Origin: Spirochaetota bacterium | GTDB taxonomy: Bacteria; Spirochaetota; UBA12135; COTS27; CAXSBA01 | Assembly: GCA_965277105.1 (NCBI GenBank) | Contig: OZ255710.1 | Coordinates: 792,730 to 856,729, forward strand | Direction: 5' to 3' | Length of the DNA: 64,000 nt | In this document: piece by piece, positions 1 through 64,000 of the stretch | Layout of the letters: every line of letters starts with the position of its first letter | How positions within the stretch are numbered: the first letter of the stretch is position 1 | Translations under genes and position numbers: made by a program | Notes under the pieces: generated by a model | What the model saw: only the letters and a program-made list of their open reading frames with translations | What the model was told of the DNA's origin: nothing | Databases searched by the model: none

Positions 1-425
1 AATACTTTTCTTTTAAAATTAGCTTTAATGACTAAACCAAGATTTAGTCATTGAAAAAAATTCATTAGAAAAAGATTACCTATAACCACTCCTTTAAAAG
101 ATTATATTTTATTAACATAACAATATTGTACAATAAATAAAAAACCTTGTCAAATTATTTTAACGAGAAACTACCTATTTTTACTTGATAAAAACCAAAT
201 GATTTATAAAATGCTGCTATTTTTGCTTTTATATTTTTAACGAAAATCATAAAAAAACTCAAAAAGCTCCTTTTTTAGGAAAAAAAAAATTTAAAATAAT
301 TTTAAAGATACGAAAAAAGCATTTTATGGTTGTGGATAATTTGATAAAAACAATAAAAAAGTTAGATTATAGTTTTTTTTGATAAAAATGTCCTACTATC
401 TCGTAGATAAAAACGGTTCTTGAAC

Positions 426-1542
426 CTATTTAAGGGGAATGATTAGTGTCTCGTTGTATTTTTTTAGTTTCTTCCCTAAGTAAAGCAAAAAGAAACCATA
501 ATAACTCATCCCATAACTTAAAAGGTTAAGCCTATTTAAGGTGCTATCGGCTAAAAAAGTAGTACCAATAACAGGAATGCTAAGAGCAATTATCACTTTT
601 TTTAAATAATTATCCGTAAAGTTACTTTTTATAGTCAAAGCCGTTAAACTATAAACTAAAACTAACAGCACAACTATCTTATCCATATGGGGGATAGCGC
701 TAGTTGCTTTTATTTTATTACTAACGATAAGAGGAGAAAAGTTTTCTAAATCATAAAACAAAAAAGGGAAAGTAATTAGCGAAAAACCCAAACCAATTGA
801 GAAGAGATAAAGTAGAGCTTTTTTTAAAGAAACTTTTTTGCTTAAAACAAAAAAAAGCACACCAACAAATACTAAAAAATTAATTTTCCAAGCAAGGGTA
901 ACACCTAAACAAAAGCACAGGAGTAAATTCCACGTCATTTTTTTAGGCAAGTTGGCGTTTTTAATAATAGTTACAGAAAGCACGCTAAGCAAAATACTAA
1001 CATTTAAAAAATCTCCCCCACTAATGTACTCATAAAAAATAGTAGGGGAAGCTAAAGAAAAAGCGATTAAAAGCAGGGCTATTTTCCTGCTTTGAAAATA
1101 TTTGATTAAAAAAAAATAGAAAAATAACAACCAAAAAATATTCTGATAAGCCGAGTTGCCTAAGAAAAAATAAAAAACAAAAGAAATAAAAAAAGCCCCC
1201 GGGAAACTACTAATGGGATTATCTAAATAAGTCTTAGCATAATACGGGTATTCCCCTTGTAAGATTTGCTCTATCCCTTTATTATTAGCATCATCGCGAT
1301 CGCTACCATGCTGAGAATTAGCGGGATTAAATAATTCACCTAAGCGATTTTCTAAAGGGTAAAAAAACTAAAAAAGCTCCCACCAAAACCAACGGAAAAA
1401 AATACTTGAACCAAAAAATATTTTTTTGATAAAAAGCATCAAATTGACTAATTATTTTCTTATTGACAAAGCAAACAATAAGGGTAATTAAAAATAAAAA
1501 GTAAACCCCAGCTCCCCAATAACCAAAAGCCTTAACCGGCAA
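426..1542 (-). pseudogene. Polytopic integral membrane protein with interrupted frame (family not recognised; GT-C-like glycosyltransferase is only a guess)
   Basis: ORFs 1336..1542 and 426..1130 are both strongly hydrophobic. The 426..1130 frame stays open without a start codon up to ~1366 (FFYPLENRLGELFNPANSQHGSDRDD...). The two frames overlap exactly in an A7 run (1361..1367), and removing one A gives one ~370-aa protein. Confidence 0.45.
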
Positions 1543-1627
1543 ATAAAGGGAAATAAAGGGAAATAAAAAAAGCGAAAAGGAAAAGTAAAACGGCTAACTC
1601 ATTCCTTTTTTTTATTCCCTGCACTTC

Positions 1628-2515
1628 TCACTTCTTTAAACTTTTTTTAAACGCGTGTAGGGTATTTTCCATAAGCATGGCGATGGTCATCGGCCCTACT
1701 CCACCAGGAACTGGCGTGATATGGGAAGCCTTTTCTTTGGTTCCGGCAAAATCCACATCTCCTACTAAAATGGCTTTCTTGCTTTGTGGGTTTTCTCCTA
1801 TTTTATTTACTCCCACGTCGATAATCACTGCCCCTTCTTTAACGTCTTCTTTTTGAATAAAATGGGCTTTCCCCATACAAGCAATTACCACGTCAGCTAC
1901 CCTAGTGTACTCCTGATAATTCTCACTTTTAGAATGCAAAACTGTTACCGTGGCATTAAGGAGTTTTTTTTCCAAAGCCATCGTGGCTACTGGTTTGCCT
2001 ACCAAGTTCGATCTTCCCAAGACCACTACATTTTTGCCTTGATAATTTACTGGAAGAGTTTTTAATAAGTAGATAATCCCTTTTGGGGTACAAGGGTAAA
2101 GTCCGTCGTTTTGGTAATTAGAAAACATCTCCCCTACATTATAGGGATGGAACCCATCCACGTCTTTTGCTGGGCTGATTTTTGCTATGATGTTTTCTAA
2201 ATTGATTTGGCGAGGGAGAGGAAGCTGGACGAGTATGCCATGGAATAAGGGGTTGTTATTATGCTCTTCAATTAGTTTAATTAACTCAGCTTCAGAAATG
2301 CCTTCGGGTAAATTAACCTGTTTTTCTAGGAAGCCAATTTCTTTAGCTTTTTTTATCTTCAAAGAAACATAGGATAAAGAGGCTGGATTATTCCCCACTA
2401 AAAAAGTCACTAACCCGGGAACTTGACCATGCTTTTCTTTAAGCGCTAAAACTTCGGCTTTTAAGTCATTTAAAACTGCTTGGCTAATCGCTCGCCCATC
2501 GATAATGTTGGCCAT
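1628..2515 (-). CDS. folD: Bifunctional 5,10-methylenetetrahydrofolate dehydrogenase / methenyl-THF cyclohydrolase
   Basis: 295 aa. N-terminus IIDGRAISQ...LKAEV, then PGLVTFLVGNNPASLSYVSLKIK, VQLPLP, GFHPYNVG, VVLGRSNLVGKP and TPVPGGVGPMTIAML are the classic FolD motifs. Confidence 0.95.
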   Translation of the reverse strand: MANIIDGRAISQAVLNDLKAEVLALKEKHGQVPGLVTFLVGNNPASLSYVSLKIKKAKEIGFLEKQVNLPEGISEAELIKLIEEHNNNPLFHGILVQLPLPRQINLENIIAKISPAKDVDGFHPYNVGEMFSNYQNDGLYPCTPKGIIYLLKTLPVNYQGKNVVVLGRSNLVGKPVATMALEKKLLNATVTVLHSKSENYQEYTRVADVVIACMGKAHFIQKEDVKEGAVIIDVGVNKIGENPQSKKAILVGDVDFAGTKEKASHITPVPGGVGPMTIAMLMENTLHAFKKSLKK

Positions 2516-2520
2516 TTTTT

Positions 2521-3753
2521 TTAATTAGTAGGAGGGAAAAAATTGTCTTTTTCTTTATTAAGGAGAATTTGAGCATCGTTAATATAACTAGTAGCAAAAC
2601 CCGCCTCACAATAAACCAAATAAAAAAACCATTTCCTAAAAAAACTTTCATCAAACCCTAGTTTAAAAACTTTAGCCTTATTCTGACTAAGATTTTTTTG
2701 CCAAGCATTAAGTGTCTTCGCATAGCTCTGCCCAATATTTTCAAAATGATCTAGAGTTATAGTAGTGTTTTCTTTCAGCTTGGTTAAAATATTTTGGATA
2801 GAGATCAAATGCGAGCCTGGGAAAATATGCTTTTGAATCCAGTTTACTTTTTTCACATAACTCTCATAATGATGATCGGGATAAGTAATGGCTTGAAGAA
2901 GGATAGCGCCCCCTTTTTTAAGTAGCTCATTACACTTGCTAACAAAGGTTTTGGTCTGCTTATGACCAATGGCTTCAATCATTTCAATAGAAACTATTTT
3001 GTCGAATTTACCTTTTTTTAGGCGGTAATCTTTAAGCTCAATCGTAATGTATTTTTCCATTTTTTCTTTTTTAATAAGCTGTTTAACATAGTCAAATTGC
3101 TCCTGGGAAATGGTGAGTGTGGTTACTTTGCTTTTATATTTTTTGGCCGCGTAAAAGGCAAATCCTCCCCAACCACTCCCTATTTCCAACAACTCAGTTT
3201 GGCTATTGAGTTGAAGCTTTTGGCAGATAGTTTCGTATTTATTTTGCTGAGACTTCGCTAAAGTGTCTTTTTTAGTTTTATAAATCCCACTAGAATAAGC
3301 CATAGTTTTATCCAGCATCAACTTAAAAAAATCATTATTCAAGTCATAGTGAAAAGATATATTTTCCTTAGCTTTTTTATAGTCGTTTTTACGGTTTTTA
3401 TTTTCTCTTACATTACTAAGAAATTTTAACCCGCCTATTAAAGAGCCTTGAATAATACTCCCCGCCATATCCGGAAGATAAGAAGAGTTTTGTAAAAACC
3501 AAAGCAAGACGTTATAAAGCGATTCGCTTTGCCAGTCGTTGTCGACGTAAGATTCTCCTAGGCCAATATCGCTATATAAAATTACCCGCTTATAAAAATC
3601 AGGGTTGTTAACTTCAATAACGCTTTTTTCTTTTTTAGGGTTACCGAAAACGTGCTCTTGTCCCTTTTCTTTAATGACCAAATAACCATTGGGACATTTA
3701 TCAATGTATTTTAAAAAAATATTTTTATAGAAATTATTACTCATTTTATTCAA
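2521..3753 (-). CDS. cfa: Cyclopropane-fatty-acyl-phospholipid synthase family SAM-dependent methyltransferase
   Basis: 410 aa. Shows HYDLNNDFF, MAYSSGIY, the SAM motif LLEIGSGWGGFAFYAAKKY, SIEMIEAIGH and a C-terminal YLVYCEAGF, the typical CFA synthase pattern. Confidence 0.88.
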   Translation of the reverse strand: MNKMSNNFYKNIFLKYIDKCPNGYLVIKEKGQEHVFGNPKKEKSVIEVNNPDFYKRVILYSDIGLGESYVDNDWQSESLYNVLLWFLQNSSYLPDMAGSIIQGSLIGGLKFLSNVRENKNRKNDYKKAKENISFHYDLNNDFFKLMLDKTMAYSSGIYKTKKDTLAKSQQNKYETICQKLQLNSQTELLEIGSGWGGFAFYAAKKYKSKVTTLTISQEQFDYVKQLIKKEKMEKYITIELKDYRLKKGKFDKIVSIEMIEAIGHKQTKTFVSKCNELLKKGGAILLQAITYPDHHYESYVKKVNWIQKHIFPGSHLISIQNILTKLKENTTITLDHFENIGQSYAKTLNAWQKNLSQNKAKVFKLGFDESFFRKWFFYLVYCEAGFATSYINDAQILLNKEKDNFFPPTN

Positions 3754-4040
3754 CTATATCTTAAACTATACTTTTTTTATTTTGATTTTGTTATATTTTG
3801 ATATTAAAGGTTTTTTAATAAAATAAATGATAACATGTTTTCTAAAAAAAATTATTGTCTTAAACTAATTAAAACTAGTAATTAACGCCTATTTAAAAAA
3901 CGTAAAGAAAAAAATTAAAAACGAAAAACCACTAAAACATTTTCTAAAAAAAATAATAATATTTAAAAAGTAAAATTTTATGATGGTATTTTTGGGGTTT
4001 TATTATTATAATAGGGTAAAAAAAAAGGAACTTCAAAAAT

Positions 4041-5528
4041 ATGAAAAATAGCGTTTTTATCAATGATTTTATTACATTTAAAACTAAAATTCTCATTCAC
4101 ATCACTTCTTTTATTACTATATTTTTCTTGATTATTTATGGGAAATTAGTTTGCCCATTTTTACAAGGCTTAGCTTTTATTGATTTTTTTAAGTTATTGG
4201 CGGTTTTATATTTTATTCAAATCATTATCCGCAATCTCATTTTTAATCATTTATCGGTTATTAAAGAAAACCAAACTCCCACTAGGGTAGCCTACAAGCA
4301 TTCAGTACTTACTTGGCTTATTATGGGAGTTTTGGCCGCAACGCTCTTTAAAATTATTTATAACGTCCATATCCCCTGGCACAGTCAGCTCAAAGTATTA
4401 AGTGGGTACTGGTTTTTGGGAGCAGGGATTAATGGGCAAATTGAATACATTATTTTTGAAAAAAGTTTCAAGCAGCACAATAAAATAGATTACAAGTCTT
4501 TTCTTGATTCCATCGTAAGTAGAATTAGCGAAAGTATTTTCATCTTCACCTTAGTGCCTAGCGTAACCCTTTTAATCATGGTCATTCGCTACATTTTTCA
4601 AGATAAAATCATCCCACTACCAGTAGCTGGAGAAGTGATTTTTATTGGCCTTTTTTTGATAACTGTAGCGTTAATAACGAGTTACCTTTACAGTAGGCAA
4701 TTATCTAATGATTTAAAAAAAATCTTAGGGGCAGTTGATAACTTAGAGAAAGGAATTTTTGATACCATTGACAATAAAAGAACCGATGAAATAGGGAAAA
4801 TCTCTTCGGAGATCAATCAAATGATCATGGGGTTAAAAAGAAAAGAATTAATCCAAAAAGCATTCGGTCACTTTGTCTCTCCACAAATCGCCGAGAACTA
4901 CCTACAGTCTTTTGGGATAAACGAAAACGCTGACCTTAGGGGAAAAGGAGAGATAAAACAATTAACTATTTTAATGAGTGACTTAAGAGACTTTACCCGC
5001 TTTTCAGAGAAAAAAAGCCCAACCGAGGTTACGAGTATTTTAAACGATTACTTTAGTAAAATGGTAGAGGCCACCGAAAAGCATGGAGGGATAGTGAATA
5101 AATTTATTGGAGATGGACTAATGGCTATCTTTGGGCTAGTTTCTAAAGACAATGAAACTTCGGCTACTAGTGCCCTTAAAGCAGCTAACGAAATGGAAGG
5201 CATGTTAGCTAAAATTAATCAAGATCTAAACCTATCTTTAAAATTTGGGGTTGGGCTCCACTATGGAAAAGTTTTATCTGGTTACATTGGCAGTAAAAAC
5301 CGTTTAGAATTCACCGTCATTGGCTCAGTGGTTAATCAAGCTAGTAGGATAGAGCAAGAAACTAAAGACAAAAACGCCCCTAATATTTTGTATTCAGCAG
5401 AAGTCGCTAAAGAGCTGACTAAAGATAATATTGATTCAAAATCGATTAAAGAAGTGCAGCTAAAGGGCATAGAAAAAAAGGTGTCGCTTTATTCTTTATC
5501 ATCTGAAAAAGCCCTTGGTAAATCGTAG
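4041..5528 (+). CDS. Membrane-bound class III adenylate/guanylate cyclase with HAMP linker
   Basis: The N-terminal ~220 aa carry multiple TM helices, followed by a HAMP-like segment (LKKILGAVDNLEKGIFD...EIGKISSEINQMIMGL). The cyclase core shows LTILMSDLRDFTRFSE, KFIGDGLMAIFG and VVNQASRIEQ. Confidence 0.85.
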   Translation: MKNSVFINDFITFKTKILIHITSFITIFFLIIYGKLVCPFLQGLAFIDFFKLLAVLYFIQIIIRNLIFNHLSVIKENQTPTRVAYKHSVLTWLIMGVLAATLFKIIYNVHIPWHSQLKVLSGYWFLGAGINGQIEYIIFEKSFKQHNKIDYKSFLDSIVSRISESIFIFTLVPSVTLLIMVIRYIFQDKIIPLPVAGEVIFIGLFLITVALITSYLYSRQLSNDLKKILGAVDNLEKGIFDTIDNKRTDEIGKISSEINQMIMGLKRKELIQKAFGHFVSPQIAENYLQSFGINENADLRGKGEIKQLTILMSDLRDFTRFSEKKSPTEVTSILNDYFSKMVEATEKHGGIVNKFIGDGLMAIFGLVSKDNETSATSALKAANEMEGMLAKINQDLNLSLKFGVGLHYGKVLSGYIGSKNRLEFTVIGSVVNQASRIEQETKDKNAPNILYSAEVAKELTKDNIDSKSIKEVQLKGIEKKVSLYSLSSEKALGKS

Positions 5529-5630
5529 ATAAAACTAATTGATGAAATAACTGTTTTCTTTTTTTTCTTTAACGAAAGATTATATGGTAAAATATAATCT
5601 CAAGAAATCCTAAAATTTTTTGCCCATTTT

Positions 5631-5703
5631 GCCCACATAGCTCAGTTGGTAGAGCACTTGCATGGTAAGCAAGAGGTCAGCAGTTCAATCCTGCTTGTGG
5701 GCT
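5631..5703 (+). tRNA. tRNA-Thr (anticodon GGT)
   Basis: Manual cloverleaf: acceptor gcccaca/tgtgggc, D arm gctc/gagc, anticodon stem cttgc/gcaag with loop atGGTaa, T arm agcag-ttcaatc-ctgct, discriminator t. Confidence 0.9.
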
Positions 5704-5885
5704 TATCGACCAAATCCAACCAACTTGAAATTACTAATAAAATTCCCATAAAAACTGATATAATTATAGCATGCTTATGATTAGTTGTCTAGATTAAAGC
5801 AACTGAAATGAAAATTAAAATTAATAAATTTATCGTATAGTATATTTATTATTTATTTAATATTTTATATTAAAGGAAAAAAATT

Positions 5886-7118
5886 ATGAAAAAAAAATTA
5901 TTAATGATTATAACGATTATAAAGGTCGCCTTGCTAGCCTCGGCGCTCTTTTTGGTCAGCTGTAATGAAAGAAGTGACACAGCAACACCTAGCGGAGATG
6001 ATACCCCTATCACTGACGCAAGTTGTACTTTTGTTTTTACTCCTGGAGAAGACCCAGAAGATGGTGAGGAAAATCCTTTTGATGAGAAAACAGGCGGGAT
6101 TTGTTCGGTCAAAGGCGATGTGGCTACTTTTACAACAACCTTAGCCTTTGAAGGGGAAAATGTCGAGTATACGATTTCTATTAACCAAGCTAATGGAACA
6201 TTTAAAGCTAGTATTGATGAAACTGATGAAATTACTGGTAAAGTTACAGTTAGTAATGATGGGAAAAAATGGGAGTGGGTGTTCCTTAATTCAATTGCTA
6301 CCTTGGAGATTACAGGTGATATTAGCGGAGGTGATACTAGCGGAGGTGATACTGCAACAGCTGAGGGCAAGGTTCTTTTTAAAGAAGGAAATAATGAATT
6401 TGGCGATATCTACGCTGGCGTTACTAATATGACGTGCACCCTTGAAGTGGAAGAAGCCGGTAAATCCCCGATAACCTATAACGGGATTTGCGGTAAAAAC
6501 AATGTGGAGGGATTTATTGCTTTTTACGATAAAGAAGATAACCCGAGCGTATCTGCTCGTTTGATTGTTCCCCATAACCAATACCCTGCCGAAGAAATCG
6601 AATATAGTGAGGCAGAAGCTATAAAAGAGAAAAACCCTACTGCTACTACTAAAGTTAGCCGAGAGAATAACGTCTGGGAAGGGAAAATAACTGATGGGGG
6701 AACTGATCTTTTGAAACTCACCATCACCACCGAAGACATAGTAGTGGCCGCTCCAGCAGATAGTAAGCCCTGTCAACTTGTAAATAAAATAATCGGTTAT
6801 GTTAAAATAAACAACTACACCTTAGACGGAAACTGCGTGCTGGCCCGTGATGCTAATGACGCCGTTACCAAACTAGACTTCACCAGCTCGCTAGCCAACC
6901 CTCCGGTCACCAGCTCTCTCCCAATCGGAGAAAAACAGATCCTTGTCTCCAGAGACAAGATCCCCCTAGTTAAGGATGTCTACCGTATTGGGGGTTATCT
7001 TTATAATGGTATTGGTAATACATTTGCAACTATTGATTTTAATAATGATAATGATAATACATTTACCACAAAAGCAAATTATACTACCATCTACGAATTT
7101 GATATTGTGCTCAAATAA
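5886..7118 (+). CDS. Paralogous surface lipoprotein, 3 Cys-pair modules (A-type 5' end)
   Basis: Signal peptide plus lipobox MKKKLLMIITIIKVALLASALFLVS|C. RBS aaagga lies upstream. Three modules each begin C-x-(F/L) with a second Cys ~17-24 aa later (SCTFVF...GICS; MTCTLEVEE...GICG; KPCQLV...GNCV). The core is shared with six neighbouring genes. Confidence 0.8.
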   Translation: MKKKLLMIITIIKVALLASALFLVSCNERSDTATPSGDDTPITDASCTFVFTPGEDPEDGEENPFDEKTGGICSVKGDVATFTTTLAFEGENVEYTISINQANGTFKASIDETDEITGKVTVSNDGKKWEWVFLNSIATLEITGDISGGDTSGGDTATAEGKVLFKEGNNEFGDIYAGVTNMTCTLEVEEAGKSPITYNGICGKNNVEGFIAFYDKEDNPSVSARLIVPHNQYPAEEIEYSEAEAIKEKNPTATTKVSRENNVWEGKITDGGTDLLKLTITTEDIVVAAPADSKPCQLVNKIIGYVKINNYTLDGNCVLARDANDAVTKLDFTSSLANPPVTSSLPIGEKQILVSRDKIPLVKDVYRIGGYLYNGIGNTFATIDFNNDNDNTFTTKANYTTIYEFDIVLK

Positions 7119-7356
7119 CTAGTTCCTTAAAAAGCGCCCCACGACTAAGCTAAGCTTCTAAACCATTCGTGGGGCGGGGACTTTTCTTCTCCGCCGGGGG
7201 TTGTTCTCCGCCGGGGGTTGCTAAACTTCTTCTATTTCTTCTATTTCCTCTAATAATTTTTTTAAAATTAAAACAACTGAAATGAAAATTAAAAAATTAG
7301 ATTGAATAAATTTATTGTATAATACATTATTATTTAATTTAATTCTAATTTAATTT
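7119..7356 (+). repeat. Conserved inter-paralog cassette (terminator hairpin, GC-rich 17-mer, phased TTCTAT repeats, promoter, RBS)
   Basis: The same ~240-bp block recurs at 8314..8589, 9517..9757, 10975..11160 and (broken) 11440..11677. It contains tctccgccgggggttgt twice in tandem (7188..7221), ttctat at 7230 and 7239, caactgaaatgaaaattaaaa, and TATAAT at 7318..7323. Confidence 0.8.
7135..7176 (+). terminator. Stem-loop after lipoprotein gene (10-bp GC-rich stem, 22-nt loop)
   Basis: cgccccacga (7135..7144) pairs with tcgtggggcg (7167..7176) and is followed by gggacttttcttct. The loop is large and the U-tract weak, so terminator function is inferred. Confidence 0.5.
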
Positions 7357-7371
7357 ATGAGGAGAAAAATT

Positions 7372-8313
7372 ATGACAAAAAAATTATTAATGATTATAAA
7401 AATCACCATGCTAATTTCGGTACTCTTTTTCGCCAGCTGTAACAGTAGCAGCAGTAGCAGCGATACAGCAACACCTAGTGGAGGTGATACTGCAGGTGAT
7501 ACTGCAATTGGAGAGGTCATCGGCACAACTGAGGGCAAGGTTCTTTTAATGAATAGTGGAAACTCTGAAATTGCCGGTGTCCACAATGGCGTTACTAATA
7601 TGACGTGCACCCTTGAAGTGGAAGAAGCCGGTAAATCCCCGATAACCTATAACGGGGCTTGCGATAAAGACACTTGGGAAGCAGTTATTTCTTTTCGCGA
7701 TAAAGAAGATGACCCGAGTATATCTGCTCGTTTGGTTGTTCCCCATACCTATTACTTTACCGAAGAAATCGAATATAGTAAGGCAGAAGATGTAGTCCGA
7801 GACAACCCTACTGCCACTACTAAAGTTAGCCGAGAGAATAACGTCTGGGAAGGGAAAATAACTGATGGGGGAACTGACCTTTTAAAACTCACCATCACCA
7901 CCAAAGACAAAGTAGTGCCCGCTCCAACAGGTAGCAAGCCCTGTCAACTTGTAAATAAAATGATCGTTTTTGAAAAAATAGACAACTACACCTTAGACGG
8001 ATACTGCGTGCTGACCTATGATACTGCTGGCACCACCGTTACCAAACTAGACTTCACCAGCTCACTAGCCAACCCTGCCGTCATCATCTCGCTCCCAATC
8101 GGAGAAACCGACCAGGTCAAAGCAGAAAGTGTACTAGACAATCGCTCCCTTTTTAAGGATGCCTATCTTATTGGGGGTTATCTTTATAATGGTATTACTC
8201 TTGAAACGACTATTGATTTTAATGATAATAAGAATAATACATTTACCGCAAAAATGAATTATGATAATGGTAATGGTGTGGCATCCGAATTTGATATTGT
8301 GCTCACCGAATAA
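7372..8313 (+). CDS. Paralogous surface lipoprotein, 2 Cys-pair modules (B-type 5' end)
   Basis: The ORF opens at 7357, but aggag at ~7362 followed by ATG 7372 gives MTKKLLMIIKITMLISVLFFAS|C. The Ser/Thr/Gly linker precedes the conserved core MTCTLEVEEAGKSPITYNG.C ... NNVWEGKITDGGTDLLKLTI ... KPCQLVNK...LDG.CVL...TKLDFTSSLANP. Confidence 0.8.
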   Translation: MTKKLLMIIKITMLISVLFFASCNSSSSSSDTATPSGGDTAGDTAIGEVIGTTEGKVLLMNSGNSEIAGVHNGVTNMTCTLEVEEAGKSPITYNGACDKDTWEAVISFRDKEDDPSISARLVVPHTYYFTEEIEYSKAEDVVRDNPTATTKVSRENNVWEGKITDGGTDLLKLTITTKDKVVPAPTGSKPCQLVNKMIVFEKIDNYTLDGYCVLTYDTAGTTVTKLDFTSSLANPAVIISLPIGETDQVKAESVLDNRSLFKDAYLIGGYLYNGITLETTIDFNDNKNNTFTAKMNYDNGNGVASEFDIVLTE

Positions 8314-8589
8314 CTAATAACTAGTTCCTTAAAAAGCGCCCCACGACTACTCTCAACTAAGCTGAACTTCTAGGCTTTCTTAGCTACTCGTAGGTGGCTT
8401 GTGGGGTGGTCGTGGGGCGGAGACTTTTTCTCTCCCCCTCCGCCGGGGGTTGTTAAACTTCTTCTATTTTTTCTATTTTTTCTATAAATTTTCTAGATTA
8501 AAGCAACTGAAATGAAAATTAAAATTAATAAATTTATCGTATAGTATATTTATTATTTATTTAATATTTTATATTAAAGGAAAAAAATT
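8314..8589 (+). repeat. Inter-paralog cassette copy (long-loop hairpin 8337..8419, TTCTAT x3 at 8462/8471/8480)
   Basis: cgccccacgac (8337..8347) pairs with gtcgtggggcg (8409..8419). Then come ccgccgggggttgtt, three ttctat hexamers 9 bp apart, and the A-type promoter/leader, which is identical to 5788..5885. Confidence 0.75.
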
Positions 8590-9516
8590 ATGAAAAAAAA
8601 ATTATTAATGATTATAACGATTATAAAGGTCGCCTTGCTAGCCTCGGCGCTCTTTTTGGTCAGCTGTAATGAAAGAAGTGACACAGCAACACCTAGCGGA
8701 GGTGATACTGCAATTGGAGAGGTCATCGGTACAGCTGAGGGCAAGATTTTTTTTAAAGGAAGTGGAAAACCTGAGATTGGCAATGTCTACGCTGGCGTTA
8801 GTAATATGACGTGCACCCTTGAAGTGGAAGAAGCCGGTAAATCCCCTACAACCTATAACGGGATTTGCGGTAAAAGCGACGTGGAAGTAGCTATTTCTTT
8901 TCGCGATAAAGAAGATGACCCGAGTATATCTGCTAGTTTGGTTGTTCCCAATATCTATTACCTTACCGAAGAAATCGAATATAGTAAGGAAGAAACTATA
9001 AAAGGGGAAAACCCTCATGCCACTACTACGGTTATCCGGAAGAATAACGTCTGGGAAGGAAAAATAACTGATGGGGGAACTGACCTTTTAAAACTCACCA
9101 TCAAAACCAAAGACAAAGTAGTGCCCGCTCCAACAGGCAGTAAGCCCTGTCAACTTGTAAAGAAACAAGTCTACTCCGATTATTTAAACGACTACACCTT
9201 AAACGGGAACTGCGTGCTGGCCTATGATACTGCTGGCACCACCGTTACCAATATAAACTTCACCAGCTCGCTAGCCAACCCTCCCGTCACCGCCTCGCTC
9301 CCAATCGAAGAAATCGAGATCACCGAAGACAATCTATCTATTCTGGATGATTATTTCTACCGTATTGGGGGTTATCTTCATGCTAATATTGATTATGTAG
9401 CTAGCCAATCAGGCTCTATTAATGTTTTTAAAAAACCTGCAAATGATAACGAATTTACCGCATTGTTTTATCTGCCAAACACGGTATTGGAATTTGATAT
9501 TGTGCTCACCGAATAA
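8590..9516 (+). CDS. Paralogous surface lipoprotein, 2 Cys-pair modules (A-type 5' end)
   Basis: The first ~37 codons are identical to gene 5886 (MKKKLLMIITIIKVALLASALFLVSCNERSDTATPSG). The core resembles 7372..8313, and the C-terminal third is shared with 13071..13976 (LPIEEIEITEDNLSILDDYFYRIGGYLHANIDY). Confidence 0.8.
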   Translation: MKKKLLMIITIIKVALLASALFLVSCNERSDTATPSGGDTAIGEVIGTAEGKIFFKGSGKPEIGNVYAGVSNMTCTLEVEEAGKSPTTYNGICGKSDVEVAISFRDKEDDPSISASLVVPNIYYLTEEIEYSKEETIKGENPHATTTVIRKNNVWEGKITDGGTDLLKLTIKTKDKVVPAPTGSKPCQLVKKQVYSDYLNDYTLNGNCVLAYDTAGTTVTNINFTSSLANPPVTASLPIEEIEITEDNLSILDDYFYRIGGYLHANIDYVASQSGSINVFKKPANDNEFTALFYLPNTVLEFDIVLTE

Positions 9517-9757
9517 CTAGTTCCTTAAAAAGCGCCCCACGACTAAGCTAAGCTTCTAAACCATTCGTGGGGCGGGGACTTTTCTTCTCCGCCGGGGGTT
9601 GTTCTCCGCCGGGGGTTGCTAAACTTCTTCTATTTCTTCTATTTTTCTAATAATTTTTTTCTTCTAAGTTAAAACAACTGAAATAAAAATTAAAAAATCA
9701 AATTGAATAAATTCATTGTATAATACATTATTATTTAATTTAATTCTAATTTAATTT
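9517..9757 (+). repeat. Inter-paralog cassette copy (hairpin 9533..9574, tandem GC-rich 17-mers)
   Basis: Near-identical to 7119..7356. cgccccacga (9533..9542) pairs with tcgtggggcg (9565..9574). Confidence 0.75.
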
Positions 9758-10974
9758 ATGAGGAGAAAAATTATGACAAAAAAATTATTAATGATTATAA
9801 AAATCACCATGCTAATTTCGGTACTCTTTTTCGCCAGCTGTAACAGTAGCAGCGACCCAGCAACGCCTAGCGGAAAAGAAAATACCGGAAATGATACCAC
9901 TATCACTGACGCAAGTTGTACTTTTGTTTTTACTCCTGGGGAAGACATAGGAAATCAAATACCTACTTTATGACAAAACCGACGGGACTTGTTCGGTCGA
10001 AGACGGTGTGGCTACTTGGAAACGAAGCGCTTTAGCGGGAAATAGCGATATATACGGTTTCTTTTAACCAAGCTAATGGAACATTTAAATATATATATGA
10101 TGCTGATGGAGTTAATCAATTAAATCTGGACTTTCCTGGTACAGTTACAGTTAGTGATGATGGGAAAAGATGGGAGTGGAAGTCGTCTGATTCAACTGGT
10201 ATCATTGAGATTACAGGTGATAGCGGAGGTGATATTAGCGGAGGTGATACTGCAATTGGAGAAGTCATCGGCACAGCTGAGGGCAAGGTTCTTTCTAAAG
10301 ATCTTGGATTTGGTAGAAATACCTACGATGGCGTTACTAGTATGACGTGCACCCTTGAAGTGGAAGAAGCCGGTAAATCCCCGATAACCTATAACGGGAT
10401 TTGCGATAAAAACAATGTGGAGGGATTTATTGCTTTTTACGATAAAGAAGATAACCCGAGCGTATCTGCTCGTTTGACTGTTCCCCATAACCAATACCCT
10501 GCCGAAGAAATCGAATATAGTGAGGCAGAAGCTATAAAAGAGAAAAACCCTACTGCTACTACTAAAGTTAGCCGAGAGAATAACGTCTGGGAAGGGAAAA
10601 TAACTGATGGGGGAACTGATCTTTTGAAACTCACCATCACCACCGAAGACATAGTAGTGGCCGCTCCAGCAGATAGTAAGCCCTGTCAATTTGTAAATAA
10701 AATAATCGGTTATGTTAAAATAAACAACTACACCTTAGACGGAAACTGCGTGCTGGCCCGTGATGCTAATGACGCCGTTACCAAACTAGACTTCACCAGC
10801 TCGCTGGCCAACCCTGCCGTCATCATCTCGCTCCCAATCGGAAAAAGCGACGAGATCAGCTCAGACAATCCAGACAATCGCTCCCAGTTTAAGGATACCT
10901 ATTGGGGATTATTGGGGATTATCTTTATGCTAATGGTGTGGCATCCGAATTTGATATTGTGCTCAAATAACTAG
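9758..10974 (+). pseudogene. Chimeric lipoprotein paralog with at least 3 frame disruptions
   Basis: The B-type signal peptide is followed by a gene-5886-like first module. The frame changes near 9950-9970 and again near 10055-10065, and the homologous protein is readable in three successive frames. A 10-bp tandem duplication attggggatt x2 (10901..10920) plus an internal deletion wrecks the C-terminus. Confidence 0.75.
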
Positions 10975-11160
10975 TTCCTTAAAAAGCGCCCCACGACTAC
11001 TCTCAACTAAGCTAAGCTTCTAAATCATTGGGGCGGGGACTTTTTCTCTCCGCCCTCCGCCGGGGGTTGTTAAACTTCTTCTATTTCTTCTATTTTTTCT
11101 ATAAATTTTCTAGATTAAAACAACTGAAATAAAAATTAAAAAATCAAATTGAATAAATTA
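10975..11160 (+). repeat. Inter-paralog cassette copy (truncated at its promoter end)
   Basis: Same hairpin, ccgccgggggttgtt, ttctat and caactgaaat elements. It breaks off after ttgaataaatta, where the fragment patch begins. Confidence 0.7.
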
Positions 11161-12092
11161 TTGATTTTAATGATAATAAGAATAATACATTTACCGCTGT
11201 AACAGTAGCAATACAGCAACACCTACCAATACTAACGGAACAGGAGATAACGGAGGTGTACTACTACCCCTAATGCAAATTGGTTCAAGATGAAAATAAG
11301 CATCTTAGAGAATAATGCGAATTTGATATTGTGCTCAGCGGCAAATGTCGAGTATAAGTTTAAATAACTAGTTCCTTAAAAAGCGCGTCCACGACTGCTA
11401 CCTTGGAGATTAAGCTAAGGCTTCAATTAAAGGGCAAGGTTCTTTCTAAAGATCTTGGATTTGGTTCGTGGGGCGGGGACTTTTTCTCTCCGAAGTGGAA
11501 GAAGCCGGTAAATCTCCGCCGGGGGTTGTTAAACTTCTTCTATTTCTTCTATTTTTTCTATAAATTTTCTAAGATTAAAGCAACTGAAATGAAAATTAAA
11601 AGAGAAAAATTAATAAATTTATCGTATAATATATTTGTTATTTGAAATTTAATATTTTATATTAAAGGAAAAAAATTATGAAAAAAAAATTATTAATGAT
11701 TATAACGATTATCACCAAAGGCCAACCCTGCCGCCTTGCTAGTTTAAGGATACCTCGGCGCTAACGACTATTTTTGATAATAAGAATAATACATTTACCG
11801 CAAAAATAGTAGCTAAACAGTATTGTGCTCAACAACAGGGCCTAGCGAAGAAGCTAAGCTTCTATGGGGCGGGGACTTTTTCAAGGCGTGTTAAATTTCT
11901 TTTTTCTATAAAGCAAAATGAAAATTAAAATGAACATAATATATTGATACTAAAGTCTACAAGGAAAAAAATTATGAAAAAAAAATTAGTAGTATGACGT
12001 GCACTGCTAGCCGAGGTGGTTGCAAGAAAACGGTATGGACAAGGCGTGATTTCTTTTGAAGACTAATGACATTGATACTAAATATGTAGTTA
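11161..12092 (+). other. Patchwork of 10-40-bp fragments of the lipoprotein genes and cassettes (non-coding)
   Basis: Recognisable pieces include ttgattttaatgataataagaataatacatttaccgc (=8213..), aaatgtcgagtata (=6160..), gctaccttggagatta (=6297..), agggcaaggttctttctaaagatcttggatttggt (=10283..), gaagtggaagaagccggtaaatc, two A-type ATG starts (11678, 11974), and terminator/promoter pieces. No long ORF is present. Confidence 0.7.
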
Positions 12093-12826
12093 GTAGTATG
12101 ACGTGCACTCTCGAATGTGGAAAACGGTAAAGATTACTAATTTGTAGTAAAAACAAGATGGAAACAAAGATTACTTTTGAAGATAAACCAGTTGACCCGA
12201 ACGTGTCTGCTGATTTGATTATTGTCAGTTCTAAAGGCATCGAAAAATATAGTAAGGCAGAAGATGTAGTCCGAGACAACCCTACTGCCACTACTAAAGT
12301 TAGCCGAGAGAATAACGTCTGGGAAGGGAAAATAACTGATGGGGGAACTGATCTTTTAAAACTCATCATCAAAACCCAAGACAAAGAAGTGACCGCTCCA
12401 GCAGGTAGTAAGCCGTGTAAATTTCTAAAAAAAGAAATCAATAATTATAGTTTTGACAACTACACCGCAGAGGGAAACTGCGTGCTAACCTATGATACTG
12501 ATGGCACCACCGTTACCGACATAGACTTCACCAGCTCGCTAGCCAACCCTCCCGTCACCGCTTCTTTCCCAGTAGGAAGTGGAGATACTCCCATCACCGA
12601 AGACAATCAATCCCTTTTTAAGGATGTCTACCGTATTGGGAGTTATCTTTATGAAACTATTGATTTTATAATTGGAACAGCAGATCCAATTATTAGTATT
12701 GTTAAAAATCCTAATAATAATATATTTAATTTAGAATTTAAATACGCTGGCGGTGAAGTATTTCACTTTGATATTGAACTCACCGACGACGGAACTGGAG
12801 ATAGCGAAACTAGAAGTGACGGATAA
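12093..12826 (+). pseudogene. 5'-degraded lipoprotein paralog (no signal peptide; intact 3' two-thirds)
   Basis: agtagtatgacgtgcactctcgaatgtgg is a decayed MTCTLEVEE motif that runs into stops. ORF 12158..12826 then encodes the conserved NNVWEGKITDGGTDLLKL, KPCKF...EGNCVL and FTSSLANPPVTAS core, with a unique C-terminus. Confidence 0.65.
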
Positions 12827-12906
12827 CTAGCACAGTTGTCGCTGAATTCGCTTTAGCCGGCTCCAACTAGTTTTTTGAATGATTTTCAACTAACTAGTAA
12901 ACTCTG

Positions 12907-12950
12907 ACCCTCAAAGGATTTTCTTTCCTGTCTACTCCTTTGAGGGTTTT
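12907..12950 (+). terminator. Rho-independent terminator
   Basis: accctcaaagga (12907..12918) pairs perfectly with tcctttgagggt (12936..12947) and is followed by ttt. Confidence 0.7.
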
Positions 12951-13070
12951 CTAAATTTCTTCTATAAATTTTCTAGATTAATAAAACACTCTGAAATGAA
13001 AATTAAAAATTAAATTGAATAAATTCATTGTATAGTTATTATTTAATTTTAATTTATGAGGAAAAAAGCT

Positions 13071-13976
13071 ATGATAAAAAAATTATTAATGATTATAAAA
13101 ATCACCATGCTAATTTCGGCACTCTTTTTCTCCAGTTGCAGAAGCAGCGACACAGCAACGCCTAGCGGAGGTGATACTGCAACAGCTGAGGGCAAAGTTT
13201 TTTTTAAAGAAAGTGAAAAATCTGAACTTGGCAATGTCTACACTGGCGTTAGTAATATGACGTGCACCCTTGAAGTCGAAGAAGCCGGGGAATCCCCGTT
13301 AACCTATAGCGGGATTTGCGGTAAAAACGATCTGGATACAACTATTTCTTTTCACGATAAAGCAGTTGACCCGAGCATATCTGCTCGTTTGGTTACTATC
13401 AGGAACGCTTTCACTACCACATTCATCGAATACAGTAAGGTAGAAGCTATAAAAGCGGAAAACCCTGGTGCCATTACTAAGCTTAGCCGGAGTAATAACG
13501 TCTGGGAAGGGAAAATAACCACAGCTGATGGGAAAATTGATCTTTTAAAACTCACCATCAAAACCCAAGACAAAGTAGTGCCCGCTCCAGCAGGTAGTAA
13601 GCCCTGTCAACTTGTAGGGAGAAAATCCTTCAACGGTTCCTTAGTCAACTACACCTTAGACGGAAACTGCGTGCTGGTCCGTGATGCTAATGACGCCGTT
13701 ACCAATATAAGATTCAACAGCTCGCTAGCCAACCCTCCCGTCACCGCCTCGCTCCCAATCGAAGAAATCGAGATCACCGAAGACAATCTATCTATTCTGG
13801 ATGATTATTTCTACCGTATTGGGGGTTATCTTCATGCTAATATTGATTATATAGCTATCCAATCAGGCTCTATTAATGTTTTTCAAAAAGCTGCAAATGA
13901 TAACGAATTTACCGCATTGTTTTATCTGTTGTCAAGCACGATATTCGAATTTGATATTGTAATCAACGATAACTGA
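13071..13976 (+). CDS. Paralogous surface lipoprotein, 2 Cys-pair modules (B-type variant 5' end)
   Basis: The ORF opens at 13056. aggaaaaaagct followed by ATG 13071 gives MIKKLLMIIKITMLISALFFSS|C. The core is conserved and the C-terminal third is near-identical to 8590..9516. Confidence 0.8.
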   Translation: MIKKLLMIIKITMLISALFFSSCRSSDTATPSGGDTATAEGKVFFKESEKSELGNVYTGVSNMTCTLEVEEAGESPLTYSGICGKNDLDTTISFHDKAVDPSISARLVTIRNAFTTTFIEYSKVEAIKAENPGAITKLSRSNNVWEGKITTADGKIDLLKLTIKTQDKVVPAPAGSKPCQLVGRKSFNGSLVNYTLDGNCVLVRDANDAVTNIRFNSSLANPPVTASLPIEEIEITEDNLSILDDYFYRIGGYLHANIDYIAIQSGSINVFQKAANDNEFTALFYLLSSTIFEFDIVINDN

Positions 13977-14203
13977 AAGCACCCAATAAATATTGTCCTT
14001 AGTCAACTTCTGCATAAAAAATGCTGAATGAGCACTAATCATTCAGCATTAATTACCCGGCTTTCAACTAGTCACATTACTTCGAGGAAGCTTGCTCTCG
14101 GGAAAATTGAAAAATCTTAGCTAAATTTATAATTATTTCACTAAACTAAAAAATCCCAATCGCATTACGTGGTGTAATTTTATCACCCAAAAAAATACAA
14201 TCT

Positions 14204-15880
14204 ATGACAAAAAAATTATTAATTATCCTAAAAATCACCATGCTAATTTCTCTGCTCTTTTTCGCCAGCTGTAATGAAAGTAGCACTAGCAGCGAAAGCA
14301 TAAAAAAAGAAACTCATTACCCTTGTCAGCTAAAAGAACGCCCCAACAACATAACCTATGACGGAACGTGCACGAAAAACTCTGATGAGATGGAAATTAC
14401 TTTTATTAAACAAGCCGACGAAAACTCCCCAAAAGTAGAAGCTTCGATTAATCTTTATGGAGACTCCGCGTTTCAAGTTGGTGCTACTGACAAAAAAGCA
14501 GCAATTAAAAACGCCGAGCCTTCAATCAGTATGGAGCAAAACTCTCGAGAGCAGACTACTGGAACTGCTAGTCTATGGGTTGTGAAGTTTTTTAAATCAG
14601 ATAACACATGGTCCGATTACTCTTTCGAAATCACTGACTCATCAGAAGCTCAGGACTCCAGCAAATTATCAGGAGCGCCCTGTGCTGTTGATGTTACGCT
14701 GCAGGAATCTTTTAATAGTATTTCATTAAAAGGAAAATGCGTAGCAACCTATGACGACAGTGCTGACAGTGCTATTACCCAACTGCTTTTCACTAGTCTT
14801 CAAACTAATCCCGTTATCGAGGCCTCCATTGCAAAAACTGGATTTTTTTCTGGGAACGCCACCTACAAAGTTGCTGGAGTCCCTCAAATAGACTACAGCA
14901 GTAGCTCTTCTTTTAGCAGAGTTGATACAAATCCTAGTGTAATACAATTTAGTTTAAGTAACGCTGATTTTATCATTACAATTAAAACCAGTGAAACTCC
15001 CCCCGCAATTAATGATGATGAACATTCCCATGATGATGAACATTCCCATGATGATGAACATTCCCATGATGATGAACATTCCCATGATGATGAACATTCC
15101 GCCGAAGAGCTTCCAGTCACTAAGTTTAGCGGTATCGCTTGCGAGCTACTGGATAATTTAGAAGAAAATTCCAGCCAAACCTACAAAGGGACTTGCTCGA
15201 AAAACGCCACCGATACGGCAATTGTTTTTACTACTGACGCCGGGATTAGTCCGGTTAGAACCGCTTCGATTAGCATAGTTGATCCGAATAATCGACTTAA
15301 CCGGGGAGCCTTTACCTACACCGTTGATGGGGTTACTCAAAAAAAACAAGAGGAACACACCGATCACTCTCATGACGAAGATGGGCATTACCACCCTCCT
15401 CCTTTTGAGTTTAGCAAACGGAAAAATAACCTATGGGAAGCGGGAATAACCACCGAAAGAAACCCGGACCCGGTTACTTCACTTCAAATCACCACCACAG
15501 ATAGTCCAGCGAATAGCACCCCACCAGCTAATGAGCCTTGTCGATTTGAGTTGTCAAAAATAAATCGTATTTTTATCCAATTAAACTATGAATTAGATGG
15601 AAGCTGCTTCCCAACCTACGCTGCTGATGGCAGCACCATTACCAAGCTAGACTTCACCAGTTCGCAGAAGAACCCCACCGTCAAGGTCTCGGCCAATACG
15701 CTCGATGATACTTTTAATTATGAAGTTGGAGGGGAAGATGTAGCAGGCATTAACGACAATACTTCAATCACTACTAAGTTTAATGGCAACCAAAAAGAAA
15801 TTGCAGTAAGCCTTCGAGATAGCGCAGTTGAATATAGCACAGGAATAATATTATCATTTAGTCTCCAACTCACCGACTAA
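14204..15880 (+). CDS. Large paralogous lipoprotein, 4 Cys-pair modules, with His/Asp/Glu-rich repeat
   Basis: Signal peptide MTKKLLIILKITMLISLLFFAS|C. Four modules are visible (YPCQL...GTC; APCAV...GKC; IACEL...GTC; EPCRF...GSC). The family motifs NLWEAGITTE and TKLDFTSSQKNP are present. It carries (DDEHSH)x5 and a second HTDHSHDEDGHYH patch. Confidence 0.8.
   Translation: MTKKLLIILKITMLISLLFFASCNESSTSSESIKKETHYPCQLKERPNNITYDGTCTKNSDEMEITFIKQADENSPKVEASINLYGDSAFQVGATDKKAAIKNAEPSISMEQNSREQTTGTASLWVVKFFKSDNTWSDYSFEITDSSEAQDSSKLSGAPCAVDVTLQESFNSISLKGKCVATYDDSADSAITQLLFTSLQTNPVIEASIAKTGFFSGNATYKVAGVPQIDYSSSSSFSRVDTNPSVIQFSLSNADFIITIKTSETPPAINDDEHSHDDEHSHDDEHSHDDEHSHDDEHSAEELPVTKFSGIACELLDNLEENSSQTYKGTCSKNATDTAIVFTTDAGISPVRTASISIVDPNNRLNRGAFTYTVDGVTQKKQEEHTDHSHDEDGHYHPPPFEFSKRKNNLWEAGITTERNPDPVTSLQITTTDSPANSTPPANEPCRFELSKINRIFIQLNYELDGSCFPTYAADGSTITKLDFTSSQKNPTVKVSANTLDDTFNYEVGGEDVAGINDNTSITTKFNGNQKEIAVSLRDSAVEYSTGIILSFSLQLTD
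15014..15103 (+). repeat. Perfect 18-bp in-frame tandem repeat (gatgatgaacattcccat, ~4.8 copies) encoding DDEHSH
   Basis: Read directly: units start at 15014, 15032, 15050 and 15068, with a partial fifth at 15086. Confidence 0.95.
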
Positions 15881-16063
15881 ACCAGTGAGCTTTTTCTCAC
15901 TAACTCTCTAAATCTCGGGGGGCCACAAAGCAGGACTTTTCCCCCCTCCCGGGTTTGCTTCTAAACTACTTTTCTAAAAACCAAAAAATCCAATAGACAA
16001 GTATTTTTTTTTGATAATTTTTTTAAGTTTATTTTTTCGTTGATTTTGCCTACATAAGTAATG

Positions 16064-16106
16064 GGTCTGCTAACTAATCTATCCCCAGTTAGCAGGCCTT
16101 TTTTTT
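16064..16106 (+). terminator. Strong orphan rho-independent terminator
   Basis: ggtctgctaact and agttagcaggcc form a 12-bp stem with one G.U pair and an 11-nt loop, followed by T8 (16099..16106). It lies 185 nt beyond the stop of gene 14204, which has its own hairpins. Confidence 0.7.
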
Positions 16107-16418
16107 ATCAAATAGCCGTTGGAGTTTTTGCCTCCAGCTCTTCATTTAGTGAATTCAATTATCAGCTACTCGAGGGGAAAAAAATCCTTATAATTTTATT
16201 TGCTTATTAAAGCTAATGAAGCTCAGCTACATTGCTTTGGAAATTATTTAGCGGTTAATGGGAATTAGTTTTTGGTGTTTGTCGTAAATATAAAGAAATG
16301 GATGCCGACGGTGGATATACCCCATGGGAAAAATACACCCTGGCATAGTTATGAGCCAAGATTATTTGATCAGGAAGAAAGAATTATTCTATCTAAAAAA
16401 AGCATAAAAATCTTATAA

Positions 16419-17273
16419 TTGTCAGCTTCACCTTCTCCCCAAAAAAAGCCTATACAATTAAACAAATCTTTTAAATTTAAAGATAAAAAACATGAAAGCA
16501 AAGATAATTACATCTGCGGTTATCTCATTTTATTCGATATTATTGATTCTACTAAAAGGAAAGAAAAATACAAAAAAGACGATGAATGGTTAGAACATCT
16601 AAATTTATTTTATTCAGAATTTTACCAATTCTCAAATCAACTAATTAAAAAAATTACAGAAGAAGTTAAAAAAATTACTTTTCTTGATGATAAAGCAGTT
16701 ATTAAAACCATTGGCGATATGGGTTTTTTGTTTTTGCCTTTTGAAAAACAAAAAACTCCTAATTATGACGAAGAAAAAAAGGAAGGGATCCCGAATATTT
16801 CAAAACTTATTCTAGAGAAAACAATGAATTTCTGTAATTACAAGTCAGGAATTCCTGAATTAAAACTCAAAACTATTATTACTTATTTATATCAAGTTTT
16901 TTTAATCAATTTAAATAAGGGAGAAAACAAATTTGATATCGTCGGTAAAGGGATAGATTTTTCTTTTCGACTAGAAGGTTTTGCCAATTCTTCTTGCATT
17001 ATTTTAAATAAATATCTTGTTGAATCTATAAAAAAGCTTGGAGAATGTGCTACTAATAAAACTAATGAAGATCTGAGTATTAATTTTTCTAATACACTAT
17101 ATGACATCGTCAAAGTTAGAAAAACAATTAGAGGCTGGGATGATGAAAAAGAAGAGTTTTATTTTCTTACCAATCCAGAAATGACTAAAGATACGTATGA
17201 AAAACGCGAGGACTTTTTAGATGAAAATTCTATTTACGCAGAGTTGTTTTTAAAACACGAAAAAAGACCCTAA
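16419..17273 (+). CDS. Stand-alone class III nucleotidyl cyclase-like protein (no sensor or effector domain)
   Basis: YLILFDIIDSTK matches the first metal-Asp motif (FxDIxGFT). IKTIGDMGFLF matches the second (IKTIGD). FDIVGKGIDFSFRLEGFA aligns with G..VN.AaRLE, with Asn replaced by Asp. The C-terminal VRKTIRGWDDEKEEFYFL resembles the terminal beta-hairpin. The only in-frame start is TTG at 16419, directly after a TATAAT. Confidence 0.6.
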   Translation: MSASPSPQKKPIQLNKSFKFKDKKHESKDNYICGYLILFDIIDSTKRKEKYKKDDEWLEHLNLFYSEFYQFSNQLIKKITEEVKKITFLDDKAVIKTIGDMGFLFLPFEKQKTPNYDEEKKEGIPNISKLILEKTMNFCNYKSGIPELKLKTIITYLYQVFLINLNKGENKFDIVGKGIDFSFRLEGFANSSCIILNKYLVESIKKLGECATNKTNEDLSINFSNTLYDIVKVRKTIRGWDDEKEEFYFLTNPEMTKDTYEKREDFLDENSIYAELFLKHEKRP

Positions 17274-17671
17274 CCCCCACTCCCCAACCTCACCCCTAAA
17301 TAAATCCCCCCAGCCAACGCCGCCACTCCCACCACTGGTATCCCAATCACCGCCACGTAATACCAAAATTCCCCCCGGTTTTTAAGGTAATTATTTTCCG
17401 CCTCGAAGTCGTCGATTAAAAGATTTTTCTCATTTACGGACAAGGCGATAATCTCCTGTTTTTCCGCCTCCAACTCATCCACCCGGCGAATTAAAAGCGG
17501 ATATAACTCTATTATCCGAATCATCCGCAAAACTTCGCTAGGCGAATTTAAATCAATCTTTTTATGATAAAACGGCTCGGGGTATTTTTGTAAGTCGTTA
17601 CCAAGTAATAACGTTGTTGCTAATAGTGACAATGTAATTACTCTCACTAATAATGATAGCTTCATTTTCAA
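17270..17671 (-). CDS. Bitopic membrane protein (N-terminal signal/anchor, coiled coil, C-terminal TM), last gene of the lysis block
   Basis: MKMKLSLLVRVITLSLLATTLLLG at the N-terminus and FWYYVAVIGIPVVGVAALAGGIYLGV at the C-terminus. No Cys is present. It overlaps the upstream gene by 74 nt in another frame. Confidence 0.4.
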   Translation of the reverse strand: MKMKLSLLVRVITLSLLATTLLLGNDLQKYPEPFYHKKIDLNSPSEVLRMIRIIELYPLLIRRVDELEAEKQEIIALSVNEKNLLIDDFEAENNYLKNRGEFWYYVAVIGIPVVGVAALAGGIYLGVRLGSGG

Positions 17672-17846
17672 ATTCTTTTTTAGTTTCTAATTGCTTATTT
17701 ATAATGATTTTTTCTTGCTCGAATATTTCTTTTTTCCGTTCGGCCAATTCGCTCGTTTTATCTCGACTAAAAAAAAGGTAGGTGCCACTTATCCCCAAAA
17801 TAGCACCCACCAAAAAGGCTATAATGATAATCTTATAGCCCCGCAC
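17598..17846 (-). CDS. N-terminally anchored coiled-coil protein (i-spanin-like architecture)
   Basis: 82 aa. TM helix IIIIAFLVGAILGISGTYLFF is followed by a charged helical segment. Its position is distal in the lysis cassette. Confidence 0.35.
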   Translation of the reverse strand: MRGYKIIIIAFLVGAILGISGTYLFFSRDKTSELAERKKEIFEQEKIIINKQLETKKEFENEAIIISESNYIVTISNNVITW

Positions 17847-18168
17847 GTTTTTCTCTCCTTAGAAAAAAATCATCGAGGGTTTTTAAAAAACTACCGTCGG
17901 CGACTGTCCTCGTCGTTACTCTTAAAAGCCAAATCCCACTCAAAGCAATTAAATTATATTTCTCTATATCTTTAATAAATCCAGTTACTCGATTATGCCG
18001 CCCCCCAGTCCAAACCCCGCCTTCGAACTCAATCGCTAACTTGTATTTTTCGACATAATAATCTATTCTAAATTTTCTATTATCTAAGAATTTATACTCT
18101 TTCGTGTAATCAATTTTTTTTTGTTTAAAATAGTTTTCTATAAGTAGTTTTGCTAAATCGGAGTTCAT
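17833..18168 (-). CDS. Small Vsr/DUF559-like PD-(D/E)xK-fold endonuclease-like protein
   Basis: FRIDYYVEKYKLAIEFEGGVWTGGRHNRVTGFIKDIEKYNLIALSGIWLLRV follows the D...(I/V)E.(D/E)G...H...D.(R/K)...L...G..(L)R pattern of DUF559/Vsr-type nucleases. Confidence 0.45.
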   Translation of the reverse strand: MNSDLAKLLIENYFKQKKIDYTKEYKFLDNRKFRIDYYVEKYKLAIEFEGGVWTGGRHNRVTGFIKDIEKYNLIALSGIWLLRVTTRTVADGSFLKTLDDFFLRREKRAGL

Positions 18169-18181
18169 TTTTTTACCGTTA

Positions 18182-18532
18182 TCAATTAATGTCTTTCGCT
18201 TCTAATTTTTTCACTCGCACTCCCTTTTTCTTAAAAAAAGAACTAAGGACTTTAATTAAATCGTCATCACTAATATTAAGGCTTATTCTTAAAACCGTTA
18301 TCCCTTCTTCAGCAAAAAGATTATCTTTTCTATAATTGCTTTTTTTATTTACCTCAATTTTCCCATTGATATTTTTCCCTATCATAATCTCAATAGCCGT
18401 TTTGTATTGATGAAGGTAAAAATCAGTTTTATACTTTACGCTACTAGTAAACAAATAATCAAAAACATAAGGTATGCTATTTTTGCTGAAATACTTTCTT
18501 ATTTTATTTTTTAATTTTCTAACTTTTATCAT
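18182..18532 (-). CDS. Second small DUF559-like protein (possibly degenerate active site)
   Basis: KTDFYLHQYKTAIEIMIG...YRKDNLFAEEGITVLRI has the same spacing as the neighbour. It lacks the (D/E)G after the IE, and its tail is basic. Confidence 0.35.
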   Translation of the reverse strand: MIKVRKLKNKIRKYFSKNSIPYVFDYLFTSSVKYKTDFYLHQYKTAIEIMIGKNINGKIEVNKKSNYRKDNLFAEEGITVLRISLNISDDDLIKVLSSFFKKKGVRVKKLEAKDIN

Positions 18533-18771
18533 TTTTTTTTATTTATAATGTTTTTTAAAAATCCCGTCTTCTCCACCGTGTCGGCTCCGATCCACGCCCC
18601 AATTAAAAGGCACAACGGGCTAATGATTATCTCATAAAACTCATTTAACGCCTTTGACTTATCGAACAAATCCAGCCCCACTAAAACAAAGTTATAAACC
18701 ATCCCGCCGACTAAAATACTCGTAACCATCAAAGCAACGCTAAACCTTTTCCAGCTTTTTTTATTTTCCAT
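18529..18771 (-). CDS. Holin-like two-TM protein
   Basis: 80 aa with two hydrophobic helices (FSVALMVTSILVGGMVYNFVLVGL; IIISPLCLLIGAWIG) and a basic C-terminus. It lies immediately downstream of the endolysin and its stop overlaps the next gene. Confidence 0.45.
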   Translation of the reverse strand: MENKKSWKRFSVALMVTSILVGGMVYNFVLVGLDLFDKSKALNEFYEIIISPLCLLIGAWIGADTVEKTGFLKNIINKKK

Positions 18772-18789
18772 TTTTTAAACTCCTTATTT

Positions 18790-19269
18790 TTAGACGTTCC
18801 AATTTTTGTATTTTGTCATTCCGTTTTCTCGATACGCCCTTAAAATCTCTTTTCGATTATTTCCCGAAGTAAAACTTACATGAACCCAGGCAGGATTTTT
18901 ATCATTTCCAAATTCCCAGATTAGTTGGTCGAAATCCAGCTCGTCTTTTATCGTGTTGAAAATATCCGCGTTGGTTAAAACCGATTTTTTATTATCCATA
19001 TCAATGTCGATAGCTTCGCCTTTACAGTGCTGACTTTTAGTGCTCCCGCCAATGGCCGCGTTAAGGACCGGACTACGATACCCGCTGCTAATGAAAATCG
19101 GCACTTCGCACAGTTTTCGTAACGGCTGAAAAAGATATTTTGCTAAATATGATAAATTAGCCAGTGCTTCCTTTGTAGGATAATTATCAATCCCTAATCG
19201 TAAGGCAGTAGTTGATTTTATAGCTTCCCCCAGGCTTAAATTTTCCGAGAGTTTCATCGCTTTCATCAT
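18790..19269 (-). CDS. Peptidase M15A-type cell-wall hydrolase (endolysin)
   Basis: SGYRSPVLNAAIGGSTKSQHCKGEAIDI ... NPAWVHVSF matches the H-x6-D...H zinc triad and surrounding motif of M15 (VanY / L-Ala-D-Glu peptidase-like) phage lysins. Confidence 0.8.
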   Translation of the reverse strand: MMKAMKLSENLSLGEAIKSTTALRLGIDNYPTKEALANLSYLAKYLFQPLRKLCEVPIFISSGYRSPVLNAAIGGSTKSQHCKGEAIDIDMDNKKSVLTNADIFNTIKDELDFDQLIWEFGNDKNPAWVHVSFTSGNNRKEILRAYRENGMTKYKNWNV

Positions 19270-19442
19270 CTAAACCACGCTCCTAAAAACTGAAGCACGC
19301 TCCCTTTTGCTATTAACTTTTCTCCTAAGGCCAAAAGCAAAATAGCAATTAAAATATTTATCTTGTGATTAATCTTTCTATTCAGCCTATGGTATTTTTT
19401 CATGGCGCTCATTTCACGGTTGGTTTTCAGATGAAAATTCAT
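19266..19442 (-). CDS. Small single-TM protein, paralog of 19482..19733 (not in supplied ORF track, 58 aa)
   Basis: Hand translation: MNFHLKTNREMSAMKKYHRLNRKINHKINILIAILLLALGEKLIAKGSVLQFLGAWFR. Its TGA overlaps the endolysin ATG (ATGA). The C-terminal 45 aa align with MVNKYDRLNNKLNILIVVLVLSLGENLGVLKFLGALFKL. Confidence 0.5.
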   Translation of the reverse strand: MNFHLKTNREMSAMKKYHRLNRKINHKINILIAILLLALGEKLIAKGSVLQFLGAWFR

Positions 19443-19481
19443 AGTAGATTTTTTTTTTCAACTTTAAAGGCCTGGTTATTT

Positions 19482-19733
19482 TCATAATTTAAACAACGCC
19501 CCTAAAAACTTCAACACCCCCAAGTTTTCCCCTAAAGACAAAACTAAAACCACGATTAAAATGTTGAGCTTGTTGTTGAGCCTATCGTACTTGTTAACCA
19601 TGGCTAATATCTTTCGCTCGTTTTCTTTTATCCTATCCATCGCCCCAGTGGAGCCGTTGCCGTAAAGGTCGTGCTTGATTGTCTGCACGTCTTCTTTGAT
19701 TTTGGCATTGGTTCGTTTGGTTGGATTAGTCAT
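19482..19733 (-). CDS. Small single-TM protein (holin/antiholin-like candidate)
   Basis: 83 aa. A hydrophilic N-terminal half is followed by the TM helix LNILIVVLVLSL. It lies between the tail fibre and the endolysin, and its paralog is immediately downstream. Confidence 0.45.
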   Translation of the reverse strand: MTNPTKRTNAKIKEDVQTIKHDLYGNGSTGAMDRIKENERKILAMVNKYDRLNNKLNILIVVLVLSLGENLGVLKFLGALFKL

Positions 19734-19736
19734 TTT

Positions 19737-20934
19737 TTAGCGGTATTTTATGAAAGCGCAGAGCTGGACGCTTTTCGGGCGGGTTTCGCTGGAGCCTTCG
19801 CTACTAGTATTTCTTGTTTCACCACTATTAAAATCAGTGTCGTCAAAATTCACAAAAAGTTGTTGTGCATATGGCCCTCTATTTTGTCTAAAAACTTTAA
19901 CTTCATGATTATGCTCTTCAAACGTATCTTTCTGATAATAAAGAATATTGAAATAACCCCTATTCGGATCCACTCCTTGCCCTTCGTCTAAGGCCCTAAA
20001 AAAAAGCCCTTGAAAGTTCGGCAGGCGGAATTTCTTTTGTCCGTTTACGGATTGAATTCTAAAATATCTATTATAGATGTAACCTGAATTATAACTACCA
20101 TTAAAAATACTATCTGTAATATCTTGACTGTGTCTATAAATCGCAGTACTGATAGCACCTCCCCCTGTCCCTAGCCCTGTTTCTACTATAATTTTATTAT
20201 CCGCATTATGTTGCGACAATATCCAATCATACAAATCTAAATAAGCAGAATTATCAACAGCGTCATAAACAGTTCGTCCGTCTAGTTTTAAATAATTAGG
20301 TGGTCGTAAAGTAGTTGGGAAATAGGCTATTTGCCCGATGTCCTCCTTGTTCCTCGTTTCTAAATCATTTATCCTTTGCTCTAAACGATTAATCAATTCG
20401 CTATTGTTGTCATCGACTACTTTTATCTGCTCTTCAACTCCCTGTATCGTGGTGTCGTTGATAGTTTTTATATTATTTTTAATGCTCTCTACTTGGTTAT
20501 TTATTCCTGGGATTTTCGTGGTGTTGATGGTGCTTATCTGGCTATTTATCCAATGGATTTTATTTTCATTAATGTCTTTTATGGCATCTTGGTTGCTGGT
20601 TATTTTTTGGTTAATTCCCGGGATTTTATTGTCAACTACTTTTATTTTATTTTCAATCTCCGGCACCTTGGTGTCGTTGAGATTTTTTAGGTTGTTTTTA
20701 ATCTCCGGGATTTTTTCATCAAAAATTTCATCCCTTTCGCTCTTAAAGTATTTGCTCCACTTTTGGACTTTCTCCATCATCCCGTTAAACTCCTTGGCGC
20801 TTAAGGCCTGCCCTTCTCTAAAGCCTTCTTTGCGGATAGCTTCACTGAGGTCGGTTTTTTTGTCGTCGGGGAGGTTGTCCGCCGAAAATGTCGACGGTGT
20901 CGCTCGGGGGTTTAATTTCGTTGTCGTTGGTCAT
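19737..20934 (-). pseudogene. Tail fibre paralog 2 (collar-domain C-terminus) with N-terminal frameshift
   Basis: The ORF-track product starts at internal MMEKVQKW (20780). Upstream, ATG 20934 encodes MTNDNEIKPPSDTVDIFG, then one extra C (cc at 20879..20880, against gttgtcgccgaaaat in fibre 1) shifts the frame. The shifted frame reads DNLPDDKKTDLSEAIRKEGFREGQALSAKEFNG, homologous to fibre 1. The C-terminus is GQIAYFPT...SSETRPKSVQLCAFIKYR. Confidence 0.65.
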
Positions 20935-21014
20935 TCATTATCTCCTTTTTTTTTACAATATTTTTCTTAATTTTTTTCCTTAATTTTTTTTTTATTTTTA
21001 TAATTCATCTCATT

Positions 21015-21971
21015 TTAGCGGTATCTGATGAAAGCACAAAGCTGGATGTTTTTCGGGCGGGTTTCGCTGGAGCCGTTATATTGGGAATAATGTCTATCGT
21101 TACTATCAGTAGGAAATCCTTGCTTTAAATTTGTCGCGATTAATGACTGATAATGAGTATCAGAAGCTATTGAATCTCCATCTATAGGCAACTCATGCCT
21201 ATGACTTTTAAACGTATCGCCTCGATACCATAAAATCTTTTCATTAGCTCCATCTGGGTTTACTCCTTGCCCTTCTTCGAGAACCCTAAGAAAAACTCCT
21301 TGAAAATTAGGCACCTTGAACTTTTTTTCACCATTTGCTATTTGAACTCTAAAATGTTTATTGTCTGTTGAGTTAGATGAAAAAGTGGAATGAGTAATAT
21401 CTGTCGCAAAATGTTTAAGAGCATTTGAAATACTTTGTCTGCCTGTCGATATTAATATCTTATTATTCGCGCTATGCTCGCTCATTATCCAGTTGAATAA
21501 ATCCAAATACTCGGGGTTAGCCACCGCATCATACACCGTCTGCCCGTCGAGTTTGAGATAATTAGCCGGCGTTTTAACTGTCGGGAAATAAGCAATCTGG
21601 CCGATGTCGCGTTTAATCTTTTGCTCTAAATCACGCATTCGCTCTTCTAAACTATTTTTGTTTTCATCGATTATTTCCTTGTAATCGTCGATGAGCGTCC
21701 TATTTTCATTGATTAACCTTTTGTTCTCATCGGTTACATTTTTGTGGTTGTCGATAAGTGCTTTATTGCTTTTTGCTGTATTTTCTATTCGCTGCTTTTC
21801 ACTTTCTAGCCACTTAACCCACTTTTGGGTTTTCTCCATCAGCCCGTTAAAGTCTTTGGCGGTTAAGGCCTGCCCTTCTCTAAAGCCTTCTTTGCGGATA
21901 GCTTCACTGAGGTCGGTTTTTTTGTCGCTAGGGAGGTTGTCGCCGAAAATGTCGTCGGGGGTTTTTGTCAT
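21015..21971 (-). CDS. Tail fibre protein with phage tail-collar-type C-terminal domain
   Basis: N-terminal attachment region, coiled coil, then IGQIAYFPTVKTPANYLKLDGQTVYDAVANPEYLDLFNWI and the terminal SSETRPKNIQLCAFIRYR, typical of collar-domain fibres. Confidence 0.7.
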   Translation of the reverse strand: MTKTPDDIFGDNLPSDKKTDLSEAIRKEGFREGQALTAKDFNGLMEKTQKWVKWLESEKQRIENTAKSNKALIDNHKNVTDENKRLINENRTLIDDYKEIIDENKNSLEERMRDLEQKIKRDIGQIAYFPTVKTPANYLKLDGQTVYDAVANPEYLDLFNWIMSEHSANNKILISTGRQSISNALKHFATDITHSTFSSNSTDNKHFRVQIANGEKKFKVPNFQGVFLRVLEEGQGVNPDGANEKILWYRGDTFKSHRHELPIDGDSIASDTHYQSLIATNLKQGFPTDSNDRHYSQYNGSSETRPKNIQLCAFIRYR

Positions 21972-21986
21972 TAGTTTATCCTTTGA

Positions 21987-22682
21987 TTAAAAATCTTTTT
22001 CATGCAGAGTGAAGCCTAGTTTTAAACCAAAACCAGGATTTCGACCAAATAAAAAAGTTTTTTCTAAACCATAGTCGATCCTCATCTTGTTTTTCCCTAA
22101 ATTAAAACTATAAAGTAACTCGTAATGTTCTTGTAAATAACTTATCTCATTTCTAGTTGCGGGTTCTCCATTTTTTTCAATCTCTGCTGTAGTTTCTAAA
22201 TCAAAAAAAACAAATAGCACCATATCGGAAAAAATAAAAAAATTAAACTTTTCGTTTAACTCAAGCACTTTACTAAGTTCAACAAAAGCATTATAGGTGA
22301 AGTCGTCATAAATTGATGAGATCTTGGCTAATAAAATTAACCGGTAAGAATTATCCTTACTTCGCTTTTTTTCGTCACTGTCGCTTGCTAGTAACATATG
22401 CGACGATATGCGAGGTATTTCTAAAAGCTCCCCAAAATAATCCAACCACTTCCCCTTAGCGGTGGTGATGTTATTGTAAAACTGTAAATTTTCAACTTCC
22501 CCGTTTGACTCGTTAGAGAAACTATCCAGTTGATTATGCGCATCCCTTCTTCCTTCACGAAGCTCATCTTTTATTACCTCACTCGACAAGTGCCGGGCTA
22601 TTTTCTCAAATACAGAAAGCCATATTTTCCCTTGGCCTTCTAGACCAACCAACTGATTAATATTCGTTAATTTTTTACTCAT
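21987..22682 (-). CDS. Baseplate/tail protein (P2 gpI / Mu gp48-like position)
   Basis: 231 aa, directly after and overlapping the baseplate J-like gene. The call rests on position and size only. Confidence 0.4.
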   Translation of the reverse strand: MSKKLTNINQLVGLEGQGKIWLSVFEKIARHLSSEVIKDELREGRRDAHNQLDSFSNESNGEVENLQFYNNITTAKGKWLDYFGELLEIPRISSHMLLASDSDEKKRSKDNSYRLILLAKISSIYDDFTYNAFVELSKVLELNEKFNFFIFSDMVLFVFFDLETTAEIEKNGEPATRNEISYLQEHYELLYSFNLGKNKMRIDYGLEKTFLFGRNPGFGLKLGFTLHEKDF

Positions 22683-23997
22683 TTGATTCTTCTTCTTCTG
22701 CTGCTGCTGCTTGTTCTGCTTCTGTTTCTGCTTCTGCTTGTTCTTTTTGCTTAACTTTAATTAATTTTTCATTATAATAAAGCTCAATATTGTCCATATC
22801 AATGATGGCGATTTTATTAAAAAGCAACTGCACGGAAAAGTCGTCACCCCAATCGGTAATATCAGATGCTTTCTTAATGAAAATATTAAACAAGCTAAAG
22901 CCTTTTAAAAAAGTTAGTCGTTCTTGGAGGTATTTGGAAATCTCGAAGTTACTAATAAGTTCCCCGGTTCTTTTATCGAGTAAAAAGCGGTTTATCTCGG
23001 TGTAAATATTTTCGAGGAGATTTTTCTTATTCCTCTCGCTAATTTCTCTCGCGTCAATCTTAAACTTTAACGGCTCATTAGTTGGTTTGACCACGTAAAA
23101 AGATATGGGATTACCGTTAAATTTACCACCAATTTCAATGGCATTATCCGGCTTGTACCACTTGATATTAGGAGATGTGTTGTGCAAAATGGCCTCCCAA
23201 ATTTCCTTCTTCACTCCCTCTTCTATAGAAGATTTCTCTTCCACGTTGTCATCGATAATCACCGCCGTTTGATTAAACGGAACGCCAGTGGTGCTTTCTT
23301 CATTAATGCTTTCATCGCTATAGTTGAAAAATACTTTAGCGTACTTGATATTAGCAATTTTATTCAGCTCTTGCTCGAGTCTCGTTACGCTTAAAACCGA
23401 CGGGTAAGTTTTTTTAACCCGCTCCCTTAGCTCTTCATCGCTTTCTGCGTCTCTACCAAACAAAGCCGACAAAGGGTTAGTCACACTTGCTATTGCGCCA
23501 CTAGGGTCTTTATCGATTTCCGTCAAAGTGTTGGCAAAAACATTTTTATTCGCTCCTGGTTTTTCGCTTCGAAAACTCACCTTCTTCACTCCTGAATTAT
23601 CAGTAATGACAAAATCTTCATCGCTAATAAAAAAGTTTTCTCCGTCACTTACTCTCACAGGATTGTTCGTCGTAAAATCATAAGCGGCATTTTTATCTTT
23701 AAAGGTTAGTTCCATCGTCACCTTACTAGGTTTAGCTTTTAACCGGTCAATTGACTTTAACAACGCTAGGTTGTTTAACGAATTATCCCTTGCTTCATTG
23801 ACGTTAAACGAGGCCCGGACTTTATTCATTTGCAGATAAATATTATAAGTCCAATCGGCAATGAAGTTAGCGATAATGTGGTCATTGGAGTAAGGGATTA
23901 TATCTATCTTATTGTCGCGAGCTAGCTCAATTATTTCTTCTAATAATTCTTCTTTGGTGGGCAGTTCAAACCCTTTTTCCGTAAATCTATTTTTCAT
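22675..23997 (-). CDS. Baseplate J-like wedge protein
   Basis: 440 aa. The N-terminus FTEKGFELPTKEELLEEII resembles J-family starts. It follows a gp25/W-like gene with an overlapping stop/start. The acidic tail EQAEAETEAEQAAAAEEEE is unusual. Confidence 0.55.
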   Translation of the reverse strand: MKNRFTEKGFELPTKEELLEEIIELARDNKIDIIPYSNDHIIANFIADWTYNIYLQMNKVRASFNVNEARDNSLNNLALLKSIDRLKAKPSKVTMELTFKDKNAAYDFTTNNPVRVSDGENFFISDEDFVITDNSGVKKVSFRSEKPGANKNVFANTLTEIDKDPSGAIASVTNPLSALFGRDAESDEELRERVKKTYPSVLSVTRLEQELNKIANIKYAKVFFNYSDESINEESTTGVPFNQTAVIIDDNVEEKSSIEEGVKKEIWEAILHNTSPNIKWYKPDNAIEIGGKFNGNPISFYVVKPTNEPLKFKIDAREISERNKKNLLENIYTEINRFLLDKRTGELISNFEISKYLQERLTFLKGFSLFNIFIKKASDITDWGDDFSVQLLFNKIAIIDMDNIELYYNEKLIKVKQKEQAEAETEAEQAAAAEEEESNE

Positions 23998-24289
23998 TAG
24001 TTATCGTCTCCACTTTTAGGGGAATGCTGTTGATTTTTAAGTCAATGATTAATTTATTTTCTTGGTTCTTAATATCAATAATTTCCGCTTCCACGATCTC
24101 CTCATCGTTTAGTAAAAAATCCTTAATATCCTTTTCAATATAAAACTCGTTAAGCGGGTTATGAAAATATTTGAACCAATCAAAACCTAAATTATCATTA
24201 CTTAAACAATCCCCTTTTTTAATTTTTAAGCGGTTAATCACCCGCTCTTGTAGTTGTTCTTTTTCATTTAATAAATAACTGTTAAACAT
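23987..24289 (-). CDS. gpW/gp25-like baseplate wedge protein
   Basis: 100 aa. The size, its position before the J-like gene, and the pattern RLKIKKGDCLSNDNLGFDW...IKDFLLNDEEI fit the GPW_gp25 pattern. Confidence 0.5.
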   Translation of the reverse strand: MFNSYLLNEKEQLQERVINRLKIKKGDCLSNDNLGFDWFKYFHNPLNEFYIEKDIKDFLLNDEEIVEAEIIDIKNQENKLIIDLKINSIPLKVETITNEK

Positions 24290-24355
24290 TTTTTTTTGCT
24301 ACTTTTTTTTTATTGTTCGATTTTTTATTGTTCGATTATTAATCATTTGATTTTT

Positions 24356-24661
24356 TTAACCGGTAATTTTTATATCGATAGTCCCCTGAACAGGTCCACT
24401 AGGAGCGGTTAACACGTAGATAGCGGTTATATCCATTTTCTTTACTTCGGCAATAATCGCATCGGCCATTTTTTGGATATACACATCATTAGTAATGGGA
24501 TCATCCGCAGGTTCTTTTTTTTCTTCTTCTTCTTCCCGCTTTTCTCCTTTTTCTTCGACGTCTTTCTTGGCTTTTTCTTCTGATTTTCCTCGGTCTTCCT
24601 CAGCAGCCTTTTTAAAAGCAGTTTTAATGGCTCCAGCTAAGGTACTAGCATTCATTGGCAT
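24356..24661 (-). CDS. Hypothetical acidic tail/baseplate protein
   Basis: 101 aa with a Glu/Lys-rich centre and a conserved-looking C-terminal beta segment (TAPSGPVQGTIDIKITG). No function is recognisable. Confidence 0.3.
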   Translation of the reverse strand: MPMNASTLAGAIKTAFKKAAEEDRGKSEEKAKKDVEEKGEKREEEEEKKEPADDPITNDVYIQKMADAIIAEVKKMDITAIYVLTAPSGPVQGTIDIKITG

Positions 24662-24684
24662 AATTTTTTTCTCCTTTATTATTT

Positions 24685-25200
24685 TTATTTTTTATCTAAA
24701 AGTTGTTGTAATTTTTGTTTTAATCCTATGACGTTAGTAATATTATGGGGCATGATATTTTGCGGGCCCATTTGGGTTAAAACTTGATTGTCTTTCATCG
24801 CATCTAAAATCCCTTCCAATATAGCAAGCAAACTTTGCCCACCAGCGCTTATGGCGATTTTTCCATTTTCTTTTAGATGAATACTGACATCTTCTTTCAT
24901 GAGCTTAATCCCTTTTTCATAAGCCATATCAATTTTCCCCATAATGAAACTGTTATGATAATTCTCTTTAAAGAAAAACTCCTGGTCAGTTAGGCTGTCT
25001 TCTAAGGGATAACCGGCTAGGGCCACCACCACGATGTCATCTTTTTCGTAGTTGAAAACGATAGAATTATCCGCTCCTGCGGCCATCAAAGCCCTTACTC
25101 CTTTGACGATGCCCAACTTGCCCTCGCTATCTTTCAAGAGCGGCTGCACGTCATAGGTGCCGTCTTCGTTATTTGCGGTAATTTGCCCTTTATAAAACAT
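24685..25200 (-). CDS. Baseplate spike/assembly protein V-like (OB-fold)
   Basis: The likely start is MFYKGQITANNEDGTYDVQPLL (ATG 25200), not 25239. The G.V...D....V.V......G......V and DDIVVVALAG pattern resembles gpV/gp45 N-domains. Confidence 0.45.
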   Translation of the reverse strand: MFYKGQITANNEDGTYDVQPLLKDSEGKLGIVKGVRALMAAGADNSIVFNYEKDDIVVVALAGYPLEDSLTDQEFFFKENYHNSFIMGKIDMAYEKGIKLMKEDVSIHLKENGKIAISAGGQSLLAILEGILDAMKDNQVLTQMGPQNIMPHNITNVIGLKQKLQQLLDKK

Positions 25201-25912
25201 ACAACAACTGGTAGCTAATTTGCCCCTTATAAAATACACTAACGATTTTATGGATAATCCCCGAGTACGGCCCCTCTAACTTTTGCATTAACGAAAAGTC
25301 TTTGATGCCTTGACTGGCAATCATCCGATAATTATTACTCATTTTTTTCATTTCTTCTCCTCGATCAAAAAAAGCCAATTGCTCTCCTTTTTCTTCCACT
25401 CCCTCATAGGATAGGAACTCGTAAATGCTACTGACTTTGTTCGTGGTCGTGTGGGTATTCGTAACCTCGACCCGATTTTTATTCCAAACCCAGATCATCT
25501 TCAATGGCCAAAAAACCTCATTTAATAGTTTTTTAATTTGAATTTTGCACGGGATGTGATAATTCACCCGCGCTTTATCTTCTCCATAACTCACCACTTC
25601 GACCTCGCTAAATACCTGAGAAAAATTACTATCCTTTTTAATAAAAAAGTTTTTCACGTTATCATATAGCGGATAATCCAAATAACCCCAGATATAAAAC
25701 TTTTTATTTTCAATATAAAAACGGTTGATTTTAAAAGTGAATTTATTAATAGTAACGATGCTACGTTCCTTAAAAATCTGGTAACTATTTTTGGGATTTA
25801 AAATCTCCACTTTGGCGATATTCCTCCCCAGACTTTCAATTATCTCAAAATTAAAATCCGCCTCACTCAGGTCGTGGGTGCGATTATTATTATTAATCGT
25901 AAAGAGCATCAC
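25190..25912 (-). CDS. Hypothetical baseplate hub-region protein
   Basis: 240 aa. Coding is supported by operon context and start/stop overlaps. No motif is recognised. Confidence 0.3.
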   Translation of the reverse strand: MMLFTINNNNRTHDLSEADFNFEIIESLGRNIAKVEILNPKNSYQIFKERSIVTINKFTFKINRFYIENKKFYIWGYLDYPLYDNVKNFFIKKDSNFSQVFSEVEVVSYGEDKARVNYHIPCKIQIKKLLNEVFWPLKMIWVWNKNRVEVTNTHTTTNKVSSIYEFLSYEGVEEKGEQLAFFDRGEEMKKMSNNYRMIASQGIKDFSLMQKLEGPYSGIIHKIVSVFYKGQISYQLLYVL

Positions 25913-26142
25913 TAGTTTCGCCTATCTCCAAACTCCAGCATCCCATCACTGGTAACGCCCTTTAAATAAAGCAAACCAAAAAATACCGATACCCCCTTGC
26001 GGACAAAATCCCCTTGAACAAAAACGCCGTTGCGGTAGAGGAGGAAGTAGTAGTCGTTATGGATTTCTCTAATCTCCAAGTCGTAGTATTCATTCCCGTT
26101 TTTTACTGGGTAACGGGTTCCCGGTTTAAGTTTTACTGTCAT
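25912..26142 (-). CDS. Hypothetical small tail protein
   Basis: 76 aa. Its stop abuts the next start (25912). Position matches gpU/X-type small proteins, but no motif is recognised. Confidence 0.3.
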   Translation of the reverse strand: MTVKLKPGTRYPVKNGNEYYDLEIREIHNDYYFLLYRNGVFVQGDFVRKGVSVFFGLLYLKGVTSDGMLEFGDRRN

Positions 26143-26169
26143 GCCTGATGTTTTCCTTAGTTCAATAAT

Positions 26170-26733
26170 TTAGCCAATTAGATTACTTTGTTTAATGAAG
26201 TTATCTAAAGCTAGTAAATTAACCTTAGACTTTTTCCCTTTGGCGTTAGTTTTTCTCTCTACTTCGTTAAAGCTCACATTAACGAGGAGGTTATTGATCC
26301 CATCCACGCCCCTTACTTTGCGCTCACCCAAACTAGTGATAATGAGATTCTCATTTTTTTCTTCATAACCAAATAAAGTCAACTTAGTTTTCTCGCTTTT
26401 CCATTTGTCTAAGCGCTCTTTTCTGCTAAGGGCCGTCAGTGGCGAGTCGTACAAGTTTTTATTAATAAGCGAATCGTAATAGTTTTTCAACGATAAAGTT
26501 TCACTAATCAGCCAACCACTTAAGTTGATTTTTTTACGCTTATCAATAATGAGGTTATTCTCGTTGTCCTCTTTCACCTCGCCAATGTTCGACACGTCAT
26601 TAGCCGAAAGCGAGTTGTAACTTTCAATGACGTTAAAAAACACACTCTCATAGCGGCCCCCTAACTTTTCTTCATTGACTAAGAAAACTAAAAAATTCTT
26701 GGACTTTAAATTCCTTCTAATGTTGGTGATCAT
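26170..26733 (-). CDS. Hypothetical tail protein downstream of tape-measure candidate
   Basis: 187 aa. Its ATG directly follows the TAA of the upstream reading frame (taaatg at 26731..26736). Confidence 0.3.
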   Translation of the reverse strand: MITNIRRNLKSKNFLVFLVNEEKLGGRYESVFFNVIESYNSLSANDVSNIGEVKEDNENNLIIDKRKKINLSGWLISETLSLKNYYDSLINKNLYDSPLTALSRKERLDKWKSEKTKLTLFGYEEKNENLIITSLGERKVRGVDGINNLLVNVSFNEVERKTNAKGKKSKVNLLALDNFIKQSNLIG

Positions 26734-27599
26734 TTACTTAGCCCCCTCACCAACTCCGCCATTGACTTCATTTTCGTTGCGGTTAAACGCCCCTTTCAGC
26801 CAACCAGCGAGGCCTCCTTCTCTATTCATTAGGTTAAGAATATCGCTAAGCTCAATCTTAGGAAATTTCTCTAAAAGCTCGTTTTTAAAGTTCGCTATTT
26901 CTTTCACGATAGCATCTTCAACGGTTTTGACAATAGGACTTAAAATCCCCTTCCCTTCAAAGCCGGAGCCACAATCTCTTGTTCTCCCTTGGTTATATTT
27001 TGAACGTTTTTCATAAATCCTCCGACCGAATCCTTACCGCCTTGGAAGAAGCTTACAAGATTATCAATAAAGCCTTTCGACCCTTTAGTTGCTAAACTAG
27101 GCAGAAAACTTTTTAATGATGGTAACTTAAGGTTTAATAAATCCTTAATCCCATTACCCAATTCTCCTTTAGCGTTCGTGAATATTTCTTTTAAGAAAGA
27201 AAACGGTTGAGAGTTTTTGCTAAAATAATTTTTTATCCCACTTAAAATACCATTGCCTTCACCAAAAAGTTTTTTAGGTAAATCAGTAAAACTCTTAAAC
27301 TTCTCTTTAAACGCCTCCATTAGCTTCTGCCAATCTTCGCCTACTCTTTCTTTCACTTCTTCTTTTTTTTCGTTGAAGTCATTTAAGAAGTTCTGGCTTT
27401 TTTCTTGGATTTCTTGCCAGATATTTTTCCCTAATTTTTCTTTACTTAAATCTTTTAGAAAAGCTAAGTTCCCTTTTAAATTTTCTTGGTTTATTGCAGA
27501 AAGTTGTTGATTGATTTCTTTTAACCAACCACTCTGCTCACCCGGCAACTTTAAGTTCATCGAAAAATCTTTTATTGCTAAATCTGCCATTGTTGTCAT
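26734..27599 (-). CDS. Tape-measure candidate, split into a 219-aa ORF plus a start-less ~90-codon ORF in the -1 frame
   Basis: Gly/Lys/Phe-rich low-complexity sequence in the position after the chaperone pair. ORF 26940..27599 stops at GRGF*. A second frame, open from ~27010 to TAA 26734..26736, reads ...GFEGKGILSPIVKTVEDAIVKEIANFKNELL...GAK and has no ATG giving 60 aa or more. Confidence 0.4.
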
Positions 27600-27823
27600 G
27601 ATAAATCCTCTAATTTTTGAGCCATCTTTCCCAACTCTTTAGGGGATCGCGAAAGCATAAAAGCCATGGAAGTTTGCAGCATCCGCTCTTGCTCTTTTTT
27701 TTTATAGGCCTTATAAAAATCCAAAAGCTCGGTTACGGTGATTTTATTAAAATCTTCCAATTTCACGACCCCACTAACGAGAAGTTCTTGCTTAATCTTT
27801 TTTATTGTTTGATAATGTTGCAA
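27596..27823 (-). CDS. Tail assembly chaperone, downstream/overlapping frame
   Basis: 75 aa with a TTG start, overlapping the upstream ORF by 32 nt in the +1 frame. It sits between tube and tape measure, the canonical G/GT (E/E') position. Confidence 0.45.
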   Translation of the reverse strand: MQHYQTIKKIKQELLVSGVVKLEDFNKITVTELLDFYKAYKKKEQERMLQTSMAFMLSRSPKELGKMAQKLEDLS

Positions 27824-28067
27824 TTTTCTCTTTTATCTCTTTATGGGTTCCAGTGATAATGTGCTTTTTAAGTTTTGCATTTTCTACTGCTACCTTATTC
27901 GTCGTAATAAAAATCCATAAAAAAGTTAATAAGAGCTCAATGTTTTCTTTACCAAAAACTTGGTTGCGATCTAACGCTTTGGTATCCCCCTCATCGTCTT
28001 CTTGCCAAACAAACCTAGTGGTTAAATCAACCACCGCATAGTGCATCAGCTTGCTGTAGTCTTGCAC
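27792..28067 (-). CDS. Tail assembly chaperone, upstream frame
   Basis: 91 aa, between tube and tape measure. It ends ...SNNKKD* across an A6 run (T6 on the plus strand, 27798..27803). Confidence 0.45.
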   Translation of the reverse strand: MQDYSKLMHYAVVDLTTRFVWQEDDEGDTKALDRNQVFGKENIELLLTFLWIFITTNKVAVENAKLKKHIITGTHKEIKEKIATLSNNKKD

Positions 28068-28240
28068 TTCTCCTCTACTATCTAAAATACCATACGCCGG
28101 CGAAATTATCTTTTCATACCTTTCGCAATCTAACTCTTTAACCCTTAAAATACAGCTGGCATTGCTCCCATTTTTCTTATAAAAAACCTACATGCTGGTC
28201 TTGTATCATTATGTAATCCTTTATTACTTGCTAACTTTGC

Positions 28241-28639
28241 CTAAGTTCCCGTTATCGTGTCGGCCTTAATAGTTACCGCCACTTGGGCACTCTCTCCTCC
28301 CGTTCTATCTAAACGCACTACTCGAGCTCCCGAACAAACCGTAGGAACTTTAATTCCTCCTCGTTTGAAACTAAGGACAAAAGTAGTGTCAGTTTCTTTT
28401 AACCCAAATAAAATATCAAAAGCTTTCGTGCCATCGAAAATGTTAAAATTCACTGTCCCGCTTTTATCGGCCATCGTCACATGCTGGGCTCCCCCGCCTG
28501 CTCCAATAACGATATTACTACCGTCAGAGGTCATAGTGATTGCCACATCTTGGTCGCCAAAATCTTTTCGATCGATTAAAAACCCATTGATGATTAAACT
28601 ATCTAAATGTTTTTTATAAATTGAAATTGAATTAGCCAT
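28241..28639 (-). CDS. Tail tube protein (candidate)
   Basis: 132 aa, beta-rich, immediately after the sheath-sized gene. The call is from size and order. Confidence 0.5.
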   Translation of the reverse strand: MANSISIYKKHLDSLIINGFLIDRKDFGDQDVAITMTSDGSNIVIGAGGGAQHVTMADKSGTVNFNIFDGTKAFDILFGLKETDTTFVLSFKRGGIKVPTVCSGARVVRLDRTGGESAQVAVTIKADTITGT

Positions 28640-28650
28640 GGTTTACTCCT

Positions 28651-29613
28651 TTAATTTTCTATGATTATGTTAGCCGTTATTTTTTCTACGCTACCAGCTA
28701 AAGCAAAATTGACATGAACTCTTACTAACCTATTGTTTTTATCGTCATCGGTTTGACTATCGAAATCGGGAATATTGATCTCGTAATCGTATTTTTCTCC
28801 GTTGATGTTACGAACAATTCCTTCTTGCCCTAAGGACTGGAAGGCGTCGATAAGGACACTTTCTATTTTAAAAAAGCCTGTGGCATCATAACTAACCCTT
28901 TTATCATTTAACAGCAAAGCCTTCAGCTTGTTTTTTAAATTCTGTCTGATATAATCTTTAGCATAAAGCTTATCGATATGCTCTCCTTGAGAGTTAATCC
29001 CGGTCCCACTGTAATAGTTGCTGCCGTCCACGTAAAAAACATTAATCTTGTCATTTTTTAACTCATTTAAGTTGTTAAAAATACTTGGCTTATAATTGAT
29101 TAGTCGATTAGCCCAAGTAGATTGGGGAAAATTTGCTAAACAATTACTCACCCATACCCCGATGACCTCGACTTTATTCCTCACATATACCAACCGGTTG
29201 TTTTCATAGTGGTCTTGTGTTTTCCCTTCTGTTTGCTGGAACACTAACCCAGTATCTCCTAAAACATTTTCCACAACCTGCTTAGCATCTAAACTTTCGT
29301 CTAAAAGGACAGTAGCATAAATCGCGTTATCCCCTAAAGCTTTTTTAAGCTCCTGGTCGTAGTCTGCTTTATACTTAGCGTAATACACTTCTTCTAGTTT
29401 AACGTCTTCGCTAAAGATAGCGTTTAAAGTGTTTTTAGCTTTCTCGCTTAAAGCGTCTAACTTATCGGTTCCCTTATCGTTAATCGTATAAGTTTTTGTT
29501 TCGAAGCTACCATCGGTTGCTGTTTCTTTGTCTAATAGTAATAAATTTCTCGCACTAGCACTAGGTTGATACTCATTATTAATATTGATATTAATCATTG
29601 TTAAAGAACTCAT
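28651..29613 (-). CDS. Contractile tail sheath protein (candidate)
   Basis: The ORF opens at 29658, but aaaggagaaacaATG places the start at 29613 (MSSLTMINI..., 320 aa). It is the largest structural gene directly upstream of the tube-sized gene. The call is from order and size, and I do not see a diagnostic motif. Confidence 0.55.
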   Translation of the reverse strand: MSSLTMINININNEYQPSASARNLLLLDKETATDGSFETKTYTINDKGTDKLDALSEKAKNTLNAIFSEDVKLEEVYYAKYKADYDQELKKALGDNAIYATVLLDESLDAKQVVENVLGDTGLVFQQTEGKTQDHYENNRLVYVRNKVEVIGVWVSNCLANFPQSTWANRLINYKPSIFNNLNELKNDKINVFYVDGSNYYSGTGINSQGEHIDKLYAKDYIRQNLKNKLKALLLNDKRVSYDATGFFKIESVLIDAFQSLGQEGIVRNINGEKYDYEINIPDFDSQTDDDKNNRLVRVHVNFALAGSVEKITANIIIEN

Positions 29614-29635
29614 TGTTTCTCCTTTAATTTTTTTT

Positions 29636-30079
29636 TCATTTTTTTTCTTTGATAACAAGCTCGTTGTTATAATTGATGTTTTCTATTTTTTCTTTACTAA
29701 ATTGATTTTTTCTAAAATATTTTATTCCTAAGGTCAAAGTTCTAAAAGGGAGGAAGTCGTCCTTATACCCCATAGTGCCTAGGTCTTTTACTTCGACCAC
29801 GCAATCAGAGTAATTAGTCTCATCGAAATAATTTTTTATTTTAAAAACTAATTCATCTAATTCTTCATGGGCACTAATATCTTTGTCTCGGCCAATAACT
29901 TCCAAGCTCACCCTTTCATAGATGCGATATTCGGCGGTGCTATACCAATCATCCATTCCCACTAATCGCCAAATAAGATTAATGGCTTCACCTTTGATGA
30001 CCTCTCCGGTAACGTGATAGGCAATGTCATCGTTAACTAAGTAATCTTTTAAACGTTGATTAATTGCAATTAATTTCAT
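29636..30079 (-). CDS. Hypothetical neck/tail-completion protein
   Basis: 147 aa, immediately upstream of the sheath. Position only. Confidence 0.3.
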   Translation of the reverse strand: MKLIAINQRLKDYLVNDDIAYHVTGEVIKGEAINLIWRLVGMDDWYSTAEYRIYERVSLEVIGRDKDISAHEELDELVFKIKNYFDETNYSDCVVEVKDLGTMGYKDDFLPFRTLTLGIKYFRKNQFSKEKIENINYNNELVIKEKK

Positions 30080-30203
30080 TTTTTTTTTTAACTTTATTTT
30101 TTAATTTTTAAGTACTTACTTTCATTTGATTAAAATCGATGAGCTAGCGCTCTCGCCATCTTCGATATTCGCTCAAACTTTTCTTTTTGTAATTTTTCTA
30201 TTT

Positions 30204-30428
30204 TCATTTCTCTTGCCTTTTTTGCTTTTTTTTAGCAGTGGTTTTTTTGTTGGTGGTAATTTTTCTCTCAGCAACTTTTTTCGCTAATGGCTTTGTTGGC
30301 TTAACGATTAATCCACTAATTTTTTTCCCGGCAATTTTTAAGTATTGCCCAATTTTTTTGAAAGCAGAAATAATTCAATAAAAAAACTGCCTTATAGAAA
30401 CTTTTTTAAAAAACTTCATTGACTTCAT
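30204..30428 (-). pseudogene. Small Lys-rich ORF with in-frame TGA (17 + 56 codons), translationally coupled to the portal-like gene
   Basis: ATG 30428..30426 overlaps the portal-like TGA (ATGA). The product reads MKSMKFFKKVSIRQFFY-TGA(30375..30377)-IISAFKKIGQYLKIAGKK...KKQKRQEK. Its stop overlaps another 25-codon ORF start (ATGA). Confidence 0.3.
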
Positions 30429-31577
30429 CTTAACGTTACTCCTTTTAAATTATTTTTGGCTTGCTCTAAACTTATGACTTCTTTCTCCAAAAGCTCCAAC
30501 ACCATACTATTGTGGAGTTTGATTTTTTCCACGTCTTCTTTGGTTTCGTGGTTGAAGCTATTGAAAATTATCTGGTAGTCCGTTTTTCGCTTGCCTAAAA
30601 AAATCTTGATAAACTTTTCAATAATAGGTTTTATCTGGTACTCGCGAAAGGTATTCATATCACGCATAAAGTTCTCGACGTCTATTTTTTTGCCGGCTCC
30701 TAGGTTGTGCCCTCTGTTCTCTTCCCCAAAGATAATGCTTTTCGGAACCCCCGTGATGGCCGAGTGAATGTCTTTGATGCCGTCGATGAAGTGGTGAAAG
30801 TTAGTATGGACGTTGAAGTTGTGAATCTTATCAGCTTCTGGGGTAATGACGATATTCCCGGCTTTGATTTTATCGAGCATTACAGCCACCGCCTGCCTAA
30901 TCTTACCGGCTAAGTTCTGGTTAATGTTCTTGTCGTTGTAATGTTTGGATTGGTAAACTAGCGCCCCTTCGAGCTCTAAAAGCTTATCAGCTCGATGGAG
31001 GAGTTTTTCCACAATTTCCGAGTAAGGATAAATCTTCTCGGCGAAAGAAAACTGGCTATTGGGGTAAAGGTTGATCAGGCCATAACGACTAGGAGAGATT
31101 TCCTTGGGACCTCTTGCGATTTCTACTTTTACTTTTTTGATATTGTAGCGCTTATTGAAAATGTCTTTGGGGTTAAGTTTTTCTTGAATGAGATAATCCC
31201 CACTAAAAACATTGATATCCTGAAGTTGACCAATAGTGCCTTTCCTAAAAAACCCACCTACGAAAAAAACCACCGCTCCTCTTTTCGATACCAGCGAAAG
31301 TTGAATGGCTTCAAGTAAGTTTTTTTTCTAATTGAAAATGCTTGGCATACGCCTCAAAATCTTTGTCCAACTCCGCGGCAGCAAAACGTACGACAAAACC
31401 TCGAGCATAAAGGGAAGTGGTTATCGTATTGATCACCCGTAAGACTAAAGCATTGCCCACATCTTCTAAACTTCTAATCGTAGGATAAAAAACCTTTTGA
31501 TTATTCACATCGTCAAAGTAATCTAAATCAAAAGCGTTAGTTTTTTTGCCGTTTAATAAGTTAGCGATTATTCCCAT
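30425..31577 (-). pseudogene. Portal-like protein split at a homopolymer
   Basis: ORFs 31311..31577 and 30425..31273 belong together. The downstream frame is open back into the A8 run (T8 on the plus strand, 31320..31327), and removing one A gives one ~383-aa protein. LINLYPNSQFSFAEKIYP and HSAITGVPKSIIFG resemble the HK97-type portal motifs (LL..PNP....F; fGVP..ll). The family call is tentative. Confidence 0.45.
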
Positions 31578-31616
31578 TTTTTTCCTTTTTTATTTTTAAT
31601 CCTTTTCTAAATATTT

Positions 31617-32123
31617 TTAAACCTTAACGATGCCTTGATTGGCCATTTGACTAACTCGAGTGCTTTTTTCATCAGCCTTTAGCTCGGTTAAAAAACGAGA
31701 AAATTCTTTATTTACTTTTTTCACAAATAGTTGCTTTACTCTTTTTTTATACTCTAATTCTTTAAGCTTGATCTCCTAACCGAGTTTATTATTTTTTAAT
31801 TCTGCATCAATTGCCATAGTTACCATACATCATTTTGTTTTTTAGAGAAGCGAAGTTATCAACTAAAAGTTTGATTTTTTCTAAGCACTTGGTGAGCAAT
31901 TTGGATGAATAGCAGGATAGTAAAAACCTCCCTTTAATCTCTTTAGTGGCTTCCGCTCGCCCATGCCGGCAATAATTTTGAGTTTTTCGTCAAGCAAGAT
32001 AGGGGATTTAAAACCAAAATGTTCAATAGATTTTTTTATCTGCTTTATTTGGCGAGATGAGTGCATCCGAGTATTTTGCTTATAGTTTTGGATTTTTTCG
32101 AGTTTTATTTTAATTATTTTCAT
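31617..32123 (-). pseudogene. Decayed ParB-like (nuclease/methylase N-terminal domain) gene and adjoining remnant ORF
   Basis: KIKLEKIQNYKQNTRMHSSRQIKQIKKSIEHFGFKSPILLDEKLKIIAG is a ParB-N-like motif. The expected GHGR continues only in another frame (HGRAEATKEIKG...). The following 67-codon ORF (31617..31817) carries an in-frame TAG at 31776..31778. Confidence 0.5.
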
Positions 32124-32316
32124 AAAAAAAATTAATTTTCAATAGGTTTTTCACTAAAAAAATTCGTCCAAATATCGTCCAAAAAAACCGAATTAATATT
32201 ATTTATATTTTCCACCTATGTTTATTTTGCTCAGGATTTATAAGTTTTGTTGGTTTTTGTTGCCGAATATAGCCAGATTAAGCTATATTGGGGAAGTAGA
32301 AGTCTGCTTGTGGGAA

Positions 32317-33381
32317 CTACAAAGTTATACTTTTAGTAGATTGCTTATCAAAAAAATATAATTCTTTTTCGTCGAAAGTAATATTAATTTTTTGGCTAAC
32401 TTTTAGATTTTCTAATTCCTTAACTTTAAGAATAAAAGTTCCTAATGAAGAAACATCTAAATAAATAAAACTCTCTGATCCTAGATACTCAATAACTTTA
32501 ATTGTTCCTTGAAGATGCTTAGTTTTAGCGGTAGCTATTTTTAAATGCTCTGGCCGAATGCCTAGCAAAAGATCTTTTCCTTCCTGCAAGTATTTTTTTA
32601 TTTTTTTTAAGACTATGGAATTTTTAGGGAAATCGATAACCTTATCATCCCAAGGGAAAATATTCATTTTAGGACTACCGATAAACTCCGCCACAAATAA
32701 ATTTTCTGGTTTCTCGTAAACTTCTTTTGGAGTTCCTATCTGCACAATTTCTCCTGCTTGAAGAATTACTATTTTATCGGCCAAAGTCATTGCCTCAATT
32801 TGGTCATGAGTAACGTAAATCATAGTGGTTTTTAAAGCTTGATGAAGACTGGCTATCTCATAACGCATTTCTCCTCTAAGGGCTGCATCTAAATTAGAAA
32901 GTGGTTCATCGAAAAGGAAGCCCCGGGGATTTCTCACAATAGACCTACCGATAGCCACCCTTTGACGTTGTCCTCCAGAAAGCTCTTTAGGATAACGGGT
33001 TAGCAAATTATCCAGCTTTAAAATATTAGCTGCTTTATTTACCCTAGCATTAATTTCAAGAGTAGGGAGTTTAGCTGTCTTTAAAGCAAAGCTTAGATTC
33101 TTCTTTACGTTCATATGGGGATAGAGAGCGTAGGATTGAAAAACCATCGACAACTTTCTCACATAGGCTGGATAAGACGTTACTTCCTGGTTGTCAATAA
33201 AAATACTCCCCGAGCTAACATCTTCCAAACCAGCAATAATTCTTAAAAGAGTAGATTTTCCGCAACCCGAAGGGCCGACGAAAACAAAAAAACTGCCATC
33301 GTTAATTTCTAAATTAATATTTTTTAAGACCTGAGTTTGATTAAAAAATTTCTCAACTTTTTCTAATTTTATTTTTGCCAT
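32317..33381 (-). CDS. Sugar ABC transporter ATP-binding protein (MalK/UgpC/MsmX type)
   Basis: Walker A GPSGCGKST, signature LSGGQRQRVAIGR, Walker B FLFDEPLSNLD, and a C-terminal TOBE-like regulatory domain. Confidence 0.9.
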   Translation of the reverse strand: MAKIKLEKVEKFFNQTQVLKNINLEINDGSFFVFVGPSGCGKSTLLRIIAGLEDVSSGSIFIDNQEVTSYPAYVRKLSMVFQSYALYPHMNVKKNLSFALKTAKLPTLEINARVNKAANILKLDNLLTRYPKELSGGQRQRVAIGRSIVRNPRGFLFDEPLSNLDAALRGEMRYEIASLHQALKTTMIYVTHDQIEAMTLADKIVILQAGEIVQIGTPKEVYEKPENLFVAEFIGSPKMNIFPWDDKVIDFPKNSIVLKKIKKYLQEGKDLLLGIRPEHLKIATAKTKHLQGTIKVIEYLGSESFIYLDVSSLGTFILKVKELENLKVSQKINITFDEKELYFFDKQSTKSITL

Positions 33382-33385
33382 TTTT

Positions 33386-34642
33386 TCACACTATATTTTT
33401 TAAATTCCAAATCAAATAAATGGCAGAAGTCCAAGAAAAATCATTTCCCCCCAAACCCTTGCCATTTAGCGGATTAAAATATTCATAAAAACCAAATTTT
33501 TCGACTAGTTCTTTTGATTGTTTTTGTAACGCTTCAGCTTCTTCTAAATAACCATTTTCTTTAAGCCCTAGGGCAATTAAAAAGTTCATAACCAACCAAG
33601 ATGGCCCTCGCCAATATCTTTCCGGTTCAAACTTATTGTGTTGAGGGGAAAAACTAGGAAACCCGTAACGAACGTCTTGCATAACATTTTGATAATGCCT
33701 TAGCATAATTTTTTTTTTAGTCTTTATCCCTGCATAAAAACATAAGAAAGCAGAACTATCAATCCCATCGGAAAATTGATTAGTTTTTACATTTTTGGTG
33801 GTAAAGCAAGCGATTTTTTTATTCCATAAATTCTCTATATTCTCTTCGGTTAGTTTTATCCAGTTAGTTATGATAGTTACAGCTTTTTCATCTTGATATT
33901 TTTTAGCTAAAAACAAAAGATCGCGATTAGCTCTAAGCAAAATAAAAGTAACTCCTGGATCTAAAACTTTGAAAGGGCCTTTTTCAATAGCAGAAGACTT
34001 CCAATTATTTTTCTTACCGTAACCTAAAATAGTGAGATAGCGGTCATAATCAATTGGTTGGGGGCGTTGTTTTTTATTAACTATTTTGGTATCTTTTCTC
34101 GAATATTTTTTTAAGTCTTTAGCTACCACCACTTCATCTAAACCTACATCAAAAGCGGGGCTATTGTCCCTCCCCGACTCCCACGGATGAGCAAGAAAAA
34201 TCATTTTACTCTCTTGGTCAAGCCGATTAGTAAACCACCACTTGTGCCACTTAAGGGTTTTTTTATAAAGCTTGTAGCCTAATTTATTATTATCATCTTG
34301 CCGAATTAAAAGCCTTAAAAAAGTAGCTAAAATAGGAGGTTGAGAATAGCAAGAAGTAGGAATGGTTGTAGGAGAAGCCCAAAATTTAGGGCCAGGAAAA
34401 TAATCGGGAATGTTTTTTCTAAAAATAATATGCGGAATCATTCCATTTTTCCATTGCCCTTCGACAAGGCTTTCTAACTCTTGCCAAGCCTTAGGCAAAT
34501 CAAAGTAAGCATACCCTAAAGCACAAAAAACTGAATCCCAATTCCACTGATAAGGGTAGAGTTTTTTGCTAGGGATGGTGTACTTTCCTTGGTAGTTACC
34601 CAATAATATTTCTTGGGCTTTTTGATTTAAATCTTTTTTCAT
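33386..34642 (-). CDS. GH63-like (alpha/alpha)6 glycoside hydrolase (glucosyl-/mannosylglycerate hydrolase-like)
   Basis: YPYQWNWDSVFCALGY, AHPWESGRDNSPAFD, YWRGPSWLVMNFL and FYEYFNPLNGKGLGGNDFSWTSAI match motifs I associate with MGH/GgH-type GH63 enzymes. Substrate is not determinable. Confidence 0.6.
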   Translation of the reverse strand: MKKDLNQKAQEILLGNYQGKYTIPSKKLYPYQWNWDSVFCALGYAYFDLPKAWQELESLVEGQWKNGMIPHIIFRKNIPDYFPGPKFWASPTTIPTSCYSQPPILATFLRLLIRQDDNNKLGYKLYKKTLKWHKWWFTNRLDQESKMIFLAHPWESGRDNSPAFDVGLDEVVVAKDLKKYSRKDTKIVNKKQRPQPIDYDRYLTILGYGKKNNWKSSAIEKGPFKVLDPGVTFILLRANRDLLFLAKKYQDEKAVTIITNWIKLTEENIENLWNKKIACFTTKNVKTNQFSDGIDSSAFLCFYAGIKTKKKIMLRHYQNVMQDVRYGFPSFSPQHNKFEPERYWRGPSWLVMNFLIALGLKENGYLEEAEALQKQSKELVEKFGFYEYFNPLNGKGLGGNDFSWTSAIYLIWNLKNIV

Positions 34643-34659
34643 ATTACTTTTTGTTTTTT

Positions 34660-35889
34660 TTATCCTTTAACGCTACCAGCAGTAAGTCCCGAAACTAAAA
34701 ATCTTTCTAAAATTAAAAAAATAACCAAAACCGGGATGGTTGCTAAAACTGCTCCAGCCATTAAAAACTGGCGAGGTACTTCAGAAGAATTAAGAGAAAC
34801 TAAGCCTCTAGATAAAGTAAAAATTTCTGTGCTATCAAGGAACATAAAGGCAAAAAGAAACTCATTCCAAGCAATCATAAAAACATAAAGAGCAACCGAA
34901 ACTAAAGCAGGAAGCGAAAGCGGGATTGTGATTTTTATAATAACCCCCAAACGAGTAAGCCCGTCAATAATCCCCGCTTCTTCTAACTCGTATGGGATAC
35001 TTCTAAAATAGCCTTGAAGCATATAAAGGGCTACTGGTATTGTGGTAGCCGGATAAACGATTAACAATCCCCAAAAGCTATCTCGTAAACTTAATTGGGT
35101 GAAAACAGCGTACAAAGGAATAACTAAAATAATAGCAGGAACCATATAAATAATCAACAAAATATGAAAGAAAAATTCCCTGCCAGGAAATTTTAACCGC
35201 GCGATAGCATAAGCTCCAGGGATAGAAAAAAAAAGCGAGATAATCACCGTTATAGAAGAAACCAAAAAAGAGTTTAACAAAAAAGAACCAAAATTAAATT
35301 GATCCAAAAGCTCTAAATAACTCCTAAGTAAGGGCATGATGCCTTTAGAAAAATCGAGAGAAAAATCGAGAGGGTTTAATAAAAGTAACTGCTGACTTTT
35401 TAAACTCGTGATAACCATAATAAAAAAAGGGAGAGCAACAATAGTAATAAAAAAAATAAACCCTACGCCTTTTAAAGCTCGAATCATTATTACTTCTAAG
35501 TAGTACCTCGATAAATTACTAAAATCTACTTTAGCCAATATAGCATTAAGCGAGAAAGCTAAAGCAAAACCATAAACCACCAAGATAGTTATCTGCATAA
35601 AAGGATGAAAAGTAAGGCTAAAAGCAAATGGGTGAAATTTACTAAAAAGTAGTAAAAGCGATATAATCAAAAAACCACTTAGTAAAAAAGTTTTTCTACC
35701 TCGTTTTTTTTGCGGGATTTTTAAAATAAAAAAAATTGCTCCTAAGGCACTGATAATTGCTGGCAACAACGAAGGGATGATGAACTCATCAAGAATTATC
35801 ATTTGAATAATCGAAAGCAAAATAAGCCATACTGGTCCCCAGATAAAACTTAAAAGTAAAATGAATAAAAAATTTCTTATTTTTTCCAT
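34660..35889 (-). CDS. ABC sugar permease (MalG-like) with ~130-aa extra N-terminal multi-TM extension
   Basis: EAA loop ELEEAGIIDGLTRLGVIIKITIPLSLPAL. At 409 aa it is well above the usual ~280. Confidence 0.8.
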   Translation of the reverse strand: MEKIRNFLFILLLSFIWGPVWLILLSIIQMIILDEFIIPSLLPAIISALGAIFFILKIPQKKRGRKTFLLSGFLIISLLLLFSKFHPFAFSLTFHPFMQITILVVYGFALAFSLNAILAKVDFSNLSRYYLEVIMIRALKGVGFIFFITIVALPFFIMVITSLKSQQLLLLNPLDFSLDFSKGIMPLLRSYLELLDQFNFGSFLLNSFLVSSITVIISLFFSIPGAYAIARLKFPGREFFFHILLIIYMVPAIILVIPLYAVFTQLSLRDSFWGLLIVYPATTIPVALYMLQGYFRSIPYELEEAGIIDGLTRLGVIIKITIPLSLPALVSVALYVFMIAWNEFLFAFMFLDSTEIFTLSRGLVSLNSSEVPRQFLMAGAVLATIPVLVIFLILERFLVSGLTAGSVKG

Positions 35890-35918
35890 TGTTGCAAATG
35901 CGTCAATTAGCTCACTTT

Positions 35919-37196
35919 TTAATCTCTTTCTTTGGGAGAAAACTTAAAGAAAAAAATAGAAAAAGTTAGCAAAAGGACAAAGATAACTACCGCAACCGCA
36001 GCCCCAGCTCCTAAATTAGCAATAGCAAAACCTTGCTCATAAACGTCCACTGTTAGCGTTCTTGTGCCGGCATTCCCTCCCGTTAATAAAAAAATATCGT
36101 CAAATTTATTAAAAGTCCAAATGAAACGCAGTAAAAAAAGAACAGCAAAAATAGCTAATAATTGAGGCAAAAGGATGTACCAAAATGACTGTAATGGACT
36201 AGCCCCATCTACTTCGGCGGCCTCGTACATTTGCTTTTCAATCGACTGCATACGCGCTAAAATAAAGAGAAAAGATAACGGGAAATAACGCCATGATTCA
36301 AATAAAATAACCGTAGTTAAAGCTAAGGGGAATTTCACTTCAAACCCCGCGAGATTTAACATAAAGTTTTTTTGCCCGAAAAAGTTAATAGCTTCTTTCA
36401 TTACCCCTAACTTTAAAAGCAGAGTATTAAACATCCCCGAAAAAGGATCAAAAATAATCACCCAAGTAAAAGCTACAGCAATCACCGGCGCCACATAAGG
36501 AAAGAGTAATAACCCCCGGACAAAACCCTTGCCCCAAAAATTACCATAAAGAAGTAACGCACTAAGCAAGCCTAACAAAAGGGCTCCTGCAGTACCAAAA
36601 ATAGTATAAATAAAAGTAGTTTTTAAAATCGTAAAAAATTCTTCATTATCGAGCATTCTATAATAATTTTCCAAAGTAAAAGAAAAGTTCGTTAAAATAT
36701 TGTCGCTCTTACCCCGAATAACTGGTGGGCTTTTTTTAAAACTAGCCCTATCCCATTCTCCGACAACCTCGGCCTCAATTTTTAACCGAATAAGCTTACT
36801 AGAAACCAAAACTGGTAAAGAGCAAAGCATATTATAAGGATTGTCGTTTTTAATTTCTTGACACCGCTCATCATAAGCAGTTACCTTTAAACTAGCAGGA
36901 ATCCTGTCTTTGATAGTTACTTCTATTATTTCTTTTTCTGGGGAGGAATTCCTTACTCGATATTCTAAGGTGAGGAGATTAGCATTATCCGCGTCTTTTT
37001 TGATACTTTTTTTTACAATAGGAGTAGGAGGGCGTAAGTCTTTTAGGTAAACCGGTTTAAAACTTATCCAAATATTAGCAATTAAAGGAAGAAAAACAAT
37101 AAACAGGACTATAAGAAAAGTAGGAAGTAGTAATAAAAAAGCTAAGCGAATTTCTTGACGTTGGATTGGGCCAATCCGCTTAACTTTTTTTAGCAT
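35919..37196 (-). CDS. ABC sugar permease (MalF-like) with ~140-aa periplasmic insertion after TM1
   Basis: EAA loop YEAAEVDGASPLQSFWYILLPQL. A hydrophilic insert (KPVYLKDLRPP...RGKSDNILTNFSF) lies between the first two TM helices. Confidence 0.8.
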   Translation of the reverse strand: MLKKVKRIGPIQRQEIRLAFLLLLPTFLIVLFIVFLPLIANIWISFKPVYLKDLRPPTPIVKKSIKKDADNANLLTLEYRVRNSSPEKEIIEVTIKDRIPASLKVTAYDERCQEIKNDNPYNMLCSLPVLVSSKLIRLKIEAEVVGEWDRASFKKSPPVIRGKSDNILTNFSFTLENYYRMLDNEEFFTILKTTFIYTIFGTAGALLLGLLSALLLYGNFWGKGFVRGLLLFPYVAPVIAVAFTWVIIFDPFSGMFNTLLLKLGVMKEAINFFGQKNFMLNLAGFEVKFPLALTTVILFESWRYFPLSFLFILARMQSIEKQMYEAAEVDGASPLQSFWYILLPQLLAIFAVLFLLRFIWTFNKFDDIFLLTGGNAGTRTLTVDVYEQGFAIANLGAGAAVAVVIFVLLLTFSIFFFKFSPKERD

Positions 37197-37205
37197 GATT
37201 TAAAT

Positions 37206-38567
37206 TTATTTTATTTTCGCCAATTCTTGATTAAGTCGATCTACAGTTGCTGAGGCACTTCGCTCACCATCAATAAATTCCCGGACTAATCTATTAATAA
37301 TTTGGCTATTAATAATATTAGAAGCAAGAGCCAACTGCCCTTCTTTTACTCCCCAGCGATTAGCAGTTTCTAGACCACTTACAATTTTATTAATCGTTTC
37401 ACTAGAGTACAAGTTAGCTAAAGTTTCTTTTCTATCTACCCCTACCGGTAAGTCTGACCAAATTTCAACGAACTTAGTAGAATCATTTTTATCCCCTCGC
37501 CTAACTGGAAATTTCCCTTCTGGAGCAATCGATAAAGTATCCGCATAACCATCGTTCATTGAATATTCGATAAACTCCTGAGCAACTTCTGTGTCAGCAT
37601 CAGCTGTAATTCCAAAATAACGAATATCAGCCCAAGCAGCTCCTTTTTTATTAGAAGGACCAGCAAAAGTTGTTACCACATCAGTTTTCTCAGCCAACTC
37701 GGTGGAAGTAGGATCGCTATTTATCGTAGGAGGAGCAGAATCTCTTAGTCCGGCTAATTCATCAAGAATGAAAGGAGACCAAATAATCATAGCTGCTTTA
37801 CCAGCAAAATAAAGTTCTCGTGATTGCTTCCAGTACAATTCACCGGGAGGAGATGCCTTGGCTAAAGTTTTATAAAAATTAAGCACCTGAGTTGTTTTTT
37901 TTTTATTTAACTTTTTAAATCCTTTTTTATTAACTGGGGACACCCCATTAGCAAGAAATACATGCTCTAAAACTTGTGACATAAAGTTTTCATCAACTTT
38001 AGTAGCTGCTACAAAGCCATACATATTCGGTGGGTTGTGTAGTTTTTTAATAGCTTTTTCTATGTTGGCGTAGCTATTTGGTGGTTGCAGGCCATTCTTT
38101 TGAAAAAGGTCTTTTCGGTAAACGATCATCTGAGTCCAACCATCTACTGGCACAGCAGCAATTTTTCCATCCTTAACTGTCGCCATTTTTAAAGCACCTT
38201 CAGCAAAGGTTTTTTTGCCTAATGCCTTGACCACTTCGTTATTAGCATCAACGTCTAAAATTCCTGCCTCGGCCCATGGCAAAACATATTGCAGAGTATG
38301 ATAAATAACGTCCGGCAAATCCCCTGCAGCAAAAGCAGCAGTAGTTCGAATGCCCAAGTCTTTTTCAGTAACCGGGATTACTTGAACAGTATGGCCAGTT
38401 TTTCTTTCAAATTCTTCAGCTAACTTTTCTTGTTTTGCTAAACGATCGGCTTGTTCTTCTGTCGTCCAAAATTTTATCGTCTCGGCTCCTAAATTATTTA
38501 AAAAGAAAATAAACAATAGAGAAGAAACAATAAAAATAAATTTAATGTTTTTTTGAGTTTTACTCAT
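37206..38567 (-). CDS. Extracellular solute-binding protein (family 1, sugar)
   Basis: 453 aa with an N-terminal signal peptide. It is the first gene of a minus-strand operon with two permeases, a hydrolase and an ATPase. Confidence 0.8.
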   Translation of the reverse strand: MSKTQKNIKFIFIVSSLLFIFFLNNLGAETIKFWTTEEQADRLAKQEKLAEEFERKTGHTVQVIPVTEKDLGIRTTAAFAAGDLPDVIYHTLQYVLPWAEAGILDVDANNEVVKALGKKTFAEGALKMATVKDGKIAAVPVDGWTQMIVYRKDLFQKNGLQPPNSYANIEKAIKKLHNPPNMYGFVAATKVDENFMSQVLEHVFLANGVSPVNKKGFKKLNKKKTTQVLNFYKTLAKASPPGELYWKQSRELYFAGKAAMIIWSPFILDELAGLRDSAPPTINSDPTSTELAEKTDVVTTFAGPSNKKGAAWADIRYFGITADADTEVAQEFIEYSMNDGYADTLSIAPEGKFPVRRGDKNDSTKFVEIWSDLPVGVDRKETLANLYSSETINKIVSGLETANRWGVKEGQLALASNIINSQIINRLVREFIDGERSASATVDRLNQELAKIK

Positions 38568-38884
38568 TATCCAACTCCTAGTATAATAAATTTTTGTGAA
38601 AAATACTCTTTAAAAGAAAAAAGTACTAAAAATATATTATATACTAAAAAAGTTTTTTAAAAAAAAAACTCAAATACAAAATTTATTTTGCTACTATATT
38701 CTGCTGTTAGCTTTATGGTTTGAATTTTAAAAATGCTTATCTAATTATCTAATATAAGATGAAAAAAAACTACAAGAAAATAATTAACGAGCTTTATTTT
38801 TTAAATGCTATTAAGCATAATAAAAAACAAATTCTATTAATTGCTTTTATTAGATTAATTAATAAAGGAGTTATAGTTATAAAT

Positions 38885-39208
38885 TTAACTTGTTTTTCTT
38901 TCCTTTAAAAGGAACCTAATCAGCAAACTAATAACTATTAAATCCAAAAGAGAAATCATTAAGAAAATTTCCAAGGAAGTAGCAAAATAATTAGCTGAAC
39001 TTACTATCATTCCTAATGTAGTAAAAATAAGAGTGATATAAAAAAAAGGCTTTTTTTCTAAAAGGATTAAAACTCCTAAAATAAAATAAATTATTGATGC
39101 ACTAACCATTTCGAGCAAATTTACGCCTTCTTTAAAAAATCCCCCGTATAAATGGATTAAAATATTTAGAAAAATTATTATAGCGATAACGATTAAACTT
39201 TTTCTCAC
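38885..39208 (-). CDS. Small hydrophobic membrane protein
   Basis: 107 aa with 3-4 predicted TM helices. No motif is recognised. Confidence 0.4.
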   Translation of the reverse strand: MRKSLIVIAIIIFLNILIHLYGGFFKEGVNLLEMVSASIIYFILGVLILLEKKPFFYITLIFTTLGMIVSSANYFATSLEIFLMISLLDLIVISLLIRFLLKERKTS

Positions 39209-39310
39209 TTTATTTTCTTTAATGAGTTTTTAATAAAAATTACTAAATTAACTAATAATAATTAATTTAGTAATTTTTACTTTATTTTTTAAAAAAAATT
39301 TATAAAAAAC

Positions 39311-40285
39311 CTAGGCAGAATTTTGACCGCTTACTCCTGCGTTAATGTCAATAATTTCACCAGAAATATATTTAGCATCTTCACTACATAAGAAACTTAC
39401 AGCATGGGCTACTTCTTCTGGCTCATAAAGTCCGACAGGAATAACATGTACTCCGTTTTTTGCCACACTATGAAAAGTTTCCATAGTAGGATTCTTAGGG
39501 AAAAGACCTTTTAAAACATACGGATTATTAAGTAATTTTGTATCCACTAAAGAAGGGCAAACAGCATTACAAGTAATATTGCTTTTCCCAACAGATAAGG
39601 CAGTACTTTTAGTAAATCCTATCATCCCCCATTTGGAAGTTGAGTAGATAGGAAACTCCTTATTGCCTGCTCGTCCAGTAACGGAAGCCATCAACACTAT
39701 CCTTCCAGACTTTTGTTTTTTCATCTGAGGGATAACCGCTTGAACGGTTTTGATTGCTCCAGCTAAATTGATATCTAAAACAAGTTGCACTTCTTCTTCA
39801 GAAAATTTTTCGATAGCCCCTAGTTGGGTGATCCCAGCATTAGCCACTGCAATATCTAGCGAACCAAACTCTTTTATAGCCCTAGCAACTGTATTTTTTT
39901 GTTTTTTGTCATCCCTTACATCGCCTTTTACCGCTAAACATTTAACGCCTAATGCTTCTACTTCTTTCTTGGTATTTGCTAAATCTTGCTCGGTTGCTAA
40001 CTTGTAAGGCAACCCTTTAATTTGACTAGCAATATCATATAAAACCACATTGGCTCCTTTAGCGGCGAAATCTAAGGCACAGGCTTTCCCTATTCCTCTT
40101 GCTCCACCAGTTACCAAGGCAACTTTCCCTTTAAGTTGCTGGTGTTGATTTTTGCCTTGAGCCCCTTTTTTAGTGGCGCCTAAGGCAACGCTAGGAGCTA
40201 GGGCTGATGCTGCCAGTCCAGCTCCGGCAATTGATAAAAAATCTCTTCTGCTTTTATTTACTTTTTTCATTTTACTTTCCTTCAT
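39311..40285 (-). CDS. Short-chain dehydrogenase/reductase with twin-arginine (Tat) signal peptide
   Basis: N-terminal SRRDFLSIAGAGLAASALAPSVALG, then TGGARGIG (cofactor), NAG, and the catalytic S...YSTSK triad. Confidence 0.8.
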   Translation of the reverse strand: MKESKMKKVNKSRRDFLSIAGAGLAASALAPSVALGATKKGAQGKNQHQQLKGKVALVTGGARGIGKACALDFAAKGANVVLYDIASQIKGLPYKLATEQDLANTKKEVEALGVKCLAVKGDVRDDKKQKNTVARAIKEFGSLDIAVANAGITQLGAIEKFSEEEVQLVLDINLAGAIKTVQAVIPQMKKQKSGRIVLMASVTGRAGNKEFPIYSTSKWGMIGFTKSTALSVGKSNITCNAVCPSLVDTKLLNNPYVLKGLFPKNPTMETFHSVAKNGVHVIPVGLYEPEEVAHAVSFLCSEDAKYISGEIIDINAGVSGQNSA

Positions 40286-40606
40286 TTATTATTTAGTTTT
40301 TTTCGCTTAAATTATACTATAAAAAATAGCATTAGTAAAGTATTCAAAGTATTTTTACTGCGTATTTTTGAAATATCTTCTGTAATCTTACAAATGCTAG
40401 AAAAAAATTAAATTTTCTTTTTGTCTTTAGCTATTTTAATTATTTTTATTGTTAAACATCGACTTTTATTTGGAAACTAAAGAAATAGAAAAAAACACTT
40501 TCTCCAGTTTTTGGGTAATTACTCTACGCTGTTTTTTTTTAGCTTTTGTTTATATACCTATAAAAACACCCCGAGCCAATAAAACTCGGGGGTTACTTTA
40601 GTCGTT

Positions 40607-41533
40607 TTAGCCTATATACTCGTTAAAGAATTTATCGATCGCCTCAACTGCTGGAGTGACATATTCGTCTTTCCAATACAGGTCAAAATGCCCAGCTTCA
40701 TCAAAAACTAACCTTTCTTTTTTTCCTAAATATTGTTCATAAAAATTGATAGCTCCACCAGCACTCACAGCTTTGCCACCATAAATGGTATAAAGAGAAA
40801 CTGGTTCCAATGAAGGAATATAATGAAATACGGAAAAATTTAATAGGTCAATCGTCGAAGTCACACTTTGCTCATTTCGCCAGTTAGGCGCACTACCCGG
40901 CTGACCTGGAAAATAATAATCCCGCATACCCACAGCAATTGGGCTTGCTTTTTTTATCTCTTCTTCCGTTTCAGGTACTGGTTTAGTAAATACATCTTGA
41001 CCAGTTGTAAAAAAACTTTGTGATGACATAGAAATCCCCGGCAACATCATGCTACGTATATTTTCTGCGCTACCATATGCTTTTATAAAAGTATCCGGCT
41101 CGACAAGGTAGGGACTTATTGTGGCTAGAGCTTTTACTCTTGAATCAAAAGCAGTTTCCATACCCGCTATTGCAGCTCCCATACAAATACCTAAATTAAA
41201 AATATGATTATCATCTACTTCATCTAGAGTAGTCGCATAGTTGATAGCATTTCTAAGGTCTTCAGCAATTCGATATGGGCTAAGGTATGATTTTCGCCCT
41301 TCGCTCTCTCCCCATCCTCTTGGGTCAAAAGCAATAGCAACAAAACCTTTTTCGCTTAATTTGTGAGCATAAAGACCAGCTGTTTGTTCTTTCACTCCAG
41401 TTGCTGGAGGCGTTACAATAACCACTGGCCGTTTTTCGCCGGAAGCAGAGTTTTCTGGAAGGTATAAGTCGGCTTTTACCTTGTCACCATAACTATCAAA
41501 ACTAATACTATTTTTTCCTATTTTGTGTGTCAT
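40607..41533 (-). CDS. Alpha/beta-fold hydrolase
   Basis: 308 aa. The pattern PVVIVTPPATG...AFDPRGWGESEG...LGICMGAA is typical of dienelactone-hydrolase/S15-like alpha/beta hydrolases. Confidence 0.6.
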   Translation of the reverse strand: MTHKIGKNSISFDSYGDKVKADLYLPENSASGEKRPVVIVTPPATGVKEQTAGLYAHKLSEKGFVAIAFDPRGWGESEGRKSYLSPYRIAEDLRNAINYATTLDEVDDNHIFNLGICMGAAIAGMETAFDSRVKALATISPYLVEPDTFIKAYGSAENIRSMMLPGISMSSQSFFTTGQDVFTKPVPETEEEIKKASPIAVGMRDYYFPGQPGSAPNWRNEQSVTSTIDLLNFSVFHYIPSLEPVSLYTIYGGKAVSAGGAINFYEQYLGKKERLVFDEAGHFDLYWKDEYVTPAVEAIDKFFNEYIG

Positions 41534-41744
41534 TTTTTATCCTTAACTTTTTAAATTTTTTAAATATAGTTATCATTTATTACATTTTAATGATTCTAGT
41601 ATAAAAATAAAAATCAGATACTTATCTTAAATAAAATTTTTCATTTTTTAAAAAGGAGTAAATCCAAGACGGACTTTTATTTAAAACCTGTTGTCGATTA
41701 TAAATAAGGATAATTCTTTTACCGTCACACTTATTTATAAGCGA

Positions 41745-43037
41745 TTAATTCTCAATAAAATCAATTATTTTTTTTTGGGCTTCTTCTCCTATAATCATCA
41801 TACTATGCCCACCAATATTTTCATTTTTTTCTTGGACATAATAATGAGTTGCTCCTTTATCTTTTAAAAAATCAACTTCTTCTTTCGAATAGTCACCTAA
41901 CTGTTCGTCTTCGCTAGAAGAATAAGATAATAGATTGGTTAAATCAACATTTTCTAAAAGTTCTAAATAATTATTTTGGCCAAGTGAAGCTAAGATTAAA
42001 TTATCAGTTAGGCTGGTATAAAAACTAATTCCTATCTTACTTTTCTGGAATTTTGAATCTATATAATACTCCGGACTCTCTGGGAATTTTTCTTCAAGTT
42101 TTGGTTTAGGGAGAAAATCTGTATAGCGGGCTTCTTGATTTTTAAAAAAATACTTAATAAATTCATATTCAAACTTAAACCTTCCACCTAAATGAACTAC
42201 CTTAGAAAAAGGATTCCCATAGGCAGCTAAGTAATCTAAAACTTGAAAAGAACCCATGGAATGCCCCATTAAAACAAATTTTTTATTAGGATATTTTTTT
42301 CTTAACCCCAAATAAACTTCATGAAGCATCTTAGTGTTTTCTTCTGTCTCTAACCTCATCTCATTCAAGCTAGCATTATAACTATTTAGTAGAAACTTTT
42401 TTAAAATATTAACTTGATAGGTATAGGCAACTAGGTAATCTTTATAGAGGAAATTCATATATTTTTCTAGATGAGCACTAGGGCCTCCTTGGGAAAAAAT
42501 AACGATAGTATTTGAATCTTCATTCCCTTCAAGCTCAACCAACTCTTCATAAGACGAATATTCATACGGAGAATATCCAGGGTAGCGAACATGCTGGGAA
42601 CAAAAGTCATTTGAAATAGAGCAAGCTATTAGAGGGATTTTATAATCAGCTTTACTAATGCAAGCCTTAGTCTTATCATCAAAAATACTACCAAGTTTCC
42701 CAGAGTCTTCGCATTGAGCATCTAAACTATCGATATACTCATTGCAACTTTTATCATAAATTAAATCAAGATTATCATTCCGGCATTCTAAAAAAAAATT
42801 TTCTCGATCAATTTCACTAATTTTTTCGAGGTTTTTGATGACTTGCTCTTTTACTTTATTGAAACTATTAATCTCTTCTTTCAGGGATGAAACCGTATTT
42901 AAAAAGTAGCCTCCCATAAAAATGATAACTAAACTTAAACTAAGTATTATTATATTTTTTATATTATTCATATTTTTTTTCACTTTTTTTGAATCCTTAA
43001 AATTTTTTTGGCTAAAAAAAAAGTATATCCTATACAC
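41745..43037 (-). CDS. Membrane-anchored alpha/beta hydrolase / lipase-like protein
   Basis: N-terminal TM helix (IIILSLSLVIIFMGGYF) and the nucleophile elbow VLMGHSMGSF (GxSxG). Confidence 0.55.
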   Translation of the reverse strand: MYRIYFFFSQKNFKDSKKVKKNMNNIKNIIILSLSLVIIFMGGYFLNTVSSLKEEINSFNKVKEQVIKNLEKISEIDRENFFLECRNDNLDLIYDKSCNEYIDSLDAQCEDSGKLGSIFDDKTKACISKADYKIPLIACSISNDFCSQHVRYPGYSPYEYSSYEELVELEGNEDSNTIVIFSQGGPSAHLEKYMNFLYKDYLVAYTYQVNILKKFLLNSYNASLNEMRLETEENTKMLHEVYLGLRKKYPNKKFVLMGHSMGSFQVLDYLAAYGNPFSKVVHLGGRFKFEYEFIKYFFKNQEARYTDFLPKPKLEEKFPESPEYYIDSKFQKSKIGISFYTSLTDNLILASLGQNNYLELLENVDLTNLLSYSSSEDEQLGDYSKEEVDFLKDKGATHYYVQEKNENIGGHSMMIIGEEAQKKIIDFIEN

Positions 43038-43367
43038 GCAACAACAAGTTAAAAATAAGTTAAATTGGCTATAACAAAAAAGCTCACTAATTTTTTTATT
43101 AAATTAATAAATTAAAAGCATTAAAATTAAAAAAGTAGTTTAAAAAAAAAATATTATTAATATTATTAAAATCACTTACTAAGTATAATAATGGATTTCT
43201 ATATCACTTTAAGTGGTAATTGCTCAAACGTTATTTTAATAGCAGGAGAAAACATTTCCAACTAGACAGTGAAAGTATCTTTTAAAAGTAAAAAATCATC
43301 TCGAGTTATTTAATTTTTTAGTTTATAATAAGATTATAAATTTAATTCAAAACTATCTTAAGCTCTT

Positions 43368-44984
43368 ATGAACCGCAAAAAAAATATTCAAAAAATGCAG
43401 AACGATTTCTTCGATGTTTTAGTTGTAGGAGGAGGAATTAGTGGTTCAGCAATTGCTGCTTGCCTATCAGCTCAGCCTTTGAAAATTGCTTTAGCCGAAA
43501 AAAATGATTTTGGTAGTGGAACTAGTCAAGAGTCTTCCAATTTAATTTGGGGAGGGATTAAATATTTAGAAAATTTCGAATTAGGCTTAGTAAGAAAATT
43601 GTGTAAATCGCGGAATAAGCTGTTAAAATATTTTTCTAATCAAGTAAAAGAAATCCGGTTCCTTTTCCTCCATGAAAAAAAAAGCAAGCATCCTTTTTGG
43701 AAAGTGTATTTAGGAGCTTGGTTTTATTGGCTATGGGGTAACTTTTTTACTTCTCCGCCTAAAAGATACTCATTACAAAAAAAGTTTTCTATTCCCATCA
43801 ATCACCAAAAAATCACTAACTTATTAGAATATTCCGATGCATATTTACCAGAAAACGATTCTCGTTTTGTTTTTAATTTTATTAAACAAGCGGATAAAAA
43901 AGGGGCTAGTGTGGCTAATTATTTAGAATTAAAGAAAACCCGCTATCATTTAACCGCTCCCAATTCTTCAGGCCCTTTCTGGGAAGTAACCCTTTTTGAT
44001 AAAGTGAGCAAAAAAAAAGTTACACTAAAAACTAGATTTATCGTTAACGCTGGAGGAATTAAAGTAGATGAAATTAATCAAACTAATAAAATCACTACTA
44101 ATTATCAGCATCTTTTCAGTAAAGGAGTGCATGTCATTGTCAAAAAACTCTTCCTAGAAGAAAAAGTTATAGCTTTTTTTTCTTCAGATAATAGGTTATT
44201 CTTTGCTATTCCTATGGGAGACAAAACTTGCTTAGGAACTACCGACAATCGCTTAGAAAAACCTCTAGCAAAAGTCACTACCGAAGACAAGCAATTTATC
44301 CTTGATAATATCAATTCGCTTTTTAAACTAAAAACTCCTTTAACCTTAAAAGACGTTATTGCTACTCGTTGTGGGATCAGGCCGCTAGTCATTAAAGCCC
44401 AAAAAAAATCAGCCACTTCTTCCACGCAAGATTGGTTTTCTTTATCTAGGAAACATTTAGTAGAAGAGCACGAAAAGAACTACTTTTCCATTTTTGGTGG
44501 GAAGCTAACTGACGTTATCAACATAGCCGAAGAAGTGTCCTGGAAGATTATCAAAAAAAACAAATTAAACACATTGAACCCGTGGGTAGAAACCAGTAGT
44601 AAAACTAACAAAAAAGATTTTATAGAAACCAGTAAAACTACTTTTGAAAAAAACAAAAAAACTAAAAACTCTAATAGCAATGCTAATAGCGAGATTACTT
44701 TTGGGTTAGAAAAACTTTGGCAGCGCTATGGCGAAGACGCGCGCGCGGTAATAAAAGAAATGGTAAAAACCCCCACACTCCTCGCTGATGCATCTCCCGA
44801 TGAGCACGATAAAAGCAATTACTCTTTAGGAGAAATTAACTACCTAATAAAAAACGAAATGGTTTGCCACCCAGAAGATATTTTGCGTAGAAGAACCATG
44901 CTAAGTTTAACTTTAAAAAAAAAAAACTTAAACGTTATTAGCGCTTATCTAAAAAAAAAATTAACCTCTAAACCTAAATCTTAA
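43368..44984 (+). CDS. glpD: FAD-dependent glycerol-3-phosphate dehydrogenase/oxidase
   Basis: DVLVVGGGISGSAIAACL is the dinucleotide fold, followed by GTSQESSNLIWGGIKYLE. It lies adjacent to glpK. Confidence 0.8.
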   Translation: MNRKKNIQKMQNDFFDVLVVGGGISGSAIAACLSAQPLKIALAEKNDFGSGTSQESSNLIWGGIKYLENFELGLVRKLCKSRNKLLKYFSNQVKEIRFLFLHEKKSKHPFWKVYLGAWFYWLWGNFFTSPPKRYSLQKKFSIPINHQKITNLLEYSDAYLPENDSRFVFNFIKQADKKGASVANYLELKKTRYHLTAPNSSGPFWEVTLFDKVSKKKVTLKTRFIVNAGGIKVDEINQTNKITTNYQHLFSKGVHVIVKKLFLEEKVIAFFSSDNRLFFAIPMGDKTCLGTTDNRLEKPLAKVTTEDKQFILDNINSLFKLKTPLTLKDVIATRCGIRPLVIKAQKKSATSSTQDWFSLSRKHLVEEHEKNYFSIFGGKLTDVINIAEEVSWKIIKKNKLNTLNPWVETSSKTNKKDFIETSKTTFEKNKKTKNSNSNANSEITFGLEKLWQRYGEDARAVIKEMVKTPTLLADASPDEHDKSNYSLGEINYLIKNEMVCHPEDILRRRTMLSLTLKKKNLNVISAYLKKKLTSKPKS

Positions 44985-45006
44985 CGACGAATAATAAAAG
45001 TCAAAA

Positions 45007-46506
45007 ATGAAAGAAAAAAAAATAATTTTAACCATTGACCAAGGAACCACCAGTACCCGAGCTTTATTGTACTCTTTTAACGAAAATAAAATTATTGGGA
45101 TAGCCCAGAAGGAATTTAAACAATACTTCCCTAAACCCGGATGGGTAGAACATGATTTAGATGAAATCTGGGAAACCGTTTTAACTACCTGTAAAGAGGT
45201 AGTAGCGAAAACGGGAATAACTTTTAAAGACATTACTGCCATGGGGATTACTAACCAAAGGGAGACTATTGGTTTTTGGAATAAAAAATCCGGAAAACCA
45301 GTTGCTCCGGCAATAGTTTGGCAGGATAGACGAACTAGCGATTATTGTAATGACTTAAAAAAACAAGGTTTAGAAAAAAAAATCCAAGAAAAAACTGGAC
45401 TTCCCATAGACCCTTATTTTAGCGCTAGTAAAATCAATTGGGCACTAAGCAACAACCCTGTTATACAAAAAATGGCTAACGAGGGAGATTTATGCATAGG
45501 AACCATTGATACTTTTCTGGTATGGAAATTTAGCGAAGGGGCAGCTTTTTTCACCGACATAACCAATGCCTGTCGTACTAGTTTGTATAACATCAACACC
45601 CTAGAATGGGATGATGAATTATTAGAAATATTTTCTGTCCCTAAATCAAGCCTAGCGAAAGTTAAGGCCTGCGATGCTTTTTTTGGAGAAACTAAGGTTT
45701 TTGACGCACCTATCCCTATTCACGGAATAGCGGGAGACCAACAGGCTTCCTTACTTGGCCATGCGGGGATAAAAAAAGATATGATGAAAATTACCTATGG
45801 CACTGGAGCATTCCTTTTAGTCAATACCGGTGAGGAGAAAGTTCATTCCAACAACCAACTACTGACCACGGTAGCTTTTCAATTAGAAAAAGAGAAAAAA
45901 CTCAACTACGCTTTAGAAGGGTCGATTTTCGTTGCTGGCTCAGCTTTGAAATGGCTAAAAGAAAAGGTGGGATTAATTAATAATTACAACGAAAGCACTA
46001 TTTTTGCTGATAATCTTCCTAGCAACCAAGGAGTGTATCTTGTGCCGAGTTTTACCGGATTAGGAACCCCTTATTGGAATCCTAAGGCTAGAGGAGCTAT
46101 ATTAGGCATGAGCTTAGATACCGATAAAAAAATCATTACTCGGGCTGTTTTAGAATCACTTGCTTATCAAACCTATGATCTCGTCAAAACCTTAAATGAA
46201 GATAGTATTTTCCCCCAAGCACTCAAAGTCGATGGAGGAGTAAGCGTGAATAATTGGCTTTTAAATTTTATGGCTGATTTACTAGGCTTCACCATTATTC
46301 GCCCCAAAGTCCTAGAAACCACGGCTTTGGGCGCCACATATTTAGCAGCCCTAGGTAGTGGCATTTTAAGTAGTTTAAATGACTTAGAAAACTACGTTAC
46401 CATTGAAAGGGCATTTGAAAACGAAAACCAGCTTAACCGAGAAGAACTTATAGCCGGTTGGAATAAAGCCATTAAATGCGTGCAGGAATTTTCTACAGAG
46501 GTTTAA
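45007..46506 (+). CDS. glpK: Glycerol kinase
   Basis: ILTIDQGTTSTRALL, GITNQRETIGFWNK, PAIVWQDRRT, DPYFSASKINW and GDQQASLLGH are canonical GlpK motifs. Confidence 0.95.
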   Translation: MKEKKIILTIDQGTTSTRALLYSFNENKIIGIAQKEFKQYFPKPGWVEHDLDEIWETVLTTCKEVVAKTGITFKDITAMGITNQRETIGFWNKKSGKPVAPAIVWQDRRTSDYCNDLKKQGLEKKIQEKTGLPIDPYFSASKINWALSNNPVIQKMANEGDLCIGTIDTFLVWKFSEGAAFFTDITNACRTSLYNINTLEWDDELLEIFSVPKSSLAKVKACDAFFGETKVFDAPIPIHGIAGDQQASLLGHAGIKKDMMKITYGTGAFLLVNTGEEKVHSNNQLLTTVAFQLEKEKKLNYALEGSIFVAGSALKWLKEKVGLINNYNESTIFADNLPSNQGVYLVPSFTGLGTPYWNPKARGAILGMSLDTDKKIITRAVLESLAYQTYDLVKTLNEDSIFPQALKVDGGVSVNNWLLNFMADLLGFTIIRPKVLETTALGATYLAALGSGILSSLNDLENYVTIERAFENENQLNREELIAGWNKAIKCVQEFSTEV

Positions 46507-46552
46507 AAAAAAAACAGGTGATAAAAATTTAAATAATAAATTTACTCTAACA

Positions 46553-46930
46553 TTATTTTGCGCAACTAGGATTTTTGTAGTCATCTAACTCAAGCCAAAT
46601 AAACCTACCCATAAAATTACTTCTCTCTTCAGCGGCTTCAAACAAATCGTCAAAAGCAATATCTTCGGGATTTATAGCCTCATCATTTAAAGGAACCTTA
46701 AGCTCTTTAGCAAGTTGAACCACTACTTCCTGTTTACTTGGAGTATTTTTTTTCTCTTGGCAAATAATGTAATTCACCAACTGCCTTTTTAAAACATCAG
46801 CATCCCCAGTTAGTTGGTTATACACCGCCCTAGGCAAATCTATCGGCCCATACAAGAATATCCCAATAAAAAAAGCAAAACCTAGTCCAACGGGAAATAT
46901 GTTGTTAGTTACATATTTTCTTTTACTCAT
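46553..46930 (-). CDS. Hypothetical membrane-anchored protein
   Basis: 125 aa with one N-terminal TM helix. No motif is recognised. Confidence 0.35.
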   Translation of the reverse strand: MSKRKYVTNNIFPVGLGFAFFIGIFLYGPIDLPRAVYNQLTGDADVLKRQLVNYIICQEKKNTPSKQEVVVQLAKELKVPLNDEAINPEDIAFDDLFEAAEERSNFMGRFIWLELDDYKNPSCAK

Positions 46931-47025
46931 TTTTATAGTTTAAGCGATTTAAAATTTAGAGTTTATAATTTATTTTCTTGAAAAAATTGAGTGAAAAATT
47001 TAACTTAAAAAGTTAATTACTAACT

Positions 47026-48132
47026 TTATTTCTTTTTGACTAGCTTTACTCTTTCTCCGTTTTCTGTAGAGAAAAAATATAAGTGCTGATCACTAAAAGC
47101 AGCTTTTATACTTTTATTAACTGAGTAATGATGAGTTCCTTTTTGGTCAATGAGGAATTTTTCTGACAAATCAAACTGGATTTTATTAGCTTTACTGAGC
47201 TCTGCGTTAATATGAGTAGAGTTACCCAACTGCTCAACCGAAAGGACTTTTAAGTTAAGCGATAAAGCTTCCTTGCCATTTGCCATCAAATGCTCGGGAC
47301 GAATTCCCATTGTGATATTTTTTTGTGAGTAACTACTATCGATAAATATTTTCTTGCTATTAATATTAACCCATTTATTTTTTTTGTCGCTTTCTACCGT
47401 TAAAGTTAGGAAATTCATTTTAGGCGAACCAATAAAACCAGCAACAAAAATATTTTGCGGGTTATTATAAAGCTCCAAAGGCGTCCCCACCCCTTCAATT
47501 ACTCCCTTATTTAAAACGACAATTTTATCAGCCAAAGTCATTGCCTCTACTTGGTCATGAGTAACGTAGACAATAGTACTTTTTAATTTTTGATGAAGGC
47601 TAGAAATTTCAAAACGCATTTGATGACGAAGCTCGGCGTCTAAATTAGAAAGTGGCTCATCAAAGAGAAAAACCTTAGGGTCACGAACAATAGCTCTCCC
47701 GATAGCCACCCGCTGACGTTGCCCCCCAGAAAGCATTTTGGGCTTTTTATTGAGATAATTCTCTAGTCGCAAGAACCGAGCAGCTTCTAAAACTTTTTCT
47801 TCTCGTATGGATTTTTTCACCTTGTGCATTTTTAAAGGGAATTCAATATTATTTCTAACACTCATATGCGGATACAAGGCATACGACTGAAAAACCATGG
47901 CCACTTCTCTCTCAGAAGAGTCAATATCATTCATTGATTTGCCACTAATAAAAACATCCCCAGTGGTCGCCTGCTCTAAGCCAGCTATTACTCTAAGTAG
48001 AGTTGACTTTCCACATCCCGAGGGTCCGACGAAAACAAAAAATTCCCCTTCGTTTATCTCTAAGGAGATGTTTTTTAAAATTCGCTCTTTACCAAAAAAT
48101 TTTTCTACTGATTTTAGTTCAATTTGTTTCAT
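47026..48132 (-). CDS. Sugar ABC transporter ATP-binding protein (MalK/MsmX type)
   Basis: GPSGCGKST, LSGGQRQRVAIGR, FLFDEPLSNLD. It is divergent from the SBP/permease operon. Confidence 0.9.
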   Translation of the reverse strand: MKQIELKSVEKFFGKERILKNISLEINEGEFFVFVGPSGCGKSTLLRVIAGLEQATTGDVFISGKSMNDIDSSEREVAMVFQSYALYPHMSVRNNIEFPLKMHKVKKSIREEKVLEAARFLRLENYLNKKPKMLSGGQRQRVAIGRAIVRDPKVFLFDEPLSNLDAELRHQMRFEISSLHQKLKSTIVYVTHDQVEAMTLADKIVVLNKGVIEGVGTPLELYNNPQNIFVAGFIGSPKMNFLTLTVESDKKNKWVNINSKKIFIDSSYSQKNITMGIRPEHLMANGKEALSLNLKVLSVEQLGNSTHINAELSKANKIQFDLSEKFLIDQKGTHHYSVNKSIKAAFSDQHLYFFSTENGERVKLVKKK

Positions 48133-48291
48133 TTTTTTAAAATTTTCTTTAACAATTATGATAGTTCGTATATTATATTCTATAAAGAATATAAAAACTA
48201 AAAAAAAAATTATTTTTTTAGTTTTTTTTTTTTTTAATAGTATACTTTTTCCATTAATTTAAAAACAAATAATTTATGGAGGAAAATTAAT

Positions 48292-49533
48292 ATGCATTTT
48301 TTTATAAAAAAGCTAATTATCATTAATTCTTTACTACTTAGTTTCGCCCTGTTTTCAGGAACTATAGTTATCAACACCGATACTTCAGATCCAGCCCCTA
48401 AAGCTGCTTTTGAACAATTAATCGAAGACTTCAAAAAAGAGCATCCTGATGTAGAAGTAAAATGGAATGTTTTTGACCATGAAGGGTACAAAACATCTAT
48501 AAGAAACTTTCTTTCAGTTAAAGGGAAAGCTCCTGATATTGCCGCTTGGTACGCGGGGAACCGAATGGCTCCTTATGTTAACTCTAATTTATTTGAAGAT
48601 GTTACTGACCTATGGGCTAATAACAATTTAAATACTACGTTAAAGTCATCTGCTGCTGCCTTAACTCTAGATGGTAAAAAGTGGGGTGTTCCTTATACTT
48701 ACTATCAATGGGGCGTTTATTATCGTAAAGATATCTTTAAAAAATATGGTATAGCAGTACCTAAAACTTGGAAAGAGTTATTAGCTGCTAGTAAAAAGTT
48801 AAAAAGTAACGGAGTCACTCCTTTTACAATAGGAACAAAATACCTATGGACAACTGCTGGATGGTTTGACTATTTAAATCTTAGGCAAAATGGTTATGAT
48901 TTTCATATCAAGTTAGCTTCAGAAGGTAGTGTTGCTTACACGGATAGAAAAGTAAAAAAAGTATTTTCTTTATGGGATGAGTTGGTAAAACCAGGTTATT
49001 TCATCGAAAATCATGCTTCTTATAGCTGGCAAGAAGCCTTACAGTTTATGATACAAGGTAAAGCAGCTATGTATTTAATAGGAAACTTTGCCGTTCCCCT
49101 TTTAAAAGAAGCTGGTCTAACCGAAAACGAATTAGGATATTTTCAATTCCCAATTATCAATCCTAGAGTTGCTATTGCTGAAGACGGGCCTATGGATACA
49201 CTTCACATCCCAGCCAATGCTAGTAACAAAGAAGATGCTAAGAAATTTTTAATCTTCCTAGCAAGAGCTGATGTTCAAACAAAAATGAATGATATCTTAG
49301 GTCAACTTCCTACTAATGTTGATGCTAAAGTTAAAGATGACACTTTTTTAAAACAAGGTTTCAAAGTTTTATCAGAAGCATCCGCAGTAGCTCAGTTTTA
49401 TGACCGAGATGCTCCAGCAGAAATGGCTCAAGCTGGTATGAAAGGGTTCCAAGAATATATGATTAAACCTGAGAGAAAAAACGCTATTTTAAAAAGACTA
49501 GATAAAATTAGAAAAAGAGTTTACAAAAAATAA
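48292..49533 (+). CDS. Extracellular solute-binding protein (family 1, sugar)
   Basis: 413 aa with a signal peptide. It is followed by two permeases and GH36. Confidence 0.8.
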   Translation: MHFFIKKLIIINSLLLSFALFSGTIVINTDTSDPAPKAAFEQLIEDFKKEHPDVEVKWNVFDHEGYKTSIRNFLSVKGKAPDIAAWYAGNRMAPYVNSNLFEDVTDLWANNNLNTTLKSSAAALTLDGKKWGVPYTYYQWGVYYRKDIFKKYGIAVPKTWKELLAASKKLKSNGVTPFTIGTKYLWTTAGWFDYLNLRQNGYDFHIKLASEGSVAYTDRKVKKVFSLWDELVKPGYFIENHASYSWQEALQFMIQGKAAMYLIGNFAVPLLKEAGLTENELGYFQFPIINPRVAIAEDGPMDTLHIPANASNKEDAKKFLIFLARADVQTKMNDILGQLPTNVDAKVKDDTFLKQGFKVLSEASAVAQFYDRDAPAEMAQAGMKGFQEYMIKPERKNAILKRLDKIRKRVYKK

Positions 49534-49599
49534 AATATAAATTAAAGTATTATTAGGTAAAGTAATCAATCTTACTTTACCTAATAATTAATTTTTATT

Positions 49600-50493
49600 G
49601 TGAAAAAAAGTTGGTTTAAAAAAAATCAAAGAAAATTAGCTCCTATTTTATTCTTAGCGCCAGGAGTTGCTATTTTCATCGTTTATGTGATTTTTCCTAT
49701 CTTTGATAGTATGCTAATTAGTCTCTACGAATGGGATGGTTTAGCTGAACGAACTTACATAGGCCTCAACAACTACCGAGAGTTATTAGACGACGAAAAC
49801 TTTTATATTTCTTTAAAAAACAACATCATTTGGATAGTAATGTACATGCTTTCAATCCCTTTGGGATTATTTTTAGCACTTTTTTTAAATCAAAAAATTT
49901 TTGGCATGAGACTTATAAAGTCTTTGTTTTTCGTTCCCTTTGTTATGAGTCAAATAGTAGTTGGGCTTATTTTTACCTGGTTTTACGACCCTAGCTTCGG
50001 TCTGCTAGTTAAAATTTTAAGCTTTTTTTCAATAAACGAAGTAGCCATCCTTTCTAACGAAAACACAGTAACCTACGGGATAATATTTGCTGGATTGTGG
50101 CCTCAGGTTGCCTACTGCATGATTCTCTACATTACTGGACTTAACAATATCAATAGCGAACAAGTAGAAGCCGGAAGATTAGATGGAGCAAAAGGACTAA
50201 GAATGCTTTGGAACGTCATTCTCCCTCAGCTAAGGCCAGCTACTTTTATTGCTGTAGTCGTAACGATTATAGGGTCCCTACGTAGTTTCGATTTAATCTC
50301 TATTATGACTCAAGGAGGACCATATGGTTCGTCTAATGTTCTCGCTTACTATATGTACGAGCAAGCACTTAGTGAATATGGTTATCGTATGGGCTATGGG
50401 GCTAGCATCGCGGTGGTACTATTTTTTATTATGATGATTTACATTACTACTTTTTTAGTAAGATTATTTATGGAAGAAAAAAAACAGTTTTAA
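49600..50493 (+). CDS. ABC sugar permease
   Basis: Six TM helices and EAA loop EAGRLDGAKGLRMLWNVILPQLRPA. Confidence 0.85.
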   Translation: MKKSWFKKNQRKLAPILFLAPGVAIFIVYVIFPIFDSMLISLYEWDGLAERTYIGLNNYRELLDDENFYISLKNNIIWIVMYMLSIPLGLFLALFLNQKIFGMRLIKSLFFVPFVMSQIVVGLIFTWFYDPSFGLLVKILSFFSINEVAILSNENTVTYGIIFAGLWPQVAYCMILYITGLNNINSEQVEAGRLDGAKGLRMLWNVILPQLRPATFIAVVVTIIGSLRSFDLISIMTQGGPYGSSNVLAYYMYEQALSEYGYRMGYGASIAVVLFFIMMIYITTFLVRLFMEEKKQF

Positions 50494-50505
50494 TTTTAAA
50501 TATTT

Positions 50506-51357
50506 ATGTTCCCCAAACCTATAAAAAATTATCCCCCTTCCCTTAGAAAGCTTTATAAAATTGTTCTCCCTATCAGTTTAGTTGTTTGGTTGCTCCCACT
50601 TATTTCTATTGCCTTAACTTCTTTTAGGGGGATAGGCGATATTACTGCTGGTAATTATTGGGGAATCCCTTCGGAAGTAAAAATAGTAGAAAACTACGTA
50701 GCTATCTTTACCGAATCAGAAATAGGAAGTTTTATTTTAAACAGTTTTAAAATCACCATCCCTACGGTTATTGGAACGCTTATTTTTAGCACAATGACTG
50801 GATTTGCCTTAGCTATTTATCGCTTCAAATGGAACTTATTAATCTTCTTTATGTTCATTGCTGGGAATTTTGTCCCTTTCCAAATCCTAATGATTCCAGT
50901 ACGTGATTTAAGTATCCAAATGGGACTATATGACACCATTAAAGGACTAGTTTTCTTTCATGTGGCTTTTCAAACGGGGTTTTGCACCTTTTTCTTACGT
51001 AACTTCATCAAGGCCCTTCCTTTTGAGCTCGTGGAATCTTCTAGAATGGATGGAGCTGGTGAGTTTAGGATTTTTTTTTCAATTGTTCTCCCCCTGATTA
51101 GGCCTGCTATTGCTGCGCTTGCGGTATTAGTTTTTACCTTTATTTGGAATGATTATTTTTGGGCCACTGTTTTAGTCCAGGGCAACGAAGCCATGCCAAT
51201 TACTGGTGGGTTGAAATCACTTAACGGGCAGTGGATATCAGCTTGGCATCTAGTTTCGGCTGGTTCTATCGTAGCGGCGGTTCCTCCTGTTTTGATTTTT
51301 TTCCTAATGCAGAAGCATTTTATTGCTGGGCTTACCTTTGGGGCAACTAAAGGATAA
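50506..51357 (+). CDS. ABC sugar permease
   Basis: EAA loop ESSRMDGAGEFRIFFSIVLPLIRPA. Confidence 0.85.
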   Translation: MFPKPIKNYPPSLRKLYKIVLPISLVVWLLPLISIALTSFRGIGDITAGNYWGIPSEVKIVENYVAIFTESEIGSFILNSFKITIPTVIGTLIFSTMTGFALAIYRFKWNLLIFFMFIAGNFVPFQILMIPVRDLSIQMGLYDTIKGLVFFHVAFQTGFCTFFLRNFIKALPFELVESSRMDGAGEFRIFFSIVLPLIRPAIAALAVLVFTFIWNDYFWATVLVQGNEAMPITGGLKSLNGQWISAWHLVSAGSIVAAVPPVLIFFLMQKHFIAGLTFGATKG

Positions 51358-51423
51358 AAACTAACACCACTTCTTTCTCATAATAAACTTCGTGATTACT
51401 ATTATAGAATTAAGCGATAGTTA

Positions 51424-53565
51424 ATGCTTAAAGAGTTCAACTTCAAAAAAATCGATAGCGATGAACAGTCAATTGTCTTTCTTTTTAAAAACCAAGAAAT
51501 TCCTTCTTTAATTTACTGGGGAGATAAGCTTAGTAGTTTAGTAGAAATCAAAGATTTAGCCTATGAAGAAAACCCCATTTTATTTGGAGCTCCAGATAAA
51601 ACCACTTTTCTTAACCTTTTCCCACAAAGTAAAAATGGCTGGATTAATCAGCCCCCTTTAATTGCTTATAACGATGCTTACAACAGCCAAGCCAGTAATT
51701 TTCAAACTAAAAAAGTTACAATAAAAAAAAATCGACTTTATCAAGAAATAACTTTTTTTCTACAAGATCAGCAAGTACATCTATCATTAAATTTTAAACT
51801 CTTTAAGCAGACTAACATCTTAACCGCTAATTCTACACTATCTCATAAATTTAATCAACCATTAAAAATTGCTTTTTTCTCTAACCCAGTAATCCCTTGC
51901 CCCGAGAGGCATCAAAAGGTAAAGTACTGGAGTGGGAAATGGTGTGGGGAATTTTCTCCCCAAGAAGTGCCTTGGCCTATAGGAAAACTCAGCTTAACCA
52001 ATCGAACGGGGAGGACTAGCCATGAGTTTTTTCCAGGAATGATTTCTGCTCTTGCTACCACTGATGAAGAGCAAGGGGAATGCTTGGGGGCAACTTTAGC
52101 TTGGAGTGGGAATTGGTTTATCGAAGCAGAAAAAACCAGTTTTGATGAAAAAGTAATTTTTTCTGGGGTGCATTACCTTCCTAACGAAAAACAAATTAAC
52201 TCAACAGAAACCATAACGAACCCTGAGCTTTTCTTGGTAAAAAGTAACTCAGGATACAATTCTCTTTCTCACTCTTTCCATAGTCAAGTTAGAACTTTCT
52301 TTCTAAAAAAGCAAAAATCCCCACCTATTCGCAAAGTAAATTTTAATAGCTGGGAAGCAATTTATTTCAATCACGATTTTGAAAAAATAACTAAATTAGT
52401 TGAATTATCAAGAAAAATTGGAGTGGAAAGATTTGTGCTAGATGACGGGTGGTTTAAAGGGAGAAATGACGACAATTCCAGCCTAGGAGATTGGGAAATT
52501 GACAGAAAAAAATACCCTAATGGCTTTAAAGAACTAGTGGAAGTAATTGAAAAAAACAAGTTAGACTTTGGCTTATGGGTAGAACCCGAAATGATTAATC
52601 CTAAGTCGCAACTTTTTGAGCGCCATCCTGATTGGATTTTAGGCGATAAAAACCAACTTGCTTTTCGCAATCAACTGGTTTTAAATTTTTCTTTAAAGGA
52701 AGTGCAGGATTATATTTTTCAATGCTTAGATAGTTTATTACAAACCTACCCTATTCGTTATTTAAAATGGGATATGAATCGTTATTACTTGGACCCTTTT
52801 TATAAAGGTAAAATAGTAGCCGAAAAACAAGTTAAAGCATTGTATAATTTTTTTGTAAGGTTAAGGAAAAAACATCCTAAGGTAGAGATTGAAAGTTGTG
52901 CTTCTGGGGGAGCGAGAATAGATTATGGCGTATTAAAATATACCAATCGTTTTTGGTTGTCCGACCACAATGGTTTTCATGATAGAGCAAATATGCATTA
53001 TCAAGCATCCTATTTTTTCCCTCCCGAAGTATTTGGAGCCCATGCTCATCCTGCTCCCTCGCACACTAGTGGGAGAGTTTTGACCAACGAATTTATGATT
53101 CATTTAGCTAGCTTTACTGGGCATTTAGGATTAGAATTAGACCTAACAGTTTTAAGCGAAGCCGAACTTACGGTTATCAAAAAAGGAATTGCTCTTTATA
53201 AAAAATTTCGAGCTTTCCTTCACAGTGCTAAATTTTACCGCTTGAAAATAAACTCCAAAGAGCACTTGGCAACCCTTTATCTAAAAGAAGATACTTTTAT
53301 TTTAGTTATTGCTCAATTAAGATCATTGTCCTCGAAAATGGCTCCCAACATTACTATCCCCTACTTGACTAACGAATTGCTTTATTCCATTAAACTGATT
53401 TCTTCTCCTAAAAATTACGCCTCCGCGGTAAGGGAGCAAAAAAATAATTTTTTAAAAGGAATAACTTTAAGTGGCCGAGTTTTACAAGAGATTGGCTTTA
53501 GAATGCCTTCTGGTTGGCCTAACCAAGTTTGGGTATATTCGGGGACTAAGAAAAAAAAGGGATAA
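51424..53565 (+). CDS. Alpha-galactosidase, GH36
   Basis: FVLDDGWF, YLKWDMNR and ESCASGGARIDYG are GH36 catalytic-region signatures. 713 aa. Confidence 0.85.
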   Translation: MLKEFNFKKIDSDEQSIVFLFKNQEIPSLIYWGDKLSSLVEIKDLAYEENPILFGAPDKTTFLNLFPQSKNGWINQPPLIAYNDAYNSQASNFQTKKVTIKKNRLYQEITFFLQDQQVHLSLNFKLFKQTNILTANSTLSHKFNQPLKIAFFSNPVIPCPERHQKVKYWSGKWCGEFSPQEVPWPIGKLSLTNRTGRTSHEFFPGMISALATTDEEQGECLGATLAWSGNWFIEAEKTSFDEKVIFSGVHYLPNEKQINSTETITNPELFLVKSNSGYNSLSHSFHSQVRTFFLKKQKSPPIRKVNFNSWEAIYFNHDFEKITKLVELSRKIGVERFVLDDGWFKGRNDDNSSLGDWEIDRKKYPNGFKELVEVIEKNKLDFGLWVEPEMINPKSQLFERHPDWILGDKNQLAFRNQLVLNFSLKEVQDYIFQCLDSLLQTYPIRYLKWDMNRYYLDPFYKGKIVAEKQVKALYNFFVRLRKKHPKVEIESCASGGARIDYGVLKYTNRFWLSDHNGFHDRANMHYQASYFFPPEVFGAHAHPAPSHTSGRVLTNEFMIHLASFTGHLGLELDLTVLSEAELTVIKKGIALYKKFRAFLHSAKFYRLKINSKEHLATLYLKEDTFILVIAQLRSLSSKMAPNITIPYLTNELLYSIKLISSPKNYASAVREQKNNFLKGITLSGRVLQEIGFRMPSGWPNQVWVYSGTKKKKG

Positions 53566-53570
53566 TCATT

Positions 53571-54338
53571 ATGAAATCGCTAAATACATTATCGCAATTT
53601 CACGATTTAAAAAATAAAAATATTGTTATAACTGGCGGAGCAAGTGGCATCGGTGCTGGGTTAGTTGAGGGCTTTTACGAGCAAGGGGCTCGAGTTATTT
53701 TCCTCGATCGTGATGAGAAAAGTGCTAACGCATTATTAAAAAAAATAAATTCAAAAAATGTTTCTTTTAAAAAAACGGACTTGTCGAAAGTAGAACAAAT
53801 TAAAAAATCTTTCGCTTTTATTTTGAAAAAATTTCAATCTATTGACGTTTTAATTAATAATGCCGCTAATGATAAAAGACATTCTTTTTTAAAAGCTAGT
53901 GTGAAAGAATGGGATTGGAGTTTAGCCATTAATTTAAGGTCTTACTTTTTCAGCATGCAGTCAGTTCTCAACCAGATGATAAAAAAAAAAACGGGAAATA
54001 TTATCAACTTTTCTTCTAATAGTTTTTTACTAGGACTAAGTGATTATCCCGGGTACACTGCTTCTAAGGCGGCTATCGTTAGCTTAACCAAAAGCCTAGC
54101 TCGAGAAGTAGGGAAACATAACATTAGAGTGAACTCCATTTTGCCGGGCTGGGTTATGACTGAAAAGCAAAAAAAAACTTGGGCTACCCCTGCGGCAATT
54201 GCAGAATGCCTAAAAGAACAAAGCTTAAAAGAATTAATAAAAGTAGAAGATATCATTGGTCCCACATTGTTTTTAGCCTCAGATAGTAGTAAGATGATTA
54301 CCGGGGAAACACTCATTGTCGATGGAGGAAGAGTCTGA
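53571..54338 (+). CDS. SDR-family oxidoreductase (candidate sugar 1-dehydrogenase of the galactose oxidative route)
   Basis: TGGASGIG, NNAA and the S...YTASK catalytic motif. Substrate is inferred only from the neighbours. Confidence 0.7.
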   Translation: MKSLNTLSQFHDLKNKNIVITGGASGIGAGLVEGFYEQGARVIFLDRDEKSANALLKKINSKNVSFKKTDLSKVEQIKKSFAFILKKFQSIDVLINNAANDKRHSFLKASVKEWDWSLAINLRSYFFSMQSVLNQMIKKKTGNIINFSSNSFLLGLSDYPGYTASKAAIVSLTKSLAREVGKHNIRVNSILPGWVMTEKQKKTWATPAAIAECLKEQSLKELIKVEDIIGPTLFLASDSSKMITGETLIVDGGRV

Positions 54339-55267
54339 AAAAAAAAGAAATCAGATTCTGGTTAATTATTGATTGGGGAAGTTCCAACCTTAGGGGGTAT
54401 CTGATAAAAAATAATAAAAAAGTAGAAGAAACTAGCTTCCCTAACCAAGGAATAAAATGGGTTAAGACCAATGATTTCGAAAAAGTTTTCCTCAAAAATT
54501 TCAAAAATTGGATTGAGCAATACAGCATAAAAGAAGTGATTATGTTTGGCATGATAGGAAGCAAAAATGGCTGGCAAGAAACTTCTTACCTTCCTTTACC
54601 AACTAAAATTGCCACTATTTACCAAAAAAGCCTTAGTTTTTTAGTCGAAAAAATAATCATAAAAATCATTCCCGGCTTAGCTTCTTATTCCCCCGCTAAC
54701 CCCAATGTCATGCGCGGCGAAGAAACCCCCTTACTAGGATTATTAAACAAAGAGCCGCTTTTTAAAGGGTGGGTTTGCATTCCCGGAACCCATAGCAAGT
54801 GGATAAAAGTGCGTGACGGCAAGGTTATTAATTTTTATACTTTTTTAACCGGAGATTTATTTTCTGCTATCAGCCAAGCAACCATTTTAAAATTTAATTT
54901 ACCTGAAAATCATTCCATTAACTTTTCTAAAAAAAAAGAAAAAGAAGAACTCCAGCAAGGAATAACCGAGGGGCTAAACTCCAACTACTCTTTTTTTAAA
55001 AATCTCTTTCATCTAAGAAGCAAGTCTCTCCTGCAAAATCAAGACTCCGTCTTGGCTTACTGTTTTTTAAGCGGGCTACTCGTGGGAGAAGAAATCAAGA
55101 GCATAAAAAAAATGGTGAAAAAAGAAAAAGTTTTATTGCTAGCTGAAGGAAGTTTGCAAAAAATCTACCAGCAGGCTTTAAAAGCAGGGAAAATCAAATT
55201 TAAAAATGACGATATAAAAAAATTAATGTTACAAGGATTAATAAAGTTTAAAAATGAAACAAATTGA
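54322..55267 (+). CDS. dgoK: 2-dehydro-3-deoxygalactonokinase, N-terminus separated from its ATG by a frameshift in an A9 run
   Basis: The frame is open from ~54296 and encodes WLIIDWGSSNLRGYL (the DgoK N-terminal IDWGT.NLR motif), with no ATG/GTG/TTG before 54536. ATG 54322 lies in the +1 frame, and deleting one A from the A9 run (54338..54346) gives MEEESEKKEIRFWLIIDWGSSNLRGY.... Downstream motif: MRGEETPLLG...IPGTHSKW. Confidence 0.7.
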
Positions 55268-55871
55268 AACAGGACTCATTGCTATTCTCAGGCATCTTCC
55301 GGTAGAACAAGCAGAAGAAATAGGGAGTGCTTTGTATGAATTAGGATTTAGAATTTTAGAAGTTCCCTTAAACTCGAACAACGCTTTAAAATCTATAGAA
55401 CTACTAAAAAAAAAACTCCCCTCTGACTGTTTACTAGGAGCAGGAACAGTTTTAGAAAAAAGCGAAGTAAAAAAGGTTTATGAAAGTGGTGGAGAAATCA
55501 TCATTAGTCCTAACTTTAACCCTGCAGTTATCGAAGAAGCGTTTAAGTTGAATTTAATTCCCCTCCCCGGTTGCTTCACCCCCACCGAAATATTTTCGGC
55601 TATTAGCCTTAAAGTAAAAAACCTTAAATTATTCCCTATGGGAGTTATAGGAATCAAAGGCTACCAAGATTTAAAGGCAGTTGTCCCTAGCTTCATTAAC
55701 CTCATACCAGTGGGAGGCATCAACGAAGACAATTTAGCCAGTTATCTAAAAATGGATTGCCGATTTGTCGGAATAGGCTCTAGCCTTTATAAACCCAATA
55801 AACCCCTTGAAGAAATCATTAAAAATGGAAAAGTATTGATGAGTATTTTTAATCAATATGATAAAAGCTGA
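55254..55871 (+). CDS. dgoA: 2-dehydro-3-deoxy-6-phosphogalactonate (KDPGal) aldolase
   Basis: LIAILRHLPVEQAEEIGSALYELGFRILEVPLNS, GAGTVL and the PGCFTPTE pattern belong to the KDPG/KDPGal aldolase family. It is adjacent to dgoK. Confidence 0.8.
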   Translation: MKQIETGLIAILRHLPVEQAEEIGSALYELGFRILEVPLNSNNALKSIELLKKKLPSDCLLGAGTVLEKSEVKKVYESGGEIIISPNFNPAVIEEAFKLNLIPLPGCFTPTEIFSAISLKVKNLKLFPMGVIGIKGYQDLKAVVPSFINLIPVGGINEDNLASYLKMDCRFVGIGSSLYKPNKPLEEIIKNGKVLMSIFNQYDKS

Positions 55872-56736
55872 AGCAGTAAAAGTATTTTCTACCATTAATT
55901 GCGAATTGGGCGAAGGCCCTATTTGGCATCATCAAAGGGGAAGCTGGTTTTGGTTTGATATTACCCAAAATAAATTACTAGAAAAAAAAAGCCTTGAAGA
56001 GAAAACAATAATAAGAGAATTTGATAAAAATATCAGCGTTGCCGGAATTATCGATAAAGATAACCTTTTAGTTGCCAGTGAAATAGGATTACACATTTTA
56101 AACTTAACCCAAGAAAAATGGACTTTAATCGAAGAGATTGAAAAAGACAACCCTGCAACTCGCTCTAATGATGGACGAGTGCACCCTAGTGGGGCTTTTT
56201 GGTTATCGACTATGGGGAAAAAAACCGAAAATAAGCAAGGGAAAATTTATCACTACTTTAAAGGCAAACTAACCCTGCTTTTTTCCGAGCTTACTATCCC
56301 TAACGCTATTTGTTTTAATGCTACGGGAGATAGAGGCTATTTTACCGATACCCCCACCCAAAAAATAATGGGAGTAGCATTAGACCCACAGAATGGAATG
56401 CCCTTAAATAAAGGGAAAGTTTTTACCGAAATTCAGAAAAACCCCGATGGGGCAATTATTGATAATCAAGGGAATCTACTTTGCGCTCACTGGGGAACTC
56501 AAAAAGTAATTGCCTACTCCAAGCTAGGTCAAGAAATAACTCAGTTTAAATTGCCAGCGAAGCAAATCAGCTGCCCGGCTTTAGGTGGAAAAGGACTTAA
56601 CCAATTACTAGTAACCAGTGCTAAGCAAGAATTAACCGCAAAAGAGTTAGGAAAAGACCCTTTAGCTGGCAACACTTTTATTATGAAAACTTCCCTAAAA
56701 GGCTTAAAAGAAAATTTAGTAAGGTATAAAAAATGA
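55858..56736 (+). CDS. SMP-30/gluconolactonase/LRE-family lactonase
   Basis: LGEGPIWH...WFWFDI, RSNDGRVHPSG, PNAICF and PDGAIIDNQGNL are beta-propeller lactonase motifs. Confidence 0.8.
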   Translation: MIKAEAVKVFSTINCELGEGPIWHHQRGSWFWFDITQNKLLEKKSLEEKTIIREFDKNISVAGIIDKDNLLVASEIGLHILNLTQEKWTLIEEIEKDNPATRSNDGRVHPSGAFWLSTMGKKTENKQGKIYHYFKGKLTLLFSELTIPNAICFNATGDRGYFTDTPTQKIMGVALDPQNGMPLNKGKVFTEIQKNPDGAIIDNQGNLLCAHWGTQKVIAYSKLGQEITQFKLPAKQISCPALGGKGLNQLLVTSAKQELTAKELGKDPLAGNTFIMKTSLKGLKENLVRYKK

Positions 56737-58712
56737 AAAAAAAAAATTTCTCATTAACCCCTTCACTGGGCGTTTGTTACTACCCCGAACACTGGGATAA
56801 TGCCCATTGGTCCGAAGACATTGCCATCATGAAAAAAATAGGAATAAAATGGGTGCGAATAGGAGAATTTGCTTGGAGTAGGATTGAGCCCACTAGGAAT
56901 AAGTTTAATGTGAAATGGCTAGAAGAAATTTTAGACCTTTTTTATAAGAACAAAATAATGGTGATTTTCGGAACTCCTACGGCTACTCCCCCCAAGTGGT
57001 TAATAGATGAAATTCCTAGTATTCTCGCTAGAGATGAAATGGGAAATGTCCGACAATTCGGTTCTAGGAGGCACTACTGTTTTTCTAGTGAAAAATATTT
57101 AAAAGAATGCAGAAGGATTATAACTTTTTTATTAAAAAAATTTCACCAGCACCCAGCCATTAAAATGTGGCAAACCGATAACGAATATAGCTGCCACGAT
57201 ACCACCTTAAGCTATAGTGATAATGCTAAAATGGCTTTTCGAAAATGGCTGCAGAAAAAATACAATAAAATATCATTATTAAACGAAGCATGGGGCAATG
57301 TGTTTTGGAGTATGGAATACAATAGTTTTAATGAGATAGACCTTCCTCACCTAACTCCAACGGAAGCGAATCCTAGTCATCTGCAGGATTTTCATCGTTT
57401 TAGCTCGGATCAACTTGTTCGTTTTAACCGCGAGCAAACCAATCTTATAAAAAAATTTAACCCTACCCTAGAAATTACTCATAACTTTATGGGATTTACC
57501 CTTGATTTTGACCACTATAAAGTAGCCGAAGATCTAACCATTAGTAGTTGGGATGCTTATCCTCTAGGTTATTTACAAAACCTATTTGAAGACACTGAGC
57601 ATAAAAAAAAGTACTTACGAGTAGGCGACCCTGACTTCCAAGCTTTTCATCACGATTTATATAGAAGTTTAAATGGCCGATTTGGTGTTATGGAGCAACA
57701 GCCTGGGGCTGTAAACTGGGCTAAATTTAATCCCAACCCAAGCGAAGCTACTTTAAGGATGTGGGTTTGGGAAGCTTTTGCTCATGGGGCTTCATTCGTT
57801 AATTTCTTTCGATTTAGACAAAGCCATTTTGCTCAAGAACAAATGCATGAAGGGGTATTGCTCCCCAATAGAAAGCCCAATAAAGCTTATAGGGTAATTA
57901 AAAAAGTTAGCGAGGAAATTGCTAACATTCAACTTAAAGAGCAGAAACCCCTAAAAGAAGTGGGGATTATTTTAGATTACGAGAGTTACTGGAGTTGGCA
58001 AATTCAACCTCAAGGCAAAGGACTAAACTATTTTAGGCTAATTTTTTCTTGGTATCACACCCTTAGAAAAAAAGGACTTAACGTTCATTTTCTTTCCCCC
58101 ACTGCTAGCGATTTAAAAGAATATAAACTCATTATTGCATCTGGGCTTACTTTTTTAAATCAAACTTTTGTAGAAAATTTAGCTAAAAGCCCCGCTACTA
58201 TTTTGCTAGGGCCGAGAGTTGGAAGTAAAACGTCTGACTTTCAAATCCCCGAGAATTTACCTCCAGAGCATTTGCAGACCATTTTAAACTTCCAAGTTCA
58301 AGGAGTAGAAACCACCCCTCCAGAAATTACCATCCCCCTTAAAGAAAATCCCAACTTTCACTTCACCAGTTGGCGGGAGTATATTGAAATTATTGACCCT
58401 AAGATAAAAGTCAAACTAACTACTAATGACAACAACCCTGCTCTAATAGAAAAAGGGAATCTCTCCTATGTAACTGGAATTCCTAATAAAGATTTAATGG
58501 AAAAAATTATTGATAACCAACTAAAAAAAGCAAAGCTTTCTTCGCTTACGCTACCCGATTCCATTCGATTAGTTAAAACTAATGATTATCTATTTTTCAC
58601 CAATTATGGGGGACAAGCGAGATCTTTAAAAAAGTTAATTCATAATAAAAAAATCGTGCTAGGTGAAGAAAAAATCTCTCCCTCTAGTATAGCCATTGTA
58701 AAAAATAGTTAA
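56733..58712 (+). CDS. Beta-galactosidase, GH42
   Basis: GVCYYPEHW, IGEFAWSRIEP, WQTDNEY and the trimerisation/C-terminal domains. 659 aa. Confidence 0.85.
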   Translation: MKKKNFSLTPSLGVCYYPEHWDNAHWSEDIAIMKKIGIKWVRIGEFAWSRIEPTRNKFNVKWLEEILDLFYKNKIMVIFGTPTATPPKWLIDEIPSILARDEMGNVRQFGSRRHYCFSSEKYLKECRRIITFLLKKFHQHPAIKMWQTDNEYSCHDTTLSYSDNAKMAFRKWLQKKYNKISLLNEAWGNVFWSMEYNSFNEIDLPHLTPTEANPSHLQDFHRFSSDQLVRFNREQTNLIKKFNPTLEITHNFMGFTLDFDHYKVAEDLTISSWDAYPLGYLQNLFEDTEHKKKYLRVGDPDFQAFHHDLYRSLNGRFGVMEQQPGAVNWAKFNPNPSEATLRMWVWEAFAHGASFVNFFRFRQSHFAQEQMHEGVLLPNRKPNKAYRVIKKVSEEIANIQLKEQKPLKEVGIILDYESYWSWQIQPQGKGLNYFRLIFSWYHTLRKKGLNVHFLSPTASDLKEYKLIIASGLTFLNQTFVENLAKSPATILLGPRVGSKTSDFQIPENLPPEHLQTILNFQVQGVETTPPEITIPLKENPNFHFTSWREYIEIIDPKIKVKLTTNDNNPALIEKGNLSYVTGIPNKDLMEKIIDNQLKKAKLSSLTLPDSIRLVKTNDYLFFTNYGGQARSLKKLIHNKKIVLGEEKISPSSIAIVKNS

Positions 58713-58878
58713 AAAAGCCACCTTTTAAAATAGTTTAAAGTGGCTACTGCTTATAAAAAAATACAAAAAAATTCCTCTTAGATTTATCAAAGGCAACTTT
58801 CTATTAAATTCAATTTTTTTATAATTTTTTGTAAAAAAAAAAAAAATATTGTATAATGTTTTATACATTTAAATTTTA

Positions 58879-59547
58879 ATGATTAAGCTAATAAACTATT
58901 CTGTCGGACAAAAAATAATAGTAAGCCTAAGCGGTTTATTTTTAGTTACTTTCGTTATTGTTCATTTACTTGGTAACTTTTTGCTATTCTGGGGGCAAGA
59001 CGCTTTCAACACTTACGCCTATCTCCTTACTCGCAACAAAGCTATTTTGTATATCCTAGAAGCTGGTATTATCGCTGGTTTTCTCGCTCACATTATTCTA
59101 ACTATCAAACTCACTTGGAAAAATAGAAAATCGCGAGGGGAAGTTGCTTATTTTAAAAAGAAAAAAATGGGGAAAAGTACTATTTTTTCGGCTAATATGG
59201 GAATTGCTGGTGGATATATATTACTCTTTCTCATCATCCACATCAAAAGCTTCAAATACGGAGAGACGCCCATGGTAGGCATAAATTCCTTTCCTGACGC
59301 TCTAGTACGAGATTTATACACCTTAGTAGTGGAAAGTTTTAAAGATCCGCTTTATTCATCTTTTTATTGTTTAGGAATGCTTTTTTTAGGTGGGCATCTC
59401 TCGCATGGTTTCCAAAGTGCCTTCAAATCATTAGGACTTTACCAGACAAGCTGGGAGAAACCTTTAAAAAGAATATCTGTTACTCTAGGAATTTTAATTG
59501 GGGGCGGATTTATGAGTATTCCTCTTTATTTTTATTTTATAGGTTAA
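58879..59547 (+). CDS. sdhC: Succinate dehydrogenase/fumarate reductase cytochrome b subunit (b558, type B)
   Basis: 222 aa with five TM helices. SVGQKIIVSLSGLFLVTFVIVHLLGN carries the conserved His. It is followed by the flavoprotein and Fe-S subunits. Confidence 0.8.
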   Translation: MIKLINYSVGQKIIVSLSGLFLVTFVIVHLLGNFLLFWGQDAFNTYAYLLTRNKAILYILEAGIIAGFLAHIILTIKLTWKNRKSRGEVAYFKKKKMGKSTIFSANMGIAGGYILLFLIIHIKSFKYGETPMVGINSFPDALVRDLYTLVVESFKDPLYSSFYCLGMLFLGGHLSHGFQSAFKSLGLYQTSWEKPLKRISVTLGILIGGGFMSIPLYFYFIG

Positions 59548-59550
59548 AAA

Positions 59551-61464
59551 ATGAAATTAGACGCCAAAATTCCTAGTGGTCCTTTAGAAAGTAAATGGAG
59601 CAAGCATAAATCTGATTTAAAATTAGTTAATCCAGCTAATAAACGAAAGTTTGAAGTAATTGTAGTAGGAACCGGTTTAGCTGGTTCTTCAGCTGCTGCC
59701 ACTTTATCGGAATTAGGTTATAAAGTTAAAGTTTTCTGCATCCAAGATAGCCCCCGTCGAGCTCATTCTATTGCCGCTCAAGGAGGAATTAATGCTGCTA
59801 AAAATTACCAAAACGATGGAGACAGCGTTTATCGATTATTTTACGACACCATAAAAGGTGGAGACTACCGATCTAGAGAAGCAAATGTTTATCGCCTAGC
59901 CGAATTATCGGTTAATATTATCGACCAATGCACAGCCCAAGGGGTTCCTTTCGCTAGAGAATACGGAGGACTTTTAGACAACCGCTCTTTTGGTGGAGCT
60001 CAAGTATCCAGGACCTTTTATGCCCGTGGGCAAACTGGGCAACAATTACTATTAGGAGCTTACTCTTCTTTAATGAAAGAAGCAAGTCGCGACAACGTTA
60101 CCATTTACAGCCGTCATGAAATGCTAGATTTGGTATTAGTCAACGGCAAAGCCCGTGGTATTGTCACTAGGAATTTAACCAATGGGGAAATCAAATCCCA
60201 CTCAGCCCATGCGGTACTCCTGTGTACTGGTGGTTATGGTAATGTTTTTTATCTTTCCACTAATGCTATGGCTAGTAATGTTTCAGCTACTTACCGAGCT
60301 TTTAAAAAAGGGGCGCTTTTTGGCAACCCTTGCTACACTCAAATTCACCCCACCTGTATCCCAGTTTCAGGAGATTATCAATCTAAGCTAACCCTTATGA
60401 GTGAATCCCTTAGGAATGATGGAAGAGTATGGGTGCCTAGACAGGCTAGAGATCGGAGACTTCCCGAAGAAATTGCTGAAGAAGAACGAGATTATTATTT
60501 AGAGAGAAAATACCCTAGTTTTGGGAACTTAGTCCCTCGCGATGTGGCTTCTCGAAATGCAAAAGAAATGTGTGATGCGGGTAAAGGCGTAGGAGAAACC
60601 CAGTTAGCCGTTTATCTTGATTTTGCTGATTCGATAAAAAGACTAGGAGAAAAAACTATTAGTGAAAAGTACGGTAATCTTTTCGAGATTTATGAGAAAA
60701 TTACTGGCGATAACCCCTATAAAACCCCTATGCGAATTTATCCCGCTATCCACTATACTATGGGTGGTTTATGGGTAGATTACAACTTAATGAGTAATGT
60801 CGAAGGGCTTTTTGTCCTTGGTGAGGCCAACTTTTCAGACCATGGGGCTAATCGGCTAGGAGCTTCTGCGCTAATGCAAGGGCTAGCTGATGGTTATTTT
60901 GTCATCCCCTACACTTTAGGAAATTATTTAGCTTCCACCCAACTAGAACCAGTAAGCGCAACGCAAGATGAATTTAAAGAAAGTGAAAAGCACTTAAAAA
61001 GCGATATCCAAAACCTACTAAATAAAAAAGGGAAATTCCCGGTGGATCATTTTCATCGGAGACTAGGGAGAATTGTTTGGGATTACTGTGGTATGAGTAG
61101 GAACGCAGAAGGCTTAAAAAAAGCCACTAGTATGATTGAGAAATTAGAAAAAGAATTTCAAGAAGATGTATCCGTAGTGGGGGAAAACGATGGACTCAAC
61201 AGCTCTTTAGAAAAAGCGGGAAGAGTAAAAGACTTTATTGCTTTTGCTAAAATAATGATGAAAGACGCCTTGACGAGAGAAGAATCCTGTGGGGGACACT
61301 TTCGAGAAGAGCACCAAACCCCGGAGAACGAAGCCAAAAGGGATGATGAAAATTTTTCTCATGTTAGTAACTGGAAATACCAAGGAGAAGGCAAAGAAGC
61401 TACTCTAGTCAAAGAAGAGTTAGTCTTCGAAAACGTTAAACCATCTACTAGGAGTTATAAATAA
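59551..61464 (+). CDS. sdhA: Succinate dehydrogenase/fumarate reductase flavoprotein subunit
   Basis: [28 protein letters not shown] (FAD-linking His), HYTMGG and SCGGHFREE. Confidence 0.92.
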
Positions 61465-62217
61465 ATGAAAAAAACCATTAACTTAACTTTAAAGATTTGG
61501 AGGCAAAAAAATCAAAATACTCCTGGAAAAATCGAAACTTATCCTCTTAAAGACTTAAATGTCAACATATCTTTTCTAGAAATGCTTGACATCTTAAACG
61601 ACCAACTAGAAGCCAAAGGAGAAGAGCCGGTAGCTTTTGAGCATGATTGTCGAGAAGGAATTTGTGGTTCTTGCGGGATTATGATTAATGGGAAAGCTCA
61701 CGGAGGGTATAAGCAAACCACCACCTGCCAACTCCACCTTCGTAAGTTTAGTGATGGAGAAGAAATTTATTTAGAGCCCTGGCGTTCTCGAAGTTTTCCA
61801 GTAATTAAAGACTTAGTAGTCAACCGTAATGCTTTTGATAAAATTATCAAATCCGGTGGTTATGTTTCAGTTAGGGTTGGTTCTGCTCCTGAAGCCAACA
61901 GCACCCCTATTCCTAAAAAAGATGCCGACTTAGCTTTTGGAGCTGCTACTTGTATTGGTTGTGGGGCTTGCGTGGCTACTTGCAAAAACTCTTCTGCTAG
62001 TCTTTTTATGGCCGCTAAAGTTTCTCATCTTTCTCTACTCCCTCAAGGCAAGGTAGAAAGAAAATCAAGGGTGCTGAACATGGTAAAAACCATGGATGAT
62101 CTTGGTTTTGGGGCCTGCACCAATGAAGCGGAATGCGAAGTGGCTTGTCCTAAGGGGATTTCTTTTTCTTATATTGCTAATATGAATAAAGAATTACTAA
62201 AAGCCAATCTTAAATAA
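61465..62217 (+). CDS. sdhB: Succinate dehydrogenase/fumarate reductase iron-sulfur subunit
   Basis: [10 protein letters not shown] (2Fe-2S), [11 protein letters not shown] and [12 protein letters not shown] clusters. Confidence 0.92.
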
Positions 62218-62238
62218 ATATTTTTTAAAAAAATCAAG

Positions 62239-63366
62239 ATGGGAAAAGCTGAAATTAAAAAAGGGCTATATGGCGTTGTCGTTGATGAAACTAGCATTTC
62301 TAAAGTAATGCCCGAGACCAACTCCCTTACCTATCGTGGGTATCCAGTACAAGACCTGTCGGAAAAATCTAATTTCATAGAAGTTGCTTACTTACTCCTT
62401 AAAGGAGAACTTCCAAATCAAGAGCAATTAAGAGAATTTACTAACCAAGAAAAATCTCTGAGAAGAGTTAGCGATAATCTATTAAAGGTCATTAATTTAA
62501 TCCCTAAAGATTCTCACCCTATGGATATGGTTCGAACGGCCATTAGCTATTTAGCCTTAGAGCAAAAAAACTTAGAAGACCGAAGTGAGGCAAATTATTT
62601 TTCTCATACGGTTAATATCTTAGCTAAAACTCCTACCATTATTGCTTACCTTATAAGGCAAAGGAAAAATCTAGCATTAATCCACCCTGACGAAAATTTG
62701 GATTTTGTCGAGAATTTTTTCCATATGTGTTTTGGAGAAATTCCTAGTAGCAATATCGTTAAAGCCTTTGATGTCTCTATGATACTGTACGCCGAGCATA
62801 GTTTTAATGCTTCAACTTTCACCACTAGGGTAATTAGCAGTAGTTTAGCCGATTTTTATGGGGCTATTTGTGGAGGAATTGCTAGTCTCAAAGGGCCTCT
62901 CCATGGAGGAGCTAACGAAGCAGTGATGAAAATGCTTTTAGAAATAGGTAGCGCTGAAAAAGCAGAAGAGTGGGTAAAAAATGCCTTTGCCGAAAAAAGG
63001 GTTATTATGGGATTTGGCCATCGAGTTTACAAAAATGGTGATTCTAGGGTGCCTACCATGAAAAAGTACTATGTTCAAATTGCTGAAGAATTAGGTAAAT
63101 TAGAATTTTTAAAAATCTCTAATAAAATAGAAGAGATGATTATAGCTCAAAAAAATATTTACCCCAATTTGGATTTTCCTGCTGGCCCTACCTACTACCT
63201 AATGGGATTTGATATTGACTTTTTTACTCCATTTTTTGTCATGAGTAGGATTACTGGGTGGGCAGCTCATATTATCGAGCAGAGCCAAGCCAATCGACTC
63301 ATTCGTCCTTTATCTTTCTACAATGGAGAACCGCAAAGAAGCGTAAAAGCTCTAAATGAGCGTTAA
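62239..63366 (+). CDS. gltA: Citrate synthase (small, type I/II-like, 375 aa)
   Basis: LTYRGYPV, HPMDM, AEHSFNASTF, GPLHGGANE and GFGHRVYK..DPR-like motifs. Confidence 0.88.
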   Translation: MGKAEIKKGLYGVVVDETSISKVMPETNSLTYRGYPVQDLSEKSNFIEVAYLLLKGELPNQEQLREFTNQEKSLRRVSDNLLKVINLIPKDSHPMDMVRTAISYLALEQKNLEDRSEANYFSHTVNILAKTPTIIAYLIRQRKNLALIHPDENLDFVENFFHMCFGEIPSSNIVKAFDVSMILYAEHSFNASTFTTRVISSSLADFYGAICGGIASLKGPLHGGANEAVMKMLLEIGSAEKAEEWVKNAFAEKRVIMGFGHRVYKNGDSRVPTMKKYYVQIAEELGKLEFLKISNKIEEMIIAQKNIYPNLDFPAGPTYYLMGFDIDFFTPFFVMSRITGWAAHIIEQSQANRLIRPLSFYNGEPQRSVKALNER

Positions 63367-63421
63367 TCTTTTTTGTTAAAGATAAGTTATTCTTTTTAAA
63401 TAATTTTATTTTATAGACGAA

Positions 63422-64000
63422 TTAATCTTCCAATTTTTTATAGAAGGGATGAAACCTTTCCAAGGTTTCTATTAAATCTTTATTCACCAGATGAGTATAT
63501 TTCTCGGTTGTTCTAATGCTCTCATGCCCAAGTAATTCTTGCACCATTCTAATATTTAGTCCATTTCGTAGCAGATGAGTTGCATACATATGACGAAAAC
63601 TATGCGGGGATAAACCACTTTCGCTAAAATTTTTTTTAATTATTTTCCAAATTCCAATACGGGAAATTTTTTTTCCTTGAAGATTTAAAAATAAGTAGGA
63701 AGAATCCATTCCTACTTTTACAGTTAAAAGTGGTCTGATTTTTCTTACATAAATTTTTAATTTATCTAAAAAAGCATGGGTAATGGGCACTATCCGGCTC
63801 TTATTCCCCTTCCCCAGCAAAGTGACTACTCCTTCTTGCCAATTTATTTTATCTAAAGTTAAATGATTAAGCTCGCTGACTCTAGCCCCTAAAACATAAA
63901 GCCCCTCTAAAATGAGCTGGTCGCGATAAAACTTTTTCTTTTTAAGAAAATCGCCACCTTCATCAAACCATTTCAGGTTATTTTTCTTTTCAAAATTAGT
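63422..64000 (-). CDS. Tyrosine recombinase (XerC/XerD-like), 5' end beyond the window
   Basis: The frame is open to the window edge. YRDQLILEGLYVLGARVSELNHLTL, LGKGNKSRIVP, HSFRHMYATHLL and LGHESIRTTEKYTH give the R..H-R-Y catalytic set. Confidence 0.85.
   Translation of the reverse strand, partial: TNFEKKNNLKWFDEGGDFLKKKKFYRDQLILEGLYVLGARVSELNHLTLDKINWQEGVVTLLGKGNKSRIVPITHAFLDKLKIYVRKIRPLLTVKVGMDSSYLFLNLQGKKISRIGIWKIIKKNFSESGLSPHSFRHMYATHLLRNGLNIRMVQELLGHESIRTTEKYTHLVNKDLIETLERFHPFYKKLED

What the first reader, a model, noticed from the sequence alone, without database searches (positions are those of the whole stretch)
5691..32314. 11-bp tRNA-Thr 3'-end duplication delimits a 26.6-kb island that lacks an integrase
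ctgcttgtggg is the 3' strand of the T-stem plus acceptor stem of the tRNA (5691..5701). It recurs in the same orientation at 32304..32314, within an 18-nt stretch matching 15/18. This second copy lies exactly where accessory phage remnants give way to a core sugar ABC operon.

A specific 11-mer is expected about 0.03 times by chance in 128 kb of two-strand sequence. Finding it at the functional boundary is much less likely still. This is the classic attL/attR signature of tRNA-targeted integration.

No tyrosine or serine integrase lies inside. The tRNA-proximal end, where an integrase normally sits, is occupied by the lipoprotein array. This suggests either that the array is cargo of the element (compare prophage-borne lipoprotein families in Borrelia cp32), or that it replaced the integration and early region.
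Basis: partly seen in the sequence, partly recalled or inferred. Interest (0 to 1): 0.6.

Follow-up and report, generated by a model that had tools for sequence, protein, structure and literature searches.

The report
Composite island beside tRNA-Thr, att unproven
The 26.6 kb after tRNA-Thr in this uncultured spirochaete is real accessory DNA, made of a surface-lipoprotein gene array, an orphan cyclase-like gene and a decayed phage, but the 11-base repeat said to bracket it is probably a coincidence, so the finding is fairly ordinary.

Summary
The 11-mer CTGCTTGTGGG occurs at 5691 and 32304 on the same strand, and no integrase lies between the copies. The genome has only two Xer-like tyrosine recombinases and no serine recombinase. 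Everything between tRNA-Thr(GGT) and the ABC ATPase is accessory: neither the lipoprotein family nor the tail cluster occurs in any relative.

The block is a mosaic of three parts:
- a lipoprotein array (GC 0.39)
- an AT-rich cyclase-like gene
- a decayed myovirus prophage (GC 0.36) with tail and lysis genes open, a frameshifted portal, and no capsid, terminase or early genes

The phage's early end faces the ABC operon, not the tRNA.

The att reading is weak. Twelve of 35 tRNAs here have 3'-half recurrences of at least 11 nt within 60 kb. The repeat stops 2 nt short of the tRNA end (AA instead of the universally conserved CT). It lies 2 nt from the ATPase stop codon. In 6 of 6 relatives tRNA-Thr is followed by tRNA-Trp-secE, never by the ABC operon. 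GC skew excludes a recent inversion that could reconcile these facts.

Only the repeat's position at the boundary (p about 5e-4 to 0.013) favours a true attR. I put that at about 0.2. No close relative exists for an empty-site test.

The parts
5631..5703 (+). tRNA-Thr (anticodon GGT). The acceptor 3' strand is 5696-5702 and the discriminator T is 5703.
   Evidence: ARAGORN. It is 100% identical to the G001 orthologue. The 3' end ...GGGCT is conserved in 7 of 7 genomes.
5691..5701 (+). 11-mer copy 1 (CTGCTTGTGGG), inside the tRNA. It ends 2 nt before the tRNA 3' end.
5704..5787 (.). Unique 84-nt trailer between the tRNA and the first array repeat unit.
   Evidence: The array unit starts at 5788. 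Sequence 5788-5903 is repeated 100% at 8492-8607. An X1 contig marks a loose end at 5788.
5788..15880 (+). Tandem array of lipoprotein paralogues. Intact genes are 5886-7118, 7357-8313, 8590-9516, 13056-13976 and 14204-15880. Broken copies lie at about 9758-10974 and 11400-12826.
   Evidence: ORFs with spirochaete-type lipoboxes. The family occurs nowhere else in the genome or in 8 order-level relatives. GC is 0.39 and tetranucleotide distance is in the top 0.3%. Short-read contigs show unit-skipping joints.
16419..17273 (+). Orphan 284-aa cyclase-like ORF, AT-rich (GC3 0.21), convergent on the phage lysis end.
   Evidence: No Pfam, PHROG, PADLOC or NCBIfam hit. Composition. The class III cyclase motifs are by eye only.
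17270..19733 (-). Lysis end of the prophage. It holds small membrane ORFs, two phrog_503 small nuclease-like ORFs (17833-18532), a holin-like ORF (18529-18771) and an M15 endolysin (18790-19269).
   Evidence: Peptidase_M15_3 at 6e-16. phrog_894 endolysin at 3e-31 and phrog_503 at 3e-27.
19737..21971 (-). Two tail-fibre paralogues with a collar domain.
   Evidence: phrog_1858/523 tail fibre at 1e-15 to 1e-17. Weak Pfam Collar hit.
21987..26733 (-). Baseplate module. It holds an I-like ORF (21987-22682), baseplate J (22675-23997), a gp25/W-like sheath initiator (23987-24289) and four ORFs shared with the L049 element (24356-26733).
   Evidence: Baseplate_J at 1e-13. phrog_6 at 2e-31 and phrog_120 at 3.5e-8. 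Collinear with L049 at 23-43% aa identity.
26940..28067 (-). Short tape-measure-like ORF (219 aa) and two small chaperone-like ORFs. It is followed by about 200 nt (26734-26939) with stops in all frames.
   Evidence: Weak PHROG TMP hits. The L049 TMP is 638 aa and shows no similarity.
28241..30079 (-). Tube-like ORF (28241-28639), sheath (28651-29658) and a 147-aa ORF of unknown role.
   Evidence: phrog_205 tail sheath at 7e-18. phrog_280 structural protein at 2e-8. The sheath is absent from 39 of 40 relatives.
30425..31577 (-). Portal pseudogene split into 88-aa and 282-aa ORFs in different frames. There is no capsid gene between the portal and the 147-aa ORF (30080-30424).
   Evidence: Phage_portal_3 at 4e-10. 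phrog_146 at 2e-13. ORF map. Sequence.
31578..32123 (-). Degenerate stretch ending in an 80-aa N-terminal fragment of a ParB-like or DNA-methyltransferase gene (31881-32123).
   Evidence: phrog_620 at 2e-18 and phrog_498 at 4e-14, both covering only the first ~65 positions of profiles 217-633 long. PADLOC MTase_II at 2e-8.
32124..32316 (.). 193-nt boundary spacer. It holds a tandem 9-mer TCGTCCAAA x2 (32164-32183), an 8-bp-stem hairpin (32262-32285) and 11-mer copy 2.
   Evidence: No tRNA-like match at E<=10. No terminator by consensus scan.
32304..32314 (+). 11-mer copy 2. It is followed by AA and then CTA, the reverse complement of the TAG stop of the ABC ATPase.
32317..38567 (-). Core sugar ABC operon (UgpC/MalK-like ATPase, GH, two permeases, SBP). 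This is the right flank, not part of the island.
   Evidence: Syntenic five-gene block in G001 at 56-77% aa identity, with the ATPase C-terminus aligned to its last codon. NCBIfam UgpC-like. Composition is typical of the genome.

Best explanation
The stretch 5.7-32.3 kb is a composite, immobile accessory region at the 3' side of tRNA-Thr(GGT) in an uncultured Spirochaetota genome. It is not one att-bounded element. It holds three modules of different composition:
1. a tandem, recombining array of surface-lipoprotein paralogues
2. an orphan AT-rich cyclase-like gene
3. a decayed temperate myovirus prophage

The prophage has its lysis end towards the tRNA. Its early, integration, terminase and capsid modules have been deleted in place, leaving a ParB/MTase stub and a frameshifted portal at the ABC-side edge.

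The right boundary is therefore a deletion or rearrangement scar. The second copy of the 11-mer there is most likely a chance match. The tRNA-Thr 3' flank is an old rearrangement point, because the otherwise invariant tRNA-Thr to tRNA-Trp-secE linkage is broken here, and it has since accumulated foreign DNA. Nothing in the genome can move the block.

Shown: anatomy, accessory status, mosaic composition, absence of recombinases, the broken linkage, and the junctions. Inferred: the order of events and that the repeat is coincidental.
For: Accessory status: the sheath is absent from 39 of 40 relatives. The lipoprotein family is absent from the rest of the genome and from 8 order-level genomes.

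Mosaic: array GC 0.39, cyclase-like gene GC 0.286 (GC3 0.21), phage GC 0.36. The array-to-phage tetranucleotide distance (0.24) is as large as either module's distance to the genome. Both flanks are typical.

Modules occur apart elsewhere: L061 is array only. L049 is a tail cluster only, and neither protein search found the other module in those sources.

Phage decay and orientation. No terminase or HK97 capsid exists anywhere in the genome, so these modules were deleted rather than relocated.

No mobility genes: only XerC/XerD-like recombinases and no serine recombinase.

Repeat at chance level apart from its position: 12 of 35 tRNAs show recurrences of at least 11 nt. There is a third genomic copy.

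The repeat fails att geometry:
- It stops 2 nt short of the tRNA end, where CT is conserved in 7 of 7 genomes.
- It abuts the ATPase stop codon, whose position is ancestral.
- No tRNA fragment is detectable at the junction.
- The candidate arms share no excess similarity.

Ancestral neighbour: tRNA-Trp in 6 of 6 relatives. A rescuing 569-kb inversion is excluded as recent by GC skew.
Against: The second 11-mer lies exactly in the 193-nt spacer between the last phage-derived gene and the first core gene. That has p of about 5e-4 (exact-match length) or 0.013 (alignment score) for a random spacer. Accessory DNA next to a tRNA 3' end has a high prior of having arrived by tRNA-targeted integration.

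A deletion or an Int-mediated event ending at the core edge could explain both the missing CT and the abutting stop codon.

No close relative exists; the best is G001 at about 57% aa identity with synteny scrambled to blocks of 3-6 genes. The empty-site test was therefore not possible.
Confidence: 0.55

Rival explanations
1. The 11-mer at 32304 is a genuine attR remnant, and the whole 26.6 kb entered by site-specific integration into the tRNA-Thr 3' end. It arrived either as one element with the array as cargo or as tandem elements. It later lost its integrase and early genes. A later deletion, or an Int-mediated event at the core edge, removed the last two tRNA bases and the original downstream DNA.
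For: Exact same-strand 11-mer taken from the T-stem and acceptor 3' strand. It lies in the boundary spacer with p about 5e-4 to 0.013. The island begins within 85 nt of the tRNA. The block is accessory and compositionally atypical. The conserved tRNA-Thr|tRNA-Trp linkage is broken exactly at this tRNA's 3' side.
Against: - The repeat is only 11 nt, and identity ends 2 nt before the tRNA end, where a displaced tRNA end must read CT.
- It lies 2 nt from an ancestral stop codon.
- The phage's early end, where an integrase should sit, is distal to the tRNA.
- No integrase remnant appears at E<=0.01 in six frames.
- There is no middle att copy between the array and the phage.
- Composition is mosaic, and the modules occur apart elsewhere.
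- No relative shows tRNA-Thr next to the ABC operon.
- GC skew excludes a recent inversion.
- Recurrences of this length are common among the genome's tRNAs.
Confidence: 0.2
2. The tail-plus-lysis module is not mere debris. It is a domesticated tailocin-like element kept by selection. That would explain why head, packaging and integration genes decayed while about 13 kb of tail and lysis ORFs stayed open. On this view the island's immobility is a result of domestication, and the repeat is irrelevant.
For: About 22 collinear open ORFs from sheath to endolysin. All detectable decay (portal frameshift, ParB stub, missing capsid and terminase) lies outside that module. Gene lengths match the L049 relative for 7 of 8 shared genes. 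Read depth is similar to the flanks, about 47x against 37x.
Against: - The tape-measure ORF is only 219 aa, against 638 aa in the relative, and is followed by about 200 nt of stop-rich DNA. That suggests damage.
- A portal remnant and a ParB stub indicate recent decay rather than long-term maintenance.
- With roughly 4 decay events and the tail module about one third of a phage genome, sparing it by chance has p of about 0.2 (my estimate).
- No second genome carries it, so conservation and selection cannot be measured.
Confidence: 0.15
3. The juxtaposition is an assembly artefact of a long-read MAG, for example a false join through the repetitive lipoprotein array.
For: The array is highly repetitive, and short-read contigs break and show alternative joints inside it.
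Against: A 13.4-kb short-read contig runs with 0 mismatches from the left flank through the tRNA into the array start. A 25.7-kb contig spans about 21.9-47.5 kb across the right junction. Their depths are similar. Only the interior of the array (about 5.8-16 kb) and 16-21.9 kb are not independently bridged.
Confidence: 0.03

Closest known systems
tRNA-integrated prophages and genomic islands. Examples from my own knowledge are P22-like phages in thrW, P4-like elements in leuX and the HPI in asn tRNA; the general pattern is reviewed by Williams 2002, Nucleic Acids Res 30:866.
   Same: Foreign, compositionally atypical DNA starts immediately 3' of a tRNA gene. A short same-strand copy of the tRNA's 3' part lies at the far boundary. 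Phage genes lie inside.
   Different: - There is no integrase anywhere, neither next to the tRNA nor at the far end.
- The repeat is 11 nt and does not include the tRNA's last two bases.
- The phage is oriented with its lysis end towards the tRNA.
- The content is a three-part mosaic.
- No empty site is known.
Defective prophages and R-type tailocins. Examples from my own knowledge are R-pyocins of Pseudomonas aeruginosa and PBSX of Bacillus subtilis.
   Same: A contractile-tail gene set (sheath, tube, baseplate J/W, fibres) with its own endolysin. It lacks capsid and terminase genes and has no integrase.
   Different: A portal pseudogene and a ParB/MTase stub are still present. The tape measure is unusually short and possibly truncated. 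No regulator was identified. There is no evidence of conservation across strains.
Prophage-borne lipoprotein families of Borrelia cp32 (erp, mlp, bdr).
   Same: A spirochaete with a multi-copy lipoprotein family physically next to phage genes.
   Different: Here the array is chromosomal and tandem, differs in composition from the phage, and is separated from it by an unrelated gene. The only other known array (L061) shows no phage genes over 11.6 kb. There is no sequence similarity to any Pfam or PHROG family.

Membership tests
tRNA-targeted integrative element (att-flanked prophage or genomic island) | The insertion begins at the 3' end of a tRNA gene. | tested here: met
   Accessory DNA starts within 85 nt after tRNA-Thr. 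The left junction is confirmed in short-read contigs.
tRNA-targeted integrative element (att-flanked prophage or genomic island) | A direct repeat at the distal end reproduces the tRNA's 3' segment up to and including its 3' end. | tested here: not met
   The 11-nt repeat ends at position 71 of 73. The next two bases are AA instead of the CT conserved in 7 of 7 genomes. Rfam detects no tRNA fragment at E<=10.
tRNA-targeted integrative element (att-flanked prophage or genomic island) | The repeat is more than chance would give. | tested here: inconclusive
   Recurrence alone is at chance level, seen in 12 of 35 tRNAs. The position in the boundary spacer has p of about 5e-4 to 0.013 before post hoc correction.
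tRNA-targeted integrative element (att-flanked prophage or genomic island) | A tyrosine or serine integrase is encoded in the element, normally next to the tRNA. | tested here: not met
   Six-frame PF00589 and PF00239 searches of the whole genome found two Xer-like genes outside the island and no serine recombinase.
tRNA-targeted integrative element (att-flanked prophage or genomic island) | An empty site exists in related genomes, with the tRNA directly followed by the distal flank. | tested here: not met
   In 6 of 6 relatives tRNA-Thr is followed by tRNA-Trp-secE. The ABC operon lies elsewhere in G001. Caveat: the relatives are distant and scrambled, and none closer exists.
tRNA-targeted integrative element (att-flanked prophage or genomic island) | Uniform foreign composition consistent with one element. 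| tested here: not met
   There are three compositional segments. The array-to-phage distance is as large as each module's distance to the genome.
R-type tailocin or defective contractile-tail prophage | Sheath, tube, baseplate and fibre genes are present. | tested here: met
   Pfam and PHROG hits. The tube assignment rests on position and a weak structural-protein hit.
R-type tailocin or defective contractile-tail prophage | There are no capsid, terminase or portal genes. | tested here: inconclusive
   Capsid and terminase are absent genome-wide, but a frameshifted portal remains.
R-type tailocin or defective contractile-tail prophage | It has its own lysis cassette. | tested here: met
   M15 endolysin, with phrog_894 at 3e-31. 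The holin is inferred only from a small membrane ORF.
R-type tailocin or defective contractile-tail prophage | It is maintained across strains and produces particles. | not testable with these tools
   No second genome carries it, and the organism is uncultured.

The most novel reading that the evidence does not exclude
The whole block is one former tRNA-Thr-integrating spirochaete phage that carried a variable surface-lipoprotein array as lysogenic-conversion cargo at its lysis end. That would be a chromosomal counterpart of the Borrelia cp32 arrangement. The element is now immobilised, and its attR core was truncated by a recombinase-mediated deletion.
Probability: 0.1. Interest if true: 0.55.

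Novelty: new member of a known kind. Interest (0 to 1): 0.3.

Why it matters
If the att reading were right, a phage would be the vehicle of a rapidly diversifying surface-lipoprotein family in a deep-branching, uncultured spirochaete lineage. That would be of interest for how spirochaetes acquire antigenic-variation-like loci. On present evidence the locus is a commonplace composite island: decaying prophage and other foreign DNA piled up at a tRNA flank.

The useful outcomes are these:
- A short tRNA-end repeat should not be called an att site without checking that it reaches the tRNA end and without a genome-wide null.
- tRNA-Thr|tRNA-Trp-secE, an order-wide invariant, is broken in this genome.
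- The array and the tail cluster are separate objects and deserve separate study.

Tried and rejected
1. Single 569-kb inversion (825,046 to 1,393,962) restoring tRNA-Thr, island, tRNA-Trp. It fits geometrically. GC skew is uniformly negative across the segment with no break at either end, so it is not recent.
2. Prophage split by a rearrangement, with the missing parts elsewhere. No terminase, capsid or integrase occurs anywhere in the genome.
3. Arm-type sites. TCGTCCAAA x2 at 32164/32175 and TCGACCAAA at 5706 looked suggestive. The motif count is at chance level, and an unbiased arm-similarity test gave p=0.25.
4. Alternative repeats flanking only the phage or only the array. Only AT-rich matches of 10-13 nt were found.
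5. tRNA-Thr fragment beside tRNA-Trp as a reciprocal product. None was found.
6. Conservation of the intergenic DNA with G001. It is too diverged.
7. Closer strains. Exact-protein look-ups found nothing. The homologue search found nothing closer than G001 at 56%.
8. Related phages. There were no IMG/VR relatives and only hits of 31% identity or less in the phage collection. The one related element (L049) could not be extended.
9. Only narrow junction stretches worked.
10. Genetic code 4 was considered because of the low GC. Long ORFs do not need TGA=W.

Full report
**1. Observation**

- ARAGORN finds one tRNA in the window, tRNA-Thr(GGT) at 5631-5703.
- CTGCTTGTGGG occurs exactly twice in the window, at 5691-5701 and 32304-32314, both on the + strand.
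- In the tRNA it covers the T-stem 3' strand (5691-5695) and six of the seven acceptor 3' bases (5696-5701). C72 (5702) and the discriminator T (5703) are not included.
- At the second site the next bases are AA, followed by CTA. CTA is the reverse complement of the TAG stop of the ABC ATPase gene at 32317-33381.
- The best local alignment of the tRNA 3' part with the junction is 16/20.
- Genome-wide the 11-mer has one more copy, on the other strand at 1,081,663, inside a gene conserved in G001.

**2. Is the repeat more than chance?**

- For each of the 35 tRNAs of this 1.685-Mb genome I took the 3' 45 nt and asked for the longest exact recurrence within 60 kb downstream on the same strand. 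Twelve of 35 reach 11 nt or more.
- These include non-T-loop, 3'-end cases such as tRNA-Gly(TCC) at 13 nt and tRNA-Leu(CAA) at 11 nt. Recurrence alone means nothing.
- What is unusual is the position. The second copy lies in the 193-nt spacer between the last phage-derived ORF and the first core gene.
- For a random 193-nt genomic segment, a match of at least 11 nt to the tRNA's last 25 nt has p of about 5e-4. By Smith-Waterman score p is 0.013.
- After allowing for post hoc choices of k, boundary and tRNA region, this is moderate evidence, not decisive.

**3. What lies between the two copies**

The code is table 11.

- (a) 5788-15880, + strand. A tandem array of lipoprotein paralogues with spirochaete-type lipoboxes. 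Five are intact and at least two are broken.
  - The repeat unit starts at 5788, only 84 nt after the tRNA.
  - No Pfam or PHROG family matches.
- (b) 16419-17273, + strand. A 284-aa cyclase-like ORF with no family hit and a GC3 of 0.21.
- (c) 17270-32123, - strand. A myovirus-type prophage remnant. Read from the tRNA side it holds:
  - small membrane ORFs and two phrog_503 ORFs
  - a holin-like ORF and an M15 endolysin
  - two collar-type tail fibres
  - baseplate I-like, J and W/gp25-like genes
  - four further baseplate or hub ORFs
  - a 219-aa tape-measure-like ORF and two chaperone-like ORFs
  - a tube-like ORF, the sheath and a 147-aa ORF
  - only 346 nt of non-coding DNA where head genes belong
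  - a portal split into 88-aa and 282-aa ORFs in different frames
  - about 300 nt of debris
  - an 80-aa N-terminal stub of a ParB-like or methyltransferase gene

The early and packaging end of the phage therefore faces the ABC operon, and the lysis end faces the tRNA. This refutes the suggestion that the array replaced the integration and early region.

**4. Mobility genes**

- Six-frame profile searches of the whole genome find only two tyrosine recombinases, at 589.6 kb and at window ~63.5 kb. Both are about 300 aa with XerC/XerD as best models.
- No serine recombinase is present.
- No TerL_ATPase and no HK97-type capsid occur anywhere in the genome. Terminase_6N gives only a sub-threshold hit in a 644-aa ORF.
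- The missing phage modules were therefore deleted, not moved elsewhere. The block cannot move by itself.

**5. Accessory status and unity**

- The sheath is absent from 39 of 40 relatives, and the one hit is marginal.
- The lipoprotein family is confined to this array in the genome and is absent from all 8 other genomes of the order.
- Composition separates the modules:

| Segment | GC | Tetranucleotide distance to genome |
|---|---|---|
| Lipoprotein array | 0.39 | top 0.3% of windows |
| Phage remnant | 0.36 | top 2% |
| Cyclase-like gene region | 0.286 | typical |
| Both flanks | 0.32-0.35 | typical |

- The array and the phage are as far from each other (0.24) as each is from the genome.
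- In the 5.8-billion-protein collection, the array family occurs otherwise only on one 11.6-kb ENA contig (L061). That contig is array from end to end, with nine tandem genes.
- Baseplate J has one distant relative (L049, a 46% GC organism). Its tail genes are collinear at 23-43% identity, and its source shows no lipoprotein family hit.
- The two modules thus occur apart in their only other known instances.
- The block is a real accessory island but a mosaic.

**6. Comparative context**

- The closest genome, G001, is an uncultured Spirochaetota MAG at about 57-67% aa identity.
- Its synteny with this genome is broken into blocks of 3-6 genes. The fact that the two flanks lie about 418 kb apart in G001 is therefore uninformative.
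- One linkage is invariant. In 6 of 6 relatives from three or more families of the order, tRNA-Thr(GGT) is followed after 36-313 nt by tRNA-Trp, then secE-nusG-rplKAJL-rpoBC.
- In this genome tRNA-Trp-secE sits at 1,393,962 on the other strand. No tRNA-Thr fragment lies next to it.
- No relative has tRNA-Thr next to the ABC operon.
- The ATPase C-terminus aligns to its last codon with G001, so the stop codon 2 nt from the repeat is ancestral.

**7. Can the att model be rescued?**

- One inversion of 825,046 to 1,393,962 would restore tRNA-Thr, island, tRNA-Trp, secE. It would also make the repeat's right edge an inversion joint.
- GC skew shows a clean two-replichore pattern, with the origin near 1.55 Mb and the terminus near 0.66 Mb. 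The segment lies inside one replichore and is uniformly negative, with no break at either end.
- Any such inversion is therefore ancient compared with an island that is still compositionally foreign and has 13 kb of open phage ORFs.
- The model must then assume that tRNA-Thr already lay against the ABC operon when the element integrated. In that case the displaced tRNA end would abut the stop codon with no spacer, and its CT, conserved in 7 of 7 genomes, would have to have changed to AA while the 11 bases before it stayed perfect.
- A deletion or recombinase-mediated event ending exactly at the core edge is the remaining way out. It is possible but ad hoc.
- Candidate arm sequences share no excess similarity (p=0.25).
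- A 9-mer that I noticed by eye is at chance frequency.
- No intermediate att copy separates the array from the phage.

**8. Junctions are real**

- In Logan short-read contigs of run X1, a 13.4-kb contig (depth 37) runs with 0 mismatches from the left flank through the tRNA and trailer. It stops at 5817, where the repeats begin.
- A 25.7-kb contig (depth 47) covers about 21.9-47.5 kb, including 32080-32420, with 0 mismatches.
- No alternative joint appears at contig level, though contigs drop rare variants.
- Inside the array many variant contigs and unit-skipping joints are seen. This is consistent with recombining paralogues or strain heterogeneity.
- X1 may be the source sample, so this checks the assembly. 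It is not an independent population.

**9. Verdict**

- The most likely reading (about 0.55) is a composite, immobile accessory region that accumulated at an old rearrangement point 3' of tRNA-Thr. Its right edge is a prophage deletion scar, and the 11-mer there is coincidental.
- A genuine but truncated attR remains possible (about 0.2). Its only support is the positional coincidence and the general prior for tRNA-adjacent islands.
- Whether the tail-plus-lysis module is a maintained tailocin is a separate question. The intact ORFs speak for it. The 219-aa tape measure followed by stop-rich DNA and the fresh portal and ParB debris speak against it.

Noticed in passing
G000 genome 1,020,204 (tRNA-Gly TCC), outside the window: The last 20 nt of tRNA-Gly(TCC) contain a 13-mer (GATTCCCATCACC) that recurs 21.7 kb downstream on the same strand. 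This is longer than the repeat studied here. It could be a real att pair or another chance match.
   Followed up: no
L049 5012-16670 (ENA ERZ22157276 ctg13153l): The only related tail element carries three successive baseplate-W/J/I-plus-fibre cassettes (about 5.0-8.7, 9.7-13.0 and 13.0-16.7 kb). This looks like a multiplied host-range module.
   Followed up: partly
L061 1-11612 (ENA ERZ26859052): A second array of the same lipoprotein family. It has nine tandem paralogues at 51-66% identity that fill an 11.6-kb contig, with no flanking genes visible.
   Followed up: partly
window 5788-9000: Short-read contigs of run X1 show many variant pieces and joints that skip or repeat about 1.2 kb (one array unit). 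This suggests copy-number or recombination heterogeneity of the lipoprotein array in the population.
   Followed up: partly
window 32164-32183: A perfect tandem 9-mer, TCGTCCAAA x2 with an 11-nt period, lies 41-60 nt upstream of the ParB-like stub. It is operator-like. It is not enriched elsewhere in the window.
   Followed up: yes
G000 versus G001, whole genome: Synteny between these two same-genus MAGs is cut into blocks of 3-6 genes, yet GC skew in G000 is a clean two-replichore pattern. Several breakpoints sit at tRNA genes: cyclase|tRNA-Thr, and a 978-aa gene next to tRNA-Trp here but next to tRNA-Met x2 in G001.
   Followed up: partly
window 49600-58550: Homologues of these genes (a second sugar ABC importer and galactoside-utilisation genes) form the 5' flank of tRNA-Thr in G007 and G008. 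Here they lie about 44 kb on the other side of the tRNA. This may be a trace of older local rearrangement.
   Followed up: no
window 26734-27599: The tape-measure-like ORF is only 219 aa and is followed by about 200 nt with stops in all frames. The related element has a 638-aa gene at this position.
   Followed up: partly
window ~63400-64000 and just beyond: The XerD-like recombinase gene lies next to tRNA-Arg(CCT) at genome 857,320, about 600 nt past the window end.
   Followed up: no
G000 1,394,112-1,394,140 and the G001 tRNA-Thr/tRNA-Trp spacer: A consensus TTGACA-N17-TATAAT promoter lies about 100-130 nt upstream of tRNA-Trp in both genomes. In G001 it sits inside the tRNA-Thr to tRNA-Trp spacer. 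The break in G000 therefore fell between tRNA-Thr and this promoter.
   Followed up: no

Follow-up and report, generated by a model that had tools for sequence, protein, structure and literature searches.

How the genes of a tandem series can be nearly identical in some segments and very different in others is the question raised by the locus examined here, a ~10-kb array of lipoprotein genes in a 64-kb stretch of DNA (hereafter the window). The array adjoins a gene for tRNA-Thr (anticodon GGT; 5631..5703, + strand; ARAGORN, Rfam 68.6 bits), which forms its left boundary. Repeated DNA begins at ~5785, in agreement with the array start of 5788 given by a first-pass annotation, and eight units follow, all on the + strand: five genes are intact, two are pseudogenes and one unit is a patch of scrambled fragments. 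This is the layout which that annotation had proposed, and the open reading frames and fragment matches bear it out. The array genes use the standard code, TGA being a stop. Their host is an uncultured, small-genome, apparently flagellated bacterium.

The family had been described as unrecognised, and this description holds. Pfam, NCBIfam, PHROGs, PADLOC and the PDB sequences contained no match to the family, a profile search against the PDB sequences returned nothing even at E=10, and none of the databases searched assigned it to a well-described lipoprotein family. An exhaustive HMM search (1.84 billion representative proteins, viral and JGI metagenome contigs, plasmids) found only the array itself and one metagenome contig, L001, and nothing beyond the lineage; relatives were absent from 2.9 million viral contigs, from plasmids and from the viral structures of BFVD. 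By these searches it is a lineage-specific orphan family.

All the intact members begin with a K-rich n-region and a hydrophobic core, followed by an L/F-V/A/S-S-C lipobox; the signal peptides end in LVS, FAS or FSS directly before the lipobox Cys, just as had been predicted. All the other cysteines are paired, as expected in an oxidising extracytoplasmic compartment, and presumably form disulfides; the second Cys of each pair falls within the motif (Y/L)-x-G-x-C. A protein has 2, 3 or 4 such pairs, the same numbers as the modules originally counted. The spacing within a pair, first given as 17-24 residues, is in reality 15-26 in the window and 15-31 when L001 is included, and the proposed module start, C-x-(F/L), is general except for one module that begins C-A-V. 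Evidence from sequence for homology between the modules is weak (hhalign P 0.004-0.05). The exception is W7 (14204..15880, 558 aa), a divergent paralogue (~29% identity) of architecture A-B-A-B, whose halves align with each other at E=5e-9 and which is therefore a duplicated A-B pair. The remaining intact genes are W1 (5886..7118, 410 aa), built of the three Cys-pair modules N, A and B; W2 (7372..8313, 313 aa), with modules A and B and a B-type 5' end; W3 (8590..9516, 308 aa), with an A-type 5' end and an L001 orthologue at 8595-9521; and W6 (13071..13976, 301 aa), with two modules. Short in-frame repeats occur in two of the genes (TRF). W1 has 2.7 copies of a 15-nt tandem repeat (6314..6353, + strand) that encodes a GGDTS linker, and by translation this linker has grown to ~10 copies in the L001 gene 5737-6810. 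W7 has 4.9 copies of a perfect 18-nt repeat (15012..15100, + strand) encoding (DDEHSH)n, a His-rich and possibly metal-binding linker.

Are these units individually expressed genes or a reservoir of silent segments? In an alignment of 14 upstream regions, 13 contained a conserved cassette in which a hairpin and a promoter-like box are followed by an RBS and the ATG. In the version at 7119..7371 (examined also by RNA folding and TRF), a GC-rich hairpin (GCGCCCCACGA...TCGTGGGGCG) is followed by a second hairpin, (TTCTTCTAT)n, an extended -10 box TTGTATAAT, (ATTTA)n and an RBS, GAGGAG, 7 nt upstream of the ATG; its predicted RNA folds at -41 kcal/mol. The A-type cassette upstream of W1 (5785..5885), with a promoter-like box TCGTATAGT and the RBS AAGGAA, is 98% identical to those upstream of 8590 and of L001 8595. 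A long-hairpin variant precedes W3 (8314..8589), the cassette before W4 (9517..9772) differs from that of its L001 orthologue by 16-nt and 5-nt repeat indels, and a diverged version lies before W6 (12827..13070), all of these on the + strand. The single exception is W7, preceded by a non-canonical + strand spacer (13977..14203) with its own 12-bp hairpin (14020-14050) and with neither the conserved cassette nor a clear RBS. Because every core unit comes with a full set of these elements, the units do not appear to be silent cassettes, and each of them is probably transcribed.

The members are mosaics of one another to an extent well beyond chance. In 9 of the 15 window pairs the longest identical run exceeded that of all 1000 column permutations; these identical tracts measure 81-211 nt in pairs whose overall identity is 70-87%. 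Non-orthologous pairs have 23 such tracts, several of them present in both the window and L001, though with a different gene context in each, and the nearest neighbour changes abruptly along each gene. Thus the 5' end of W1 resembles W3, its N module the L001 member Ld and its core W4, and its tail is unique. The first 72 nt of W7 are 94% identical to L001 members, although the remainder of the protein is only ~29% identical and its upstream DNA is unrelated. The ends of the tracts are enriched near conserved blocks, in a test that is partly circular. Several of these patterns had been noticed by the first-pass annotation: the A-B-A-B alternation of 5' types, which holds for the first four units; the last third common to 8590 and 13071 (W3 and W6), which is 96-100% identical; and the composite nature of gene 9758 (W4), whose core is indeed 97-100% identical to that of 5886, although its first module, said to be of the same type, is only 62-86% identical in nucleotides. 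Segmental gene conversion had been proposed as the cause; recombinant mosaics are present, but they do not distinguish conversion from unequal crossing-over, and since units have been gained or lost between haplotypes both mechanisms appear to operate. No switch mechanism came to light: there was no recombinase gene, no inverted repeat, and no variable homopolymer tract at the promoters or gene starts. What has been demonstrated is diversity at the level of the population, not programmed variation.

That the locus differs within the population is apparent from L001, an 11.6-kb contig made up wholly of nine paralogues, seven of them complete and intact. It has in common with the window a 2.7-kb block, ~98% identical, and the surrounding units differ: upstream of the block L001 has at least six different units and the window two. 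Haplotype-specific DNA gives way to shared DNA at ~8410, within the intergenic cassette 8314..8589. The housekeeping proteins of the host genome are singletons, each on one contig, and the simplest reading is hence that L001 comes from the same population, or from a near-identical one, and represents another haplotype of it. This comparison rests on two haplotypes, the window and L001, the former with possible assembly artefacts. These concern the broken units. W4 (9773..10974, + strand) is a copy, broken by frameshifts, of the three-module gene that L001 keeps intact (9757-11025, 422 aa), from which it differs by one extra nucleotide at 9967, another at 10050 and a deletion of 75 bp at 10927; the broken copy, whose start is at 9758 or 9773, resumes in another frame at 10342-10974. 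W5 (12093..12826, + strand) is a 5'-truncated pseudogene that lacks a signal peptide; MTCTLE at 12097 is followed by a break, and its frame 12158-12826 encodes the end of module A and module B. Between them lies the patch (10975..12092, + strand), one intergenic cassette as far as ~11159 and then exact unit fragments of 17-40 nt in two interleaved collinear series, which could be units in decay or an artefact of the consensus; L001 stops at the equivalent position. Assembly or consensus errors may account for the W4 frameshifts, for both pseudogenes and for the patch.

What the proteins do might be sought in their fold. An AlphaFold model of the core (W2; pLDDT 80.7, pTM 0.80) is all-beta. The near-invariant blocks reported earlier (MTCTLEVEEAGKSP.TY.G.C, NNVWEGKIT..DLLKL, FTSSLANP) are real, as are the variable blocks; those of low entropy fall on high-confidence strands and those of high entropy on loops, a hairpin tip and a low-confidence C-terminal sub-region. 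With this model Foldseek found no match at E<=1e-3. Its best targets were HphA (8glo, E=1.6e-3, prob 0.91; 8gmm), the 'surface lipoprotein' 3hoe, the lobes of TbpB and fHbp, and the full-length model gave targets of similar kinds. These would suit a family of surface lipoproteins that scavenge a ligand or metal, in the manner of the haemophore HphA, the transferrin-binding TbpB or the factor-H-binding fHbp, with the array supplying a choice of binding specificities and its variation tracking ligand diversity instead of evasion of immunity or phages, as would the perfect (DDEHSH)x5 repeat and the HTDHSHDEDGHYH stretch of W7 and the weak matches of W7 to His-rich metal proteins (NCBIfam). However, the TM-scores (<=0.26, rmsd ~16 A) do not demonstrate a shared global fold, the PDB profile search was empty and the His-rich tracts are confined to W7. 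We consider such a role unlikely; it concerns only function and would in any case agree with the recombination mechanism.

It is equally unlikely, in our judgement, that the array is a birth-and-death cluster under relaxed constraint, decaying and with no adaptive role, in which similarity and adjacency suffice to bring about exchange. Two of the seven window units are broken, as is the patch, and the family is limited to one lineage. Over the core, dN/dS is at or above 1 (1.04-1.67 in five disjoint pairs, near 1 in two of them; pooled 1.24, Fisher p=0.03, simple counting method), and a value of ~1.2 is compatible with diversifying selection but also with partly relaxed constraint or a mixture with constrained sites. 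Against decay, the two haplotypes together have 12 complete intact frames, all retaining the 74 invariant columns (of 231) in the core, all the Cys pairs and the lipoprotein signals, and the L001 copy of W4 is unbroken. The dN/dS of the signal peptide is 0.44. Furthermore, synonymous divergence is equal in invariant (0.18) and variable (0.19) columns; hence it is purifying selection at the protein level that maintains the scaffold.

The position of the array suggests a different origin, as the cargo of a mobile element inserted at the tRNA-Thr gene, for example prophage lipoproteins that block superinfection or alter a receptor. It lies between the tRNA gene and a phage-derived cluster at ~17.8-32.1 kb (tail sheath, tape-measure-like protein, baseplate J, tail-collar fibres, M15 peptidase, fragments of portal and ParB-like proteins), and its GC content (0.38-0.41) is above that of the immediate flanks (0.31-0.33). 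Nonetheless, we hold this origin to be very improbable: there is no relative among phage proteins, viral contigs or plasmids (see above), the 3' end of the tRNA gene has no second copy elsewhere in the window, no integrase was seen, and the phage genes, themselves a remnant, are on the opposite strand, separated from the array by two unrelated frames. The least credible alternative is that both mosaicism and haplotype difference arose as artefacts when a repetitive locus was assembled from a mixed population. Although the interleaved patch resembles consensus hopping between two read populations, L001 ends at the same point and W4 has its two 1-nt insertions, the 12 uninterrupted genes come from two independent contigs and keep every conserved residue, the 2.7-kb block is concordant between them, the mosaic tracts are in frame over hundreds of nt, and the contig names and coverage tags hint at long-read assemblies, in which single reads would span much of a 10-kb array.

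The reading that we favour, and think fairly probable, is that of a lineage-specific recombining lipoprotein family, built on a conserved scaffold in which A and B are the two core Cys-pair modules, an N module may be added and the A-B pair may be doubled, and whose variants of one predicted-exposed protein differ within a population. The locus would encode exported, lipid-anchored, all-beta proteins from genes set head to tail, each gene of the core array (W1-W6 and all the L001 units) being transcribed separately. Through segmental gene conversion and unequal crossing-over, homologous recombination between the units would reshuffle the variable segments into new mosaics and add or remove whole units, the near-identical intergenic and signal-peptide cassette and the conserved blocks within genes providing the templates, and slippage in the short linker repeats would alter linker length. 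The variation is concentrated in predicted loops and is probably maintained by diversifying selection from something that recognises the envelope (a host, phages or grazers). The outcome would be co-encoded variants of one exposed protein that differ among cells or strains. We infer surface exposure, and likewise the function, biochemical activity and selective agent suggested here; 'antigen' is one possible meaning of the variation.

Segment swaps and haplotype differences of this sort are the pattern of variable surface-protein loci. In L082 and L083, from the nearest relatives of the host, arrays of FecR-domain (LipL45/Lsa33-like) genes also consist of tandem secreted paralogues with conserved N-termini and vary in copy number between two contigs of one metagenome (5 versus 3), but they belong to an unrelated family (Pfam FecR) at another genomic position, and the N-termini examined lack a lipobox Cys. 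The Slam-type lipoproteins of Neisseria and Haemophilus (TbpB, HphA, fHbp) are antigenically diverse, as the proteins here may be, and likewise lipid-anchored, all-beta and multi-domain; they are, however, encoded by single-copy genes, have no sequence similarity and only non-significant structural matches to our family, and the window showed no translocon gene. In Borrelia vls/vlsE, the vmp genes of relapsing-fever species and tprK of Treponema pallidum, promoterless silent cassettes convert one expression site, a gene for a lipoprotein or outer-membrane protein, unidirectionally. Here too segments are exchanged among tandem paralogues to give mosaics, with variation in discrete regions between invariant ones, but the core units each have their own expression signals.

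The array is best read as analogous to the Mycoplasma vsp or Staphylococcus aureus lpl loci. M. bovis vsp, M. hyorhinis vlp, M. agalactiae vpma and M. pulmonis vsa are clusters of variable lipoprotein genes that switch by site-specific inversion or by slippage of a promoter poly-A tract, and their mature proteins are mostly extended repeats. Our array resembles them in its near-identical 5' untranslated regions and signal peptides, its divergent mature parts and its in-frame short repeats of changing length. It differs in its folded beta modules with only short linkers, in the lack of a detectable recombinase or variable tract, in its standard code and in its host, whose cell wall is implied by the peptidoglycan hydrolase of the phage remnant beside the array. 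From the lpl cluster it is set apart by the absence of any sequence relation (Pfam, which holds a model for lpl-type proteins, gives no match), by its Cys-pair all-beta modules with several conserved blocks instead of one central block, by the uncultured, apparently flagellated, small-genome host and by the basis of comparison, two haplotypes here as against more than ten genomes. Nevertheless, the lpl (lipoprotein-like) genes of the nuSa-alpha island are also lipoprotein paralogues arranged head to tail, which recombine at a conserved region inside the tandem genes (Tsuru & Kobayashi 2008, PMC2568036). In both loci homologous recombination would take place in sequence conserved within and between genes, the variable regions are reassorted, unit number varies between strains, and an intergenic region is conserved as a unit with the adjacent gene ends, here as the cassette of hairpin, promoter and signal peptide.

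We think it rather probable that the array encodes a family of exported lipoproteins that is specific to its lineage and probably located at the surface, with tandem genes that would swap segments and whole units by homologous recombination, the outcome of this exchange being a variable repertoire of lipoproteins. The repeated DNA starts at ~5785, about 80 nt 3' of the array's left neighbour, a tRNA-Thr(GGT) gene (5631-5703), and ends at 15880. All units lie head-to-tail on the + strand and are numbered here W1 to W7: W1 (5886-7118, 410 aa), W2 (7372-8313, 313 aa), W3 (8590-9516, 308 aa) and W6 (13071-13976, 301 aa) are intact, as is the divergent W7 (14204-15880, 558 aa); W4 (9773-10974) is frameshifted, W5 (12093-12826) is 5'-truncated, and a patch of unit fragments (10975-12092) lies between these two. 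The first-pass annotation had already described this array, and only minor corrections to its observation were needed. The genetic code is standard, with TGA as terminator in 8 of 45 ORFs. Long antisense ORFs (144-166 aa, minus strand) run inside the array genes at 5870-6370, 6291-6776, 10192-10689 and 12007-12441; they also occur in L001, the metagenome contig that is the only other known source of the family, and most probably arise from the codon composition of the genes on the sense strand.

The lipoprotein signals, assigned by a rule-based reading, are present in every intact member and comprise a positively charged n-region, then a hydrophobic core, and at the end a lipobox, MKKKLLMIITIIKVALLASALFLVS|C or MTKKLLMIIKITMLISVLFFAS|C, with signal ends LVS|C, FAS|C or FSS|C; by these predicted features the intact members fit the general class of bacterial lipoproteins. 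Every Cys outside the lipobox is paired, the second Cys lying in a (Y/L)-x-G-x-C motif. The pairing noted at first pass stands, and its spacing of 17-24 residues has to be replaced by 15-31. Two Cys pairs, which define modules A and B, are found in W2, W3 and W6, and W1 has an additional N-terminal module, N. There are four pairs in W7, whose architecture we read as A-B-A-B because its N- and C-terminal halves are collinear over 174 residues (E=5e-9). Mutual homology of the N, A and B modules is only hinted at and is not claimed from sequence, since P was only 0.004-0.05 when their profiles were compared by hhalign.

The AlphaFold model of the W2 core (pLDDT 80.7, pTM 0.80) has two all-beta modules, each with some eight strands and a single short helix. 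Its strand limits would place the first Cys pair of module A in register on the first hairpin. The low-entropy blocks of the alignment, MTCTLEVEEAGKSP.TYNG.C, NNVWEGKIT..DLLKLTI and NYTLDGNC..FTSSLANP, coincide with high-confidence strands of this model, and the high-entropy blocks with loops, a hairpin tip and a low-confidence C-terminal sub-region. A full-length model of W1 was discarded (pLDDT 62), its Foldseek output being noise. In-frame repeats are limited to short linkers: a 15-nt tandem repeat encoding a GGDTS linker at 6314-6353, which is much expanded in one L001 gene, and, within W7, a perfect 18-nt repeat of 4.9 copies, (DDEHSH)n, at 15012-15100. The latter is one of two His-rich stretches, both confined to W7, the second being HTDHSHDEDGHYH at 15390-15440. 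These His-rich stretches are slippage-prone and suggest metal binding. A ligand- or metal-binding role for the family is one rival reading, which we consider improbable; it concerns function only and is compatible with the recombination mechanism.

That the family was unrecognised, as the first-pass annotation had put it, was borne out by HMM and structure searches (Pfam, NCBIfam, HMMER and Foldseek). None of the seven members had, at E<=1, a Pfam-A or NCBIfam match approaching any family cut-off, and none matched PHROGs; nor did the PADLOC anti-phage defence models give a match at E<=0.01, on which count a defence-system reading was rejected. Among 5.8 billion protein clusters, a word-indexed search recovered 10 family proteins, six from the host's 1,685,129-bp contig, all of them from this array, and four from L001, a single 11.6-kb ENA metagenome contig; the same kind of search started from W7 returned family members only. 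When all 1.84 billion representatives were searched with the core profile in HMMER, the same proteins were found together with one other, P0011, which was rejected as a relative, its match covering a low-complexity GGDNT linker only. A GTDB genome scan with W2 found no relatives; the scans of IMG/VR viral contigs and JGI metagenome contigs and the tblastn search of PLSDB plasmids were empty, and a profile search of PDB sequences gave nothing at E<=10. The searched protein libraries included the host's relatives at the level of SdhA, and the family is absent there. When the core model was compared by Foldseek with PDB and BFVD, nothing matched at E<=1e-3. HphA, fHbp, TbpB lobes and a 'surface lipoprotein' entry recurred at the top of the PDB results (TM <=0.26), a resemblance of the predicted model that is a lead only, and BFVD yielded sliding-clamp-like proteins alone, none of them significant.

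The selective regime was assessed by Nei-Gojobori counting, a crude method. The resulting dN/dS is 0.44 in the signal peptide, 0.66 at the conserved end of module A and 1.2-1.7 elsewhere, and over the whole core it ranges from 1.04 to 1.67 in five disjoint gene pairs (pooled 1.24, Fisher p=0.03). Synonymous divergence is equal in invariant and variable columns (0.18 and 0.19), which argues that the scaffold is held by purifying selection on the protein and not by homogenisation alone. As far as so crude a method can be read, the pattern agrees with a constrained scaffold whose loops are under diversifying selection. A second rival, likewise improbable, is a neutral birth-and-death cluster, with which the broken W4 and W5 would be in keeping.

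Exchange among copies is seen as abrupt changes of nearest neighbour along the units in a sliding-window map. The 5' end of W1 resembles W3 (108 identical nt), its N module resembles that of the L001 unit Ld (90-100%), its residues 227-336 resemble W4 (identical runs of 211 and 115 nt separated by a single mismatch) and its tail is unique. Likewise, the last third of W6 is 96-100% identical to W3 and the rest only 59-92%, and W2 and W5 have a 106-nt identical tract in common. In 9 of 15 within-window pairs the longest identical run exceeded that of all 1000 column permutations. Identical tracts of 80 nt or more number 23 in non-orthologous pairs, and several of them join window and L001 units in different contexts; tract ends favour the sides of conserved blocks, above all FTSSLANP (p about 0.001, in a test that is partly circular and is given no weight here).

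The L001 contig is made up entirely of family genes, nine in all and on the same strand. Its positions 8415-11222 are about 98% identical to window positions 8410-11163, a block that spans W3, W4 and their cassettes and whose edge falls in an intergenic hairpin. On the 5' side of this block L001 has six units that resemble the window at the paralogue level only (77-85%), and the window has two units and then the tRNA. The L001 orthologue of W4 is intact (422 aa); relative to it, W4 has one additional nucleotide at 9967, another at 10050 and a 75-bp deletion. Because the host's housekeeping proteins occur only once, on a single contig, in a collection of 15 billion proteins, L001 would most simply represent a second haplotype from the same population or from one nearly identical to it. 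The recombination among copies proposed at first pass is thus supported by the mosaic tracts, the permutation test and the L001 comparison, and the locus, with its different unit content in L001, is not an identical, non-mosaic one; the first-pass interpretation is borne out in part, with 'surface antigen' a putative label.

A third rival, which we consider very improbable, is that the mosaic and haplotype pattern is an assembly artefact, as the fragment patch might suggest. From 11159 to 12092 this consists of exact fragments of 17-40 nt, joined with 0-2 nt of overlap, which interleave two collinear series, one derived from the 3' end of a gene and the other from the 5' part of the gene that follows. 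Either the patch arose by real decay, through template switching or microhomology deletions, or two structural haplotypes were piled up in the consensus, which would make it an artefact; L001 terminates at the equivalent position. The patch leaves the intact genes unaffected.

Since a generic promoter and terminator scan was uninformative (34 sites against 28.7 expected), expression signals were read from an alignment of 14 upstream regions of the window and L001. Thirteen of them, W7 being the exception, have a conserved cassette, made up in this order of a stop codon, a GC-rich hairpin GCGCCCCACGA...TCGTGGGGCG of about -41 kcal/mol with U-rich sequence behind it, another hairpin, (TTCTTCTAT)n in variable copy number, an extended -10-like box TTGTATAAT (TCGTATAGT in units with the A-type 5' end), an (ATTTA)n tract, and the RBS GAGGAG 7 nt 5' of the ATG. 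By these features the units of the core array (W1-W6 and all L001 units) look like genes, presumably transcribed, and not like silent cassettes. The upstream region of W7 is different and its RBS is not clear. The first 72 nt of W7 are 94% identical to L001 members and the 60 nt before them are unrelated, as would be expected of a sharply bounded tract that was either exchanged or constrained. At the starts, poly-A tracts (A9 or A7) do not vary between units or haplotypes, and copy number varies only in (TTCTTCTAT)n and (ATTTA)n. Between W4 and its orthologue, the L001 unit Lh, the promoter regions differ by a 16-nt indel in a T/C-rich tract (window 9642-9657) and, between the -10-like box and the RBS, by one (ATTTA)n copy (9733-9737), indels that could conceivably alter expression.

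The array has a GC content of 0.38-0.41, against 0.31-0.33 in its immediate flanks. On its 5' side lies a MASE10-HAMP adenylate cyclase gene, and on its 3' side two ORFs without family match, 16419-17273 (+) and 17270-17671 (-), for which Pfam, PHROG and PADLOC scans were empty. The first has a sub-threshold NCBIfam match to the Legionella metaeffector MesI (E=4.7e-5, 22.9 bits; cut-off 300); the N-terminus of the second resembles a signal peptide, and its C-terminal end has a hydrophobic segment. Beyond them a phage-derived cluster occupies 17833-32123 on the minus strand, with HNH-like small ORFs (17833-18532), an M15 peptidase (18790-19269), two tail-collar fibre proteins (19737-21971), baseplate proteins including baseplate J (21987-24289), a tape-measure-like protein (26940-27599), a tail sheath (28651-29658), a portal fragment (30425-31273) and a ParB-like fragment (31881-32123). 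Genes for a capsid, a terminase and an integrase were not seen there, and the cluster is either what remains of a prophage or an element resembling a tailocin; its baseplate J matched, by tblastn against phages, only haloarchaeal and coliphage proteins (25-31% identity). A further, very improbable rival, that the array is mobile-element cargo, was rejected in its prophage form: the array adjoins the phage remnant and is not within it, no att repeat was found at the array, and, as regards phage-encoded lipoproteins of the superinfection-exclusion or moron kind, its members have no PHROGs, viral-contig or BFVD match.

The named relatives of the host's SdhA (73-74% identity) are all Cytophagales. 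Three closer relatives (83-84%) have the sdhCAB-citrate synthase synteny in common with the host (window 58879-63366, compared with 9323-19274 of L082, a contig of one of the host's nearest relatives) and, beside it, flgK, flgL, fliW and tandem FecR-domain proteins with weak matches to the Leptospira models Lsa33 and LipL45. An assignment to Cytophagales was rejected on these grounds, and the flagellar genes, the Lsa33/LipL45-like proteins and the strong Shine-Dalgarno signal argue against Bacteroidota. They hint, without proving it, at a leptospire-like spirochaete with a small genome (one contig, about 35% GC), which would probably be flagellated; a pattern-limited GlpK scan of GTDB gave matches of about 50% identity spread over many phyla, and published work on MASE10 offers no clue to the taxon. 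The FecR-domain paralogues, with near-identical N-termini, lie directly 5' of sdhC, five in L082 (1-9132, -) and three in L083 (3723-9046, -), a second such contig; within metagenome ERZ21736675 they form the lineage's second copy-number-variable tandem array of secreted proteins. The window also carries two sugar-uptake/glycoside-hydrolase clusters, one at 33386-38567 with an MGH1-like GH and an ABC transporter and one at 47026-58712 with an ABC transporter, a GH36 alpha-galactosidase and a GH42 beta-galactosidase, as well as glpK, a glpO-like gene and complete sdhCAB with citrate synthase, which points to a respiring, saccharolytic lifestyle despite the small genome.

If the favoured reading is true, the array is an independent, sequence-orphan case of a common strategy, in which tandem variants of exposed lipoproteins are reshuffled by homologous recombination, and it comes from an uncultured lineage with a small genome. 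The host would then be under strong recognition pressure, from a host organism, phages or grazers, and the family would offer structural work a small, defined beta-module scaffold with its variable loops mapped. The two haplotypes, both from long-read metagenomes, allow how fast and in what way the units are shuffled to be measured directly in existing reads. We know of no gene-conversion-based surface variation described in the leptospire-like group. A much bolder version, which we consider improbable, would make the Cys-pair module a new fold family and the array an active combinatorial variation system in an unsampled, reduced-genome leptospire-like lineage, with the coexistence of structurally different arrays in one population due to frequent, possibly targeted, cassette shuffling and not to slow strain divergence, and with the patch a real template-switching footprint.

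Among known systems, the TbpB/HphA/fHbp fold consists of a handle and an eight-stranded barrel, to which the core model has a best, non-significant Foldseek match of E=1.6e-3 (TM 0.25); these lipoproteins rely on a Slam translocon and bind ligands, and no translocon-like gene was seen adjoining the array in the window. In Borrelia vls, promoterless silent cassettes serve one expression site, whereas each core-array unit has its own ATG, RBS, promoter-like box and downstream hairpin. The S. aureus lpl loci are alike in their tandem paralogues, recombination at conserved sequence and varying unit number, a resemblance in the way of working and not in membership, the array proteins falling outside the Lpl sequence family (Pfam, NCBIfam; an exhaustive hmmsearch finds their own family only). 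In the Mycoplasma Vsp/Vlp/Vsa loci the 5' UTR and signal peptide are highly conserved across the genes of a cluster, and the 14 aligned upstream regions show the same common conservation. Those loci switch by a site-specific recombinase acting at inverted sites or by a hypervariable homopolymer in the promoter spacer; the array differs in that no such switch was found, the ORFs scanned around it having no recombinase domain and its poly-A tracts being invariant. Their mature proteins are, moreover, largely in-frame repeats, whereas the array proteins are predicted to be folded beta modules with repeats in linkers only. The array belongs to neither the lpl nor the Mycoplasma vsp/vlp family; it leaves the understanding of recombining lipoprotein systems unchanged, and is a new family at a kind of locus that is already known.

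Follow-up and report, generated by a model that had tools for sequence, protein, structure and literature searches.

How does about 1 kb of a bacterial contig come to consist of two gene series woven into one another? Our window is a 64,000-nucleotide stretch of a Spirochaetota bacterium (assembly GCA_965277105.1, contig OZ255710.1, positions 792,730 to 856,729 of the forward strand), and it carries an array of paralogous lipoprotein genes. Between two members of that array lies a patchwork of short fragments of the same family, which an earlier note on this DNA had ascribed either to repeated template switching between misaligned paralogs or to a consensus artefact from collapsed repeats. We asked what the pieces are, in what order they stand, and which origin fits them best. 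All coordinates are those of the window unless another contig is named.

The array occupies 5886-15880. Its genes lie head to tail, each encoding a signal peptide with a lipobox (...LFFASC or ...LFLVSC), and 3' of each gene is a cassette of ~240 bp that includes a G+C-rich terminator hairpin and an A+T-rich promoter region. Gene and cassette together form tandem units of 1.2-1.5 kb that are 76-98% identical to one another in pairwise DNA comparisons, and the patchwork sits within these units, in a setting where reads can be misplaced. None of the families in Pfam, NCBIfam or PHROGs could be assigned to the lipoproteins. The 5' cassettes (5790-5920, 7270-7400, 8495-8625, 9669-9800, 11572-11712 and 12990-13100) are of two kinds with matching signal peptides: the A type, ...aaggaaaaaaattATG, goes with MKKKLLMIITII, and the B type, ...tttatgaggagaaaaattATG, goes with M(R/T)KKLLMIIKITML. 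The two types alternate across the paralogs regardless of gene-body type, which suggests modular exchange between units. The last gene of the array (14204-15880, 558 aa) looks like a fusion in which the C-terminal module of the family occurs twice, with five copies of a His-rich DDEHSH repeat in between; this repeat gave the only NCBIfam match, a weak one to a nickel/cobalt efflux protein.

We found the lipoprotein family on only 2 contigs among 5.8 billion clustered proteins: the source contig (1,685,129 bp, in both NCBI and ENA) and L001, a metagenome contig of 11,612 bp (ENA ERZ26859052 ctg276848). Scans of genome_contigs and of JGI metagenome contigs gave no relative of the family, and an exact search for the terminator motif found nothing. 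Exact-protein look-ups of the window genes, covering independent assemblies and read-derived contigs, had none on record and retrieved only L001. Both ends of L001 lie inside array genes, and its content is restricted to 9 array genes, of which 7 are complete and all 7 of these intact. Seven L001 units have no counterpart in the window above about 92% identity.

Over window positions 8410-11163, L001 is 98.3% identical to the source contig, and the match stops at 11159-11163, that is, where the patchwork starts; an alternative assembly of the locus thus diverges at the anomaly. The shared stretch includes gene A (9773-10974, plus strand), a broken lipoprotein paralog whose ortholog on L001, P0011 (L001 9757-11025), is an intact gene of 422 aa. 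Gene A is followed by a terminator hairpin and the first part of a B-type intergenic cassette (10975-11158, plus strand), the last stretch that is co-linear with L001. Past the breakpoint, L001 goes on with the remainder of the promoter and then with an intact next gene (from L001 11277), cut at 335 nt by the end of the contig. L001 is nevertheless a distinct allele or strain and not the correct or 'true' version of the locus, because ~12 substitution events separate the two sequences in 2.75 kb (window 8400-11163, 0.44%).

Indels between the window and L001 cluster from 9642 on, next to the patchwork. The reading frame of gene A is split into ORFs of 71, 63 and 210 aa by two 1-nt insertions. 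Relative to L001, the window has an additional T at 9967, an additional A at 10050 and 3 nt fewer at 10221, followed by a 5-nt duplication at 10903, the loss of 75 nt at 10928 and the loss of 3 nt at 11029. The gene A indels may be further consensus errors rather than real pseudogenisation.

We parsed the first part of the patchwork, 11159-11760 (plus strand), by jumping alignment against the rest of the array and L001, and assigned each piece to columns in an alignment of 12 complete gene-plus-cassette units. The parse matched 583 of the 602 bases in 24 pieces, leaving 3 mismatches and 16 unmatched bases. It scored 354.6, whereas dinucleotide shuffles scored -54.7 ± 6.5 and unrelated regions of the window about -50. 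Differences from the sources are dominated by indels, with 3 mismatches in 586 aligned bases against 24 pieces. Every piece fell on one of two co-linear ascending tracks, X and Y. The fragments singled out in the earlier note all lie where it had put them, each an exact match to a window paralog or an L001 unit.

Track X is made up of pieces at 11159-11197, 11318-11336, 11362-11396, 11411-11424, 11465-11491, 11514-11601, 11606-11712, 11732-11742 and 11751-11760 (plus strand). It starts at column 1316 (position 11159), ~120 nt ahead of the stop codon, rises to column 1748 and ends at 11760 in column 65 of the next unit. Along this path it contains a gene 3' end, the stop, the terminator, an A-type promoter cassette, an ATG at 11678 and the start of an A-type signal peptide. 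Compared with its source of 394 bases, track X retains 350 and has 3 mismatches. It has five deletions, of 30, 9, 7, 3 and 6 nt, and each coincides exactly with the site of a Y piece. The Y pieces therefore replace a few X bases and are not clean insertions.

The pieces of track Y stand at 11198-11317, 11337-11361, 11397-11410, 11425-11464, 11492-11513, 11602-11605, 11713-11731 and 11743-11750 (plus strand). Counting its continuation beyond 11760, track Y ascends from column 74 (at 11196, just past the lipobox) through 1748 and then reaches column 15 of the next unit. Within the weave, track Y is the body of a single gene, which we call gene B, from just past the lipobox to near the 3' end. 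The gene-body pieces at 11196-11361 are not arbitrary fragments of the family: they are specifically the gene that follows gene A in L001. Across 11100-11362, comprising the cassette, the start of the next gene and the X pieces termed X0 and X1, comparison with L001 gave 254 matched positions and 4 mismatches. It follows that gene A and its cassette lead on naturally into track Y, a gene B that is intact in L001. In the parse, the Y pieces of 11196-11361 are exact, and only deletions separate them from L001: 123 nt of promoter and signal peptide are missing, and there are also small deletions (roughly 1-8 nt) and a larger one (about 63-86 nt). The small deletions include homopolymer contractions (gg to g, aaa to a).

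The weave does not end the anomaly: two further stretches also derive from the family and are more degraded. From 11761 to 11988 (plus strand), track Y continues on an X-type source, with unit columns ascending from 1290 to 1748 and then to column 15, through a gene 3' end, a terminator and an A-type cassette to an ATG at 11974. Aligned to this source, 11761-12000 had 224 matches, 11 mismatches, 31 deletions (139 nt in total) and 4 insertions, and islands of 1-5 nt were retained between deletions. Next come two partial, deleted copies of a gene-body region (columns about 641-770) at 11989-12243 (plus strand), which form the damaged 5' part of gene D; a 20-nt direct repeat accompanying this duplicated part lies at 11986-12005 and 12090-12109. 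For 11989-12243, the parse comprised 15 pieces with 16 mismatches and scored 46.8; shuffles scored -30 ± 3.8. Normal sequence resumes at 12244-12246, where units W2 and Le are matched exactly over 94-106 nt, and the clean 3' half of gene D follows (12244-12826, plus strand; ORF 12158-12826, 222 aa).

The anomaly accordingly extends from 11159 to about 12243, beyond the 11161-12092 first proposed. That proposal also divided it into two interleavings and a separate collapsed mini-unit. All of the pieces lie on two ascending tracks, and both interleavings and the 'mini-unit' are therefore one continuous structure. The mini-unit is indeed riddled with deletions, as had been noticed, but it does not stand by itself, 11761-11988 being the onward course of track Y.

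The order of the pieces is far from arbitrary. When the 14 runs were placed in random order, 65 of 2,000,000 orders could be split into two ascending chains, in agreement with Catalan(14)/14! = 3.1e-5. In the formal alignment, the two series are co-linear in native order, as the earlier note had proposed; all pieces are in direct orientation and strictly ordered on both sources, through ~16 alternations within 600 nt.

Such order bears on whether the stretch might be real sequence of great age, a pseudogene remnant in which a longer array was whittled down by many independent deletions and each piece derives from a different unit. Deletions alone can in principle give any order of pieces in a tandem array, and this array does hold broken genes. 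At least 8 ancestral units would be needed, however, whose remnants ascend by chance in both series, with a probability of about 4e-8 to 3e-5. Decay should also have added substitutions, at odds with the few mismatches of the weave and with Y pieces that differ from L001 by deletions only, and the 1-5 nt islands between deletions are unlike what natural deletions leave behind. We rejected an origin by deletion only, requiring as it does at least 8 units with ascending remnants and no substitutions, and regard an old remnant as very improbable.

The joins between the tracks are equally regular. Microhomology of 1-2 nt, never more, was present at 11 of 12 clean X-Y junctions (binomial p about 0.001-0.008). 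A chimera formed in a de Bruijn graph was rejected because the junction overlaps are only 1-2 nt. For the course of the patchwork (P) relative to its sources, we calculated a path excess, d(P,X)+d(P,Y)-d(X,Y), using an X source of 397 nt and, for Y, a proxy of 1241 nt consisting of L001 gene B and unit La. The edit distances were 859 for d(X,Y), 216 for d(P,X) and 679 for d(P,Y), giving an excess of 36. Random co-linear merges with the same piece lengths had an excess of 70 ± 17 (lower tail 0.7%). Redrawing only the Y pieces lowered this to 61 ± 15 (tail 1%), and requiring at least 1 nt of microhomology as well gave 57 ± 11 (tail 0.25%). Since a proxy stands in for most of Y and can only inflate the observed value, the test errs on the conservative side. 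It favours a co-linear merge near the X-Y alignment path and is supportive rather than decisive. As for resemblance between X pieces and the Y segments that they replaced, X0 matched the signal-peptide region at 18 of 21 positions (7% tail), and the resemblance of X1 to its replaced Y segment was not significant; we give this comparison no weight as evidence.

Junctions of this kind would also be left by a real rearrangement. A single catastrophic repair or replication event of the MMBIR/FoSTeS kind could have made the stretch if a nascent strand switched ~16-25 times between two nearby templates, advancing on both, with the same error-prone tract leaving frameshifts and deletions in genes A and D. 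All pieces are exact and templated from the local array, several segments are joined by 1-2 nt of microhomology, the absence of substitutions fits a single recent event, and indels cluster beside the patchwork. BIR-type synthesis is prone to frameshifts. In these respects the weave is like MMBIR/FoSTeS and chromoanasynthesis, with many short, nearby-templated segments and apparently one event without point mutations. We know of no comparable multi-switch event in a bacterium; in humans, Pol theta and Pol delta are required for the pathway.

In human cells, ultra-complex single-molecule MM-BIR events contain up to 109 templated insertions of 21-245 bp (PMC13065848). Known eukaryotic events of the MMBIR/FoSTeS type, however, draw on scattered loci, and the most complex of those considered here has at least one insertion pair in opposite orientations (PMC13065848; PMC2621351). 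The weave uses only two templates, always in direct orientation, and ascends strictly on both of them while staying near the alignment path, rather than choosing its templates freely. Template switching also leaves unexplained the second, deletion-riddled copy of the X-type source, the duplicated fragment of gene D and the existence of an orphan contig from the same locus. We consider such an event unlikely. Were the sequence real, a bacterial polymerase would have alternated about 16-25 times between two misaligned co-linear templates in a single event, which we doubt; an equivalent route would be a heteroduplex of misaligned units whose loops were resolved one after another.

From sequence comparison, we favour the view that 11159-12243 probably arose as an artefact of alignment or consensus building where a repeat is collapsed or varies between strains, and is not the real sequence of the organism, with a probability of roughly two in three. 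Of the two origins put forward at the outset, with no choice made between them, this is the one that the evidence gathered here favours; template switching fits the 1-2 nt microhomology and is less favoured. The artefact would arise if two read populations, or reads and a wrong backbone, disagreed within the array and an alignment-based consensus or polishing step was applied there. One sequence, Y, would read in from the left, from gene A through the rest of the B-type cassette into a full gene B, as in L001. The other, X, would come from the right or be present in the backbone, and would hold a gene 3' end, the terminator, an A-type cassette and the beginning of the gene after it. If these non-homologous but co-linear sequences were made to share a single alignment window, they would produce a series of bubbles, at each of which the consensus would take one branch. 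The output would be pieces of both in native order, joined at shared bases. Where a gap won, material would be dropped, and where reads were placed at different offsets, material would be duplicated. The consensus was presumably built by partial-order alignment or from a pile-up, and we infer that gene B is intact, or arranged in another way, at the true locus.

Because a consensus of this kind takes one branch per bubble, it explains why the pieces stand in this order, why X bases are replaced at every Y site and why the junctions fall on shared bases. It also covers the excess of deletions, the repeated copies at shrinking offsets and the scarcity of substitutions, as well as the break in synteny with L001 and the confinement of the damage to the array. 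A two-track pattern arises automatically in the consensus of two aligned sequences, and both the two ascending chains and the low path excess are what a co-linear merge gives. Damage is limited to this locality. Elsewhere the window is densely filled with intact ORFs and shows no evident general assembly errors; the overlapping ORFs at 24685-25912 gave no Pfam match. Against an artefact, a heaviest-path consensus of two read populations would not obviously yield all of X plus some of Y, and exact pieces with 1-2 nt of microhomology would also be expected from a real microhomology-mediated event.

Errors of long-read polishing at repeats, whether from windowed consensus (racon/SPOA) or pile-up polishers, share much with this anomaly. 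Both are confined to a near-identical tandem family, merge co-linear sequences at shared bases, and are deletion-dominated with few substitutions, local duplications and clean surroundings; the anomaly, moreover, starts where the alternative contig diverges. In the published descriptions that we drew on, polishing errors in repeats are mostly small (for example, PMC8812927), whereas the weave here spans 1 kb.

L001 itself is informative about how the locus was assembled. Among ~15 billion proteins, SdhA, GlpK, the upstream adenylate cyclase and the downstream 284-aa gene (at 16419) each formed a single-sequence cluster at 90% identity; in the same set, array gene W3 has a near-identical partner, present on L001. 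These four proteins have no partner at 90% identity or above while array genes have one, and L001 therefore has no genome of its own on record. Cluster membership and the naming of the contigs suggest, as the simplest interpretation, that L001 belongs to the same population and is either unplaced or a strain variant. The names ctg276848_18.89x_l and ctg4609_3x_l resemble what we take to be the output of a long-read metagenome assembler. One such assembler polishes by partial-order alignment in 500-nt windows and trims those parts of short contigs that are >99% identical to contigs of 1 Mb or more (PMC11392814). Trimming of parts >99% identical would leave an orphan array contig like L001.

The patchwork is surrounded by tandem paralogs that probably encode surface lipoproteins and contain both variable and conserved blocks. 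This setting raises one further possibility, a silent store of partial cassettes for segmental gene conversion, as in antigenic variation of the vls/pilS kind. The donor sites of Borrelia vls, Neisseria pilS and Treponema tprK likewise consist of partial gene fragments beside a surface lipoprotein gene family. The fragments here, in contrast, carry terminators, promoters and start codons, are out of frame and are identical to the paralogs instead of being variants of them. About half of the patchwork material is terminator, promoter and signal-peptide sequence, not variable coding segments, and there is only one such stretch. It has no open frame through the pieces, the only ORF of at least 40 aa starting in 11159-12157 being an 80-aa TTG ORF that runs through cassette sequence. 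Promoterless variant segments kept in frame were not what we found, and a silent-cassette store was rejected as scarcely credible.

If 11159-12243 is an artefact, the source contig (1.69 Mb) misrepresents the locus, at least one lipoprotein gene is missing or falsely a pseudogene, and the frameshifts in gene A may be false too; studies of copy number, decay or variation in this lipoprotein family would then be misled. The combination of two ascending tracks, replacement at each insertion, a lack of substitutions and a merge near the alignment path would offer a flag for such errors that needs no reads. If the stretch is instead real, it would preserve the traces of serial template switching in a bacterium with unusual clarity. 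Chromoanasynthesis would then have a bacterial counterpart, marked by an ordered two-template signature new to description, an outcome we think improbable.

The array differs from its surroundings in composition (G+C 0.38-0.41, against 0.31-0.33 in the flanks), and a tRNA-Thr(GGT) gene at 5631-5703 directly precedes it. Upstream lies an adenylate/guanylate cyclase gene (4041-5528) with MASE10 and HAMP domains. In the relative L082 (5348-9500), whose cyclase is 61% identical, the genes upstream of the cyclase match those of the window in size and order, and downstream of the cyclase there is neither the tRNA-Thr nor a lipoprotein array. The tRNA may have been the insertion point of an island made up of the array and perhaps also the phage-like block described below. 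Outside the lineage, the cyclase has nearest relatives that include proteins annotated as from Spirochaetia MAGs, at about 40% identity, and the closest match of SdhA, at most 74% identical, is from a Cytophagales MAG. Within the species set searched, the organism has no close relative.

Not far downstream of the array, a block of phage-like genes occupies 17300-31300 on the minus strand. It encodes a Peptidase_M15 protein (18790-19269), tail collar and tail fibre proteins (19737-20780 and 21015-21971), a baseplate wedge protein (22675-23997), a tail sheath protein (28651-29658) and a portal protein (30425-31273), all on the minus strand, and is a myovirus-type prophage or a contractile tail-like element.

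Follow-up and report, generated by a model that had tools for sequence, protein, structure and literature searches.

Positions 17270-32123 of the window (the 64,000-nucleotide stretch of DNA analyzed here) hold, on the minus strand, a ParB-like fragment, a portal gene, a 345-bp scar, a contractile-tail gene set, and a lysis cassette (Table 1). This region is probably a young cryptic prophage, the defective remains of a contractile-tailed temperate phage, in an uncultured low-GC bacterium. The remnant is ordinary in kind and its tail lineage is novel. A preliminary description had proposed a tailocin-like element, with the caveat that simple decay might account for it. Given the frameshifts in the tail genes and the nearly intact portal frame, decay is the more likely reading, and a young dead prophage is more likely than a domesticated bacterial weapon. 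What stands of the proposal is the head-less contractile-tail cluster with its lysis cassette, and a second such cluster, with a sheath from the same rare family, exists in another chromosome; the argument from selective retention of the tail does not stand, as described below.

Gene content and missing modules

Profile and homology identifications bear out the gene layout first described, in its coordinates and its single orientation. The gene content of the window also agrees with the earlier statement that capsid, protease, scaffold, and terminase genes are absent; nor does the window contain replication genes, an integrase, or a regulator. The single integrase-family match is a fragment at 63422-63820, 31 kb from the cluster. 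Searches with Pfam, PHROGs, and PADLOC brought up no gene resembling a repressor or activator from 16.4 to 32.3 kb, and the borders of the element carry no att-like repeats. Host metabolic genes occupy 32.3-63.4 kb, and a lipoprotein array lies at 5.8-16 kb. The element thus consists of phage-derived genes without modules for excision, replication, or virion formation, and as assembled it carries inactivating mutations (four frameshifts and a truncated ParB gene), as expected of a defective prophage.

Table 1. Features of the phage-derived element, in order of transcription (positions in the window)
Feature	Position	Strand	Basis
ParB-like N-terminal fragment, 80 aa	31881..32123	-	phrog_620 1.7e-18; phrog_498 (DNA methyltransferase) 3.9e-14
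Portal gene	30425..31577	-	PF06381 3.9e-10; phrog_146 2e-13
Scar, 345 bp, tiny ORFs only	30080..30424	-	position expected for protease/scaffold, capsid, two connector genes
Neck/tail-completion candidate, 147 aa	29636..30079	-	homologues directly upstream of sheath in both relatives
Tail sheath, 320 aa, small two-domain type	28651..29613	-	phrog_205 6.8e-18
Tail tube, 132 aa	28241..28639	-	phrog_280 2e-8; KPP10_Orf10 weak match
Tail assembly chaperone (G-like), ATG at 28209	27792..28209	-	homologous to L004 136-aa, L005 145-aa proteins
GT-type extension ORF, +1 frame, overlaps end of G	27596..27823	-	same-position homologues
Tape-measure candidate	26734..27599	-	weak PHROG tape-measure matches (1e-4); between GT and baseplate genes
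Baseplate hub/spike block, five genes	24356..26733	-	homology to co-linear L005 genes; no family matches
Hub-block gene, 187 aa	26170-26733	-	
Hub-block gene, 76 aa	25912-26142	-	
Hub-block gene, 240 aa	25190-25912	-	
Spike-like (V-like) protein, 184 aa, probable start 25200	24685-25239	-	phage puncture apparatus weak match, E 0.04
Hub-block gene, 101 aa	24356-24661	-	
gp25/W-like sheath initiator	23987..24289	-	phrog_120 3.5e-8; PF10934 match below its cutoff
Baseplate J-like wedge protein, 440 aa	22675..23997	-	PF04865 (Baseplate_J) 1.3e-13; phrog_6 2e-31
I-like wedge protein, 231 aa	21987..22682	-	homologous to genes after each J copy in L003/L005
Tail fibre 1, 318 aa, intact	21015..21971	-	phrog_1858 7e-16; phrog_523; Collar domain weak match
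Tail fibre 2, ATG at 20934	19737..20934	-	collar-type; repaired protein 399 aa
Two small paralogous proteins, 83 aa and 58 aa, C-terminal membrane segment each	19266..19733	-	segments read from sequence
Lysis block	17292..19257	-	98-100% DNA identity to siphovirus-like contigs L001, L002
M15 endolysin	18790-19257	-	PF08291 6e-16
2-TM holin-like gene	18529-18771	-	
phrog_503 endonuclease-like paralogues	18182-18532 and 17833-18168	-	
N-terminally anchored protein, 82 aa	17598-17846	-	
133-aa protein, signal-like N-terminus and C-terminal TM segment	17270-17671	-	

The head-side remnant

Capsid, protease/scaffold, terminase, replication, and integrase genes are absent, yet two pieces of the head side persist. 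The ParB-like gene is broken, as described earlier, with only its N-terminal 80 codons left; these cover positions 8-72 of 436 in the PADLOC MTase_II model and are the truncated 5' part of a phage ParB-nuclease/methyltransferase gene. The portal gene, which was also called broken, does contain a frameshift, but the damage is slight: the A8 run at 31320-31327 is one A too long, which splits the gene into ORFs of 88 and 282 aa, and removal of one A restores a continuous frame of 384 aa that is otherwise uninterrupted. The second ORF matches positions 94-348 of the 357-position PF06381 model. Because the portal frame is otherwise intact, loss of the head was probably recent rather than the result of an old domestication.

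Between portal and sheath there is indeed room only for the 147-aa gene and the tiny ORFs of the scar, and the window retains no similarity to a capsid. What the scar replaced is defined by the gene order of a relative with the intact lineage layout (L004): major head protein, genes of 112, 95, and 159 aa, sheath, tube, G, and GT. The 147-aa protein is 25% identical to that 159-aa protein and 27% identical to a 161-aa protein of a second relative (L005). It has no family match, and its single-sequence AF2 model (pLDDT 50) is unusable.

Four large deletions removed the early genes with those for lysogeny and regulation; the terminase and the 3' part of the ParB-methyltransferase gene; the genes for head morphogenesis that lay between portal and neck; and whatever came after the lysis genes. 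A late-operon segment is left, running from the portal and scar through neck, sheath, tube, chaperones, tape measure, baseplate, and fibres to the lysis genes. The remaining genes appear to drift, and the tail module probably survived through deletion history and a short elapsed time rather than through selection.

The tail module

A sheath and a tube, then a gp25-like initiator, a J-like wedge protein, and downstream fibres (phrog_120, PF04865, phrog_6, phrog_1858, and phrog_523), make this a myovirus-type tail module. The sheath family profile matches solved phage sheaths in the PDB at 2e-58 (Pam3) to 3e-81. Its AF2 model (pLDDT 89.7) has the contractile-sheath fold: Foldseek returned the Bas63, Sf14, and Pam3 sheaths at the top, then those of PVC, AFP, diffocin, and pyocin R2, with probability 1.0 against phage, extracellular contractile injection system (eCIS), and tailocin sheaths alike. 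The tube profile gave weak matches to Sf14 gp40 and the Bas63 tube protein (E 0.0016). Phages Bas63 (JohannRWettstein) and Sf14 and cyanophage Pam3 thus give the best profile and fold matches for the sheath, but structural alignments show 13-17% identity, the window sheath is 320 aa against 384-450 aa, and the window element lacks head genes.

Judged by sequence comparison, the tail lineage is novel, without a close relative among cultured phages. A megablast search and a tblastn search with the sheath in 50,697 phage records gave no match, scans of genome, viral, and metagenome collections returned no close relative, and the window proteins examined were all singletons at 90% identity. Among 1.84 billion representatives, the sheath has two relatives of >30% identity. 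One adjoins a capsid gene; the other lies in a second head-less tail-plus-lysis cluster, on another chromosome.

In the chaperone gene G, an extra T in the T6 run at 28181-28186 shifts the frame, and the repaired protein is 137 aa. The G/GT overlap contains an AAAAAAG run (27797-27803), and GT homologues occupy the equivalent position in L004 (70 aa, also in the +1 frame) and L003 (324-536). The tape-measure candidate reads as 219 aa plus 57 aa, with one nucleotide missing near GGGGATTTT at 26939-26950; a single added nucleotide gives 289 aa. Hub/spike genes are 28-35% identical to co-linear L005 genes of 211, 243, and 192 aa. The V-like and I-like labels assigned earlier are putative, given by position and by homology to the relative's genes; the 184-aa protein adds a weak puncture-apparatus match (E 0.04), and the I-like protein has no family match. 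Both fibres are collar-type, with phrog_1858 and phrog_523 matches of 1e-15 to 1e-17. In fibre 2, an extra G at 20877-20883 (GGCGGAC versus GGCGAC in fibre 1) shifts the frame after codon 17, and the repaired N-terminus matches that of fibre 1.

Frameshifts and the case for a tailocin

A 1-nt frameshift is present in each of four genes (portal, chaperone G, tape measure, and fibre 2), and in every case a single nucleotide restores the length expected from relatives (for the chaperone, 137 aa versus 136 aa in L004). The lesions previously noticed in one fibre and the tape measure are thus confirmed, but chaperone G brings the damaged tail genes to three. Apart from these shifts, about 20 tail and lysis genes are full length without an in-frame stop. 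It had been argued that the tail was selectively retained while head-side genes decayed. Within this genome that argument fails: one lesion per 1.15 kb of portal is not distinguishable from three per ~10.3 kb of tail genes, so that, at these small counts, lesion density in the tail is no lower. With four lesions over ~14 kb of portal, tail, and lysis genes, the chance of at least one in the portal under a uniform rate is ~0.3.

The four frameshifts are probably real mutations. Around 25 host genes (~30 kb) are intact, and those tested match family models end to end; the host comparison set comprised 27 ORFs (31.8 kb) with 247 homopolymer runs of at least 6 nt. The lesions cluster in the element plus one host membrane-protein gene, the pattern expected of real pseudogenes, and the tape-measure and fibre-2 shifts fall outside long homopolymers. 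Nevertheless, possible +1 homopolymer problems occur in host genes, in a T7 run at 1361-1367 and possibly in an A9 run at 54338-54346. With two of the four element frameshifts located in long homopolymers (A8 and T6) and similar host shifts possible, some lesions could be assembly errors. If the two host events are counted, the excess in the element is marginal (~p = 0.07).

Were the lesions assembly errors or very recent, the cluster could be a functional or only just inactivated R-type tailocin, its tail and lysis genes selected by the host, which on lysis would release head-less killing particles. No tail gene is missing from the set, a lysis cassette comes after it, and with fibre 1 intact the loss of fibre 2 could be of no consequence. 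None of the four large deletions touched the tail and lysis modules, a counter-point to the remnant reading. We nonetheless consider a tailocin unlikely here. As assembled, G, tape measure, and fibre 2 are all frameshifted (the T6-run lesion in G could be an assembly error), and chaperone and tape measure are required for tail assembly in tailed phages. The nearly intact portal frame argues against long-term domestication. Because a late-gene regulator is missing and both chaperone and tape measure are damaged, we infer that the sequence as it stands would not yield a functional particle.

The lysis block

The endolysin, holin-like gene, and small membrane proteins are all intact, and the element therefore has the associated lysis cassette expected of a tailocin. 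Two genes listed as membrane proteins in the preliminary description turned out to be the phrog_503/endonuclease-like paralogues. At the DNA level, the block is nearly identical to two siphovirus-like metagenome contigs (L001 and L002), so its exchange with other phages is recent; it was probably swapped in by recombination with siphovirus-like phages that infect the same host population. Both contigs carry Phage_cap_E and an 848-aa TMP_3 tape measure, without a sheath. In each, an S24 LexA-like repressor gene comes after the lysis block; homology with the window ends at 17292, just before that position.

Outside 17292-19257, nothing in the window matches L001 or L002 at the DNA level, and both borders of the block are sharp. 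It might then be the leftover of an L001-like siphovirus prophage lying beside a myovirus tail remnant, which would leave the tail cluster without a lysis cassette of its own. Such a juxtaposition is very improbable. The right border falls exactly on the endolysin start codon, and the genes run co-linearly at close spacing without a remnant between them. Synteny, moreover, continues past the border at lower identity: the 83-aa protein shares 46% identity with the 86-aa gene preceding the endolysin in both contigs, as is characteristic of modules exchanged within a single phage genome. A similar small protein precedes the endolysin in L003 as well.

A second head-less cluster

The closest chromosomal relative (L005/L003; ERZ22157276 ctg13153l) shares the rare sheath family and has an intact core. 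Its sheath is 32-35% identical to that of the window, with co-linear homologues from neck gene to fibres at 23-43% identity, and it too is head-less and ends with an endolysin. There, a host recN-like gene and ~400 bp of intergenic DNA lead straight into connector homologues, then sheath, tube, G/GT, tape measure, baseplate, fibres, and endolysin. It differs in having no portal or capsid remnant, in keeping two extra connector-gene homologues, in a tape measure of 638 aa (289 aa, repaired, in the window), in three tandem wedge/fibre modules (two W-J-I-fibre sets and a J-I-fibre set without W), in an amidase endolysin rather than an M15 peptidase, and in its chromosomal site.

This independently and cleanly head-less cluster is a further counter-point to the remnant reading. 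Together with the window cluster, it could represent a previously unknown R-type tailocin lineage with a small sheath of 320-350 aa that is a distant relation of the Bas63/Sf14/Pam3-type phage sheaths, repeatedly arisen from prophages in uncultured low-GC bacteria, the frameshifts being assembly errors. We hold this broader proposal to be unlikely, and somewhat more so than a tailocin in the window itself. Against a tailocin in the window, the relative lies at a different locus, and its GC content of 44-46% against 36% in flanking host DNA points to recent arrival. The J gene of the second module is frameshifted; in L003, an extra J copy carries two frameshifts, and there are several fibre genes that amount to fragments of 100 aa.

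Comparison with known systems

Like other cryptic prophages, the element keeps a subset of modules without integrase, att sites, regulation, replication, or packaging genes, and shows large deletions, point frameshifts, and recombination with related infecting phages; it differs in keeping an almost complete late tail-plus-lysis segment. An extracellular contractile injection system of the Afp/PVC type was rejected: the cluster has one sheath gene and a lysis cassette, and none of its ORFs gave a match to an AAA+ ATPase, a paralogous sheath, or toxin cargo.

With R-type tailocins (R-pyocins of P. aeruginosa, the Rp type of P. putida and P. fluorescens, and diffocin of C. difficile) it shares, as far as genes alone tell, a head-less contractile-tail set with a gp25/J/I-type baseplate, fibres, and an associated lysis cassette, and its predicted sheath model can be superposed on those of pyocin R2 and diffocin (TM score ~0.65). 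The window sheath is, however, closer to Bas63/Sf14/Pam3-type phage sheaths than to the P2 type, portal and ParB remnants persist, and three tail genes are frameshifted. Pseudomonas tailocins lie at trpE-trpG or mutS-cinA and have the regulators PrtR/PrtN or PtbA (PMC4684702). The window element has no such dedicated, stress-responsive repressor or activator, and the S24 repressor of L001/L002 is missing. Its tape measure, at 289 aa, is below the 354-963 aa range of the Pseudomonas tailocin family (PMC4684702). The gene is short in comparison with the second head-less cluster as well. As a rule of thumb, each tape-measure residue accounts for ~0.15 nm of tail length; if the tailocin reading were true, the particle would be unusually short, roughly 40-45 nm.

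Gene content of the contractile-tail cluster

From 32123 to 17270, the minus strand carries closely packed, co-linear phage late genes, as found by family and structure searches that bore out, at the same coordinates, the anatomy in the preliminary description. A profile built from the 79 nearest relatives of the sheath matched solved phage sheaths (e.g., Pam3, 2e-58), and the AlphaFold model of the sheath (pLDDT 89.7) superposes on phage, PVC/AFP, diffocin and pyocin R2 sheaths. The other small genes of the cluster had no family matches; they have co-linear homologues (23-43% identity) in a related cluster. PDB profile searches with the 240-aa and 147-aa proteins returned nothing meaningful, and AF2, run on the 147-aa protein as a single sequence, reached a pLDDT of only 50.

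No capsid, protease, scaffold, terminase, integrase or repressor gene was found in or near the cluster. The stretch from 32.3 to 63.4 kb holds host metabolic genes, and the sole integrase-family match in the window is a C-terminal fragment at its right edge, 31 kb from the cluster, which is probably part of another mobile element. Homologues of the host SdhA at 65-74% identity come from a wide range of phyla, and it did not place the organism. No att repeats were found at the element borders and no link between the element and tRNA-Thr, and a promoter and terminator scan gave results at chance level only. Judged by its gene content, the cluster is not an Afp/PVC-type injection system: an ATPase is absent, the sheath gene is the only one of its kind, and there are lysis genes. 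Readings as an eCIS, a T6SS or a gene-transfer agent were likewise rejected (no ATPase or cargo, lysis cassette present, no head).

Features of the cluster, its frameshifts and its surroundings (window positions)
Feature	Position	Strand	Evidence or remark
ParB-like N-terminal fragment	31881-32123	-	phrog_620, 1.7e-18; ParB-methyltransferase families also matched
Portal	30425-31577	-	PF06381, phrog_146
Portal frameshift	31320-31327		A8 run, one A too many; repaired frame 384 aa
Sheath, small	28651-29613	-	phrog_205
Tube	28241-28639	-	phrog_280; weak profile matches to Sf14 and Bas63 tube proteins
Chaperone G frameshift	28181-28186		T6 run, one T too many; ATG at 28209; repaired 137 aa
Tape-measure frameshift	26939-26950		one base absent near GGGGATTTT; repaired 289 aa
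gp25-like initiator and Baseplate_J protein		-	family searches
Two collar-type fibres		-	family searches
Fibre 2 frameshift			GGCGGAC at 20877-20883, against GGCGAC in paralogue fibre 1; ATG at 20934; repaired 399 aa
M15 endolysin		-	family search
Paralogous small proteins	18182-18532, 17833-18168	-	phrog_503; about 30% identical to each other
284-aa ORF	16419-17273	+	converges on left border of element
Lipoprotein gene array	5846-15880		directly after tRNA-Thr (5631-5703)
Polytopic membrane-protein gene (host)	426-1624	-	three ORFs (30, 68 and 234 aa)
dgoK (host)	54322-55267	+	no canonical start
Phage_integrase fragment	63422-63820	-	PF00589, 1e-25

Frameshifts in the element

Wherever an ORF was short or began oddly, its surroundings were read in three frames; this located four single-nucleotide frameshifts in the element: in the portal, chaperone G, the tape measure and fibre 2. 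An automated screen for ORFs merged by homopolymer repair was discarded as a lesion detector, since it mostly flags ordinary gene junctions. Repaired chaperone G closely matches in length its counterpart (136 aa) in L004, a short contig with a related sheath, and the N-terminus of repaired fibre 2 becomes like that of fibre 1. In other respects the chaperone pair is typical, with an extension ORF in the +1 frame in the window and L004 alike and the heptamer AAAAAAG at 27797-27803 within the overlap. Lesions in the tape measure and one fibre had been noted before, and both are present; that chaperone G is frameshifted too is new. The contrast drawn earlier between broken head-side genes and open tail genes was overstated: the portal carries one lesion in 1.15 kb, the tail genes three in about 10.3 kb, and if lesions arose at a uniform rate, one or more of the four would hit the portal with a probability that we calculate as about 0.3.

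Are these mutations real? As a control we used 27 host ORFs (31.8 kb, 247 homopolymer runs of at least 6 nt), which were first taken as uninterrupted; those tested with family models (SdhA, GlpK, citrate synthase, UgpC and a GH42 galactosidase) were covered end to end. Closer inspection of the host side found two exceptions. The gene at 426-1624 is split, with one junction in a T7 run (1361-1367) that is mended by dropping a T; either this host gene is a pseudogene or the assembly erred in the homopolymer. In dgoK, the first 53 positions of the Pfam model lie upstream in the same frame, which reflects either a CTG start behind GGAGGA (overlapping the preceding stop, CTGA) or one A too many in the A9 run (54338-54346). 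The lesions thus concentrate in the element and one host gene, about 25 host genes being clean, a pattern that fits real pseudogenes better than evenly scattered assembly errors; by our calculation, a uniform rate would leave roughly 30 kb free of events with a probability of about 0.02. The A8 and T6 frameshifts of portal and chaperone G may be assembly artefacts. Those in the tape measure and fibre 2 lie outside long homopolymers.

A prophage remnant or a tailocin

R-type tailocins consist of a head-less contractile tail and lysis genes (PMC12090994, PMC4684702), and the cluster is similar to them in working principle. This layout is what stands of the tailocin reading in the preliminary description. 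By itself it is insufficient for a tailocin annotation; as assembled, the cluster lacks two defining features that were tested, undamaged assembly genes and a regulator of its own. We consider that the cluster is probably what remains of a defective prophage, which is a known class of element, and new by lineage. On the simplest account, a temperate myovirus prophage would have lost its early and regulatory region, terminase and head genes to recent deletions, and the surviving late genes would be starting to gather frameshifts. Recent unselected decay is preferred to domestication because the portal frame is near-intact, because lesion density in the tail genes is not below that in the portal, because two genes needed for tail assembly are damaged, and because there is neither a regulator nor att sites. 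A functional or just-inactivated tailocin is unlikely, even though the tail and lysis genes escaped every large deletion, no gene is shortened other than by the single-base shifts, two of the four shifts may be artefactual, and a second, cleanly head-less relative exists.

The repaired tape measure falls below the 354-963 aa of the Pseudomonas tailocin family (PMC4684702) and is shorter than that of its nearest relative (638 aa), which may be a genuine feature or the result of an internal deletion. If particles were made, they would be expected to measure about 40-45 nm and, from this tape measure, to be shorter than any known R-type particle. Decaying prophage remnants are common, and as such this one is ordinary. 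Tailocin domestication is thought to start from the stage just after head loss; the element is a snapshot of the earliest steps after that loss, with a second head-less relative available for comparison. Together with its almost unsampled tail lineage, this gives the element modest value overall.

Relatives of the tail lineage

The sheath is nearly an orphan: in an exhaustive HMMER scan, only two of 1.84 billion representatives exceeded 30% identity. The closer (40%) is encoded on the 4-kb contig L004 (SRR29726839), where a major head protein (phrog_264) comes first, then three small genes and then the sheath. This order is the layout of an intact phage and reveals which genes gave way to the 345-bp scar at 30080-30424. 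The second (35%) lies in a chromosomal cluster on a 646-kb contig (ERZ22157276 ctg13153l), covered up to position 282713 by the overlapping loci L005 and L003, directly after ilvBN, an lpxC-fusion gene, a recN-like gene and about 400 bp of intergenic DNA. Two connector homologues, a neck homologue, sheath, tube, G/GT, tape measure and baseplate genes are followed there by three tandem wedge/fibre modules and an amidase endolysin, and we found no trace of a portal or capsid in this cluster. Its core is intact. It looks recently acquired and partly decayed too, given its GC content (44-46% against 36% in flanking host DNA), two frameshifts in the second-module J gene and several fibre genes reduced to 100-aa N-terminal stumps. 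The modules (L003, 5012-16670) run W-J-I-fibre twice, then J-I-fibre with no W copy, and may represent an array of host-range cassettes or remnants stacked together.

Among 50,697 phage records, neither the whole region by megablast nor the sheath by tblastn had a match, and the J protein had matches of at most 31% identity. In word-indexed homology searches, the sheath and the repaired portal each retrieved nothing other than themselves. Alignment scans of genome, viral and metagenome contigs with the sheath, and of metagenome contigs with J, gave no relatives; in IMG/VR, J had only distant, partial matches. A third defining feature of tailocins is a locus conserved across strains; no sister genome for such a comparison was present in any collection searched. 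The tail lineage is thus almost unsampled, with no relative in cultured phages, and adds to the range of small contractile sheaths described so far.

A lysis block shared with siphovirus-like phages

The lysis block has a different affinity. Positions 17292-19257 are 98% identical in DNA to L001 and L002, two metagenome contigs from one sample (ERZ26859052); against L001, 17313-19112 is 99-100% identical, with about seven substitutions particular to the window and not a single indel. Both contigs are siphovirus-like (Phage_cap_E and an 848-aa TMP_3 tape measure, with no sheath) and have the same eight-gene arrangement, then an S24 LexA-like repressor. Identity begins exactly at the endolysin start codon, upstream of which similarity continues at 46% identity between an 83-aa membrane protein and its counterpart, and stops at 17292, just short of the repressor position. 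The pattern is that of a classic module exchange. That the lysis block is instead a separate element, the whole being two juxtaposed remnants, is unlikely. The lysis genes are drawn from a gene pool common to currently circulating phages, and the regulatory region expected after them is lost from the element.

Within the lysis cassette, the phrog_503 pair is flanked by the holin-like gene on one side and the membrane proteins on the other; it has weak matches to HNH/homing-endonuclease families and is 95-100% identical in L001 and L002. Beside the S24 repressor, the two contigs differ in cargo: GmrSD_N and HEPN_RiboL-PSP genes in L001 (8047-9715), PIN/DUF4411 and Peptidase_M78 genes in L002 (13728-15379). 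These slots look like swapped defence or toxin-antitoxin cargo.

Neighbouring loci

The element is flanked by the 284-aa ORF on one side and a sugar-ABC operon on the other. By eye, the 284-aa ORF has class-III nucleotidyl-cyclase-like motifs (ILFDIIDST, GD and GKGIDFSFRLEG); it had no match in Pfam, PHROG or PADLOC, and PADLOC matched no defence system to the endonuclease-like pair either. The lipoprotein array comprises at least seven paralogous genes in tandem, with no Pfam or PHROG match, whose products have a common signal peptide ending in SCN. Some copies are broken (9758-9973 with 10342-10974; 12158-12826, which has no N-terminus), and the final and largest (14204-15880) carries a (DDEHSH)x5 repeat. 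The array looks like a variable surface-protein locus.
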